Of a stretch of 48,898 nucleotides of DNA, positions 1 to 48,898 are shown piece by piece. Under the pieces are notes generated by a model, which saw only the letters and a list, made by a program, of their open reading frames with translations, made no database searches and had not been told where the DNA came from. Positions within the stretch are counted from its first letter, which is position 1. Every line of letters begins with the position of its first letter. The position numbers were made by a program, and so were the translations under genes. The DNA lies in assembly GCA_046545955.1 (NCBI GenBank), contig JBKGYS010000003.1:1-48898 (forward strand), read 5' to 3'. The stretch is from Spirochaetales bacterium (lineage in GTDB: Bacteria > Spirochaetota > Spirochaetia > DSM-27196 > SKKC01).

Positions 1-322
1 GAGCGCATAGTGCTGCAGCACGCGGTTTCGTTGCATCTGTCTCATAGAGTTCTGATATTCGGAAATAAGACGGTCATCTTTTAAACCCGCGTACCGCACT
101 TGGACAAATCACTGTTCGCGCTTATCTTGCAACGACAACTGTTCAGCAGGAAGTTTCTGCGGTGATATCCACGCCAGACCCTTACGCGAACCTCGCTTCG
201 CACGTTCCGATTCGCGCACCGCGACCGTGCATGGCATGGCCTCCAAAGGCGTTTTTATGAGCGCAGAGCGCGCGATTTATGCGTTCCTGTTATCCACGGT
301 CGCACCGCGAATGCATTTCGGC

Positions 323-373
323 TTCTTACACCCCATAGGTTCTTACATCCCATAGGTTCTTACACCCCGTAAG
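323..373. repeat. 3 x 17-bp tandem direct repeat
   Basis: TTCTTACACCCCATAGG (323-339), TTCTTACATCCCATAGG (340-356), TTCTTACACCCCGTAAG (357-373); intergenic, just past the stop of the 382..1167 gene. Confidence 0.9.
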
Positions 374-381
374 AGCGACGT

Positions 382-1167
382 TCAGGATATCGCCTCGGCG
401 TTTTCCTTTTCCGCTTCATAGTTCTGCGAGCGTTCATCCGGGACTCGCGCTGCGAGCGCCCGGCGTGCGACGATTGTAATGCGCACCGTTGCGATGAGCG
501 TAGCGATGAGCCCCACAATATACATGATCCACTCGCCGGTTGTCGTTGTCTGCTGCGCTGCCCCGAGTTCGGCGAAGCGCTGTACGAGCGATCCGATATA
601 GGCGTACAAAAGAATCCCGGGGAGCATTCCGATCCAGGATGCAAGAACGTACGCGCCGAGCCGTACCTTTGTCAGTCCGTAGATGTAGTTGGAGAGGTTG
701 TACGGTACCAACGGTGAGAGACGAAGCAGCAATACGATGCGACCGCCTTCCCGCTCTACCGCTTCATCGACCGCTTTCAGTTTCGGACTCGCGCTCACTC
801 TTTTTTCGACCCAGCCCCGCATAAGCGTACGGCCGAGCAGGAATGCGAACGTAGCGCCGATCGTCGCACCCACCGATGTGTAGATCGCACCGGGCACCAC
901 GCCGAATACTGCTCCGGCGCCGAATGTCAGGATCGACCCCGGAATAAGCAGGACCGTGATCGCCACGTACAGGATAGCGAACAACACGGGCCCCCAGAAG
1001 CCGAGCCCCTCGACCCATCTCAACGCCTGCTGTAGATAGGCCGGAACCTCTAAAACGTAGCCGACTGAAAGCAAGGCGGCTAGTACCGCGACCGCTACGA
1101 TAACCCGCACCGTATCGCGACCTCGCGTACTGTCTCTTTCGGATGCTTGATTTTCAAGACCTGCCAT
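382..1167 (-). CDS. TVP38/TMEM64 (DedA/VTT, SNARE-associated) family membrane protein
   Basis: Multiple TM helices; family motifs IPGSILTFGAGAVFG, GATIGATFAFLLGR, LLRLSPLVPYNLSNY, SWIGMLPG; AGGAG RBS upstream. Confidence 0.9.
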   Translation of the reverse strand: MAGLENQASERDSTRGRDTVRVIVAVAVLAALLSVGYVLEVPAYLQQALRWVEGLGFWGPVLFAILYVAITVLLIPGSILTFGAGAVFGVVPGAIYTSVGATIGATFAFLLGRTLMRGWVEKRVSASPKLKAVDEAVEREGGRIVLLLRLSPLVPYNLSNYIYGLTKVRLGAYVLASWIGMLPGILLYAYIGSLVQRFAELGAAQQTTTTGEWIMYIVGLIATLIATVRITIVARRALAARVPDERSQNYEAEKENAEAIS

Positions 1168-1199
1168 GAACGTACTCCTATGTAGTATTCCCGCTATCC

Positions 1200-2642
1200 C
1201 TATTGCTGCACCGGCCCTGTTCCCCGGTAGCGGAACAGGGCTCGAAGTATTGACCGCGTTCTCCTGTTAAACAGTTTCGGAGCGAGCTCGTTGGAGACGG
1301 CCCGCCCATAGACTTCACCCATCGTAGGATACGGAGTAAGCGCTTTACGAAACTGCCCGAGCTTCCATTTTCCATTGACCGCGTGAAGCGCCGGACCGAT
1401 AAGCTCGCCCGCTGCCTTCGAAGCAATCTGGGTCCCTATCACCCGGTCCTTCGCATCGAGTACGATTTTCAGGAGTCCGTCTGCGCTCTCCTCTGCGTGA
1501 GCCCGGTCGACCGCCGCAAACGACTGGGTTACCACCCGGTGCGTTATTCCCGCTTCGAGCGCCGAGGCTTCACTATAGCCGACATTGGCGAGCTCGGGGT
1601 CGGTATAACTCACCCAGGGCACCTTGGTGTAATCGACACGGCCGCCGGCGTGGAGCGCCACGCGGCGAACGACCGCGCTCGCCTCCATACCCGCGACATG
1701 GGTAAACGGAAATTTTCCGTTCGCGTCTCCGATCGCGTAAATGTGAGGCACCGAGCTCTGTAGCTTGTCGTTTACCGCTATGGCGCCGCGCTCTGTGGCT
1801 ACACCGGCTGCTTCGAGATTAAGGGTATCCACGTTAGCCTTTCGTCCCGCGGCGACGAGAAGCTGCTCGGCCTCGAGTACCGTTTCGCCGTCGGAGGTCT
1901 CGACGTGAAGCACCTTAACCCCGCCGCGCGACTCGACCTTGGTGAGCTTGCTGCCGGTCAGCAGATGAATGCCTTCCCGCTCGATGCGCTCGGCGACAAT
2001 CGCCGCTGCATCCTCGTCGTCGCGCGGCAGTATTCTCGGCGCCATTTCTATGATACTCACCTTGCTTCCGAGCCGGCGGTAAGCCTGACCAAGCTCCACT
2101 CCTATCGGGCCCCCGCCCATGATCGCGAGGGATTTCGGAAGGTTTTCCATGCTGAACATGTCACGGTTGGTAAGATATCCACTTTCGGCAAGACCGGGAA
2201 TCGGCGGAATCGCCGCGCGGCTTCCGGTTGCCACGACAATGTTCCTGGCGCTGAGGCGGATACTATCGACCTCCACTTCATTCGAAGACCGGAATTGCGC
2301 CTGCCCGAGAAACACCTCGACGCCGAGCGAGCGGAAGCGCTCGGGTGAATCGTGGTGCGCGATTTTCGATACAACACCGGCGATGTGGCGATTGACGGCG
2401 GCCATATCCGGCTCGGGAGCCCGAACCGCGCGGTCGACGAAGCGACTAACGTCGTGCACGCTTCTGAACTGTGAAGCTACGTGCAGAATCGTCTTACTCG
2501 GAACACACCCGAAGTGCAGGCAGTCGCCGCCCATGTGCTCGCGCTCGATTACGGCTGTTTTCATGCCAAGCTGCCCGCAGCCGGAGGCAACCGTCAAGCC
2601 GGCAGCCCCGCCGCCGATTACTATGATATCGTGTGTGTACAC
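1200..2642 (-). CDS. FAD-dependent pyridine nucleotide-disulfide oxidoreductase (Lpd/MerA-like)
   Basis: GxGxxG (IGGGAAG), redox disulfide GGDCLHFGCVPSK, IVVATGS, NAD site MGGGPIGVE, IYAIGD, YTDPELANVG; GTG start with AAGGAG RBS; no C-terminal Cys-Cys pair. Confidence 0.9.
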   Translation of the reverse strand: MYTHDIIVIGGGAAGLTVASGCGQLGMKTAVIEREHMGGDCLHFGCVPSKTILHVASQFRSVHDVSRFVDRAVRAPEPDMAAVNRHIAGVVSKIAHHDSPERFRSLGVEVFLGQAQFRSSNEVEVDSIRLSARNIVVATGSRAAIPPIPGLAESGYLTNRDMFSMENLPKSLAIMGGGPIGVELGQAYRRLGSKVSIIEMAPRILPRDDEDAAAIVAERIEREGIHLLTGSKLTKVESRGGVKVLHVETSDGETVLEAEQLLVAAGRKANVDTLNLEAAGVATERGAIAVNDKLQSSVPHIYAIGDANGKFPFTHVAGMEASAVVRRVALHAGGRVDYTKVPWVSYTDPELANVGYSEASALEAGITHRVVTQSFAAVDRAHAEESADGLLKIVLDAKDRVIGTQIASKAAGELIGPALHAVNGKWKLGQFRKALTPYPTMGEVYGRAVSNELAPKLFNRRTRSILRALFRYRGTGPVQQ

Positions 2643-2670
2643 CGCGCCATCTCCTTTTCGTGTATTTGCA

Positions 2671-2699
2671 ACTATACGTTAATTGCTGCGACGCTCCAA
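2671..2699 (-). promoter_or_regulatory. Candidate sigma70 promoter for the oxidoreductase-TVP38 pair
   Basis: Minus strand TTGGAG-17 bp-TATAGT, about 30 nt upstream of the GTG start, in a locally AT-rich patch. Confidence 0.45.
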
Positions 2700-3012
2700 G
2701 ATGCATCTCGCCATAAGTTAAGGAAAGAACACGGCGTATAGCGATAGTATCCACCCCGCGCGCGCCGAAGCGGCCGAACGATACCGGGCTGGTCACCGGC
2801 ATTGTGATCAAAGCGCTTCGGCCGGAAGCGCGCGAAGCGCAAGCGCAAGCGCACTGTCAAACCATCAACATCAGTTTCATACTGATACGCGGGCAAAGTC
2901 GAACGCAGGCCGAAACGAAATCCGGAACTCGAGACGTCCGCGTACTGCGGTTATGGTGCGAGTGAGCCTGTTCGCCTCGCCAAGCGCCCCGCGGTGTCTA
3001 CCGTGGGAGCGA

Positions 3013-3426
3013 TCAGGAACCGTCTGCCCGCCCTATGTTTATCTCCGAGAGGTAGTCTTCACGGAAGGCTTTCGCGCCCTCGAAATCCTCCGGAGCAGCG
3101 GTATCGTTCATCGCTTTCACGCGCACGGCCGTTCCGTAGACGAAAAGCTCGGCCGCCTGCTGGGTTACTGCGCTCGTCGAAAACCGCACATTTACAATCG
3201 CGTTTGCTCCGAGGTACTCAGCCTGGTCGAGCATACGACGTACCGCCTCGTGGCGAGCCTCGTTTATGAGCTGCGTGTACGCGCGTATTTCGCCTCCGGC
3301 GATGTTCTTGAACGCCGCGGCGATGTCCCTGCCGATGTGCTTTGCGCGCACGGTGTTTCCCTGCACGATCCCGTACACGACCTCAATTTCGTAACCGGTA
3401 ATCGACTCGGTATTTACTACAAGCAT
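3013..3426 (-). CDS. ybjQ: YbjQ/UPF0145 family protein (putative heavy-metal binding)
   Basis: MLVVNTESITGYEI..YGIVQGNTVRAKHIGRDIAAAFKNIAGGEIRAYT...GANAIVNVRF...ELFVYGTAV is the UPF0145 signature; about 30-aa C-terminal extension. Confidence 0.9.
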   Translation of the reverse strand: MLVVNTESITGYEIEVVYGIVQGNTVRAKHIGRDIAAAFKNIAGGEIRAYTQLINEARHEAVRRMLDQAEYLGANAIVNVRFSTSAVTQQAAELFVYGTAVRVKAMNDTAAPEDFEGAKAFREDYLSEINIGRADGS

Positions 3427-3444
3427 ATTTCCAGCTCCTTTTTC

Positions 3445-3539
3445 CGCGCGGAGGCGCCTCGCTCGGGTCGCCGAACGCCGCGAAACCCCTTCCGCGCGCG
3501 GAGGCGCCTCGCTCGGGTCGCCGAACGCCGCGAAACCCC
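3445..3539. repeat. Two identical 45-bp direct repeats (50-bp period)
   Basis: CGCGCGGAGGCGCCTCGCTCGGGTCGCCGAACGCCGCGAAACCCC at 3445-3489 and 3495-3539; contains palindrome GAGGCGCCTC. Confidence 0.9.
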
Positions 3540-3696
3540 GCGCATTTTCGACCGGACCCGGATCGCGGCCGGCTCGGTCGCAGTTGAGTGCAAGGATAGC
3601 TCACACGATGTTACTTCACCAGTCACGAATCCCGGCGGGTCACCGGGCAGATCGCTTGAAATCGCCCATACTTCCGCGATAAACTCATGTCTGTAG

Positions 3697-4113
3697 ATGA
3701 GCATTACCAACCCTGATATTGCAACTGCACTCGAGGCGCTGCGGAAAACACTCACATGGTTCAGATCCAATCCCGATCTTCGACGGTATTGCGCGATAAG
3801 CTCAATGGACGAGCAGAAGTTGCGGCTTATCGACCGTCTTCTCTCCGAAGGCCTCGGGCACGGTATGGACAGCGTGGATGAGGATGAAATACGGGCGATC
3901 ATCGAGGCGGCGCTCGCGCTCGAACGAACAGTGAACTCTGAGATCCTTCCGGTTATCCACATGCGCATTTCGCAGCGGGGGCCGGCTCGCAGTAAGGAGT
4001 CGGTCACCCGGCTTCGTATGACCCTCGACTCAATTGAGCCGAATACCACCCGGCTCGTTCAGGAGGTCTGCGCGTTGCGGGTAGCCGCATTGTCGTCGAC
4101 TACCGCCGCGTAG
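3697..4113 (+). CDS. Hypothetical protein (helical, 138 aa)
   Basis: ATG-start ORF with protein-like composition filling the gap between ybjQ and the CN-hydrolase; no recognised motif. Confidence 0.55.
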   Translation: MSITNPDIATALEALRKTLTWFRSNPDLRRYCAISSMDEQKLRLIDRLLSEGLGHGMDSVDEDEIRAIIEAALALERTVNSEILPVIHMRISQRGPARSKESVTRLRMTLDSIEPNTTRLVQEVCALRVAALSSTTAA

Positions 4114-4155
4114 ACGGTTTCAAACTGCGCTATATTCGCGATAGGCTAAAGGTCG

Positions 4156-5187
4156 ATGCTTTTCCGCAGCACGATCGGCGTTCTCATTCTACTCTCAGCG
4201 GCGATACCGTCGTTTACCGGCGAACCCCCGAACGGGCTCACCGTATCCGCGGTACAGTTCGAGATGGACGAGCACACGGCGGTAGATCGCCAGGCCCTCG
4301 AGGATGAAATCGCCTCTGCTGTCGAAACCGCAGCCGAGGACAATGCCGACCTTGTCGTATTTCCCGAGTACATTAACGTCTTTGCCGCGCTTTCGGATGA
4401 CGAGCAGCTCATCGAGGCGTTCGCCGGGATGGATTTCTCCGCGGAAAACCTGCAGGCCGACGGTCGAGGGCGAGCCGCCGACGGCGGCGAGTCCGGTAGC
4501 GGGGGAGGCTCCGGCGACAACCTTGTACGCGCGCTGCTCGCGAGCGTATACCGGCACACCGGTCACCGGTCTCTGCGCTCGCTTTTCGCAGCTCGCGCCG
4601 AGGGCGTATCGCGCTGGATGGACGAAGCCTACGGTGAGGCGGCCGAACGGCACGATCTTCACATCGTAGCGGGGACCTACTTCGCCTTCGAGGAGAACGG
4701 TAGTCGCGCGAGGCTTACCAACCGCGCCGTTGTGTACGCCCCGGACGGGACGCGCAGCTACGAACAGGACAAGGTGTATCTCACGGCGTTCGAACGGGAT
4801 CTTCTGAACCTCGACGCGGCCGAAGTGGAGGACGCCTCCGGTTTCGCGGTCGACGGCTGGTCGGTGGCGCTCACGATCTGCCGCGACACATACTTCGATC
4901 CGTGGAACGATCACCACGCCGACCGCGATCTCTGGATCGATCTTCGCGGTGAGGGAACCGAATACACGGCCGACGTCCGACGCCGGCTCGAGGACGCGGT
5001 TCCCGAGCGGATTTCCGAGACTGATGTTCCCTACGGCCTTACCGTCTTCCTCGCGGGCGAGTTCCATGGGCTGTACTGGGAGGGGCGCAGCGCCTTCGTC
5101 GAGGAGTCCGACGACTCGGTGCAGCCGATTTCTCAGGCGGATGCGAGCGCCGAACACGATATTATTTCTACGACACTCGGTCGCTAG
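4156..5187 (+). CDS. Carbon-nitrogen hydrolase (nitrilase superfamily), predicted exported
   Basis: Glu-Lys-Cys triad motifs ADLVVFPEY, YEQDKVYL, LTICRDTYF; LHIVAGT and NRAVVYAPDG; N-terminal signal-like peptide. Confidence 0.85.
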   Translation: MLFRSTIGVLILLSAAIPSFTGEPPNGLTVSAVQFEMDEHTAVDRQALEDEIASAVETAAEDNADLVVFPEYINVFAALSDDEQLIEAFAGMDFSAENLQADGRGRAADGGESGSGGGSGDNLVRALLASVYRHTGHRSLRSLFAARAEGVSRWMDEAYGEAAERHDLHIVAGTYFAFEENGSRARLTNRAVVYAPDGTRSYEQDKVYLTAFERDLLNLDAAEVEDASGFAVDGWSVALTICRDTYFDPWNDHHADRDLWIDLRGEGTEYTADVRRRLEDAVPERISETDVPYGLTVFLAGEFHGLYWEGRSAFVEESDDSVQPISQADASAEHDIISTTLGR

Positions 5188-5472
5188 ATAGATATCGGGC
5201 TTTCGCAGTATCCTGCTGCGTAGAGCGAATGCACATTGCAGAGGCGAGACCCAGGTACTGAGAGCGGGATCGGCGAAGGGAACACTCGGCGTTTCTGAAG
5301 GAGATATCGGAACGTTCGAAACCGCTCCGTGTCACGCACAACGAATGTATCTCCGCGATCGTCACCCTGCTCGAAGCGCGTTGAAATCGAGCACGTCCCC
5401 GCGGTGAACGGTGGAAATACCAGCTGGTCTCTGTTGACCGGCCGAGAGTGAGAGCGTAACATTTACAATGTT

Positions 5473-7233
5473 GTGCCGAAAGGGAACGAAGACAACGTTA
5501 TCAGAGGCATCACGCTTGCGCCGGGAAACGCGGTCGGTCCGCTCCTGCAGTTCGACGTGGACCCGCATCGCCATGAACCGGACACCGTCCCCGAGGATGC
5601 ATCGATCACCGCCGCGGTGGAACGACTCGAGCGAGCCCTCGCGCGTACGCGCGATCAGCTCAACGAGCTCATCGGAAGCAGCTGTAACCGCTTCAGCGAT
5701 ATAGTCGAGCTTGTTTTTCGCGCCCACCTTCTCATGCTCGACGACGAGGACTTCTCCGGCGAAATCCAGCGACTCGTTTCCGAGGGCATGGCGCCCGAGC
5801 GCGCGGTGACCAACACGATTAAAGCGCTCGTCGAGGTGTTCTCCGAGCACGACAACCAACGTACGGTGGAAAAGTCCGAAGACGTCCGCGATCTCGGATA
5901 CCGATTACTTGCGAATCTACCGCACGAACCGCCGGGACGCGCGTTCGTCTCCGGGCGTATTGTGATACTGACGGATGTGTTCCCCTCGGAGCTGCTTCGA
6001 CTTGCCATAGACGGAGCGGCGGGGATCGTTCTCGTAAACATTCCCTTAACCGCGCATCTGTCGATTCTCGCTCGATCGCTTGGGATTCCGGTCATCACAA
6101 CCTGCACACGCGAGGTCCTCAGTATTCCCAACGACACAAAGGTGAATCTCGACGGCGACCATGCCAGACTCTTTCCGCTCGATGCCGACGGCGAGGATAC
6201 GTCCGCTGCCGGCTCGAGCGCCGCACCGAGTATTCGACAGCCGTTCGACCGACGCTTTGAACACGAAACGAAACCGCGTGGAATACACCTGCACGCGAGC
6301 GTAAATATCCTCGCGGATGCGTACGCCGCGCGCGGTATCGCCGAGGGCATCGGGCTTTACAGAAGCGAGTTTCCCTTCATAATTCGACAGGGGCCGGTAG
6401 ACGAGGAAACTCAGACTCGCATGTACCGCCACATTGTCGGACTGTTTCCCGAGAGTCAGGTCACGCTTCGGACCGCCGATATTGGTGGGGACAAGCTGCT
6501 CGCCGGCGCCACGCCCGAGGATAACCCGTTCCTCGGCGTGCGTGGCATCCGCTATTCACTGTCGAACCGACCTATGTTTCGCACCCAGTTGCGGGCAATG
6601 CTTCGCGCGGCGCCTGATACCCAGCTTCGCATTATGCTTCCCATGGTCTCGACCGTGGAGGAAGTCCGTGCGGCGCGAGAGGAGCTCGACAGCTGCATTG
6701 CTGAGCTCGAAAGCGAGGGCGTCCCGCACAACGAATCGCCCCGGCTCGGTGCGATGATCGAAATTCCATCGGCTGCGATCGCTACCGAGGAAATAGCTGC
6801 CGAAACCGACTTTGTCTCGATCGGAATGAACGACCTTGTCATGTATATGCTCGCGGTAGACCGTACGAATGAATCGCTTACCGATCTCTACCGTACGCGT
6901 CATCCGGTAATCGCGCGAACGGTCAGACGGATCGTAGTCGGCGCACAAAAGGCCGCGGTTCCCGTGTCGGTGTGCGGAGAGGCCGCATCCGATCCGCTCC
7001 TGCTTCCCTTCTATCGCGGTATCGGAGTGACCGCGGTGAGCGTTTCCCCGCAGCACCTTGCCGCCACAGCGTCGCTTATCGACCGGCTCGAGGAGTCGTG
7101 GTGTCGGGGTATCGCCGAGAATATGGCCCAAACGAGCACCATGGAAGAGATGGACGAGCTGCTCGGCGAGGTGGCGACAACACTCGATGTGGCTGGTGTT
7201 TCAAAGCCAAATCGACTACGCTCCCAACCATGA
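5473..7233 (+). CDS. ptsI: Phosphoenolpyruvate-protein phosphotransferase (PTS enzyme I, no GAF domain)
   Basis: Phospho-His motif TAHLSILARSLGIP; GIGLYRSEF, RTADIGGDK, EDNPFLGVRGIR, GAMIEIPSAA, SIGMNDL, VSVCGE. Confidence 0.9.
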   Translation: MPKGNEDNVIRGITLAPGNAVGPLLQFDVDPHRHEPDTVPEDASITAAVERLERALARTRDQLNELIGSSCNRFSDIVELVFRAHLLMLDDEDFSGEIQRLVSEGMAPERAVTNTIKALVEVFSEHDNQRTVEKSEDVRDLGYRLLANLPHEPPGRAFVSGRIVILTDVFPSELLRLAIDGAAGIVLVNIPLTAHLSILARSLGIPVITTCTREVLSIPNDTKVNLDGDHARLFPLDADGEDTSAAGSSAAPSIRQPFDRRFEHETKPRGIHLHASVNILADAYAARGIAEGIGLYRSEFPFIIRQGPVDEETQTRMYRHIVGLFPESQVTLRTADIGGDKLLAGATPEDNPFLGVRGIRYSLSNRPMFRTQLRAMLRAAPDTQLRIMLPMVSTVEEVRAAREELDSCIAELESEGVPHNESPRLGAMIEIPSAAIATEEIAAETDFVSIGMNDLVMYMLAVDRTNESLTDLYRTRHPVIARTVRRIVVGAQKAAVPVSVCGEAASDPLLLPFYRGIGVTAVSVSPQHLAATASLIDRLEESWCRGIAENMAQTSTMEEMDELLGEVATTLDVAGVSKPNRLRSQP

Positions 7234-8516
7234 TCGAAAAGACGGTTGCCCTTCACCTTTTCGGGGGGTTTTCGGTAAAGCGCTGGAACGATCTGGTCCG
7301 GCCCATGGAGCTCAACGAAATGGACCGGCGGTCGTTTGCGATGATGCTCGCCTGGTTTCTCGGGAAACTCGAGGAACAGGACGGCCGCGAGGTCGACTGG
7401 GATACGATCATTTTCACCGGTATCTTCGACCTGCTGCGCAAAATTGCCCTTTCGGACATAAAAGAAACCGTCCACCGACGCATCCGTGTCGAGCACCCGG
7501 ATGAATATCACCGACTCAATCAATGGGTCGCCGACTCGGTAGCGCCAATGCTTGCGCCCTACGGACTCGAGTCGCGCTTTCGCGAATACTTTTCCCGTCC
7601 GGTGACCGCGTTGCAGCTCGGGCTCGATCCGGAGCTCGGGCTCGACGGGCAGCGCAACGGACGAATGCCCGTAGAACGCGACCAGACGCCCGCCGAGCGC
7701 GCGCTCCAGATTCTGGAGGCCGCGCGCAGCTACTCGACCTATCGCGAGTTCCAGATCATAAAGGGAGTGAACTCGCACGATCCGCGGATCCCGACTATCG
7801 AGAACCACCTGCGAAAGCGTATGGAACCGTTTCTCGACCTCGCCGGGATGCGCCAGCTTATTCTCGAACTCGACCTGTTCCGCGTCATCAGTGTAACCGA
7901 CCGGCTTCGCTATCAGACTCGCTGGAGCCGCACACCCCGTATTCCCGAAACCGCGGTGCTCGGGCATTCGCTTATGGTGGCCACGTTCGCGTTGCTTCTT
8001 ACCGAGCAGCGAGCACCCTGCCATGCCAGGCGGTATAACAACTTTTTTGCGGGCCTCTTTCACGACCTTCCCGAATCGGTCACGCGCGACATTGTCGCGC
8101 CGACAAAAACGGCAACCCCGGGTCTACCGGAAATCGTCCGAAAGATCGAAGACGAAACGGTCGCCGAAGAGATATATCCGCATATGACCGAAGAGACCGC
8201 GCGTGAGATGCGCTACTTCATCGAGGACGAATTCACGAGTAAAATCAGCACCGCCTCGGGCGTCTCGCCCGTCTCGAGCGAGAAGATCGATGCGCAGTAC
8301 AACAGCGACGACTACCGACCGCTCGACGGAGGAATCGTTCGTGTTGCCGACGAGTTTGCGGCGTTTCTCGAAGCGCAGCAGTCCATTCAGCTCGGCGTCG
8401 CGTCGCAGATTCTCATAGAAGGCGCCACGCGGCTGCACACCAAGTACACGAAGGAAGCGACGGTCTCCGGCGTGCAGACAAGAAAAATGTTCGAGCAGCT
8501 ACCCTTCTCGCGTTAA
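7230..8516 (+). CDS. HD-domain phosphohydrolase (YfbR-like, tandem HD-type architecture)
   Basis: Start reassigned to ATG 7230 (ATGA overlap with ptsI stop); RWND.., RYQTRWS, VLGHSLMVA, FHDLPESVTRDI, VADEFAAFLEA. Confidence 0.8.
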   Translation: MIEKTVALHLFGGFSVKRWNDLVRPMELNEMDRRSFAMMLAWFLGKLEEQDGREVDWDTIIFTGIFDLLRKIALSDIKETVHRRIRVEHPDEYHRLNQWVADSVAPMLAPYGLESRFREYFSRPVTALQLGLDPELGLDGQRNGRMPVERDQTPAERALQILEAARSYSTYREFQIIKGVNSHDPRIPTIENHLRKRMEPFLDLAGMRQLILELDLFRVISVTDRLRYQTRWSRTPRIPETAVLGHSLMVATFALLLTEQRAPCHARRYNNFFAGLFHDLPESVTRDIVAPTKTATPGLPEIVRKIEDETVAEEIYPHMTEETAREMRYFIEDEFTSKISTASGVSPVSSEKIDAQYNSDDYRPLDGGIVRVADEFAAFLEAQQSIQLGVASQILIEGATRLHTKYTKEATVSGVQTRKMFEQLPFSR

Positions 8517-8594
8517 TCGGGCGTTCGACGGCGACCGCCGACGCATTATTCGGGCGTTTTGCGGTAGCGCCCTGGCCGCGTTAATCGAGCGTTC
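8509..8594. repeat. Three imperfect 18-bp direct repeats upstream of the efflux operon
   Basis: CGCGTTAATCGGGCGTTC (8509), CGCATTATTCGGGCGTTT (8542), CGCGTTAATCGAGCGTTC (8577); period 33-35 bp. Confidence 0.7.
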
Positions 8595-8624
8595 AGCCGC
8601 AGCCTGCGGTCGTTTTCCCCTCCC

Positions 8625-10067
8625 ATGGGTATATTAAGGGCGATGATGCGAAACGCTACTATCCTAACCGTCGTGGGGGCAGTACTTCTTCTCGGGGTAT
8701 ACGCGCCTCCGCTATCGGCTCAAAATAACGATCCACTCCAGCTCGATGCTGACCTCGCAGTAGAAATGGCGCTTCAGCGCAACCTCGGAATTCGAACGCA
8801 GGAACTTGAAGTCATGATCGAGGAGCGTAACTATGCCGACCGGTGGAATGTATTTCTGCCGCAGATAAGCGCCCGGGGAACGCTTTCCCGGGCGAACGAG
8901 GAGCAGGAGGGACAGGCGGACGTAGAGGACCTCATCGAGGCGGCCCCCGATCCGACGGAGGCCCCGCTCGAACCGGAGGAACCTCCCGAACCGGAGGACC
9001 CTCCTCGGTGGAATCTAAGCACCAATCTGGATATCAGCCTCACGTTAACCCGCCAGATGATCGACGGGCTGCGCGCGCGCGCAAGCGCGCTTGAAACCGC
9101 CGAAATCAGCCTCCGCGAGGCTCGCCGGGAAACCGAGCGTGAGGTACGCCTGTCCTTCTATGAGCTCCTTCTGCAGCAGGAGCAGATCCGGCTTGCCGAG
9201 CGCCGCCTTGCCGAAGCCGAACAGCGCTACGAAGAAGCGCAGGAGGACTACGAGGATGGCGTAATCGACGAGTTTACCCTTTTGTCTACTCAGGTCAATC
9301 TCGAAAACCAGCGGCCGGCGCTCAGGCGTCAACGGCAGGGCTACGACGCGGCAATGCGGCAGTTCGCGCTGAGTATCGGCGTTCCGCCGGAAGAAGAGCT
9401 CGAGCTCGAAGGGGAAATCGGCGTAGATCCGGTCGATCTACTCGAAGAGAACAGGCTCCGGTCGCTGATAGGGGGCAACGCGGACGTTCGCGAAGCGCGC
9501 CGCGGGATCGAACAGACAGAACTTTCGCTGGACTCGACGGTTTCCGGCATGTATCCCACGCTTACCCTTGCGTACAACGTGGATCCGGGTCTTACCGGCG
9601 ATCCGTTCTCGAGCGATCTGTTTGAATCCGACAACTGGGGCCAGCGAAGCGGAGCATTCAGCATAGCGCTGAATGTACCGATTGACCCGCTTCTTCCGCG
9701 TTCATCGACCCGAACCGACATCGCAGAGCAGGAGCGACAGATCGAGCAGGGCGAGATCGCCGTGCAGCAGGCCATCGACGGCGCGCAAAGCAGCCTTGTT
9801 TCGCTTGTCGATACGCTCGAGATAACCCTCGATTCGATGGAGTCGGTCGGTCTCAACGTCGAGCTTGCCGAGCGGGCGCTCGAGCTCGCCGAGGAAGGCT
9901 ACGACAGCGGCTTCCGCGATATTTCGGATGTGCGCGACGCCGAAATCGACCTTATCGACGCACGGCTCGACCTTTTGGAGGAGCAGTTTAACTACCGCGA
10001 GGCGCTCGTCGAACTGCAGTTCCTGCTCGACACACCGCTTTCAGAGTTCACGGAGACAGAAGAATGA
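8625..10067 (+). CDS. TolC-family outer membrane efflux protein
   Basis: Signal peptide (true start possibly 8643/8646), AVEMALQRN, FLPQISARGT, VRLSFYELLL, YPTLTLAY; two OEP repeats; first gene of a TolC-MFP-RND operon. Confidence 0.88.
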   Translation: MGILRAMMRNATILTVVGAVLLLGVYAPPLSAQNNDPLQLDADLAVEMALQRNLGIRTQELEVMIEERNYADRWNVFLPQISARGTLSRANEEQEGQADVEDLIEAAPDPTEAPLEPEEPPEPEDPPRWNLSTNLDISLTLTRQMIDGLRARASALETAEISLREARRETEREVRLSFYELLLQQEQIRLAERRLAEAEQRYEEAQEDYEDGVIDEFTLLSTQVNLENQRPALRRQRQGYDAAMRQFALSIGVPPEEELELEGEIGVDPVDLLEENRLRSLIGGNADVREARRGIEQTELSLDSTVSGMYPTLTLAYNVDPGLTGDPFSSDLFESDNWGQRSGAFSIALNVPIDPLLPRSSTRTDIAEQERQIEQGEIAVQQAIDGAQSSLVSLVDTLEITLDSMESVGLNVELAERALELAEEGYDSGFRDISDVRDAEIDLIDARLDLLEEQFNYREALVELQFLLDTPLSEFTETEE

Positions 10068-10984
10068 ATCGATTACGACAGCGCACGTTGCGCATTATTT
10101 CCATAACGGGCCTCTCCATGCTCGTGGTGCTCGCCTGCACGCCAGGCGAAGAGCCCACGACCGAAAGCGAGGACGAAGAACGCCTCGCCGTCGAGGTCGA
10201 AGAGACCGAAGAAAGCACCATCGAGGACACGATTTACCTGACCGGAGAGATCGAACCGACGACGAGCGTAGAGGTTATCTCGGACCAGGCCGGTGAAGTT
10301 ACCGAGCTGTTTGTCGATATCGGAGACCGGGTCCGCAGGGACGAGGTCATCGCCCGGATCGATCCGTCGCGACCGGGACAGCGGTTCGCGACTGCGTCCG
10401 TGCGAGCCCCTGTCGCGGGCACCATTACCTCACTTGCCGTTCGGACCGGATCGAACGTCAGCCAGGGGACCCCGCTCGGTCAGCTGGCATCGACCGACGA
10501 TCTCGAGATTAACACCTACGTTCCCGAGCGGCGAATAGGCACGCTGAGCCTCGGGCAGGAAGCCAATGTCGAGCTCGATGCGTTCCCCGGGGAACGCTAC
10601 AGCGCATCCGTCTCGCGGATCGCTCCCGGACTCGATCAGGCAAGCCGGGCGCTCGGCGCGACACTGCGCTTCAACGACGCGGATTCGCGGATTAGACCGG
10701 GAATGTTTGCCCGCATCGACCTGATAGTCGATCAGCGTGAGGGCGCTATTACCGTTCCTCAACGGGCGATAGTCCGGCGCGCGGAAGGCGACTTTGTTTA
10801 CGTGGTCGACGACGATGGCCGCGCCGAGCGCCGTACGGTGACCCTCGGCTTCGAGACGGAAGGCCGGGTAGAAGTCACCGACGGGGTATCGGCCGGCGAA
10901 GAGGTGGTCACCCGGGGGCAAAACCTCGTGCAGGACGGGGCGTTGCTCGAAATTGTGGATTTTGACGCGGGACTGGCGGAATAA
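10064..10984 (+). CDS. RND efflux periplasmic adaptor (MFP), lipoprotein, lacking alpha-hairpin (BesA-like)
   Basis: Lipobox VLAC; lipoyl halves GEVTELFVDIGDRV..VIARID and VRAPVAGTI joined by only about 12 aa; RIRPGMFAR, ITVPQRAIV, VEVTDGVSAGEEVVTRG; ATGA overlap. Confidence 0.9.
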   Translation: MNRLRQRTLRIISITGLSMLVVLACTPGEEPTTESEDEERLAVEVEETEESTIEDTIYLTGEIEPTTSVEVISDQAGEVTELFVDIGDRVRRDEVIARIDPSRPGQRFATASVRAPVAGTITSLAVRTGSNVSQGTPLGQLASTDDLEINTYVPERRIGTLSLGQEANVELDAFPGERYSASVSRIAPGLDQASRALGATLRFNDADSRIRPGMFARIDLIVDQREGAITVPQRAIVRRAEGDFVYVVDDDGRAERRTVTLGFETEGRVEVTDGVSAGEEVVTRGQNLVQDGALLEIVDFDAGLAE

Positions 10985-13900
10985 TGCTAACACGGACTAT
11001 CGTAAACCGACCGACCACGTTTTTTATCGTATTTGCGCTCATAACCGGCTTCGGGCTTTACACCGCGCTCGATCTTCCGCTCGATCTGTTCCCCGAAATC
11101 GAGCCGTCGGTCCTTGTTGTCCAGACCGACTACGAGGGGGCGAGCCCCGAAGAGGTGGAACGGACTATCACCCGCCCACTCGAAGGAGCGCTCAGCAATG
11201 TCAGCAACCTGAACCAGGTCAGCTCCACATCTTCGCGTGGAAACAGCCAGATTGAGCTCGAGTTCACGTGGGGGACGAATATGGACGCGGCCACCAACGA
11301 GGTTCGCGACCGTCTCGACCCGGTCCGGAATGCGCTTCCGGATGATTCGGGCTCGCCGAGTATTTTCCGGTTCGACCCTTCACTTATTCCAATTCTGGAC
11401 CTTCGGATGGCCGGTGAGAGAACGCCGGAAGAGCTGCGTGAGCTCGCGCAGGACATTGTAGAGCCCGAAATCGAAAAGCTCGATGGTATCGCGCTCACGA
11501 GCATTTCGGGAGGCCGCGAGCGGGTCATTCGCACCGACATCGATCGCGAGCGGCTCGACGCGTACGGACTCACCCTGACCAGGGTACGCCAGGCGCTTCA
11601 AAGCCAGAACGTGCAGTTTTCCGGGGGTACCATCCAGGAGGGAGAAACCGAGTACACTGTCGAAACGGCCGGACGCTTCACCTCCGTCGACGAGCTGCGG
11701 CGAGCGGTTGTAACGCTTGTCTCTGTTGAACGGCAGGACGGCCCGCCGATACAGGTTCCCGTGCGCCTCGGCGACCTCGGCACCGTAGAGGAAGGTTTCC
11801 GGCCGCAACAGAGCGCGGTGTACATTAACGGCGAACCGGGCGTCTCGATTTCGGTGCAGAAACAGAGCGACGCGAACTCCGTCGACGCCGCGGACAGCGT
11901 AATCAACGGGCTCGACCGAATAAACGATCAGCTTCCTGGCGATGTCAGGCTCGAGGTAATTTCGGACACCACCGAAATTATCCGCAATTCGCTGCGAACC
12001 GTCTCCAATCAGGCAATCAGCGGCGGAATTCTCGCGGTCATTGTGCTGTTTTTCTTTCTGCGAAGCTCCAAGGCAACCGCGGTAGTCGCGGTAAGCATTC
12101 CTACCTCGATAATTTTCACCATCACGCTCATGTACTTCTTCGGCCTGACGTTGAACATAATGACGCTCGCCGGATTGGCGTTGGGGGTGGGACTGCTTGT
12201 CGACAACTCGATCGTTATTCTCGAAAACATTTACCGCTATCGGGAAAAAGGCACGAAGCTTCGGCCGGCCGCCGTTCTCGGTACGCAGGAGATGACTAAC
12301 GCCATAGTCGCGTCCACCCTTACCACGATAACCGTATTTCTGCCGGTGGCGTTTTTTCGCGACCAGCTCGACTTCATCGGCGAGCTTTTCGCCGGTCTCT
12401 CGTTCACCGTCGTTATCTCGCTTTCGGCTTCGCTTCTGGTGGCCATATTTCTTGTGCCGGTTCTGTCGAGCCATTACTTTCCGCTTGTTTCGAGGACCCA
12501 GCGCCCGAAACGCGGAGTGTTCGACGCGCTCGATCTCCGGATGGAACGGATGTTTACCGCGCTCGATACCGCCTATAAGCAATCGCTCGCGGCTGTACTG
12601 CGACATAAGGCGATCACGGTGATCGTCATAGTGGCGCTGTTTCTCGGAAGTCTCGCGCTGCTTCCTGGAACCGGATTCGAGCTTCTTCCGGACCAGGAAC
12701 AGGACAACGTCACCGTAGATGTAGAACTGCCGGTCGGAACGCGACTCGAGGTTACCGAGCAGGTACTCGAGGATTTCGAAGCCATAGTACAGCGTGAAAT
12801 CGAAGGCTACGAAGATATCGTGCTGAACGTGGGCGGTGGGGGTTTCTTCGGTGGGTCGAACTCAAACTCAGGATCTATTCAGATTACCCTGCCGCCGTTC
12901 GAAGAGCGAGTGGAAACGGCGACCGAAGTTCAGGAAATACTCAGAGGCTATTTGGGGCGGTTTCCGGGAGCCGAAATTACATTCGGCGGCGGCGGCGGTC
13001 CCGGCGGCGGTGGCAACATAGGCGGCGGGGCTCCGATCGATATCCGAATACGTTCGGAAAACCTCGAGCGCAGCCGTGATATCGCCGAGCAGATCCGTTC
13101 GCTTATCGCTTCGGAGGTGCCTGACGCGGTGGATCCGGAGCTGAACATCTCCGAAGGGCTCCCGCAGGTCAATGTTAATGTCGACCGCGAACGGGCGTAT
13201 TCGCTCGGGCTCGATATGGCGTCCATAGGAGAGGAAGTCCGCGCGAATATCGACGGCGTCACCGCCTCCCAGCTCGAGCTCGACGGCACCGAAACCGACA
13301 TATTCCTTATCCTCGAGGAACAGGACCGGCTCGCCGTGCCGGACCTCAATCGTATCTACGTCGACAACCAGGCGGGTACGCGCATTCCCCTTTCCAACTT
13401 CGCTTCGCTCGAGCGGACGACCGGCCCGGTCAGCATCCGCAGAACGAACCAGGCACGCGAAATTCAGCTCACCGCCGGTCTCGCCGACGGGGCCACGGCG
13501 GCGCAGGTCGAACCGCAGATACGCGAACTCGTAGACGAGCGGATACCACCGGAGGACGGTGTTACGATAGACTTCAGCGGCGAGCTCGAGGACATTATCG
13601 ACTACGGGACTACGTTTATCGGGATCATTATTGTTGCGTTGCTTCTCGTATACGGTGTTATGGCGGCTCAGTTCGAGTCGTTCCGCGATCCGTTCATTAT
13701 CTTTCTTTCGATTCCGCTGACGCTTATAGGGGTCATCGGTATCCACGACTGGGCTGGGGTGAACTTGAGTATTTTCACCGCGGTAGGCCTTGTCATGCTC
13801 GTAGGCATTGTAGTGAACAACGGAATCGTCCTCGTAGACTACATAAATCTGCTGCGGGCACGAGGCGAACCTCTTGTTCGCGCGTGTGTGGACGCGGGCG

Positions 13901-14193
13901 GGAACCGATTGCGTCCGATACTTATGACTACGCTTACAACCGTGCTCGGGCTCGTTCCGATTGCCTTTCTAAGCGGCGAAGGATCCGAGCTCATTCAGCC
14001 GATCGCGCTTACCGTCATCGGCGGCTTGAGTGTGAGTACGCTTTTGACCCTCTTCTTCGTACCGACGCTTTACGCTGCCTTTAACGCCGGTGACGACAAG
14101 CGAAAGCGCAGGCGCGAGCAGAAACTCGAGCGGCAGTTCGAGTCGCACGAGTTCGACGCATCCATTGTGGACAATTCGGAGGATCAGTCTTGA
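10984..14193 (+). CDS. RND efflux permease (AcrB/SwrC-type HAE1)
   Basis: LDLFPEI, GASPEEVERTITRPLE, TM4 GLLVDNSIVILENI, MAAQFESFRDPFII, TM10 GIVVNNGIVLVD, RLRPILMTTLTT. Confidence 0.95.
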   Translation: MLTRTIVNRPTTFFIVFALITGFGLYTALDLPLDLFPEIEPSVLVVQTDYEGASPEEVERTITRPLEGALSNVSNLNQVSSTSSRGNSQIELEFTWGTNMDAATNEVRDRLDPVRNALPDDSGSPSIFRFDPSLIPILDLRMAGERTPEELRELAQDIVEPEIEKLDGIALTSISGGRERVIRTDIDRERLDAYGLTLTRVRQALQSQNVQFSGGTIQEGETEYTVETAGRFTSVDELRRAVVTLVSVERQDGPPIQVPVRLGDLGTVEEGFRPQQSAVYINGEPGVSISVQKQSDANSVDAADSVINGLDRINDQLPGDVRLEVISDTTEIIRNSLRTVSNQAISGGILAVIVLFFFLRSSKATAVVAVSIPTSIIFTITLMYFFGLTLNIMTLAGLALGVGLLVDNSIVILENIYRYREKGTKLRPAAVLGTQEMTNAIVASTLTTITVFLPVAFFRDQLDFIGELFAGLSFTVVISLSASLLVAIFLVPVLSSHYFPLVSRTQRPKRGVFDALDLRMERMFTALDTAYKQSLAAVLRHKAITVIVIVALFLGSLALLPGTGFELLPDQEQDNVTVDVELPVGTRLEVTEQVLEDFEAIVQREIEGYEDIVLNVGGGGFFGGSNSNSGSIQITLPPFEERVETATEVQEILRGYLGRFPGAEITFGGGGGPGGGGNIGGGAPIDIRIRSENLERSRDIAEQIRSLIASEVPDAVDPELNISEGLPQVNVNVDRERAYSLGLDMASIGEEVRANIDGVTASQLELDGTETDIFLILEEQDRLAVPDLNRIYVDNQAGTRIPLSNFASLERTTGPVSIRRTNQAREIQLTAGLADGATAAQVEPQIRELVDERIPPEDGVTIDFSGELEDIIDYGTTFIGIIIVALLLVYGVMAAQFESFRDPFIIFLSIPLTLIGVIGIHDWAGVNLSIFTAVGLVMLVGIVVNNGIVLVDYINLLRARGEPLVRACVDAGGNRLRPILMTTLTTVLGLVPIAFLSGEGSELIQPIALTVIGGLSVSTLLTLFFVPTLYAAFNAGDDKRKRRREQKLERQFESHEFDASIVDNSEDQS

Positions 14194-14483
14194 CACGTAC
14201 CGAAATTATCACGAATCGCGCGATAGAAGAGGATTTGATGGAAGCGCTTACCGCGACCGGCGTGGCGGGCTATCACACCCGCATTCCGGGCGTGCATGGT
14301 ATCGGAAACAGCGGCGAGCGCAGGGGCGACCATGTGTGGCCCGAGGAAAATGTTCTATTTCTCTTCTACAGCGAAAAAGCTACGGCCGAACAGATCATCT
14401 CGGCGGTCAGGAAGGTGAAAGGGCGATTCCCCAACGAGGGGATCCGCCTCTTTCAATTCGAGGCGGAGGTAACGGAAGTCTGA
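14190..14483 (+). CDS. PG0541-family transporter-associated protein (PII-like fold)
   Basis: TTGA overlap with RND stop; HTRIPGVHGIGNSGERRGDHVWPEEN...FPNEGIRLF resembles this RND-linked family. Confidence 0.75.
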   Translation: MTRTEIITNRAIEEDLMEALTATGVAGYHTRIPGVHGIGNSGERRGDHVWPEENVLFLFYSEKATAEQIISAVRKVKGRFPNEGIRLFQFEAEVTEV

Positions 14484-14498
14484 CGTGTTCGCGGCGAC

Positions 14499-14744
14499 TT
14501 ATGTGCCTCCGGTCTCGTCGTCCGACTCGTGCTCGGTTTCGTCGTCGGAGTCGTCCTCTTCTTCAACAAACCGTTGATCTACTGGACCACCGGGATTCAG
14601 GTATTCCAGATACGAGGTATCCTCGGTGTTGCCTTCGCCTTCCTCCGATGATTTATTCTGGCGACGTGCCATTTTGTCTTCGCGCTTTCGCTTCTTCTGG
14701 AGCTCGCGACGTCGTTTATCACCCTTGAATGAGCGTTTGGGCAC
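14499..14744 (-). CDS. Small hypothetical protein, basic N-half and acidic C-half (81 aa)
   Basis: AGGAGG RBS then GTG at 14744; KRRRELQKKRKREDKMARR ... EEEDDSDDETEHESDDE. Confidence 0.65.
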   Translation of the reverse strand: MPKRSFKGDKRRRELQKKRKREDKMARRQNKSSEEGEGNTEDTSYLEYLNPGGPVDQRFVEEEDDSDDETEHESDDETGGT

Positions 14745-14986
14745 GATGCACCTCCTTTTATAGACACGGGACACGGCACTACCGTTGGGGCCGAAGTTCC
14801 GATTTTGCAGTTACAAGATGTACGGTAAGACGGCTACCGGCCGGACTGATTTCCTAGTACGAAAACCGATACGGCAGCCTCCAAAAAAGGAATGACGATT
14901 TCGGCAGACGACCTCCGAAGACGACTATTCGCGGTAATGTACCGGTCAATCGTCTGTCGGTCGGCCGAATACCGTTCGATTGTTGC

Positions 14987-15019
14987 TGTCCGCGTGCGTC
15001 CGGTTATCGGACGCGGACA
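14987..15019 (-). terminator. GC-rich hairpin just downstream of the RRM gene (terminator or processing site)
   Basis: TGTCCGCGTGCGTCCG-GTTAT-CGGACGCGGACA inverted repeat about 10 nt after the stop; no clear U-tract. Confidence 0.45.
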
Positions 15020-15028
15020 AACCTGCTC

Positions 15029-15349
15029 TTAGAAACGGTCGCGGAATCCACCGTCTCGACCGCCGCCGCCACGGCCGCCACGGCCGCCACCGCGATTATC
15101 TTCGCGCGGACGAGCCTCATTGACTTTCAACGCACGGCCTTCGAAATCCGCACCGTTCAACGCTTCTTCGGCCGACTTGGCGCCGCCCTCATCGGTCATT
15201 TCAACGAACCCGAACCCGCGGGACCGACCCGTATCACGATCGCTGATAATCGAAACCGACGAAACATCGCCGTACTGAGCAAACAGGGATCTGAGATCCT
15301 CTTCCTGAGTTCGGTAATTGAGATTACCTACATAAAGCTTGGTTGCCAT
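15029..15349 (-). CDS. RRM-domain RNA-binding protein with Gly/Arg-rich tail
   Basis: RNP2 LYVGNL, RNP1 RGFGFVEM, DRDTGRSR, LKVNEARPRE, RGG tail. Confidence 0.95.
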   Translation of the reverse strand: MATKLYVGNLNYRTQEEDLRSLFAQYGDVSSVSIISDRDTGRSRGFGFVEMTDEGGAKSAEEALNGADFEGRALKVNEARPREDNRGGGRGGRGGGGRDGGFRDRF

Positions 15350-15580
15350 TATAGCATCCTTTCTCTCGACTGTTTTCGCACCTGACTTTCTAACGTACTA
15401 ACCGCGAAAGTGTGATCCGTCTGATATTTGGCAAATGCTGAATAAACGAACTGGATAGGACACTCACGCCGAGTTCTACACCGGAAATCTCCAAGGAAAA
15501 CAGTCAAGGGGCACCCGGGAAAGGCAGAACGCGAACAATCACTAATCTAAGCAAAGCCCTACGGCTTCATATCAAGGTCG

Positions 15581-15609
15581 ATTATGGCACTATTGGAGGC
15601 GCGTGACAA
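15581..15609 (-). promoter_or_regulatory. sigma70-type promoter for the RRM gene
   Basis: Minus strand TTGTCA-17 bp-CATAAT with TG at the extended -10 position; implies about 225-nt 5' leader. Confidence 0.65.
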
Positions 15610-15675
15610 GTCGGATTTTGCAAGTTTCCTGACGATCGCGTGACATATCTCGGCTGTTTGGCCTAAACTTCGCCG

Positions 15676-16251
15676 GTGATGCGATACCACCTCGCAGGCG
15701 GTAGACGATCGATCAACCCGCTCGGCTTAACCGTGGAATCCGCCATCTCGCGACGCGCCGCGGCCTTCAGGCCGGCTGTTCTTGTGTTATCGATTGTGTT
15801 TCTCGCACTGCTGTCGTGCGAAGACACGCCTCAGCTTCGCGACGGTAGGTATCTTGCAATCTCCGATATCGATCGCGGCGACGGATGGATCGCGTGGTTC
15901 TTTGTAGAGGTCGATGCCGGATCGGTCAGCTCGGCGCGTTTCGATTACGTCCATCGCGACGACGGGCGCATCTACAGCGAGACGAATCGGACAATAAACG
16001 GCGAAGCTGCCGACGCGCTGTTCGGCGATTACGAGCACGCCTTCGCCTCGAAGCCGGGGCCGGACCCCGGTATTGACCGGGGTCCCTCGTCGGTTTCACG
16101 CCACTTTTCCGCGCTTGCCATAGGGATCGTCGAAACATCTACCAGAGGGCAAACCGAACCCGTTCTCGTGAGCGCGCCCGGCGACGGCGAAGCGATTGAC
16201 GCCGAGAAAGTCCTATCCGACCTTCCGATTACAGTTCCCACAGCGGATTGA
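15676..16251 (+). CDS. Lipoprotein resembling the FMN-binding / major membrane immunogen (Tp15/PplA-like) family
   Basis: Lipobox LLSC; LRDGRY...DRGDGW...VEVDAGSVSSARFDY pattern; true start probably downstream of 15676; 3' end overlaps the convergent gene by 23 nt. Confidence 0.55.
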   Translation: MMRYHLAGGRRSINPLGLTVESAISRRAAAFRPAVLVLSIVFLALLSCEDTPQLRDGRYLAISDIDRGDGWIAWFFVEVDAGSVSSARFDYVHRDDGRIYSETNRTINGEAADALFGDYEHAFASKPGPDPGIDRGPSSVSRHFSALAIGIVETSTRGQTEPVLVSAPGDGEAIDAEKVLSDLPITVPTAD

Positions 16252-17833
16252 GTCCCCGCTCGATGCTGCGCGCACTCACGACAAACGGCGCGCCCAATTC
16301 GCGCTCGACCGGGCGAACAATGCGATAGTCGTCGCCGTCGGGCACAAGCCAGACCTGGGAAACGCTGCCATCGCGGAGGGTATATCGCACGTGAATGCTC
16401 GCACGCTCCACCGAGAGGCCTTCTCCTGGCTTCTGCTGCGTTTCACCTTCCGCGCGAACTCCTATTAACCGGGTGAACGCCTCGATAAAATCGCCGCGTG
16501 ACACGCTTCGCGGCTCGTTTTCCTCCGCGTTGGTCTGCTCTTTGTCCCCGACGACAGCGGTCCCGGTCTCGGTAGCAGCGTCTGAATACTCGCTACCGCG
16601 CTCATCTTCAATACGAAAGGTCTGCCGGTCGTCGTCGGCTGTAATGCGGCGACGACCGTCGGCACTGGTAACCGTCAGTGTATCCACCGAGTCGACGGCA
16701 ACGACAAGCGCGAATTTGTCTGCAAGACGAAAGCCGTCGAACTCGTCTAACTGCCCTCTGTGTCGAAGCGTGAACACTGGTGCGTATCCTTCAACGCGAG
16801 CATAGCGCCGCGAAGGCTCGCCCTCGGGATTGTCGCCGAGGAACAGCGTGACCGCGTCGCCGCCCACCGCTGCCATATCCGCCTCCGTCTGCCCGTCGAG
16901 TTCTATGCGAAGTCTCTGTGCCTCGCCGGTCTCCAGTCCGTAGCGACTCAGATCGCCCGGCGCATCGGAGACGAAACGCTCGACGCGAAACGCAGGAAGC
17001 GCATCGAGCATATCTCCGAGCGCCCCGGTGTCGAGGCCGTAGCCGGCCGGATACGGACGCGTAAGAACAAGCTCGGGGTCACGGTAGTCGGCAACAAGGC
17101 GGCGATCGTCGGCGCGCGCCCGCGATTCTATACGCCAGTAGGGCGGCTCGTCGCCACGGGCGAACTCCAGAAGTTCCGTTTTGCCGGGGTCGAAGCTGAA
17201 AAGTCTCCGCTCGCGCAGATCCGAAGCGGTCGTGCGAAGATGATCGACGGCGGACTCGCCGACGATCGCGACCACCCTTCTCCCGCCGGCTTCGAGGAGA
17301 ACGTAGCGTCCGCCGCCGGGCGCCTCGCGGCCGACCACAAGCCTCTCGCTTGTGCCCTGCTCGCCACGAACGAGAATTGTCCGGTCGGGGGTCTCGAAGC
17401 CGAACTCCGCCGACTCACGGGCTTCGCCCTCGGGCCGGTTCGCCGTTTCGGAGATCTCGCGCTCGGATATCACCCGCCGGGGACGGACGGCGAGCACGCG
17501 GGAAACGAGGCGGTCGCGTCGGGACGTATCCAGCGGCCAGTCGTGCTCGTATCCACGCGTTATTCGCCAACCCGCCTCGCCGTCGGGTGCGCGGGCGAAT
17601 ACGAGTTCCTGCGAATCGCCGTTCTGCGAAGCGGGAAGCGTTGAGATAAGCGACTGCACGTCTTCTTCGGTCAGGGTAAAGAGGCGCCCGCGTCCCGACG
17701 ACCGGCGAGCCCCTTCGGCCGAATCGGAGTCAGGCGAATCCTGTGCGGACCGTTCCAGAAAGAGAAGAGCGAAGATGCCTGCAATAATGAGAATGGCGAT
17801 CGAGCTTAGTTTCGCACGTCTTGATAGCTGCAT
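16229..17833 (-). CDS. DUF4340 domain-containing protein
   Basis: Start reassigned to ATG 17833 (MQLSRR.. then one TM anchor); repeated modules AEFGFETP..LVVGREAP and LSRYGL..LFLGD, DLRERRLF; follows a GldG-like gene. Confidence 0.75.
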   Translation of the reverse strand: MQLSRRAKLSSIAILIIAGIFALLFLERSAQDSPDSDSAEGARRSSGRGRLFTLTEEDVQSLISTLPASQNGDSQELVFARAPDGEAGWRITRGYEHDWPLDTSRRDRLVSRVLAVRPRRVISEREISETANRPEGEARESAEFGFETPDRTILVRGEQGTSERLVVGREAPGGGRYVLLEAGGRRVVAIVGESAVDHLRTTASDLRERRLFSFDPGKTELLEFARGDEPPYWRIESRARADDRRLVADYRDPELVLTRPYPAGYGLDTGALGDMLDALPAFRVERFVSDAPGDLSRYGLETGEAQRLRIELDGQTEADMAAVGGDAVTLFLGDNPEGEPSRRYARVEGYAPVFTLRHRGQLDEFDGFRLADKFALVVAVDSVDTLTVTSADGRRRITADDDRQTFRIEDERGSEYSDAATETGTAVVGDKEQTNAEENEPRSVSRGDFIEAFTRLIGVRAEGETQQKPGEGLSVERASIHVRYTLRDGSVSQVWLVPDGDDYRIVRPVERELGAPFVVSARSIERGLNPLWEL

Positions 17834-17917
17834 ACGGTTCCTTCGCTGTGTGGCCGAAGCTGCGGCGCAGGGCGGCTGCCGCCGACGCAGCCGTCCCCGC
17901 AAGGGCTCGGAACGCGC

Positions 17918-19471
17918 CTACAAGTGCCGTCGCCTGAGCCAAACGACAATACCGCCTGTAAGCACCACCCCGGGAAGCAACCCCAGGGCTACCGCCGAGA
18001 GCACGTACACCTCGGCGCCGGAAAGGTTCATCGGCGTTCGTCCGAGACGCCGGGAAGGGACATTCACCGAAACTTCATCTCCACGCAGCCACCCCGCCGC
18101 GTTCAGGACAAAATCCCGATTGGCGTTCACCGTTCCCAGCTGCGGATGTGACCCAAGAAAGCGAACCGAAGATACCGAAAGCATCCGGCCCCCGCTCTGT
18201 CTGTCGGTCACCGCCGCGGCGAGCGTGAACGGCCCGGACTCGTCGCTCTCGCGGCGCGTCGCGCTCGAGTCGGTAAGGTCACTGCGAAGCCAAGCCTCCT
18301 CGCTCGTCCGAACGATCGGTTCCACGGTCACATCCCGCGGCACGACCGAGCGCTCGCGGAAGCCCATAGTCGTAGCAATAACAAGGGGTGTGTCCTGCTC
18401 GCGCAGCGGCTCTACGCTCGGGTGCGAGAGGAGCTCGGGGACAAGGTCGAACTCCCTCGTGCGACGCCGAGAATCATCGCCTTCGAAAATAATGCCGTGT
18501 CTGCGGTCGAGACCCCACCGCGCGAGTAGCTCGTCGAGATTCGGCGTGTCTCCCGCCGCCGCATCTGAGAGCAGAAGCACTGCCCCGCCCGAGCGCAGAT
18601 ACTCGTCTATGATATCGACGGCGTTCGCCGGGATATCGCGTTCAGCCGCCGCGAGCGCGAAAACATCAACCTCGTCTCCGATACTCTCCAACTGCACCGG
18701 GGATACGCGCTCGAACTCGAAGTTGGACGCCTCGAGGTCTTCAATAATCCCGGTTTCCTGAAGGCCGGGTGAACCGAGTCCTTCGAGCACCATGCCGCGG
18801 CTCAGCCGCCCGCGCGTGACATAGAGGAGCGCATTGGTCACGCGGCGCTCCACATCGAGATGAATATCTCCCTCCGAGGCGCCCTGTCGGCCGCGTGCGC
18901 CGGCTGTGAAAAGCTCTTGAGGCTCGATAACACGCGACTGGTTTTCGCCCGCCACAATTACCGCGCCATTGCGTGGCCGTTTGCCCCCGTCGGCGTACTC
19001 GGCTACGAGCGCCGGGTTGGCTTCGGCATCCGCGGTTCGAACCGTTATGCGATCGTTGAGCCTCGCGTAATTGTTAAGCGACTCGAGAACAAGCTGCTGT
19101 TCCTCTCCGGGAGCGAAAAAAGCAATCAGGTCGATGTTTTCCTCCACGTCCCGCGCGAGGCCGGTACTCGCTTCACTTAACGAGAAAAGCCCGCGATCGG
19201 TAATATCACGCTGAACGTCCAACCGTGCGGCAAGCAGATTCATCACAACAATCGCAGCAATGACCAGCGCGGTTGTCGCCGCCGCGTAACCGCCGTGGCG
19301 CACTGCCGGCGCGACACCGCGGCGCTTCGCGGTTGGCTCGGAGTCTTCCCGGGAGTCTTCCCGGGAGTCTTCCCGGGAGTCTTCGCGGGAGGCGGGCCCG
19401 CCGTCCTGTGACGCACCCCGCCGTCCGCGCGAGGCGCCGATTCGCACCCCGAACAGAGTTTTCAGGTCCAT
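17918..19471 (-). CDS. GldG-like ABC transporter auxiliary component
   Basis: N-terminal TM, DITDRGLFSLSEAS, ERRVTNAL, IDEYLRSGGAVL, NRDFVLNAAGWL, C-terminal TM ending VWLRRR. Confidence 0.85.
   Translation of the reverse strand: MDLKTLFGVRIGASRGRRGASQDGGPASREDSREDSREDSREDSEPTAKRRGVAPAVRHGGYAAATTALVIAAIVVMNLLAARLDVQRDITDRGLFSLSEASTGLARDVEENIDLIAFFAPGEEQQLVLESLNNYARLNDRITVRTADAEANPALVAEYADGGKRPRNGAVIVAGENQSRVIEPQELFTAGARGRQGASEGDIHLDVERRVTNALLYVTRGRLSRGMVLEGLGSPGLQETGIIEDLEASNFEFERVSPVQLESIGDEVDVFALAAAERDIPANAVDIIDEYLRSGGAVLLLSDAAAGDTPNLDELLARWGLDRRHGIIFEGDDSRRRTREFDLVPELLSHPSVEPLREQDTPLVIATTMGFRERSVVPRDVTVEPIVRTSEEAWLRSDLTDSSATRRESDESGPFTLAAAVTDRQSGGRMLSVSSVRFLGSHPQLGTVNANRDFVLNAAGWLRGDEVSVNVPSRRLGRTPMNLSGAEVYVLSAVALGLLPGVVLTGGIVVWLRRRHL
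19341..19388. repeat. In-frame 12-bp tandem repeat x4 encoding (SRED)4 in the GldG-like N-terminus
   Basis: GAGTCTTCCCGG x3 plus GAGTCTTCGCGG. Confidence 0.9.
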
Positions 19472-20325
19472 CGGCGCCGCTCCATATTCTGAATGGTAAG
19501 GAACACGAACACGCCGGCGAAACTCACGTAGAAAACAAGCGACGAGAGGCGAATGATGCCGAGCCGGAACTCCGGATATCTGTCAACCGGGCTTATGGCG
19601 AGCAGCGTACGCGAAATGAGATCGGTGAAGAGCGAAGACTCACCGAGGTACAGGAGCCCGGCCACGAGCCCGGCCGCAACGGCGATGCCCGCCGAAAGGC
19701 GGGCACTGGTGGTAACCGCGTAGATGTTGACACCGGCGAGCGAGATAAGCGCGAGCACGAATAGAAGCCCCGACCGCTCATCCGACGGGGCGATTTCACG
19801 AATACCGTCGATAAGCCACAGGGCAAGAAGCGCGACGAAGGTGAGAAACGCCGCGTTTACCTGGCTTTCGACCTGACCACCCACGAATAATCCGACCGCA
19901 ATAAAACACGCTCCGAGAAGAACGTATCCGAGGTACGCCCCGACAACCTCGCCGACCGCGAGGTCGCCGTAGACCGCCACGATAGCTGCGTAGACGAGCG
20001 TAAAAAGTACGGTGACGAGAAACACGGTACACGCGGCGAGATACTTGCCGACTACTACCGCCGAGACTGATACGGGCGCGCTCAAGAGCAACTTGTCGGT
20101 CCCCCGTCCGTACTCCTCGCTGAGAAGCCGCATGGTAAGAAGCGGTACGGTGAGTAGATGCAGGAATAGAATATTCTGCATGTACGTTGTATAGAAACTC
20201 GACCCGGTAAGGAGATGACCGGACACGAAAAAGTAGCCGGCAAGAAGCAGGAAAAGGCCCGTGTAGACCGCCCCGACGGGGGTTCGAATATAGGCCATGA
20301 GCTCACGCCGGTAGACTGCGCCCAT
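19462..20325 (-). CDS. ABC-2 type permease (GldF-like)
   Basis: RRELMAYIRTP, PLLTMRLLSEE..GTDKLLLSAPV, VVGKYLAA, ESQVNAA; multiple TMs. Confidence 0.88.
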   Translation of the reverse strand: MGAVYRRELMAYIRTPVGAVYTGLFLLLAGYFFVSGHLLTGSSFYTTYMQNILFLHLLTVPLLTMRLLSEEYGRGTDKLLLSAPVSVSAVVVGKYLAACTVFLVTVLFTLVYAAIVAVYGDLAVGEVVGAYLGYVLLGACFIAVGLFVGGQVESQVNAAFLTFVALLALWLIDGIREIAPSDERSGLLFVLALISLAGVNIYAVTTSARLSAGIAVAAGLVAGLLYLGESSLFTDLISRTLLAISPVDRYPEFRLGIIRLSSLVFYVSFAGVFVFLTIQNMERRRWT

Positions 20326-21305
20326 TAGACTTCCTCCCCGGAGGTCAGTCGCACGAACACCTCTTCGAGGCCTGGGCTTCGTGGCGCAAGGTAGACAAGC
20401 GGCAGCCCGGCCGCCGATGCGGCGGCGAACACCGCCTGGCGGGGGTCGCTGTCGTTATGCCCGTACACCGTAAACCTGGCTGCGCCCTGCCTCGGCCCGG
20501 CTGAGGCTTTGCTCGGCCCGGCTTCGACCGGCGTTACCCGGCTCACGCCGGCGGCGCTCTCGAGTACGGCTTTGGCGGTTTCGATATCCGTGGGAGGCGC
20601 AAACTCGACCTCGCACGCGCTGCCCTCCCCCATCGACCTAGCGATATCTTCGAGTGTCCCGTCTGCGACAATACGACCCTCGTGCATCATAATGACCCGC
20701 GCACATACAGCCCGAACCTCGGGAAGAATGTGCGAACTCAAGATCACCGTGTGATCGTGGCCGAGCTCTTCGATGAGAAGCCGGATATCCACAATCTGGC
20801 GAGGATCCAGACCTGCAGTCGGCTCATCGAGGACGAGGATCTCGGGATCTCCAACAAGCGCGCCGGCGAGCCCGACGCGCTGTCGATAGCCCTTGCTCAG
20901 ATTACCGATTTTTCGTCCACCGACATCGGTAATGCGCGCCTGCTCGAGCACTCGATCGACAGCTTTTTTCGAATCCCGCCGGGAGACCAGGCGAAGACGC
21001 GCGACAAACAGAAGGTACTCGCTTACCGTCATTTCGGGGTACACCGGAGGCTGCTCGGGCAGGTACCCAACACGCCGTCGCGCGTCCCGGTGATTGAGAA
21101 ACGGATCGTGCGAATCGATGGCGATCTTACCGGATGTCGGCCCGAGACAACCGCAGAGAATATTCATGGTGGTGCTTTTGCCGGCGCCGTTTACCCCTAA
21201 AAGCCCCACAACCTCGCCCTTTTCTACGCGAAAGGAGATGTTGGAGACCGCTTTACGGCTCCCGTAATACTTTGAAAGCGAGGTTACCTCGATTGCTGCG
21301 CTCAC
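20325..21305 (-). CDS. ABC transporter ATP-binding protein (GldA-like)
   Basis: Walker A GVNGAGKST, signature LSKGYRQRVG, Walker B LVLDEPTAGLDP, H-loop SSHIL. Confidence 0.95.
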   Translation of the reverse strand: MSAAIEVTSLSKYYGSRKAVSNISFRVEKGEVVGLLGVNGAGKSTTMNILCGCLGPTSGKIAIDSHDPFLNHRDARRRVGYLPEQPPVYPEMTVSEYLLFVARLRLVSRRDSKKAVDRVLEQARITDVGGRKIGNLSKGYRQRVGLAGALVGDPEILVLDEPTAGLDPRQIVDIRLLIEELGHDHTVILSSHILPEVRAVCARVIMMHEGRIVADGTLEDIARSMGEGSACEVEFAPPTDIETAKAVLESAAGVSRVTPVEAGPSKASAGPRQGAARFTVYGHNDSDPRQAVFAAASAAGLPLVYLAPRSPGLEEVFVRLTSGEEV

Positions 21306-21332
21306 GGCTGCTGAACTCCCGACGCGCGTACG

Positions 21333-22340
21333 CTACACCGTGGGGCCCTTTGTCCGCAATCGCAAAAACTGCGCGGTAGGCTCCCAAGCGCGCCAACCGT
21401 ATCCACCGGAGTGGAGATAGGCGACCGGAAGCCCACGGTCCCGGATGAACTCCCATACCAAGCGGTCACGCTCGGCCATCTGATCGAGTGAAAGGCGCAG
21501 CGTAGCCGTTGACGGAAGCTCATCGTGCTCGTAAGGATCGGCGCCGTAAACCGCCACGACAAGATCCGGGCGGGGATAGCGGTCGAGTTCGGCCAGCCCC
21601 GCACTGAGTTTCGCAGTATACTGCTTCTCCTCACCGTCGTAGACAGGAATTTCCACATTACTGTCGATGAACGAAGGATTCGGGCGGCCGTCGGCGAGTG
21701 TCCGTGGCTCTGTGAGAGGCCAACTGTCACCCATATGAATGCTCAACGTTACAATCGAATTGTCGTCGGCGGTAAGCGCGGCCGTCCCGTCTCCCTTATG
21801 CGCGTCGGTATCGATGACCCACGCGGTACGAATTGTCCCGGTCGCCTGAAGCGCGCGTATTCCGATGACAATATCATTTATAAGGCAGAATCCGCCGCCG
21901 TAGTCGTACATAGCGTGGTGCATCCCACCTCCCAGGAAAAAGCAGAATCCTCGGTGCATGGCGCGACGCATGCACTGGATGCTGCCGCCGGCGATATCAA
22001 GGAGGTGATCGAAAAGGTGACCAAGCGGGACTTCCGCCTGCGAGGGGTCGTAGCGATGATAGCTTCCGTCCTCGGCAATTAGCTCGAACGCGCGTTTGAG
22101 CTCTTCGTCGCGAGCGTAGGGATCGAGTATACGCGAGACGTAATCCGAATCGTGCGCGCGCTCGAGATCCTCCCGCGTGGGAAATGTCTGATCACGCCCT
22201 ATCATCCACTCGGGGCGCTCGCCCGGACCAATGTCTCCGGCAAGCCTTTCGAACACTAGGTCGGCGGTTTTCGGCATAACCGGCACCTGGATTCCGTAGC
22301 GGGCAAGGCCGCCCTCATCGCGCGTATTTACGAGAATCAT
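21333..22340 (-). CDS. Histone deacetylase-family (Zn-dependent) amidohydrolase
   Basis: GGGMHHA, GGFCLIND, IDTDAHKGDGT, TLSIHM, YGADPYEHD, HSGGYG; start taken as ATG 22340. Confidence 0.9.
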   Translation of the reverse strand: MILVNTRDEGGLARYGIQVPVMPKTADLVFERLAGDIGPGERPEWMIGRDQTFPTREDLERAHDSDYVSRILDPYARDEELKRAFELIAEDGSYHRYDPSQAEVPLGHLFDHLLDIAGGSIQCMRRAMHRGFCFFLGGGMHHAMYDYGGGFCLINDIVIGIRALQATGTIRTAWVIDTDAHKGDGTAALTADDNSIVTLSIHMGDSWPLTEPRTLADGRPNPSFIDSNVEIPVYDGEEKQYTAKLSAGLAELDRYPRPDLVVAVYGADPYEHDELPSTATLRLSLDQMAERDRLVWEFIRDRGLPVAYLHSGGYGWRAWEPTAQFLRLRTKGPTV

Positions 22341-22496
22341 ACGCTCGCCATAGTGCACAGCCTTCCGGGTATCGCGCAAGGGATCGCAGGAGGCTTGCCG
22401 GCCGCCCGGACGCCTCCAGAACGCGATACCCTGCGTCGGCCGCCGAGGCGGCCTTCAAATGGCGGGGTTCCCCGATCGCTTAAAGACTCCCGGATG

Positions 22497-23237
22497 CTAC
22501 CGCGACTCGATCGGCCTCTGATCGAGTTTGTTCAAGTACGCGACGTCGAGCCCCGAGTAGTCGATCCACGGCTCGATGTCGGGCCCCTCCTCCTCGGTTG
22601 TCAGCCACATCCGTTCATCGTCGGTGGGATCGAAGAGAATGTAGAAGGAATCGAGGACTCCAAAGGTCTCAGCCTTAATGACTCCATCGGAGATCTCCTC
22701 GACAATGTACGCGCCCTGAGCGATGTCTACGATCGGCACGTCCTCGTGGAGGATGAAAAGATCAAGGGATGGGGCATACGGCACTTCCACAATGGTGAGC
22801 CGGCCACCACTGAAGTCCCACTCGCCTACGATCGTATCCATGACAGCGGTTTCTTCCACTCGGCGGTATATGGCGATTGGAAAGCCATGTGTGTCCGCGT
22901 CTCGTATAAGAAGCTTTTCACCATCATCCTGTAATTCGAAATGACTTCTGTAGTCGATTCCGACACTTGTGGTTGCCGTCTCCGATGATGGGCTAAGCAG
23001 AATTTCGGTCCATCTCGGAGGCCGATCACCACCAATCTCCCAAAAAATGTCTTCACCTTCGGGAACCTCTATTTTTCTGAACTCGGCCCCTTCGGGTTCA
23101 TGCAACTGCTGAGTCCAGTCGTGTACGAGCGGTAACCACCAGGTATCGAATAGTTTTTCGTACTCCTGAGCGGAGGCAATTCCTGCGACCGCCATCAACG
23201 TGCCCAGCGACAAAACGACCAGTATTCTTCTGCTCAT
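22497..23237 (-). CDS. Secreted acidic hypothetical protein; candidate cognate immunity protein
   Basis: Sec signal MSRRILVVLSLGTLMAVAGIASA; RBS overlaps the giant gene's stop (TAAGGAGA, 10-nt gap); GC about 47% in two 60-nt samples; immunity role is inference. Confidence 0.7.
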   Translation of the reverse strand: MSRRILVVLSLGTLMAVAGIASAQEYEKLFDTWWLPLVHDWTQQLHEPEGAEFRKIEVPEGEDIFWEIGGDRPPRWTEILLSPSSETATTSVGIDYRSHFELQDDGEKLLIRDADTHGFPIAIYRRVEETAVMDTIVGEWDFSGGRLTIVEVPYAPSLDLFILHEDVPIVDIAQGAYIVEEISDGVIKAETFGVLDSFYILFDPTDDERMWLTTEEEGPDIEPWIDYSGLDVAYLNKLDQRPIESR

Positions 23238-23247
23238 GCGTTTCTCC

Positions 23248-26200
23248 TTACCACCAGCTGTCGAGTCCGAGTTGAGACCAGTACGGCTCCTCCGGCTCGA
23301 CCCTGTTCACTTGAATCAGATCCATCCGCTGAATCTCGTCAAAAGCCCGCCTGCTACGGCCGATATACTCGCTGTAACTTCCGGGCGCTGCACGTCTGCC
23401 GTCCCAGGGATTGGCCGTGGAAACATAACCCGAGAGAACGTCTCGACTTGTCTCCGGTCCGGTTACGGTTTCTATTTCGTTTATCACTTCCGAGTGAACT
23501 CCGTTCGGATATACGTCTCTCATTTCCTCGTCAGGATGCGCGATTCGGAGGTACCCGAAGTACTCGCTTTCATCGTGATGGGTACGCGAGAGTTCGGTGT
23601 ACTGAGGATCGTATATGCTTTCGATATGATCGAATTCGATATCGTCACCGGTGAAGCTGTTCAGAGCCGAAACGATATTCTCTATCGACAGAAGCGTCCC
23701 CTGCCCTCGACTGTTGCGGCTGTAGTAGCCGTTATCCCGCATTGCCTCGTTGAGCTCGATCGGGTTGCGGGTCTGCCCGGTGGCCTTATTGACCATGTAG
23801 CCTATCGAATACAGCGCGCAGCCGTACGTCCACACATCGATTTTCTGCTGGGGTTGATAGTCGTAACGACTGATTCCGTTCTCATGCTCTTCGATCAACA
23901 TTTCTGAAAACTCCCGGTACTCCAGCGGATCTTCTCCCTTCTCATTCAGATATCCCTCATACAGCGTCCTCCTATGCGCCTCGTTGTACTCGTCAATTTC
24001 CTGTTGATCCGGACCGTCGAGCAGGGCAACGGTAAGTACTTCCCGCATGCTCCAGTCGTTCTGGTACATGCCTTCGGAGCTTACGCGGGCAAAAAAGTCG
24101 TCTTGCTCCGCTCCGTATCCGACTCGTGCGTAACGGTTGAATACATCGAGCTGCCCCACTTGCCTCGCGGCTTCGTAGAGCGAGTATTCGCTTCGAATAA
24201 AATCGTCCGAAAGTAGCTGCCGCTCGTATCCGTCGACGATCATTCGATCGGCCATGCGCATGCGGGACAATACGGACGCCTGCGTTTCAGCGACATTTTC
24301 CGAGCTTGTCACTACCGTACTGTCGGAGCGTCGCTCGCCTACCCGATATCCGTCGCGCAGCGCTTCATGCTGCATGGTCAGACCGGCGACTAATCTGCCG
24401 GACAGGTTGTCGGCCCCGCGGTCTCCGAGCGTCCGCATATTCACCGTTAACCGGCCGTCGCCGACGGCCGAGGCAAATGCCTTATGAAGATCCTCTTCGT
24501 GAAAGTCATCTTTATACCCGACGCGAAGTAGTGCATTACCACGCAAAAGGTCATCGCGCAGACCATCGCCCTTTTTGTCACCGTAGCTGTAGAGCGTGCG
24601 AAGCGCCGTGGCGGCGTGTGACGTCCCGGTATGCGCCTCGGCTACATCCGCCGCGCCGAACAGGTCGTAACCGCGCATTCGTTGCTGCTCAAAGAATGTG
24701 CCCATGCCGCCGGCGATATCCGACATCCGAAAAGCGCTTGTATCGATGCCACCGCGACCGAGCGTTATTTCCGCACCGCCTTCACCGAGGTGGACCTCGG
24801 CAAGTCCGGCGGAATTCCAATCCCTGCCGGCAAGCGCACCGATGTCGCGCAGGTTTGCGACGTTCACTACCGTCTCGCCGGTCATGCCGTACTCGAGCCC
24901 GGCCCGCGCACCGCTTCCGACTGCACCGCCGACGGCTCGAACGTCGCCCCGGTGTACACGCGAAAACCCTTCGACGGTGCCGCCGGCAAGCGCTCCGACA
25001 GCCTCGCCGCCGTACCCGGCGAGCGCACGGTCACCGAGGCTTGCATCGAGGAACGATTCGGTCGAGAAGCCGAGCCCGCGTACGTCGTCGATCTGTACCG
25101 CATGAACCGCGCCGCTTCCCGCGTTTGATACCGCCGCGGCGGTCAAATTTCCGGCCATACTACCAAGCATAGTCTCGGCGCCGATGGTTCCTCCGACCGC
25201 GTTTGCGGCGAAACCGGAGACATGGTTCACACCAGCGGCGGCACCCGCCTGCATTGTACCGAGCAATGCCTGTTCGGCGGTACCGTCACCGCTCGCCATG
25301 TCAAGCGCGCCCCACGCGGCCGCATTTCCAACACTCAGGGCAAGGCTCGCCCCGCCGCTCATAAACGCTCCGGCGACTCCTACACCCACGTCGGCAACCT
25401 GACGGATCGTCGGGGCGTATTCACCCTGCCATAGCGGAGTGTTGTGAAGGCCCTCGGCAAGTTCCGAGAAGCCTGCCGCCTGCATTGCCTGGAAGTAACT
25501 GAACTCGCCCATAAGCCGGTGCATCTGCCCGCTTCCACGAAAGAGCACGCTGCGACGCCAGCTTCGGTCAAAGTCGATATCCGGGCGAAGCTGGGGTGCG
25601 TATCCTACGTGTTCACCGAAAAGTCCCGGCTGCTCCACTGCATCCGCGTTCCGCAGAACGGTATGATCACCTTCGCCGACGTCGAATGTCCGCGCAAACC
25701 ATCCCCGCTCGATATCTATCTTCGCGTTTTCGCCGGCTTCGGCGACGGTCTTTGCCTCAGCGTCCGACTCGCCGAAAACCGATTCGAGCTCGCCCTCGAG
25801 CTCGGCCACAGCCGCGTCGAGCTGCGCCTCGATTCCCCGGCCGCTCATGCGGCTTAACGTGGTCGAGCTCAGGTCGGTCTCGACGTCAAAACTGTAGTCG
25901 TCGAAGTGGCGGTAGCGGCGTACCCTGTGATGCTCGCGAATTGCGCCATTGAGCACGGTATCACCTACAAGGGTATCGCGCTGATAGCTCGAACCCGAGA
26001 TCATCCATCCCGCGCCGGTATAGGTGCGGTCCACATTCGCCTCTACCGATTCATTTGCCTGTCGGACCCGCCGTCTCATCTTTTCGGCGATCTGCACAAA
26101 GCGCTCCCGCGCCCGCTCGGCGCTGACCAGGCTCACCGCCCGCTCGATCTCCGCGCTGTCGGCGGTTCGCGCCGCACGGATGCGGTGCAGCACCTCGCCT

Positions 26201-29200
26201 TCGGTAAAGCGATCCGCGCCCAGGGTGGTAAGAAGATTGGGCTTGGCACGCGCTATTGAGGCATTCACCGCCCGCCCGCGCTTTAGAAGACCCGCAAAGT
26301 TGAATCCCCCAAGCGCCTCGGCTACAAGCTCATCCGTATCGATTCCGGCGGTATCGAGGCTACCGATATGTACGCTTTCGAGCTCAGCGATCGCCTCTTC
26401 GGCGCTCGCCCCTATTGACTCGAGCGCCACCGCGCTTCCTACCTCTGCGGCGGACTCGGCCGAGCGCTCGACCCATTCAGCCCGCTTCTCGGGCAACGAC
26501 ATATATTGCCCTTCCCAGCGCCCGAGTTTCTCCTCGTATGCCGATTCGGTTCGATCGAGCCACCGATCCCTCGAGTCGTTCATCTCTCGCTCACTTTTAT
26601 TCCATCCGCGTAGGCCTCGATTCCCGATTGCCTCCATGGTCGACTCCCACTCCCCGCGACGCGTGGAAAGGTCTCTGCGATACGAGTCGAACTCGTTTTC
26701 TCGATGCTCGGTGTACGACTCGAACCGACCATCGACCAACTGCGTGAGATCCTCAGCGAGGGCACGCGTACGGCGGTGGTCGAACTCGGCGAGCCTCGGG
26801 CTTGCGAGTGTATCGAAACGCTCGAAGGAATCGTTCCGCAGGGCGAGCATCGCGCGCCGGTGTTCGCGCCGCGAAAACAGCGTTTCTCCGTAGGCGGCAT
26901 TAATACGTTCGGTAAGTTCTGAGCGATGCCCCTCGCTCTGAGCAATGTCGAGCCATTCGACAGCCTGTTCACGGTATGCCGCCGCCGAAGCGTTGTTCGC
27001 ATCGTGCAACTCGAGCGCCTCGGTTTCTACCGCTGTTCGGGCGTGAGAAACCCGGCGCGAGACTTCGACATGGGTCGAAGCGATAAACGAAGCCGTCGAA
27101 CCTCGTTCGTTGTCGTCAAGCGTCGCATCATACGCCCCAAAGAGCTCGTGCACTCCGACGTTCACATCTTCGAAGCGCGGGTCGCCGAGATATTCGTCGA
27201 GATTCTCTCCGGTGGCCTCAGCGGCTAAATCGAGGCTTTCGGCAAACTCAGATAGCCCCATACCGCCCTCACGGTCCTCGTCGTGTCCGCGAAGCTCTGC
27301 GAGGCGTTCGCGCTGCCTGACCAGCTCCGCGTACGCGCTTCGGTAGTCACCGGCGGCAGCTTCCAGTTGTATTCGAGCACCGCTCGCCCGCGTGCGCGTC
27401 GCGCGGCTGTTCCGGTTGGCGTCCGAGCGTATCTCGGTAACGCGCCTGGCGTTATCGCTGTGTCCCGCAGCGGTCACATAGAGCAAAGCAGCGGAGCGAA
27501 AAAACGCCGACGCGGGTGGCCAAGGCAGCGTCGCAATCCCTGCGACAGTCGCCTGTCGGGCCCGTCGCCTGTCCCGCGATGCTGCGTTTCTATGTCGACG
27601 TCTCTCCGAAGACAGCCTTCGAAGAATGTAGCGGTACATCTCCGCTTCACCGGTATCGCGCAGAATACCCTCCGCGGTATTCCCTCGAGCGCTGCCTAAC
27701 CGGTGCATACCCGCATAATAGTCAAAGAGCCTGCGAGAGTGCGTGTCGCCCATAACCCGCTCGTACGCATCCTCGCTCTCTTCGCGAATAAACGTAGCGT
27801 ATTCAATCTCTCTTCTGAGTAGTCCGCTTCCTTCGAGAAAATCGGCTACTCCTGCACTGAGCATATCCCGAGGGCGTCTTGCGGCGGTGTCGAGCACACC
27901 CTTCAACGCCGAGAGCTCGCTCCATCGGCCAACAATATCCTCGTAGCCGGATAGTCCGAGATGACTTTGTAGCGCTGAGCCGTATTCCGACCAGATATAC
28001 TTCTCAAGACCGTGCTCCTGCTCGGCAAATCTCGGATGAGTAGCGCGCCATGTATTCGCATCTTTGTCGCGAAACGAATCGGACAGAACCGAGTGCAGCC
28101 GTCGGTCACGGTGGTACATCGCAAGTCCCCAGTCGTTTAGAATCGAACCCCCGCGAAGGTCGATGAGATCTGCCACCCCAAGCAGCCACTCGTGGCGATC
28201 TTGCTCGAAGTCGCTCCTGTCCGGATCGTCGGCCGCTCGCGGTCCGGTACGACCGGGTTCTACGTATTGCTCCAGATCGGAGTTCCCGCTCGGATCAAGA
28301 CGAACAGAAAAACTCGGAAACGCTCCACCTCTGCCGGGCTCGAAGCTAAGAAACTCGGACCATTCGCTATCGATGCCGTTCACGAGCGGCGCAATCTCTG
28401 CGGATAGTATTGTATTCGCCTCGTCGAAGCGCTCGGCCACAATTTGTTCCTGTTGCGAAAGCGCTTCGGAAAAGAGAGCCTGGAGCGCTTCGACCGAGAG
28501 TCGGTCGGAGTATCCTCGTCGGTAGGACTCGAACGCGTCCTGATACCCGGTGTACTGCGGATGTGTTTCCATATCGATGGTTCGTGGATCTTCCACGCCG
28601 TGCTCGTGCAGGCTTTCGAGCGCGTTCGTAGCGGCGGTTGCGTTTTCCGATCGATTGCGCGCGGTTTCGAGTCGGTCGATCGGGTCGACCGGTCCGGTTT
28701 CCTCTCCGAGCTCAGCTTCCATTGACCCTCCACCGTCGGACCCGATATACCCGCTTGAGGCGTACTCGAACACCGCCTCGGCGCGGCGGAGCTCGGCCTG
28801 GGCTTGTTCAACTCCCTCGTTTCGTTCGGCAAGCAGGTCGCTCGCCGCCTGATAGGCCTCGTTAGAGTGCTCGAATGCGTCGATCGCGTCGGACAACTCC
28901 GAGTCGAGCTCGACGATCTCTTCTTCGGTGGATTCAATCGCACGTTCCAGCGGCTCGATCGCCGCGGTCAACTCCGCGCCTGCGTTGTTCCTGGCGCTGC
29001 GGATACCCCTGCCTACAACCGCTATCTCACGTTCGATCCGCGTTGCGCGAGAACGAATACGCGCGAGCGTTTCGGCGCGGCTGTCCGCCTCTATTTCAGT
29101 TGCTCGCCGCACCGACCGCCTGATGTCGCTATCGGCAATAGAATCGACGGCGCGATCGAGTAACGAAAACTCCTCGAGATCGCTGAAGTACTCCTGGAAG

Positions 29201-32200
29201 CCGGCCCCGGGCGCTTCACCGTCTTGTGCGTGCTCGCGCGACGTATTGAGTATCTGCCTGCTGTCCGCGTACATCTGCGAAATACGCCGTGAGGCGCGTG
29301 CGTAGTTGTTTCGCCGCGCGACCCGCTCCTGACCTTGCCAGTTCGTGCTCCGCGGGGAGGCGGCAAGGACAAAGTCGCCTTTGCTACCAGCCGAATCCAG
29401 CCCGGACGTGGCAATCTCCCACCCCGTCCAGTCCTCGGGCAGATACGCGGTATCGTTGAAAGAACGCGAGGCGAACACATCCGACTCGTAGCGGTCGGCG
29501 CTGTCGGCCAGACCTTCCAGGAGTACCTGCTCGGAAGAAGCCGCCTCGAAAGCTTCCTGAGTCTCGGCGTGCTGCAACCCAAGTCGCCGCTCGACCACCA
29601 GGATTCCCGAGGCGACCAGCGTCTCTACGGCCTGCCGCTCAAAGTCGAGAACCTCGTCTACGCCGCCGCTATGTCCGCTGCCGAGAACATAGTCGCCTAT
29701 CAACCACGGTCCATCGCCGTCCAGCGCCGCGGCAATGCGCATTGCTTCGGACAGATCAGAACCCCGTTCGTCGGCGAACCGTCCTTTGCCACCGTCAAGC
29801 CATCCCGCGTATCCGTACGCGATCTCCTGGACGGCCCGCGCTCGCGCTCCGTCTTCGTGGACGAGCTCATCAGCGCTCTCGCCCGCACGCCCGGATTGTA
29901 TCGCATTGAAAGCCGTGCCGAGGTCGCTTCCGGCAAAGAGCTCTCCGTCGCGATCGTGAATGTCCACCCCAGCGTGCCCGAGCTCGAGCAACTCTTCGAG
30001 CCTCAACGCGGCCTCCTCGCCGAGTGAACCGACGAGACCGGAGCGTGCCGCACGCCGATAGGGATCGACGAGATCATAACCGAGTTTTTCGCGTTCAGCC
30101 AACGTGGTAACGGCATCGGCTATACCGAGACTCTCGGCGATTCGATTACTCAGCGTCGAATTGTCTTCTACGTCCTCGGCGGTAAGAACGCCGACATAAC
30201 GTTCTGCGCGGTCGAGCGAATCTAGCTGTTCCTCGTCCATTTCGTACACGTCGCTGAGAAACGCCTCGCGTGGACTCGGGTATTCATTCGCGTTACCGGC
30301 GCCTTCGGCGGCGGCTCGAACACGCTCGATGTACTCAGCCATGAACCCGAACCGCCGTGAATCATACCCCGCGCCGCTGCCCTCCCACAGTCTCCCGCGC
30401 GCCGCAGGGTCGGAGAGCAGCTGCTCGGACGCTCGTCGGATCCGTCCCCCATACTCGAGCTCACCGTCGAGTAACTCCGATAGACGCTCGCGACGCTGCG
30501 CCCCGGCATCGGAAAAAACCTCCTCGACTACCGCGGCGGTGTCGATTGACGCCAAGCGAGACTCACCGAGGGAGTCGAGTTCGCGGCTAAGCGCTTCGAG
30601 CAGATCGAGCTCTGCAAGCTCTCCGAAGCCCTCGACCGTCATCTCGCCTGCCTGCGGCGCCGAGAGAATCGAAGAGATCTCGGGTGCAAGAGCTCCCACT
30701 ATCTCGCCATCGGTTGCGCTGAACGATCGCGACCCTTCGTCTACCGCCGCTATCAACTCGACCCAGAGCGAATCGACGAACGCTGCGACCGAGCGTGTTT
30801 CGAGCGCGTCGACGCCGAAATGCTTCGCCGCGTTAGCGCGGTACTCCGTCTCGAACGGAAGTTCGAGCGCACCATCCGGATCATCTCTTTCGTTGGGATC
30901 GTCGAGCATCGACTCGAACCAGCCGACTTGTTCCGCAACGAAACGGAGGGCATCCGCGTATCCGGCGAAGTCGGACTGATCGAATGGCTGTGTTGCGACG
31001 CTGTTGCGGGCCAGCTCGACGCTCTGGACGCCGTTGTCAAGCGCGGCTGCTTCAAGCCAGTCGAGAGACGCGAACACATCCGCCCGCGCTGCCGATCCGT
31101 CGAAAAAGCGAGCGGCGGTCCACGCTTCGAAATGCTCAGGCGCCGGCGCCGGATCGTCGCTCGAAAGCGATGCGTGGCTCACGAACTCCTCAATCAGTGT
31201 CACCGCCCCGCGCTCGACCGAGGCGAAAGACTCGAGGACCGCCTCGGGAGGAACCGCCTCCCATAACGACAGGGTAGCGAACCGTCGCTCGAGCGCTCCG
31301 AGCGACTGCCATTCGATTTCATTAGCGTCGATGAAGCGCAACCGTGCCAATTCGAGCCGATTCACCGCTCGTTCGGCGAAGCGCCGGGAGTACGAATCGA
31401 TCAGCGACTCGCCTCCCATACCGGTGAGCAGTCGCTCGACCTCCTCGAGCGCCGCATTGTAAAGGGACTCGGGATCGGGAAAGTCCTCTCCATATCGGTG
31501 CGAGAGTTGCGATGCAGTAGACGTTGCGACACTCGAGGCGAGTAACGACACCGCCTCGTCGAATTGCTCCACACGGGCGGAATCGCCGCGCCACAATTTC
31601 ACCGCGTCGACAAGACGTGATCGAGCCGAGCGCCTTTCATCCGCGATCGTCGATCTGGTTGATTCCACGTTCGCAAGTTGTTCGCTCAGGCTTTCAACCT
31701 TGCCTGCCACCGTCTCGGCCTCGGCGGCGTATTCGGTCGACGAAGCGCTTGTCGCACGCTCAGCGATAGTCAAAGAAACCGCCTCATCGAGCCAGAGCGA
31801 CAATTCCGCACGCATTGTCTCGTCAAGCCCCGGCGCCGCGGAGGAAAACGCCCGTGCGGTTTCGCTTCGCCAACGGCTTACTTCCGAGAGTGACATGGTC
31901 GACAACACGGCGGAAACGCGGTCCGGCGAAACAAGCTCAATACCCCCGTGTTCGTTGAGTCCACGCAGGAGCCGAGCCTCTGCGATCGCCCCGGTAAGAC
32001 TCTCGAGTGAGGTCTCCGATCGAAGCGCGGCAACAGCCGGCGCTCCATCCCGATGGTGTTCGACCGCCGTGCGAAGCGCCTGCAGGTCCGCGAGCTCGCG
32101 GCGGTCGTCCTCAGCCACCGACCGGGAAACGTCGTCGTAGTTACCAACGAATACACTCGAGCCTGTGAAGAACCGCGAGGCGTACTCTTCGCGCTCGACG

Positions 32201-35200
32201 ATCGGGCGCACCGTTTCGGCTATCGTATCCTCCTCGAGCGAATCTATGGCTTCGAGCGACTCAAGCGCTTCGATAATCTCGCCGAGTGCCGTATCGGCTG
32301 ATTCGAGGCGGAGTCGTTGTTCACTTTCAAGCTCGTGCGACCGCTCGTATCCCGAGCGTGAGAACCAGAGTATCGCCGCGAGCTCCCGGGCACGTTCGCC
32401 TCGGTCGCTCGAAGCATCTGCGCGAGAATCGAGCTCGGCGAGAAACCTCGACGCCGACAGCGCTCGGTCGGTATCGCTCGCTATCGCGAGAACGTGCTCG
32501 ATCGCCTCGCGCTCGCGGGCAGCCCTTCGGATGAGCCATTCGGCTTCCTCACGCCGCTTCGCCTCGGAAATCGTCTCGATAAGATCCTGATAGTCGCCGA
32601 TACCGCCGGGCTGGATACCGTGAACCCGCAGAGTCTGTTCGGAAACCCCGCTCCGCTCGAACCAAACCGCGATGTTCGGGGCGGTGAGAAGCGCCAGGCG
32701 CTGCTCGCGCTCGCGCGCCCGGGACGTTGCGAACGCATCGGCGCGTCCGGCTACCGCTCGCATCTCCATGCGAAGAACGCGCGCATGGGCCGGATCTCCC
32801 TCGCGTGCTTCGCGCCACCGCCGGTGAAGCTTCCGGAGAGTTTCCGAAGTGCGTTCGTCGAAACCCTCCAGCGAGGCTTCAAGGTCTTCAGGTGCTTCAC
32901 GGAAACTCCACGGTTCGTACTCGTATCCGGATATTTCCTGAGTCAAATCGGCGATATCGCTCCACGCGGTTTCATACAGCGACTCCGCCTCGTGCACGGC
33001 GCTCGCCTCGCGAAACGCACCAAGCGCCTGCCACTCCTCTCCTCCTTCACCCGCCGCGTCGAGTCCCCATATTGCGGCCAGGTCCTCGAAATAGCCCGCG
33101 ACCCGACGCTGATAAAACTCGTAGTTCTGCCCGAGATGCAGGTCCATGACCGTGCGGTACTCCTCGCGCGCTGCGGAGAGACGTTCCTGCTCGCCTTCAA
33201 CTCGGGCAACGAGAGAGCTCACCGTTTCCCGGTCGTCGGTGATCTCCGCGCCCGCCCGCTCGAGGTCGGCCACCGCCGCCTTATAGGAGCCCTGCGCCTC
33301 CTCGAGCGCCCGCTGCGCCGAATCGAGCGCCTCCTGCGTATCCGCCTCGGTCGGCCGGTCGCTCGATGTATCGCTCGCGTAGTCGTACACGCTCTCGGCT
33401 ATCGAATGCTGCTGCGACCAGTAGCGTTCGCTCGCCCGCGCCTCAAGCAGCGCGATCTGATAGTCGTCGAGATACAGCGTTTCCCAACGACCATCGGCGA
33501 AAAGCTCGTCGAAATCGACCGAGCCGTCGTCCGGCCCGAATGGCTCATCTGTCAGCGCTACGCCGTAGGTGCCCATGAGGTCGGCAAAAGCGTGTTCGGC
33601 CTGTGCTTCGTACCTGGTCCAGGTATCCGACCAGAACAGAAGCTGACTTACCGAGCGCGGGTTATGAAACGAGGCAAAGGTGTCGGCGAATATCTCCTCC
33701 ACAAGCGATCCGGAGAGCTCTTCGTCCCATGCCGCCATTGCCTCCGACATAGACTCCGTATTCACCCCGACCACCGTATGCGAGTCGAACACCGCCCACT
33801 GCTCGTACTCGGCCACCCCGAAACCGTCGAAAATAAGCGACTCGACAAACGCGACACTCGCCTCGCGCCTCGACAGGTCCTCCCGGGCGGCATCGACCGA
33901 ATCGGTGAGCTCCTGTGGAGGAGTCGGACGCTCCGGAGCACCCGGAAGATCGTAGGTCCACCACGGATATTCACTGTTCTCTTCGATCCATTCTTCGCTC
34001 GCCTGCTGAGCCTCGCTCAGCGTTTCGCGTGCCGGATCGATATATCGCCCCTCGATGGTTTCGGAAATACGCGTGTACACGCCCTCGGTTTCCCCTGCAA
34101 GGAGCCGGCTCACTTCGCTGCGCTCTCCGATCGCGTCGGACGAGTCATTCGCGTATTGCAGCTGTCCTATCCAGTACCCGGCTGAGTCAAGACTGGTGCG
34201 AAGCGTGTCACGCGCGGCGGTGTACATTTCCGCCAGGTTGTGAATGCGCTCCTGCGCCGCGCTCTTTCGCTCGGAGATCGCGTGTTCCATTTCGCTCCGC
34301 GCCTCGGCGATGTTTACTTCGAGCGCCTCGTGTTCGTTTTCCCATCGAAGCTCTCCCTGCTCGACAATCGCGCGCAAGCCGTCCTCCCACTCGGCGCGGG
34401 CGCCGCGAAGATCGCGGTATGCTTCAGCCCATACCCGCTCGCCCTCCTCGAGATCGACGCCGGCCTGTCGCTCCCAGTCGACCCGTTCGGCGACGAGGCG
34501 CTCTTCGGCCTTGTCCCACAGGCGCAGCCCCGAGTCGAACTGCTCGCGAAAGCTTTCCCGCCATTGCTCGGGGTCGACCGTAAGCTCTTCGGGCTCCGGC
34601 GATGACTGCGGGTCGAGCGCCGCCTCGAGCCGCTCGAGCCCCGCGGCAAGCCGTTCCTCGCTTTCGGCGATGAGCTCGCTACTGATCCGAGAGGCGGTTT
34701 GCGTTTCGCTCGATCTGCGAAGCGACCACTGGTCCCGCGTTCGCTTGGATAGAAAACGCTGCTCTTCGAGCCGCATAATCGACTCGAGCTCGCGGCGGTA
34801 CCCGCGTTGTCGACTCTCGCCCGCGCGCTCGAGCGATGAAGCCACGCTCGACAAGGTCGGATCGGAGAGCTCGCGGTCGCCCGAGAGCTGTTCGAGACGC
34901 GCGAGGAACGCGCCGGTGCGCGTCTCGAACTGCAGAAGCCACTGTTCTACCGCAGCGTCGAGGGCGGCCCCGGCGCGTGCCCGCCACGCCGCGCGGTCCT
35001 CGACAAGTCCGTCGGTCGTGCGCATGCGCGGCTTCCCCGCGCTGTCGAGTTCGATGGCGCCCTGAGCGTCGGTGTGGTAGAGGTGCTCGAGGTTAGCCTC
35101 GGCGATAGATCCGAGAAGCCGCACCGGTGTAGCGCTGTCCCCGGATTCGAGAAAGCGCGCGACCATCCATTCGCCGAACCGATTCTCGAGCACCGCGTCG

Positions 35201-35475
35201 ACGCCTGCGTGGTGTTCTCGCGGCAGGTCTTCGAGCGCCGATACGCGGTTCCACCATTGGTCGCGGTCGCTCGCCTCGTCGGCGTAGTCGAGCTCGAGCT
35301 CGACCTGTGGCGCGTTGAGGCCTTCACGGTAAGCGTCGGGTCCGGCTTCGAGACCGGTCGGCGATGCGTGGACGGCACCTGCCGCCACTGCTGCAACGAA
35401 GGCAACGCCAAGCGCGCGGGCTGTCGAATGGGGCGTCGACACGCGTAGCGAGCGTGCCCCGGGGAAAAACATCAA
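23248..35475 (-). CDS. Giant (4,075 aa) secreted alpha-helical protein with C-terminal papain/C39-like peptidase domain; candidate polymorphic toxin
   Basis: 12.2-kb uninterrupted ORF; AGGAGG RBS (ATG 35472 or TTG 35475); signal ..VAFVAAVAAGAVHA/SP; E/A/R-rich coiled coils; Gly/Ala hydrophobic segment; C-terminal YGC3886..VH3994..AN4022PW. The ORF is near-certain; the function is inferred. Confidence 0.8.
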   Translation of the reverse strand: MMFFPGARSLRVSTPHSTARALGVAFVAAVAAGAVHASPTGLEAGPDAYREGLNAPQVELELDYADEASDRDQWWNRVSALEDLPREHHAGVDAVLENRFGEWMVARFLESGDSATPVRLLGSIAEANLEHLYHTDAQGAIELDSAGKPRMRTTDGLVEDRAAWRARAGAALDAAVEQWLLQFETRTGAFLARLEQLSGDRELSDPTLSSVASSLERAGESRQRGYRRELESIMRLEEQRFLSKRTRDQWSLRRSSETQTASRISSELIAESEERLAAGLERLEAALDPQSSPEPEELTVDPEQWRESFREQFDSGLRLWDKAEERLVAERVDWERQAGVDLEEGERVWAEAYRDLRGARAEWEDGLRAIVEQGELRWENEHEALEVNIAEARSEMEHAISERKSAAQERIHNLAEMYTAARDTLRTSLDSAGYWIGQLQYANDSSDAIGERSEVSRLLAGETEGVYTRISETIEGRYIDPARETLSEAQQASEEWIEENSEYPWWTYDLPGAPERPTPPQELTDSVDAAREDLSRREASVAFVESLIFDGFGVAEYEQWAVFDSHTVVGVNTESMSEAMAAWDEELSGSLVEEIFADTFASFHNPRSVSQLLFWSDTWTRYEAQAEHAFADLMGTYGVALTDEPFGPDDGSVDFDELFADGRWETLYLDDYQIALLEARASERYWSQQHSIAESVYDYASDTSSDRPTEADTQEALDSAQRALEEAQGSYKAAVADLERAGAEITDDRETVSSLVARVEGEQERLSAAREEYRTVMDLHLGQNYEFYQRRVAGYFEDLAAIWGLDAAGEGGEEWQALGAFREASAVHEAESLYETAWSDIADLTQEISGYEYEPWSFREAPEDLEASLEGFDERTSETLRKLHRRWREAREGDPAHARVLRMEMRAVAGRADAFATSRAREREQRLALLTAPNIAVWFERSGVSEQTLRVHGIQPGGIGDYQDLIETISEAKRREEAEWLIRRAAREREAIEHVLAIASDTDRALSASRFLAELDSRADASSDRGERARELAAILWFSRSGYERSHELESEQRLRLESADTALGEIIEALESLEAIDSLEEDTIAETVRPIVEREEYASRFFTGSSVFVGNYDDVSRSVAEDDRRELADLQALRTAVEHHRDGAPAVAALRSETSLESLTGAIAEARLLRGLNEHGGIELVSPDRVSAVLSTMSLSEVSRWRSETARAFSSAAPGLDETMRAELSLWLDEAVSLTIAERATSASSTEYAAEAETVAGKVESLSEQLANVESTRSTIADERRSARSRLVDAVKLWRGDSARVEQFDEAVSLLASSVATSTASQLSHRYGEDFPDPESLYNAALEEVERLLTGMGGESLIDSYSRRFAERAVNRLELARLRFIDANEIEWQSLGALERRFATLSLWEAVPPEAVLESFASVERGAVTLIEEFVSHASLSSDDPAPAPEHFEAWTAARFFDGSAARADVFASLDWLEAAALDNGVQSVELARNSVATQPFDQSDFAGYADALRFVAEQVGWFESMLDDPNERDDPDGALELPFETEYRANAAKHFGVDALETRSVAAFVDSLWVELIAAVDEGSRSFSATDGEIVGALAPEISSILSAPQAGEMTVEGFGELAELDLLEALSRELDSLGESRLASIDTAAVVEEVFSDAGAQRRERLSELLDGELEYGGRIRRASEQLLSDPAARGRLWEGSGAGYDSRRFGFMAEYIERVRAAAEGAGNANEYPSPREAFLSDVYEMDEEQLDSLDRAERYVGVLTAEDVEDNSTLSNRIAESLGIADAVTTLAEREKLGYDLVDPYRRAARSGLVGSLGEEAALRLEELLELGHAGVDIHDRDGELFAGSDLGTAFNAIQSGRAGESADELVHEDGARARAVQEIAYGYAGWLDGGKGRFADERGSDLSEAMRIAAALDGDGPWLIGDYVLGSGHSGGVDEVLDFERQAVETLVASGILVVERRLGLQHAETQEAFEAASSEQVLLEGLADSADRYESDVFASRSFNDTAYLPEDWTGWEIATSGLDSAGSKGDFVLAASPRSTNWQGQERVARRNNYARASRRISQMYADSRQILNTSREHAQDGEAPGAGFQEYFSDLEEFSLLDRAVDSIADSDIRRSVRRATEIEADSRAETLARIRSRATRIEREIAVVGRGIRSARNNAGAELTAAIEPLERAIESTEEEIVELDSELSDAIDAFEHSNEAYQAASDLLAERNEGVEQAQAELRRAEAVFEYASSGYIGSDGGGSMEAELGEETGPVDPIDRLETARNRSENATAATNALESLHEHGVEDPRTIDMETHPQYTGYQDAFESYRRGYSDRLSVEALQALFSEALSQQEQIVAERFDEANTILSAEIAPLVNGIDSEWSEFLSFEPGRGGAFPSFSVRLDPSGNSDLEQYVEPGRTGPRAADDPDRSDFEQDRHEWLLGVADLIDLRGGSILNDWGLAMYHRDRRLHSVLSDSFRDKDANTWRATHPRFAEQEHGLEKYIWSEYGSALQSHLGLSGYEDIVGRWSELSALKGVLDTAARRPRDMLSAGVADFLEGSGLLRREIEYATFIREESEDAYERVMGDTHSRRLFDYYAGMHRLGSARGNTAEGILRDTGEAEMYRYILRRLSSERRRHRNAASRDRRRARQATVAGIATLPWPPASAFFRSAALLYVTAAGHSDNARRVTEIRSDANRNSRATRTRASGARIQLEAAAGDYRSAYAELVRQRERLAELRGHDEDREGGMGLSEFAESLDLAAEATGENLDEYLGDPRFEDVNVGVHELFGAYDATLDDNERGSTASFIASTHVEVSRRVSHARTAVETEALELHDANNASAAAYREQAVEWLDIAQSEGHRSELTERINAAYGETLFSRREHRRAMLALRNDSFERFDTLASPRLAEFDHRRTRALAEDLTQLVDGRFESYTEHRENEFDSYRRDLSTRRGEWESTMEAIGNRGLRGWNKSEREMNDSRDRWLDRTESAYEEKLGRWEGQYMSLPEKRAEWVERSAESAAEVGSAVALESIGASAEEAIAELESVHIGSLDTAGIDTDELVAEALGGFNFAGLLKRGRAVNASIARAKPNLLTTLGADRFTEGEVLHRIRAARTADSAEIERAVSLVSAERARERFVQIAEKMRRRVRQANESVEANVDRTYTGAGWMISGSSYQRDTLVGDTVLNGAIREHHRVRRYRHFDDYSFDVETDLSSTTLSRMSGRGIEAQLDAAVAELEGELESVFGESDAEAKTVAEAGENAKIDIERGWFARTFDVGEGDHTVLRNADAVEQPGLFGEHVGYAPQLRPDIDFDRSWRRSVLFRGSGQMHRLMGEFSYFQAMQAAGFSELAEGLHNTPLWQGEYAPTIRQVADVGVGVAGAFMSGGASLALSVGNAAAWGALDMASGDGTAEQALLGTMQAGAAAGVNHVSGFAANAVGGTIGAETMLGSMAGNLTAAAVSNAGSGAVHAVQIDDVRGLGFSTESFLDASLGDRALAGYGGEAVGALAGGTVEGFSRVHRGDVRAVGGAVGSGARAGLEYGMTGETVVNVANLRDIGALAGRDWNSAGLAEVHLGEGGAEITLGRGGIDTSAFRMSDIAGGMGTFFEQQRMRGYDLFGAADVAEAHTGTSHAATALRTLYSYGDKKGDGLRDDLLRGNALLRVGYKDDFHEEDLHKAFASAVGDGRLTVNMRTLGDRGADNLSGRLVAGLTMQHEALRDGYRVGERRSDSTVVTSSENVAETQASVLSRMRMADRMIVDGYERQLLSDDFIRSEYSLYEAARQVGQLDVFNRYARVGYGAEQDDFFARVSSEGMYQNDWSMREVLTVALLDGPDQQEIDEYNEAHRRTLYEGYLNEKGEDPLEYREFSEMLIEEHENGISRYDYQPQQKIDVWTYGCALYSIGYMVNKATGQTRNPIELNEAMRDNGYYSRNSRGQGTLLSIENIVSALNSFTGDDIEFDHIESIYDPQYTELSRTHHDESEYFGYLRIAHPDEEMRDVYPNGVHSEVINEIETVTGPETSRDVLSGYVSTANPWDGRRAAPGSYSEYIGRSRRAFDEIQRMDLIQVNRVEPEEPYWSQLGLDSWW

Positions 35476-35616
35476 CCTGACCTCCTATTCATTCCGACGA
35501 GGTATTGCTTCTCACTATTACCTACGCCCGGTCGGTACGCGGCGATTTCAACTTTTTTAAAAATTTTTGCAATCGGTACGGTCAAAACAGCGGTATTGAC
35601 TCGTGCCGGAGGATTT
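35476..35616. promoter_or_regulatory. Divergent promoter region between the giant gene and the export operon
   Basis: 141-bp gap with RBS on both sides, AT core TTTTTTAAAAATTTTT (35553-35568) flanked by TCGGTACG direct repeats (35532, 35573); -35/-10 pairs not resolved. Confidence 0.55.
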
Positions 35617-36360
35617 ATGAAGAAGAGGTTCAAGGTTGATGTTCGGTCGCAGCCCGTTCGCGCGCGGCTTAGATACCTTGCCATCGCGCAGCTAGCGCTC
35701 GTTTCGGTCGCCGGCTGCCGGCAGCCGGTCGATACAGCTGCGCGCAGAGAGCTCGCCGCCGCCCATTCGCTCTCGCTTGAAAGCCCCGATCGAGCGATAG
35801 AAACGTTGAACGATCTGCAAAGCCGATTTCCAGATTGGGCCGAACCGCACGTACACGCCGGGCGGCTTTACGCGATCGAGGGCAAGCCCGAGGAGGCGAT
35901 CCTTGCGCTGACCCGCGGGATCGAGCTCGCGCCCGAGAGCAGGCAGGCTGCGCTCTGGTATTCGCGTATCGCTGTGGCGACCGGTGACAACGCGACGCTC
36001 GAGCGCGCGAGGGAAGTACTCGAGCGGCAGCTCGGGCAGGACTCCGGCGACGTGCGGCTGTATCACGCGCTCGGTCTGCTTCTCGAGGCGAGCGGCGATG
36101 TGACCGGCGCGCTCGGCGCCTACCGGATGGGCACGGAGCGCCTTCCCGAAACCGCGCGACTGCACCTCGACGCGGCGAGAATCTTCTACCGGCTCGGGCT
36201 CACCGGACGCGCGGCGAAACGCGCCGCCGCCGCGCGCGACCTGTCCGAGGCGGCCGGCGGTCCGGTCTACGAGGCGGCGCTGCGGCTTACAGCGCAGATA
36301 GACGGGGGTACGCCGGCAGCGCGTCGCCCGAAAGCGGGAGCAGACGGGGGTGGGCTGTGA
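35617..36360 (+). CDS. Tetratricopeptide-repeat lipoprotein
   Basis: GGAGG RBS then ATG 35617; lipobox VAGC; TPR units AGRLYAIEGKPEEAILALTRGIELAP, YHALGLLLEASGDVTGALGAY. Confidence 0.8.
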   Translation: MKKRFKVDVRSQPVRARLRYLAIAQLALVSVAGCRQPVDTAARRELAAAHSLSLESPDRAIETLNDLQSRFPDWAEPHVHAGRLYAIEGKPEEAILALTRGIELAPESRQAALWYSRIAVATGDNATLERAREVLERQLGQDSGDVRLYHALGLLLEASGDVTGALGAYRMGTERLPETARLHLDAARIFYRLGLTGRAAKRAAAARDLSEAAGGPVYEAALRLTAQIDGGTPAARRPKAGADGGGL

Positions 36361-36977
36361 GGGGCACTACAGCGTTCGGGCTGCGTTCGCGGGTAGTCGG
36401 TTGCGTAGCCGCTGCGTGTCTCGCCGCCGGTTGCACGAGCGTACATCGTTCCGACGTAAGCGCGCTCGCAGACGACCGGCTGCGGGTATTCGCAGAAGCC
36501 GGCGCGGCGGACGCTTCGGTTACCATTCGACATATCGATGCAAGCGTAGAAAGCGATCATCTCGCCGCGGCGCCTGCGTACGACCCGCGTCTGCTCGCGC
36601 ATATGGCGGTGCACGAGGCCGCCGGTGGACGCCTTCGAATACACACGGCCTCGAGGCACGATCCACCCGAGCGTTCCCGGCCGAGGTCCGAAGTGCAGTC
36701 CGATCCTGCTGAGGACTCCCCGGGAGCATTCTCTCTCACCGTCGATGTGCGCGAACAAAGCTTTTTGCGCGGTATTCACGAGCGGCGTGCTATTACCGCG
36801 GTCGCCGAACTCGTAGCCTCCGGCGAGAACGCCGCGCGCGGCGCCGCCTTCGCCCGGGCGGTATACCGGGCGGACCATTCCGACACGGTTATTTCTCCGG
36901 GCGTCTACTATCGGGTTGTTTCCGAAACCGTTGAAGCGCTCTTCGGCGCGATCGAACAGCGCTTGGAGGAAGAGTAA
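36357..36977 (+). CDS. Hypothetical lipoprotein
   Basis: GTGA overlap with TPR stop; lipobox LAAGC; stop abuts the TolC start. Confidence 0.7.
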   Translation: MRGTTAFGLRSRVVGCVAAACLAAGCTSVHRSDVSALADDRLRVFAEAGAADASVTIRHIDASVESDHLAAAPAYDPRLLAHMAVHEAAGGRLRIHTASRHDPPERSRPRSEVQSDPAEDSPGAFSLTVDVREQSFLRGIHERRAITAVAELVASGENAARGAAFARAVYRADHSDTVISPGVYYRVVSETVEALFGAIEQRLEEE

Positions 36978-38456
36978 GTGCGCCTGCTTTTCCGGCAATG
37001 GGTGTGTCGCTCGCTCTTCGTCTGTACGAGCGCGTTCGCTCTGCACGCGGCCGGTCCCTACAGTGGCGACACCGACGCCGGCAGCGCCGATTGTGAGGCT
37101 CACGGTGCCCCGCAGCACGCCGCGGCGGGTCTGACGGCCGGCCGAGACGAACAGGAGAGCCCGGTCCGCGTCCTGTCGATAGATACGGCAATGGACCGAG
37201 CGCTCGACGTCTCGGATGACCTTCGATTCGCCGAAAGAGAAGCACAGCTGCACGCCGACCGCTTCGTTCGCGAACGACGTACGTACTTGCCGACGTTGTC
37301 GATCTCGTATGCGAGTGACACCGCAATAACGCCGCTGTCGCCTGACAACCGTTCGCAACGCCTTTCGTTGGGGCTTCGTCAGACACTCTACGACCGGGGT
37401 GCGCTCTCGCGTGAACGGCGACGCACTGCAGCCGAGCTCGCGCTGCGCCGCAGCGAGGTCGACGAGCTGCGAAGAGACATTGAAACCGAAGCGTGGGAGA
37501 CCATCGTTCAATTTCAACTGCTCGCCCAACGCGTACGCGCGCGAGCAACAGCGATCGAGGTGGCCGATCGGGCACTCCGGATCGCCGAGGAGCAGTTCGC
37601 CCTCGGGCGGATTACCGAACGCGAATTGAACGAATCGCGCGTCTCCGCCGCTGAGCTGGAAGAACAGCTTGGTAGCGACAAGATCGAGCAAACCGCGGCT
37701 CGCTTCGAGCTGATTCGCCTTCTGCGTCTCCCCCCGGACGAGATGCTTTCGATCTGCGGCGGTTTCCAGGCGGAATCACGTCCAAAGCCGCTCGACATGA
37801 ACGCGTCGGGGCTTTTCAATCGAGCGAGTCGCCACGATCTCGAGCTCCGAAGGAGTAGACTCTCGGTGAGACGCGCGACCGAGCAGGCGCACGAGGTCGG
37901 TCGGCGATTCCTACCGAAGATCGATGCATCGGCCAGTATTTCGCTCGCGGCAGATACGCTTCCGCTCCGCGACCCGGGCGTTTCGGTGGCAGTCGACTTC
38001 TCGTGGTCGGGCGATACGCCGGTTTCGACCGAGGTCACCGCAGCAACCCGTAGCAACGGCGAGGTGCGCAGGGGCGCTCAGGTCGGATTCGAACCGGTAC
38101 AGAAGACGACCAGCCGTTTGGACGAGGCACAGGCTCTACTCGAGCTTGACCGCAGTCGGGCGTCGCTCGACGAGTACGAGAGCGAGCTTCGGTTTGCTCT
38201 CACGCGCGAAATCTCGCTCTTCGAATTGTCCGTCGACAGGTGGCGCTCGGCGCGGCGCCGCCGTGACCTTGCCGAAACACAGGTAGAGATCCTCGAAACG
38301 GAAGCCGAGCTTGGGCGCGCCAGACCGATCGACGTACACACCGCGGCAAAATCACTCCTCGAAGCCGAACTGAACGTGCTCGAAATCGCATTCGAGAGCA
38401 TGACCCGCAGACGCGGTATCGAGGAACTCACCGGTGTGTATTCAGGGGAATTATGA
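36978..38456 (+). CDS. TolC-family outer membrane protein (divergent)
   Basis: LSIDTAMDRAL, YLPTLSISY, LRQTLYDRG, EEQFALGRITERE, FLPKIDASAS, EAELGRARPID; two OEP repeats. Confidence 0.82.
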   Translation: MRLLFRQWVCRSLFVCTSAFALHAAGPYSGDTDAGSADCEAHGAPQHAAAGLTAGRDEQESPVRVLSIDTAMDRALDVSDDLRFAEREAQLHADRFVRERRTYLPTLSISYASDTAITPLSPDNRSQRLSLGLRQTLYDRGALSRERRRTAAELALRRSEVDELRRDIETEAWETIVQFQLLAQRVRARATAIEVADRALRIAEEQFALGRITERELNESRVSAAELEEQLGSDKIEQTAARFELIRLLRLPPDEMLSICGGFQAESRPKPLDMNASGLFNRASRHDLELRRSRLSVRRATEQAHEVGRRFLPKIDASASISLAADTLPLRDPGVSVAVDFSWSGDTPVSTEVTAATRSNGEVRRGAQVGFEPVQKTTSRLDEAQALLELDRSRASLDEYESELRFALTREISLFELSVDRWRSARRRRDLAETQVEILETEAELGRARPIDVHTAAKSLLEAELNVLEIAFESMTRRRGIEELTGVYSGEL

Positions 38457-39835
38457 AAAAATCGGGATCGAGCCACCGAGAACCTCGTCGTCGTTCCGGG
38501 TTGCTGCACGCGGCGTGTATTCTATGGGCCGTTTCAACCGCACTCGCTTGCGCGCGGGAACAGCCGTCGGTCGAGGACAACGCGGTGCACGCGGTTACTC
38601 TGGTGGAACCGAAACTACGCACAATCTCGGACAAAATCGAGACCTTCGGTTCGATCGCCGTTCGTCGAAAGACCGACGTAACCGCCGCAGTCGATGGCAT
38701 TGTCCGATCGCGACCGTTCGAAGAGGGCGAGCGAATCGCGTCGGGCGCCGTTGTCGTGGAGCTCGACAATGTACAGCTGCGCGTACGGCACCGCCAGGCG
38801 CAAAGCGAAATCGAAAGCGCCGAGAGCAGCGTTCTCCTCGCCGAGGCGCGGCTCGCCGAGGCGCGAGAGAACGTGCGTCGTGAGCTCATAGGAGTCGACC
38901 GGCGTGAAATCGAACGTGACACAAAAGAGTTCGAACTCGAGCGCCTCTCAGATCGGATCGAACGTGAGAAGCGCCTGAACGAGGTCGGCGGAGCAACCGA
39001 TGAGGAGCTTCGAGAGTTACACGATCAGCAGGTACGCATGCAGGGCGACTACGAAGCGCTTCTCAAAGAGATCGAGATCCAGTCGCTTGCCTTCAGCGCC
39101 GAGGCGATCTCCCGGAAGGGATATCCCGTCCCGCGTACTGAGACCGAGCGCATCGAGCTGCTTCAGACGCTCAGCACACAGACGGAGGCGGCGCAGCTCG
39201 CGGTCGCTCGAAGCAGCCTCGATTCCGCGCGCGCCGAGCTCGATTCGGTCGAGCTGCTTCTCGACGAACTCGTTGTCACCGCGCCGCGCCGGGGAACGAT
39301 CGGAGCCCGCCACGTCGAAGTCGGCGAGCGGGTGCAGGAGGGAGGCGCCGTCGTTTCGATCTTCGAGGAGGACCCGATTCACGCACTCTTACCGGTGCGA
39401 GAGTCGGAAACCGGCCTTATCGCCGTAGGGCAGCGGTCGGACATTGTGGTACCGGCGGTATCGGATGAGTACCTTCGCGGCGAGGTAGACCGGATCTCCC
39501 CGACCGTCGATCCGCAGAGCGGAAGCGTCGCCGTTCGTGTTGTCGTGGAAAACAGCGAGGGGACGCTGAAACCGGGGATGTTCGTGGAAGGATCGATTGG
39601 ATACGGCCGTGAGCGGCAAGCGTTGGTCGTCCCCGTCTCGTCGCTGGTTGGCAGCGATGGGCGAAGCGCGTCGGTCTTTGTGGTTCGCGGTGGACGCGCG
39701 CTTCGCCGGGAGATAGCGATCGGTGAGGAACGAAACGATCGGACCGTCGAGGTCGAGGACGGTCTTACGGAGAACGAACTCCTGATCGACACACCATCTC
39801 CGCTGATCCGGGAGGGCGATCGTGTGCAACAATAG
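38453..39835 (+). CDS. RND periplasmic adaptor (MFP) with extended alpha-hairpin, lipoprotein
   Basis: ATGA overlap; lipobox ALAC; VTAAVDGIV..EEGERI, about 170-aa helical insert, VVTAPRRGTI, ISPTVDPQSG, LKPGMFV, VEVEDGL. Confidence 0.88.
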   Translation: MKKSGSSHREPRRRSGLLHAACILWAVSTALACAREQPSVEDNAVHAVTLVEPKLRTISDKIETFGSIAVRRKTDVTAAVDGIVRSRPFEEGERIASGAVVVELDNVQLRVRHRQAQSEIESAESSVLLAEARLAEARENVRRELIGVDRREIERDTKEFELERLSDRIEREKRLNEVGGATDEELRELHDQQVRMQGDYEALLKEIEIQSLAFSAEAISRKGYPVPRTETERIELLQTLSTQTEAAQLAVARSSLDSARAELDSVELLLDELVVTAPRRGTIGARHVEVGERVQEGGAVVSIFEEDPIHALLPVRESETGLIAVGQRSDIVVPAVSDEYLRGEVDRISPTVDPQSGSVAVRVVVENSEGTLKPGMFVEGSIGYGRERQALVVPVSSLVGSDGRSASVFVVRGGRALRREIAIGEERNDRTVEVEDGLTENELLIDTPSPLIREGDRVQQ

Positions 39836-41300
39836 CAAGCCTTGTCTCAGGGCAATGTCTCGCCTTCAGCCGCTCCCGCCTGTAGTAGCCGCGCTTGTCT
39901 TGGTCGTCTCGTGCGACCTGGTCGACCTTCACCGACTCGAAGTGCAAACCACCCCCGCCTCCGCACACGAGGTTGTTGGTGCCGATTCGGCGATTCGCGC
40001 AACATTCTCCCGGCCGGTTAACGAGGAAACGGTTGAAAGGGCGTTTCTTCTCGAAACCGCTACAGAGGAGATCGAGGTCGATTTTGACTGGTCGCAGGAG
40101 GGATTCCGAGCGACGCCCGTTGAGACTCCGAAGCCGGGTGTACCGTACAGGCTGCAACTCGACGGATCGATCGTCGACGAGCGTGGCCTCGATCACGACG
40201 TTGATATATACGTACCGTTTTTCTTCGGAAACGATTCACCACGCCCGAACCTTCAACGGAGCACACCGTCTGCGGGTGGCGACATAGGCGTATTCGACCC
40301 GGTTCGCCTTGTCTTCAGCATTCCGGTCGACCGCGGTCGATTCGAGGATACGATTGCCGTCACTCCGGATACAGAGTTCGATGTTTCGTGGCACAGCAAA
40401 GACACAGTAGTAGAGATCACACCTTCCCGGCAGTGGGAACCGCTAACGGTGTATCGCTGGTCGATATCAAACGATACGGTATCGAAGGACGGGGTACCGA
40501 TCGCCTCGGCAGCCTCGGGGTCGTTTTTTACGCAGTATGACGCCACGAGTCCCAACCTCACCGAATACCGTTTTGCGAGAATCGACGAGGGAATTGCCGT
40601 TGAGACGGACGCGCTCCAGGCAGACGGAGTGGTGCTTCTCGAGTTCTCCGAGGCGGTTCGCTTCGAGTCAGTGCGAAGAGCTCTCACGGTTGCACCCGGC
40701 GTTCGCTCGGCCGTAGAACAGAAGACTGATCGGGAGTTTCTCGTTCGATTCGACGAGGAGCTCCGCGGGGGACAGTTGTACGAGATTTCGATCTCCGATG
40801 AGCTGCGCGACCTCTCGGGCAATCGCCCGACCGGAGATCAGAGCTTCACCGTAGAGCCGGTTTCAAATCGACAGCTCGTCTCGCGAATCCGAAGCTTCTG
40901 GGCAACCGCTTCGGGCGATGGAGTGGTCAACCTGGAGCTGGATGCCGGAGCGAGCGGTTCGACCGAGGCAGGACTTGGTTCACCCGACGGAACAAATACG
41001 CTTCAGTTCGAGTTCGATATTCCCTACGAGTCGAAGGCCGCCCGCGACCGTCTCATCGAGGCGGTAGAGCTGCGCGCGCTACTACCCGACCGTGCGGTGA
41101 ACCCGGACGTAGAACAGGTGCGCTGGCTCGATGGAGGGGCCCGGCTGCGTATGTCGTTCGCCGGATTGATCCCGTCCGACTCGGTTGAGCAACCATCGAT
41201 CTATCGTCTTCGCCTCGCAGCCGGAAGCTCGAGCGCCCCGGATCGTGCGAGCGGGCTCGAGCGGTCGCTTATCGTATATATCCGTACGGAGGTCGAATAG
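39822..41300 (+). CDS. Ig-like (Big_5/SbsA-type) repeat lipoprotein
   Basis: Lipobox LVVSC (start may be ATG 39855); repeated I.ATFSRPVN..TVERAF, LVFSIPVD, LEFSEAV, Y.I.IS..LRDLSGN modules. Confidence 0.75.
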   Translation: MCNNSKPCLRAMSRLQPLPPVVAALVLVVSCDLVDLHRLEVQTTPASAHEVVGADSAIRATFSRPVNEETVERAFLLETATEEIEVDFDWSQEGFRATPVETPKPGVPYRLQLDGSIVDERGLDHDVDIYVPFFFGNDSPRPNLQRSTPSAGGDIGVFDPVRLVFSIPVDRGRFEDTIAVTPDTEFDVSWHSKDTVVEITPSRQWEPLTVYRWSISNDTVSKDGVPIASAASGSFFTQYDATSPNLTEYRFARIDEGIAVETDALQADGVVLLEFSEAVRFESVRRALTVAPGVRSAVEQKTDREFLVRFDEELRGGQLYEISISDELRDLSGNRPTGDQSFTVEPVSNRQLVSRIRSFWATASGDGVVNLELDAGASGSTEAGLGSPDGTNTLQFEFDIPYESKAARDRLIEAVELRALLPDRAVNPDVEQVRWLDGGARLRMSFAGLIPSDSVEQPSIYRLRLAAGSSSAPDRASGLERSLIVYIRTEVE

Positions 41301-42931
41301 TGTCGCCTACAGCCTTTTTTCGGTGCAGGATAGCTTCTGCAATGGTATCGGGAGTGTGCCGGGCGAGCGCTCGGAAAGTGGCACTACCGTTAACGCTGAT
41401 GCTGACCGCCCTGTTCGCTGGTTGTAGATTGACGAACATGGAACCGCTGGAGGTCGTCGGATGGTCGCCGCAAGACCGGCGAGTGACGGAAGCCGGGGAC
41501 ATCGAGGCGATTCTCGTGGAGTTCTCGTCAGATGCGGACCAAACTCGCACCGAACGCGCGTTCACGCTTACCGAGGACGACACAGCGCTTACCGGTCGGT
41601 TCTCATGGGAAGAACGCACCATGCGTTTCGTTCCCGATCTGCCGATCGAGAGTGGACGCGACTACCGGATAACGATTACCGGCGATGCTCAGGATGTGCA
41701 TGGCAACGCACTCGGACAGGACTTCGAGCACGTATTCACCACACGCGTATCCGACACTCGGCCTACCTTAGTTAAAAGCATTCCGCACAACGACGCGATT
41801 CTACCGGTCGAAGGAGCCGCGATTACGCTCGATTTCGGTGAACAGGTCGATCGCGCGAGTTTCTACGAGGCATTAGATATTTCTCCGTCGATCTTGTTCT
41901 CCGTCTCATGGAATGATTCCGACAGTACCGCAACCGTTCACACCATGGAGACGCTGACACAACAACAAGAGTACACCGTGCGCCTCGACACCCGGCTTGA
42001 GAACATCGACGGGAACACACTCGCCGAGGCGGTCGAGCTTAGCTTTCACGCGGAGCAGCCGGGAATAAAGCCGGCGCTTAATGCGGTGCGCGCATCGCAC
42101 GAACCGGCGCCTGATACATGGCGCGCCGATTATACCGACGAGCCGCTGACCGCGCGGCACTACTCCGCGGAAATCGGGGAGGCGTCGGTTCGTCCAACCG
42201 CAGAATGGGAGCGGTTCTGGGGACTTGCGCTCGAGTTCAATACACCGGTTCGTCGGCAGGACATAATTCGGGCAATAGAGTTCGACCCCGAAATCCCGTT
42301 CTCGGTTGTGCCTGAGTTTCAGTCGACCTCCGGGTTGTTCGAAATCCTCCCCGATGAACGCTTCGAGTACGATCGCGAGTACACTCTGCGCCTGGCCGGC
42401 GATATACGAACCGACCTCGGAGTTGAAACGCGAATCGACCGGTTTATCCGATTTCGCGTCGACGGGGCAGCCTCGCGACCGCCTGCGGTAGGGAGTGTTT
42501 TCTTCCTCGAAAACCCGAAGACCGAGAATGTGGTCGGACCGCTTCGCGACGACGACGAGCTTGATCTGTCCGAATACGGAGAAGGTGGAGATACGGGGTT
42601 CTTTGATCTGTACGTAACTCCCGGGACCGGAGCGCGCTTCGACCCGCTCGAACTCGCGAGCGCGTTCTCTTTCTCGGTGGACAATGTTGCCGCGGATTTT
42701 GAGCTCGTAAACGTGCTCGCAACCGACACAGGAGGCCAGACGAACCTGGAACCGCAACCCGCAGCGGAGCCGGCGAACGACGAAATGATTATCCGTGTAC
42801 ACGCGGTCATTGAAGATCTCGAAAACTCGGGAGTGATTACCGTTTCCATCGACGGCTCGGCGCGCGACTCGTACGATAACGCGCTCGGGCGGACGTGGCA
42901 GCGACGGCTGAATCAGGTGTCTTCACGGTGA
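41300..42931 (+). CDS. Ig-like (Big_5/SbsA-type) repeat lipoprotein
   Basis: Lipobox LFAGC (true start may be downstream); P..PIESGRDYRITITGDAQDVHGNAL...FTT, LDFGEQVD, YTVRLDTRLENIDGNTL, ARDSYDNAL. Confidence 0.78.
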   Translation: MSPTAFFRCRIASAMVSGVCRASARKVALPLTLMLTALFAGCRLTNMEPLEVVGWSPQDRRVTEAGDIEAILVEFSSDADQTRTERAFTLTEDDTALTGRFSWEERTMRFVPDLPIESGRDYRITITGDAQDVHGNALGQDFEHVFTTRVSDTRPTLVKSIPHNDAILPVEGAAITLDFGEQVDRASFYEALDISPSILFSVSWNDSDSTATVHTMETLTQQQEYTVRLDTRLENIDGNTLAEAVELSFHAEQPGIKPALNAVRASHEPAPDTWRADYTDEPLTARHYSAEIGEASVRPTAEWERFWGLALEFNTPVRRQDIIRAIEFDPEIPFSVVPEFQSTSGLFEILPDERFEYDREYTLRLAGDIRTDLGVETRIDRFIRFRVDGAASRPPAVGSVFFLENPKTENVVGPLRDDDELDLSEYGEGGDTGFFDLYVTPGTGARFDPLELASAFSFSVDNVAADFELVNVLATDTGGQTNLEPQPAAEPANDEMIIRVHAVIEDLENSGVITVSIDGSARDSYDNALGRTWQRRLNQVSSR

Positions 42932-45900
42932 AGCGTCTAATCGCCGGCGTCCTTCGCAGACCGATCGGCACCGTATCTGTCGCGATCGCAGTGGTGACCG
43001 CGGGCGTAGCCGGAATGGCGTCTTCGAGCGTTTCGCTTCTTCCGGCGATTGATGTTCCGGTCATCACCGTCGGCGCCGAGTACGACGGATTACCGGCAGA
43101 GCAGATGCGCGAGCTCGTTACGCTACCGCTCGAACGCGGATTATCGGGAATAGCGGGACTACGGGGAATGCAGAGCACGACGCGTGCGGGGACTGTGGTA
43201 GTCCGGTTGAACTTCGACTGGGGAACCGAAAGCAACGAGGCGGCATCGGCGATTCGGGAAGCGGTCGACGCGCTCTACCCCTCTCTGCCGAATGCGGTAT
43301 CGCGACCGACGGTCCGACGCGTCGACCCTGCCGCGCGTCCCGCGATCCGGGTGGCGCTTCACCCGTCGGGAGCTTCCGCTGCGCGGGTCCGTCGTCTCGC
43401 CGAACGCGAAATACGCGCTGCCGTTCAACAGCTCCCCGGAGTCGGCTCGGTGGTGGTGAGCGGCGGCGGAGTTGAGGAAATCCATGTAACCGTAGATCAA
43501 ACGAAGGCCCAGGAGCGGAATCTTGACCTTATCACGATTCGAGAGGCACTGATCGAAGGAAACAGTGAGTACGCCGCCGGCTCGATGGTCGAGGGCGACC
43601 TGGAGCTGTTCGTCACTACCGACGCTCGCCTTGCATCGACTGAAGAGCTCGAGCGGGTTTTCATCGCCCGAGACGGGTCGACCGAGCCCGAGGTCGACAA
43701 TCGGACCGACCCCGTGGCGCTGTCGTCGCTCGCCCGAGTCGAACCAGGCTACGCGCCTCGCAACTCGGTATTTCACGTCGACGGCCGGGAGGCGATAGGT
43801 CTTGACATATACTCGATGGTCGACTCGAGTCCTGCCTCGGTAGCCGATCGGGTGAGTGCGGCTATTCCCGACCTGGAACGAAGCTTCGGTTCGTCGACTT
43901 CCTTCGAGGTCGTACACGACCAGTCACATTCGGTCCGCCTCGCGCTATCGGAAGTCTCAATTGCCGCCGGGCTCGGGACGGTTGCGGCCTTTCTCGTTTT
44001 AATCGTGTTTCTACGCTCGTGGCAAGGGGCTACAATCGTGGCACTTTCAATCCCGACCTCAATCGGGTTTTCCTTCGCCCTCCTCGCAGTCTTCGGCGTT
44101 GATCTCAATGTAATGTCCCTCGCAGGACTAGCTATCGGCATCGGGATGGTAGTCGACAACAGCATCGTCGTCGTCGAAAACATGCACGAATACGCCCGCG
44201 GTGAAACACTCGATGCAGCACGTTCGACAGCCGCTGTAGTAGAGGTGTCGAGCGCGACCCTGTCCGGCACTTTGACCACCATCGCGGTCTTTTTACCGCT
44301 TTACGCGTTACCCGGCGTAGCAGGGCTCCTATACCGGGATCTTGCTACCGCCGTCGTAAGCGCGTTGGTCGCAAGCTATCTTACGTCGATCACCATAACT
44401 CCGTTACTCTACACCCGTTTCGCACGCTCTCGGAGCGACGCAGCAGGGGGTGCAAAGCAGCACACGGAGAAATTGTCCGGCACGGCGCCACGGTCCTGTC
44501 CGGCCTCCAATTCCAGGCTCGACCGCGTATATCGCTCGCTCCTGTGCGCGTGCCTACGACGACCTGCGACCTGCGCTACCGCGGCCGCCGCGGTCACGAT
44601 CCTTACCTCGCTCGCGTTCGGTGGCCGCGTACATACCATGGCGGTCGAACCGGTCGATCAAGGCGAGGTTGAAATTTCGTTACGTGTTCCCGTTGACTAC
44701 TCGGTGGAGGCGTCGGCGCGGCAGAGCGCGTACATAGCCGAAATGCTCGGTAAACTTCACGGGGTACAACGGGCTGTCTCACGCGTCGGAGGTGAGAAGG
44801 ACGACCCCTGGTTCCTCTCCGATCCGTTCAGCAGCCCGAATACTGCACGGATACACCTGATTCTCGATCGACAAGTTTCGGCTCATCTTCTCGTCGACCG
44901 GTTAACAGCCCGTCTCGAAGCCTTGAATATGGACGCGACCGTAGCACTTCCCGAGAGCACGGTAGCACAACTGCTTCGCTTCAACGGCGGCGAGGGTGTC
45001 GCAGTGTACGGTGAGTCGCCTGCTATATCACTCGCTCGCGCAGAACGAGTGGTCGCAGAGGCCGAGGCCGGATTCGAAGCCAGGCGGCCGTTGTCGCTCG
45101 TGCCGGTCGAACGTCGACAAAGCATCCTCGCAACCCCTAATCGCGCGGTGATCGACAAGCGCGGCATTTCTATCACCGACGCTTCAGTACTTCTTCGTTC
45201 GACCGTCGAAGGTGCGAAAGCCGGATCGCTCGTTCGCGATGGAGAGAAGTTCGACATACGACTCTTTTACGGTGACACACAACAGCGCCAAGAGCTGGGT
45301 TCGACCTTGCTTATCGGGGGTGTCCCGTTGCACGAAGCTCTTCACATGCAACAGCGGAGCGGGCGTTCGGTGCTTTCGAGACGTTCAAGGCGCGACGTGA
45401 TCTACATAAAGGGGGCTCAAAATCGGATCGACACCACAGGCCGGCCCTGGATGGAAGATCTCGGAAGAACAACCATCGACGGATTAGCGAGATCGCTGCT
45501 TCCTGTCTTTGCCCTCGCAGTTCTCACGATAGCAGCGATTCTTATTCTGCAGTTCGAGAGTCTCGGGCAGGCGGCGCTGGTGCTCTCGGTACTTCCGTTC
45601 GCGCTTATCGGCTCGGTAGTCGGGGTAGCGGCAGTCGAGCGACCCCTAACGATGCAGAGCGCGATCGGCAGCCTGGTCCTTATCGGAATGGTAGTAAATG
45701 GTGCAATCATGCTTATACAGACCTGGAATCAGGGGCACGATTGCATCAGGCACTCTCGCGGGAGCCGACGAAGCGTTACCGGGCAAATCTCGACGTTACG
45801 CGCAAGCGTTGTCCGCGGGGCTCTCCGGCGACTTCGGCCCATACTTATGACCAACGGCACAACGATCGCCGCAATGGTGCCGCTTCTAATCGACCCAGGT

Positions 45901-46080
45901 ATTCGTTCGCATCAGAGTGGACTCGCGGTGGCCATTGTCTCCGGACTGCTCGTCGGAACCGTGGTAACGCTCTTCGTCCTCCCCCCATGTTATTTCGCAA
46001 TCGGAACGCGAGTAATCGTCCGTAACGGGCAAACACACGCGGGCATCGACGCGACGCGCAAGACCGATGCGCAAGAATAG
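42928..46080 (+). CDS. RND transporter permease subunit 1 (AcrB-like, divergent)
   Basis: Start reassigned to GTG 42928 (GTGA overlap); LLPAIDVP, VTLPLERGL, TM4 GMVVDNSIVVVEN, ILQFES, GMVVNGAIML, RLRPILMT. Confidence 0.9.
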   Translation: MKRLIAGVLRRPIGTVSVAIAVVTAGVAGMASSSVSLLPAIDVPVITVGAEYDGLPAEQMRELVTLPLERGLSGIAGLRGMQSTTRAGTVVVRLNFDWGTESNEAASAIREAVDALYPSLPNAVSRPTVRRVDPAARPAIRVALHPSGASAARVRRLAEREIRAAVQQLPGVGSVVVSGGGVEEIHVTVDQTKAQERNLDLITIREALIEGNSEYAAGSMVEGDLELFVTTDARLASTEELERVFIARDGSTEPEVDNRTDPVALSSLARVEPGYAPRNSVFHVDGREAIGLDIYSMVDSSPASVADRVSAAIPDLERSFGSSTSFEVVHDQSHSVRLALSEVSIAAGLGTVAAFLVLIVFLRSWQGATIVALSIPTSIGFSFALLAVFGVDLNVMSLAGLAIGIGMVVDNSIVVVENMHEYARGETLDAARSTAAVVEVSSATLSGTLTTIAVFLPLYALPGVAGLLYRDLATAVVSALVASYLTSITITPLLYTRFARSRSDAAGGAKQHTEKLSGTAPRSCPASNSRLDRVYRSLLCACLRRPATCATAAAAVTILTSLAFGGRVHTMAVEPVDQGEVEISLRVPVDYSVEASARQSAYIAEMLGKLHGVQRAVSRVGGEKDDPWFLSDPFSSPNTARIHLILDRQVSAHLLVDRLTARLEALNMDATVALPESTVAQLLRFNGGEGVAVYGESPAISLARAERVVAEAEAGFEARRPLSLVPVERRQSILATPNRAVIDKRGISITDASVLLRSTVEGAKAGSLVRDGEKFDIRLFYGDTQQRQELGSTLLIGGVPLHEALHMQQRSGRSVLSRRSRRDVIYIKGAQNRIDTTGRPWMEDLGRTTIDGLARSLLPVFALAVLTIAAILILQFESLGQAALVLSVLPFALIGSVVGVAAVERPLTMQSAIGSLVLIGMVVNGAIMLIQTWNQGHDCIRHSRGSRRSVTGQISTLRASVVRGALRRLRPILMTNGTTIAAMVPLLIDPGIRSHQSGLAVAIVSGLLVGTVVTLFVLPPCYFAIGTRVIVRNGQTHAGIDATRKTDAQE

Positions 46081-48898
46081 CGCCGGCTCGCGGGCATTTC
46101 GGAGTCGCGTTGTGCTTGCCCTTTTAATAACAGCTGCGTTGCTTCTTTCAATGGACCTCCAATTCGGAGCCCAGCCGCCGGATGGTTCGCGAGTCGTATC
46201 GGTAATAATTCGTCACGAGGGTGTCGAGCCCCGGGAGCTCGAGCGACTCATAACAGACCCGCTCGAAAGACACCTCTCCGGAACACCAGGTATCGAAGCG
46301 ATTCGAAGCGGCACGGAAGCTGGTCGTGTGAGAGTAGGCGTATCTGTCAGGCACAATGAGTCGGTTGACGACGTCTACGACGAGATACGCGACAAGGTCG
46401 AAGTGCTCTACGAACAACTACCCGATGCGGTCCAGCGTCCGCGGATTGTTCGTGGAGATACCGAAACACTCCCGGTTGCCGTACTCTCGGTGAAGCAGGC
46501 TGGACGATCGCTCGGTGAGATTCGGCGACTCGCCGAGGACGAGCTTCGGCGAGAGCTCGAACGCATACCCGGGGTCGGGGAGGTAAGGGTTAGCGGCGGA
46601 TCGATCGAGGAGGTACATATCGATGTTAACCCCTCCATCCTGGCCTCGACGGCGATCGACTGGCGAGATCTCTCGCAACGAATGAACGACCGGCACGCGG
46701 TACGAAGTGCAGGCGTGTTTCGTAGCGACGCGAACGCGTTCCCGGTATTACTGGATTCACGACTCGATAGCTACGAACGGTTACACAATATCGAAATGGG
46801 CGCGGGCACGGGCACCATGCCCCTCGGGCGCATTGCGTCGATTCGCGCCGGCGAACGCAAGCCACGGACAATAAGCAGAATAGACGGCGACCAGGCGATT
46901 CTCCTCAGCGTGACTGCCGCCTCCGAGGCGAATATCATCTCCATGGCGGGACGGATCGAGGTTCTTCGGAATCAATGGACGCGCGAGCGAGGAATCATCA
47001 CGGAGGTGCTCGCCGACACCGGAGGCGACGCTCGCTCCGCGGTCGGGCGTACCCTCGCTGCACTTACGGCGTCCCTCCTATCGGTCCTCATAGTGGTCGC
47101 CGTTGGCTCGGGCTCGCCCTCGCGTGCTATCGAAACCGCGCTTGTAATTCCGACCGCTGTGCTCTTCGCTGCGGCCACTTTCGCATGGTTGGAAATACCG
47201 CTTGACGCCCCGATGCTCGCGGGCTTCGCGGTCTCCTCCGGCCTGATAGTCGACACAGCAATTGTACTGAATAGAGGAGGCGGGCGCACCACCAGCTACG
47301 CGGTGGCTACCTCGGTTGTGACCACCGTTGCTTCGCTTCTGCCCTTCCTGTTCTTCCCCGACATTTTCGGAAGCGCTACGGGTATCGCCGCTGCCTCGGC
47401 TGTGCTTGTCGCCATTTCTTTCCCTGTGGCGCTTCTCGTGCGCGCATGCCGTTTTTTTTCCGACGTCAGCTATCCGCCTTTCGCGATTCCCCGGCGTCTT
47501 TCGAGTCTCTCGCTGCGGCATCCGGTGCTCGCGCTCACCACGGCCGTCGTTGTCGTAATTCTCACCGCTGTTTTCGCATTCCGCGCCGGCTCGAGCCCGA
47601 GCGCCGTGACATCCGCGAAAGCACTGAGGATTCACGTCGAGTTCGAAAGCGGCGCATCGGTGCAATCGGTCGACCGGCGCTCGGCAAAGATCGCAGCGCG
47701 CTTGGGGAAGCTTGACGCTGTCAAACGTATTGAGTACGTCGCACGGCGAGACAACGCCACCATCGCGATCGAACCGGCAGGAACAAAGGCGTCCGGCCAG
47801 ATTACCCGCGCCGTCGAAAGGCTCGACGCCGAAGCAGCCGATGCAACGCTTCGGATGCTTTTGCCACCGGGCAGCTCGCAGGGGATCACGCCGGTCGAGC
47901 TTGCTGTCACGGGTCCTGATCGCGAACAAACGAGAGAGCTCGCAACGTCGCTTGCCGGAATCCTTACAGAACAACAGACCGACATCGAAGCCGACGATAG
48001 AACCCTTTCGGGAAGGAATCGGGCCGAATCGGTCGTTCTCCATTTCAAGGAGGATCCACCTGCACTCGTGATAGAACCGGATCGCGAACGGCTCGCTCGC
48101 TCGGGGCTTTCCGTCCGTTCGATAGGCGACACGGTTCGCTGGGCACTTCATGGTCCGGTTGTACTCAAATGGCAAACCGGAGCCGACGAGCTGGATGTGC
48201 GTTTAAGGGCTCGACGGGAACAAATGACTACGCGCAGCGACCTCGAATCACTGTTGATCCGAAGCGGGAACTCGTCGTCGGTTCGGCTTCATTCGGTGGC
48301 ACGCATCGGCTCTACCGAACGTCCTGCAAGAATCGACCGCTATAATCGGCAGCGCGCCTCCTTCATTACCGCTATGTATCCGATCCGAAGTATCGAAGGG
48401 ACAATGGAGACGCTAAACGCAAAGCTCGAGTCGCATCCAATGCCGCCGGGGTACGCCGTGCAGGTAGACCTCCGATATCGGCAACTCATCGGGCGCTACA
48501 GACTGCTTTGGGGCCTCCTTGCCGTAACCGCCATTGCTATCGTGCTGCTGGTAGCCGCAGCGTCTGAATCGTTGCGGGTAGCGGCAGCCACCCTGCTTTT
48601 CATACCACCGACGGTCTCCCTTACGATTCTGCCGTTTCTGATACATGCAGCTCCTCTCCACTTAGGAACTGTAGTCGGTGCGGTAATATTCATCGGCATC
48701 GCGGTGAACAATTCTGTTCTGATCGGCTTTCACGCCGTGGGAACGACGGTGGAACTCGCAATACACAAGCGGGCGCCGGATCTCCTGCTCGCCGGATTTA
48801 CCACATTGCTCGCAGCGGTTCCCCTGCTCCTGTTGACCTGGGAAACGCCCGGGACCGAAGTCGCGAACCGGATCGCCCGCGTACTGGCAAGTGGGACG
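46067..48898 (+). CDS. RND transporter permease subunit 2 (highly divergent; partial, runs off window)
   Basis: Not in ORF track (no stop in window). Hand translation from ATG 46067: MRKNSAG..EGVEPRELERLITDPLERHLSG..LPDAVQRPRI; TM4 GLIVDTAIVL; TM10 GIAVNNSVLI; ends IARVLASGT; start, middle and end are in the same frame (944 codons). Confidence 0.85.
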   Translation, partial: MRKNSAGSRAFRSRVVLALLITAALLLSMDLQFGAQPPDGSRVVSVIIRHEGVEPRELERLITDPLERHLSGTPGIEAIRSGTEAGRVRVGVSVRHNESVDDVYDEIRDKVEVLYEQLPDAVQRPRIVRGDTETLPVAVLSVKQAGRSLGEIRRLAEDELRRELERIPGVGEVRVSGGSIEEVHIDVNPSILASTAIDWRDLSQRMNDRHAVRSAGVFRSDANAFPVLLDSRLDSYERLHNIEMGAGTGTMPLGRIASIRAGERKPRTISRIDGDQAILLSVTAASEANIISMAGRIEVLRNQWTRERGIITEVLADTGGDARSAVGRTLAALTASLLSVLIVVAVGSGSPSRAIETALVIPTAVLFAAATFAWLEIPLDAPMLAGFAVSSGLIVDTAIVLNRGGGRTTSYAVATSVVTTVASLLPFLFFPDIFGSATGIAAASAVLVAISFPVALLVRACRFFSDVSYPPFAIPRRLSSLSLRHPVLALTTAVVVVILTAVFAFRAGSSPSAVTSAKALRIHVEFESGASVQSVDRRSAKIAARLGKLDAVKRIEYVARRDNATIAIEPAGTKASGQITRAVERLDAEAADATLRMLLPPGSSQGITPVELAVTGPDREQTRELATSLAGILTEQQTDIEADDRTLSGRNRAESVVLHFKEDPPALVIEPDRERLARSGLSVRSIGDTVRWALHGPVVLKWQTGADELDVRLRARREQMTTRSDLESLLIRSGNSSSVRLHSVARIGSTERPARIDRYNRQRASFITAMYPIRSIEGTMETLNAKLESHPMPPGYAVQVDLRYRQLIGRYRLLWGLLAVTAIAIVLLVAAASESLRVAAATLLFIPPTVSLTILPFLIHAAPLHLGTVVGAVIFIGIAVNNSVLIGFHAVGTTVELAIHKRAPDLLLAGFTTLLAAVPLLLLTWETPGTEVANRIARVLASGT

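Follow-up and report, generated by a model that had tools for sequence, protein, structure and literature searches.

Conserved gene linkage shows that a family of giant secreted proteins is tied, across the spirochete phylum, to a module encoding an outer membrane efflux protein (OEP, TolC-like), a membrane fusion protein (MFP), two Ig-like lipoproteins, and two RND permeases, which points to a functional coupling of giant and module. The giant has, to judge from its sequence and that of its relatives, the architecture of a polymorphic toxin, and we regard as evenly poised the proposal that the two make up a spirochete-specific polymorphic toxin system, in which the giant bears an exchangeable tip and the module would act as its dedicated envelope machine.

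The window (the whole stretch of DNA analyzed, 48,898 nucleotides from a Spirochaetales bacterium) is an entire contig. Its minus strand carries the giant, a protein with a Sec-type signal peptide (positions 23248 to 35475; 4,075 aa from a TTG start, 4,074 aa from an ATG one codon on), and, 10 bp past the stop codon of the giant, the start of a small secreted gene of 246 aa (22497 to 23237), the product of which is a candidate immunity protein for the tip of the giant. Diverging from these on the plus strand is an operon in the order TPR lipoprotein, lipoprotein, OEP, MFP, two Big_5 lipoproteins, RND1, and RND2, with successive junctions of -4, 0, -4, -14, -1, -37, and -14 bp. The divergent intergenic region (35476 to 35616) measures 141 bp when ATG 35617 is taken as the start of the TPR gene and 120 bp with TTG 35596 instead, and scanning positions 35300 to 35800 for promoters and terminators returned neither a sigma-70-like nor a terminator-like site. 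An earlier, sequence-only reading of this DNA had proposed the same arrangement of giant, coupled small gene, 141-bp divergent region, and eight-gene operon, and our reading of the open reading frames agrees with it; the order and junctions of the operon stand, but its eighth gene, RND2, is not whole, because the window ends where the contig does.

The operon opens with two genes that are, by comparison of genomic contexts, genus-level additions to the module: a TPR lipoprotein (35596 to 36360; Pfam TPR families, lipobox VAGC) and a 206-aa lipoprotein without a Pfam family (36357 to 36977; lipobox AAGC; all lipoboxes and signal peptides were read by eye from translations). Among the contexts read, a homologue of the former and a 39%-identical copy of the latter occur in G001 only. 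The module proper comprises the OEP (36978 to 38456; PF02321, 92.5 bits), the MFP, a 460-aa lipoprotein (38453 to 39835; PF16576 [HlyD_D23], 90.4 bits, and PF13437; lipobox ALAC), Ig-like lipoprotein 1 (39822 to 41300; PF13205 in three stretches, 89.2 bits; lipobox VVSC), for which the matching atlas clusters are mostly from Spirochaetota, Ig-like lipoprotein 2 (41300 to 42931; PF13205, 91.8 bits; lipobox FAGC), RND1, a divergent AcrB-type permease (42895 to 46080; PF00873 [ACR_tran], 499.9 bits; TM4 motif VVDNS), and RND2, a very divergent permease cut by the contig end (46067 to 48898; PF00873, 279.4 bits). With PF00873, PF16576, and PF02321 in one operon, all above Pfam cutoffs, the module has the composition of a tripartite RND efflux pump.

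By sequence, the two permeases are separate paralogue lineages, distinct from the ordinary RNDs of the same genomes. RND1 scores 499.9 bits against PF00873 versus 838.6 for the ordinary RND of the window, and more broadly, the module RNDs (500 and 279 bits) fall below the 630 to 838 bits of other RNDs. In a tree of 17 RND1s, 17 RND2s, and 20 other RNDs of these genomes, built without named references such as MdtB and MdtC, all 17 RND2s lie on one side of a branch with support of 100, the 17 RND1s group together (support, 83 to 99), and 19 of the 20 other RNDs form a clade of their own (support, 99) that excludes both, such that the pair does not group with ordinary pumps, as the sequence-only reading had anticipated. 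The TM4 Asp of the proton relay is present in both permeases of the window, in every RND1 (17/17), and in 13/17 RND2s, having been lost from RND2 in the remaining 4/17 loci. Among solved structures, the best match to RND1 has an E value of 4.2e-60, and MdtB (5.8e-58) is one among many similar matches; the best solved relatives of the module RNDs are drug pumps, including MdtB, AcrB, and MexK.

Linkage of giant and module holds at several taxonomic levels. Within the order, the conserved core of the giant (alignment A1) was found in 32/99 genomes and Ig-like lipoprotein 1 in 24/99, with 21 genomes having both, and the two are adjacent in all 12 genomes that carry both on one contig. Across a phylum-wide sample of 401 genomes, the N-terminal domain of the giant occurs in 87, nearly always within ORFs of 2,000 to 4,600 aa, and the Ig pair in 195; an Ig match accompanies the N-domain in 83 of those 87 genomes. 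When only strong Ig matches are considered (E ≤ 1e-30), 70 of 83 genomes have the N-domain, and the 13 without a detected N-domain giant are all draft assemblies. Giant and module lie 1.4 to 16 kb apart in 39/41 genomes that have both on one contig. Because related genomes are not independent, all these linkage counts overstate the number of separate events. Gene orders and orientations vary and include a codirectional arrangement of RND2 and giant. In genus g33, core, N-domain, and Ig pair occur together, in the same 8 of 24 genomes, and the complete genomes G015 and G017 hold truncated cassettes only, together with IS elements, and have no Big_5 gene. Several giants (up to three) share one module in G054, G309, and G415, and some giants are distant from the module: by 362 kb in G372, by 92 kb in G159, on a separate large contig in G413, and for two of the three giants in G054. 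The neighborhood co-occurrence that the original proposal named as a check is strong.

The giant is acidic, contains a single Cys, and matches no Pfam or NCBIfam family. Its own family spans 888 representative clusters, spirochetal and unannotated, with all members seen so far labeled hypothetical, and shares an architecture of signal peptide, Trp-rich N-domain, Gly-rich core ending in HEAxRDG, and variable C-terminal tip. The signal peptide (residues 1 to 38, ending AVHA/SP; 35362 to 35475, minus strand) is, by hydropathy read by eye, the only hydrophobic stretch apart from the Gly-rich core, and a signal-like N terminus is found in every full-length relative read, in keeping with the signal peptide first assigned to this protein. 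The N-domain (residues 61 to 480; 34036 to 35295, minus strand) is helical with spaced Trp residues, and E169, D188, W260, W289, and W303 are invariant in an alignment of nine giants (A8); it is a candidate for module recognition or anchoring. Searches of the giant against PHROGs returned only a weak match of the N-domain to phrog_22272, of unknown function (E value, 2.6e-9). A phage tape-measure identity was rejected, as the giant matches no tape-measure family and there is no phage tail context in the window.

The conserved core (residues 2930 to 3760; 24196 to 26688, minus strand), defined from the six sequences of alignment A1 and from hydropathy, includes the Gly-rich hydrophobic stretch at about residues 3360 to 3560. 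The body is predicted to be helical, and the core model (pLDDT, 70.3) has no Foldseek match among PDB folds (best E value, 1.1); VIA-align returned only helical-bundle matches with Z scores of 6.2 or less, and a zincin-like metalloprotease match over the HEAxRDG region (Z score, 5.1) is within noise. Atlas matches for the core are leads only because none reaches 0.9; a DUF637 cluster, for instance, scores 0.86. A profile search with alignment A2 yielded 4 close loci. At the border between core and tip lies the motif HEALRDG (residues 3703 to 3709; 24349 to 24369, minus strand), in which H, E, R, and G vary little or not at all across 26 sequences. The giant resembles TIGR04388 (Lepto_longest) in that both comprise very long spirochete proteins, but the link once suggested between them is not supported: the giant gives no match, nor does any protein of G000, and a module-adjacent giant of 4,514 aa in G212 reaches 19 bits against a model cutoff of 45 bits. 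NCBIfam searches with the module-adjacent giants of G212 and G407 likewise found nothing. Several shorter ORFs in G212 match only the C-terminal part of TIGR04388, hinting at cassettes there too.

The variable tip (23251 to 24348, minus strand) consists, according to the tip alignment and model, of a helical linker followed by a papain-like Cys/His domain. Cys3886 (23818 to 23820) and His3994 (23494 to 23496) are invariant, as are the motifs YGC, HS, and NP across six homologous tips; in the tail, the invariant residues are Cys183, His291, and Asn319. In the tip model (pLDDT, 61.7), the Cys opens a helix (178 to 196) and the His lies on a strand (291 to 302), and Foldseek ranks papain-like peptidases (staphopain and others) first, albeit with weak matches (E value, 5e-3; TM score, 0.25 to 0.47). 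We therefore read the tip, with the modest confidence that this model allows, as a papain-like peptidase, a group of enzymes with many substrates. Standalone relatives (138 to 441 aa) of the last 252 aa of the tip were searched for, and none were found.

Beyond the window, giants from six genomes have the N-domain and core in common and unrelated tips. The 28 toxin ORFs compared fall into 11 tip classes that cut across families, and Peptidase_M23 is present above cutoff in 5/20 tails scanned, with 4 further weak matches. Orphan tip cassettes occur in the relatives G054, G017, G015, and G420 and are absent from the window: G054 has three giants, two of them then trailed by shorter 5′-truncated ORFs, and in G017 six such ORFs form an array. 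Two of the orphan cassettes in G054 are 99% identical over 200 aa up to HEAxRDG and 28% identical in the distal tail. In the loci read, the ORF following a cassette mostly has a signal peptide or lipobox, and Pfam scans of ten such ORFs gave WG repeats, LRR, SH3, TPR, or no family. The defining passages of Zhang et al. 2012 (PMC3482391) characterize polymorphic toxin systems by a shared body with variable C-terminal toxins, orphan cassettes, and a downstream immunity gene. Here, the shared core bears tips that are M23, papain-like, or of unknown kind, and relatives carry the orphan cassettes, so that the giant is, at the level of sequence, a polymorphic toxin in architecture, as originally proposed.

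The small protein has an N-terminal signal-like sequence and matches no Pfam, NCBIfam, or PHROG family; its relatives amount to 5 clusters among 5.8 billion, all 53 to 100% identical. At the same place in G001 is a 55%-identical copy, conserved there together with the tip. Where this tip class occurs in genus g3, the gene after it is a secreted, MsrB-like one and not a relative of the small gene. Complex prediction for the tip (tail residues 120 to 372) with the mature small protein gave scores of 0.02, 0.37, and 0.01, the mark being 0.32, and speaks neither for nor against binding. Its position, signal peptide, and narrow distribution make the small protein a likely periplasmic immunity protein for the tip.

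Elsewhere in the window are a second, ordinary OEP-MFP-RND operon (8625 to 14193) and, further down the strand of the giant, genes for an ABC ATPase, an ABC-2 permease, a GldG-like protein, and a DUF4340 protein (16229 to 21305). We considered this latter cluster as a partner of the system and ruled it out because it is missing from the syntenic locus in G001. Pfam scans of the giant and its window neighbors found no TpsB, T6SS, or T1SS-type ABC gene, which upholds the reported absence of such genes, and of an ABC ATPase, from the operon; the ABC-2/GldG-type ABC gene lies outside it.

The locus most recalls contact-dependent inhibition (CdiB/CdiA/CdiI; T5SS) in its giant Sec-dependent exoprotein, its motif at the boundary between conserved body and variable C-terminal toxin, the small gene directly downstream, and, in relatives, the orphan 5′-truncated toxin cassettes with downstream genes of their own. 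It differs in that Pfam scans of the giant and its neighbors found no Omp85/TpsB gene, no TPS/hemagglutinin repeat family, and no VENN motif, in the predicted helical, acidic body, and in its OEP, MFP, Ig, and RND neighbors. As in MdtABC-TolC and MuxABC-OpmB, tandem RND paralogues accompany one MFP and one outer membrane factor (MdtBC is listed as a rare heterotrimer in the pertinent section of a review, PMC8277102), but the module adds two Big_5 lipoproteins, far more divergent RNDs, a partly degenerate RND2, and a linked giant. Type I secretion of the HlyBD-TolC kind also associates a very large protein with an MFP and a TolC-like channel, whereas this operon has no T1SS ABC transporter and the giant, which begins with a signal peptide, matches no RTX family. 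The closest precedent in logic is export of STII by MacAB-TolC, in which Sec delivery to the periplasm is followed by a tripartite pump with a TolC-type channel, a sequence of steps that the genes here would imply as well; its peptides, of up to about 10 kDa, are the only two-step tripartite protein cargo named in the relevant section of the same review, and MacAB is ABC driven, whereas the module is of the RND type and the giant is about 450 kDa. A cargo exceeding 4,000 aa, compared with about 10 kDa for MacAB-TolC, counts against export. A literature search of article full texts returned no description of an RND-linked giant toxin; the terms RND, TolC, and efflux have no occurrences in 300,000 characters of the text of PMC3482391, and a term search of PMC8277102 gave no such toxin.

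These features can be assembled into a working model. The giant would enter the periplasm by Sec, as its signal peptide suggests, and would consist of the N-domain and a long acidic helical stalk, followed by the Gly-rich core, the HEAxRDG border, and an exchangeable enzyme tip. The M23 tips in many relatives and the papain-like tip here make an antibacterial effector that cleaves cell walls the most likely role of the tip, against which the small gene product would serve as periplasmic immunity protein. The module would, most probably, take the giant from the periplasm and thread or anchor it through the OEP channel; RND1 would provide proton-motive energy with RND2 as its degenerate partner, and the Ig lipoproteins would both serve as periplasmic guides. 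That the module exports the giant we infer from gene linkage, and the recurrence of the pairing across spirochetes suggests an undescribed means of exporting giant antibacterial toxins. The full version of this model is a new phylum-specific secretion system, in which a proton-driven heteromeric RND pair, MFP, two Ig lipoproteins, and TolC-like channel move polymorphic toxins, 2,000 to 4,600 aa long and delivered by Sec, over the outer membrane, to be released or displayed for contact-dependent delivery of cell wall hydrolase tips into neighboring bacteria; we put it forward tentatively, as somewhat short of an even prospect.

Linkage demonstrates a functional tie and not its direction, and module and giant might cooperate without the former being an exporter. 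The module would then transport a lipid or small molecule or shield the envelope of the producer. The giant would play an accessory part, for instance as a fiber that spans the periplasm or lies on the surface and is docked on the OEP and MFP, or as cargo freed by lysis or in vesicles. RND pumps have small-molecule substrates in the account given by the section consulted of PMC8277102, and the module RNDs retain a pump-like PF00873 architecture, with the TM4 Asp in all RND1s. Yet one module can serve up to three giants, which therefore fit better as substrates than as a fixed structural partner; the module RNDs stand outside the other-RND clade in all 17 loci read and come with two extra Ig lipoproteins, and the genomes without a module hold truncated cassettes only. 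On balance, we find a nonexporting module unlikely, though deserving of serious weight. It is improbable that the giant is instead a housekeeping scaffold for periplasmic cell wall remodeling, followed by an unrelated periplasmic gene, since its tips vary in class across families, its orphan 5′-truncated cassettes show a sharp identity break past HEAxRDG, and its distribution is patchy and accessory (8/24 genomes in one genus, 87/401 in the phylum); this is so even though ordinary peptidoglycan hydrolases, too, include M23 and Cys peptidases, a signal peptide alone brings a protein only to the periplasm, the immunity role of the small gene is putative, and the next gene in genus g3 is MsrB-like. 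Very improbable, and already disfavored, is the reading in which a common drug or metal efflux operon stands by chance beside an unrelated large adhesin or phage-derived, tape-measure-like gene: the core module parts all match standard efflux families with drug pumps as best solved relatives, a long helical protein with a Gly-rich stretch and an M23 domain does bring phage tape-measure proteins to mind, and the N-domain matches a PHROG, but adjacency persists in 39/41 single-contig genomes through many families and gene orders, nearly all N-domain genomes (83/87) have an Ig match, neighbor Pfam scans found no phage structural genes in the window, and the module RNDs lie outside the clade of other RNDs.

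To our knowledge, spirochetes, which compete in dense communities, have not been credited with T6SS or CDI-type weapons. A polymorphic toxin system of the kind proposed here would supply them with a large, diversifying arsenal, on the scale of the 888 representative clusters of the giant family, for which the conserved N-domain, the HEAxRDG border, and the Ig lipoproteins offer experimental handles. Should the linked module prove to be the exporter, no RND-powered route of protein secretion would precede it, and a two-step tripartite logic that handles 10-kDa peptides would be stretched to 450-kDa proteins.

The gene positions proposed in the sequence-only reading are borne out by open reading frames (ORFs) and Pfam families: a small gene encoding 246 amino acids (22497-23237, minus strand), the gene for a 4,075-aa signal-peptide protein, hereafter the giant (23248-35475, minus strand), which ends 10 bp upstream of the small gene, and, across a divergent spacer of 141 bp, a plus-strand operon of eight genes whose junctions overlap by 1 to 37 bp or abut directly. 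Pfam families in the operon are TPR, OEP, HlyD-type MFP, Big_5 (twice, the Ig lipoproteins), and ACR_tran (twice, RND1 and RND2), and the Pfam scan assigned no family to the 206-aa gene of the operon or to the small gene; five lipoboxes and signal-like N termini were read from the translations. The window is a complete 48,898-bp contig, whose end cuts the RND2 reading frame, from a metagenome-assembled genome that is 80% complete. On the giant’s strand, downstream of the giant and of a histone-deacetylase-family gene, genes for an ABC ATPase, an ABC-2 permease, a GldG-like ABC_transp_aux protein, and a DUF4340 protein occupy 16229-21305 (minus strand), a cluster that is missing at the syntenic locus of G001, another sampled spirochaete genome. 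DNA near-identical to positions 30001-40000 (0.82-0.93 of sampled words) is present in three sequencing runs of one study, labeled as hypersaline lake or microbial mat metagenomes, one of which may be the source sample itself; the runs listed include none of RNA.

Profile scans place the giant in no Pfam or NCBIfam family, and the suggested membership in TIGR04388 fails, with that model finding nothing in the window’s genome. The protein is acidic, its sole cysteine is residue 3886, and only two hydrophobic stretches stand out, one at the N-terminal signal and one, rich in Gly, at approximately residues 3363-3383. Set against giants of five related genomes (2,600-3,950 aa), the protein divides into four parts: a signal peptide followed by an N-domain (approximately residues 60-480), a helical and poorly conserved middle, a core (residues 2930-3760) that is conserved and has the motif HEAxRDG at its end, and tails, some of which share no relationship across genomes. 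Searched against 1.84 billion proteins, the core profile returned 888 representative clusters, 376 of them at an E value of ≤1e-30; among 150 listed of these 888, most are 2,000-4,170 aa in length, and two of 10 that we looked up are named, both as “hypothetical protein” from Spirochaetaceae or Spirochaetales MAGs.

Several additional features of these proteins deserve mention. An incomplete repeat of the N-domain straddles the beginning of the core (residues 2806-3019, window positions 26419-27060, minus strand) and recurs in all 20 giants compared, as judged by a local iterated profile from a small set, for which E values are unreliable. The N-domain (residues 214-445, window positions 34141-34836, minus strand) has a match (E value of 2.6e-9) to phrog_22272, a PHROG family of unknown function whose profile spans 4,080 positions, and it appears that a giant of similar kind is already listed with phage-associated proteins. 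The region surrounding HEALRDG, the window’s version of the motif (24340-24640, minus strand), aligns weakly with a predicted zincin-like metalloprotease (Z score of 5.1, within noise), and that HEAxRDG might serve in self-processing is no more than an idea. In genome G212 (contig C1), TIGR04388 matches proteins of about 2,300 aa, and several shorter ORFs match model positions 1333-1620 only, which suggests that this lineage has a second giant family with its own cassettes (orphan, 5′-truncated tip ORFs); a 4,514-aa giant that adjoins the module in G212 matches TIGR04388 at its N terminus only, with 19 bits.

In an order-level sample of 99 genomes, the core is present in 32, the first Ig gene (Ig1) in 24, and both in 21, and in all 12 genomes, from four families, where core and Ig1 share a contig, they are neighbors. 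Local tBLASTn shows that the module OEP-MFP-Ig-Ig-RND-RND adjoins the giant, with genus g3 assigned from the MFP onward. Extending the search to a phylum sample of 401 genomes recovered the core in 32, the N-domain, which is better conserved, in 87, and the Ig-pair profile in 195, of which 83 have strong matches (E value of ≤1e-30). The N-domain is present in 70 of the 83 strong-Ig genomes, the other 13 all being drafts, and an Ig match accompanies the N-domain in 83 of its 87 genomes. Among the matches listed, which allowed a distance tally for 69 of these 87 genomes, N-domain and Ig are separated by 1.4-16 kb on the same contig in at least 39, share a contig at a distance (92 and 362 kb) in 2, and are on different contigs in 27, with the Ig position lacking for 1. 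Within genus g33, the core, N-domain, and Ig pair all occur in the same 8 of 24 genomes.

Gene order and orientation vary by lineage: the Ig genes, for instance, precede the RNDs in some and follow them in others, and the giant is divergent or lies immediately downstream of RND2. This variation argues for selection on linkage over inherited synteny. Because related genomes are not independent, the counts overstate separate events. The core occurs without the N-domain in six genomes: in five (G015, G017, G332, G414, and G426), the matches read are short ORFs only, and in G168, the core is matched by a fragment from a short contig. Big_5 genes are absent from G015 and G017, whose genomes are complete.

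The RNDs of the module are divergent, scoring 500 bits (RND1) and 279 bits (RND2) to PF00873, compared with 630-838 bits for 19 of 20 other RNDs from six genomes and 500 bits for the remaining one, a long-branch RND of G015. An ordinary OEP-MFP-RND operon within the window (8625-14193, plus strand; RND of 838.6 bits to PF00873), kept beside the same region in G001, offers a useful internal contrast. A quick maximum-likelihood tree, built from 54 RNDs of the sampled genomes only, puts all 17 RND2s on one side of a branch with support of 100, groups the 17 RND1s with the long-branch G015 RND (support of 83-86), and joins the other 19 RNDs in a clade (support of 99). RND1 and RND2 thus fall outside the clade of 19 of the 20 other RNDs, and their lineages show matching subgroupings, as expected for an old, coinherited pair. 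The TM4 Asp is kept in 17 of 17 RND1s and 13 of 17 RND2s, from which RND1 looks energized and RND2 looks sometimes to be a passive partner.

By their final 330 residues, 28 toxin ORFs sort into 11 classes that cut across families, and Peptidase_M23 scores above cut-off in 5 of 20 scanned tails, with four more weak matches. The window’s tip class, in which YGC, HS, and NP are invariant, is also found in G001, three g3 genomes, and one orphan ORF of G054. A structural model of this tip, of modest confidence (pLDDT of 61.7), places the Cys where a helix begins and the His within a strand, and the best Foldseek matches, at E values of only 5e-3 or weaker, are papain-like enzymes, among them a papain-like toxin/immunity pair and a CdiA-CT. 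Cassette ORFs have no signal-peptide start. Three giants are encoded in the complete genome G054, and after two of them come shorter ORFs whose similarity to the core is confined to its 3′ part. G017, in which we found no full-length giant, has an array of six such ORFs at loci L038-L039 (G017:C1:1008001-1048000), with near-identical upstream stretches, a transposase-like ORF at the end, and a secreted or lipoprotein ORF after most cassettes; more are present in G015 and G420. Between two cassettes of G054, identity is 99% in the 200 residues leading up to HEAxRDG, 69% in the 120 that follow, and 28% farther on, a drop by which the motif acts as border motifs do in CdiA or Rhs toxins.

At the loci read, the ORF next after a toxin ORF carries a signal peptide or lipobox in most cases, and 10 of these following ORFs, when scanned, contained WG repeats, LRR, SH3, TPR, or no family. 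We infer that the small gene encodes an immunity protein; it has only four relatives (53-64% identical), one of them at the same position in G001. Counting against a simple immunity picture, the g3 genomes have the same tip class (32-33% identity) followed instead by MsrB-like (methionine sulfoxide reductase B) signal-peptide genes, recognized by a motif read by eye and located directly after the giants (L020:4290-4958, L044:7760-8428, and L017:10409-11077), that are unrelated to the window’s small gene.

A full-text literature search found no description of a system combining an RND module with a giant toxin. Trafficking routes in the polymorphic-toxin survey (PMC3482391) include T2SS, T5SS, T6SS, T7SS, PVC, TcdB/TcaC, PrsW, and MuF, and the 300,000 characters of its text that were searched do not mention RND, TolC, or efflux. 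Sections of a tripartite-pump review (PMC8277102) cite MacAB-TolC, whose cargo is about 10 kDa, as the two-step precedent and MdtBC as a rare RND heterotrimer.

The analysis shows the gene content, the toxin-like architecture, the cassettes, and the linkage. The toxin family and its linkage to the module are well founded, and these parts of the earlier interpretation stand, while assignment to TIGR04388 does not. The main rival keeps a functional tie of giant and module but denies that the module exports the giant. Export by the RND module is, from the sequences compared, a good hypothesis, under which the giant would reach the periplasm by Sec and be captured there by the module, the N-domain and Ig lipoproteins being the likely contacts, and would then pass or anchor through the OEP. 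The Gly-rich core may have a role in crossing the target envelope, and the tip would act on the target’s cell wall, with the periplasmic small protein countering it in the producer.
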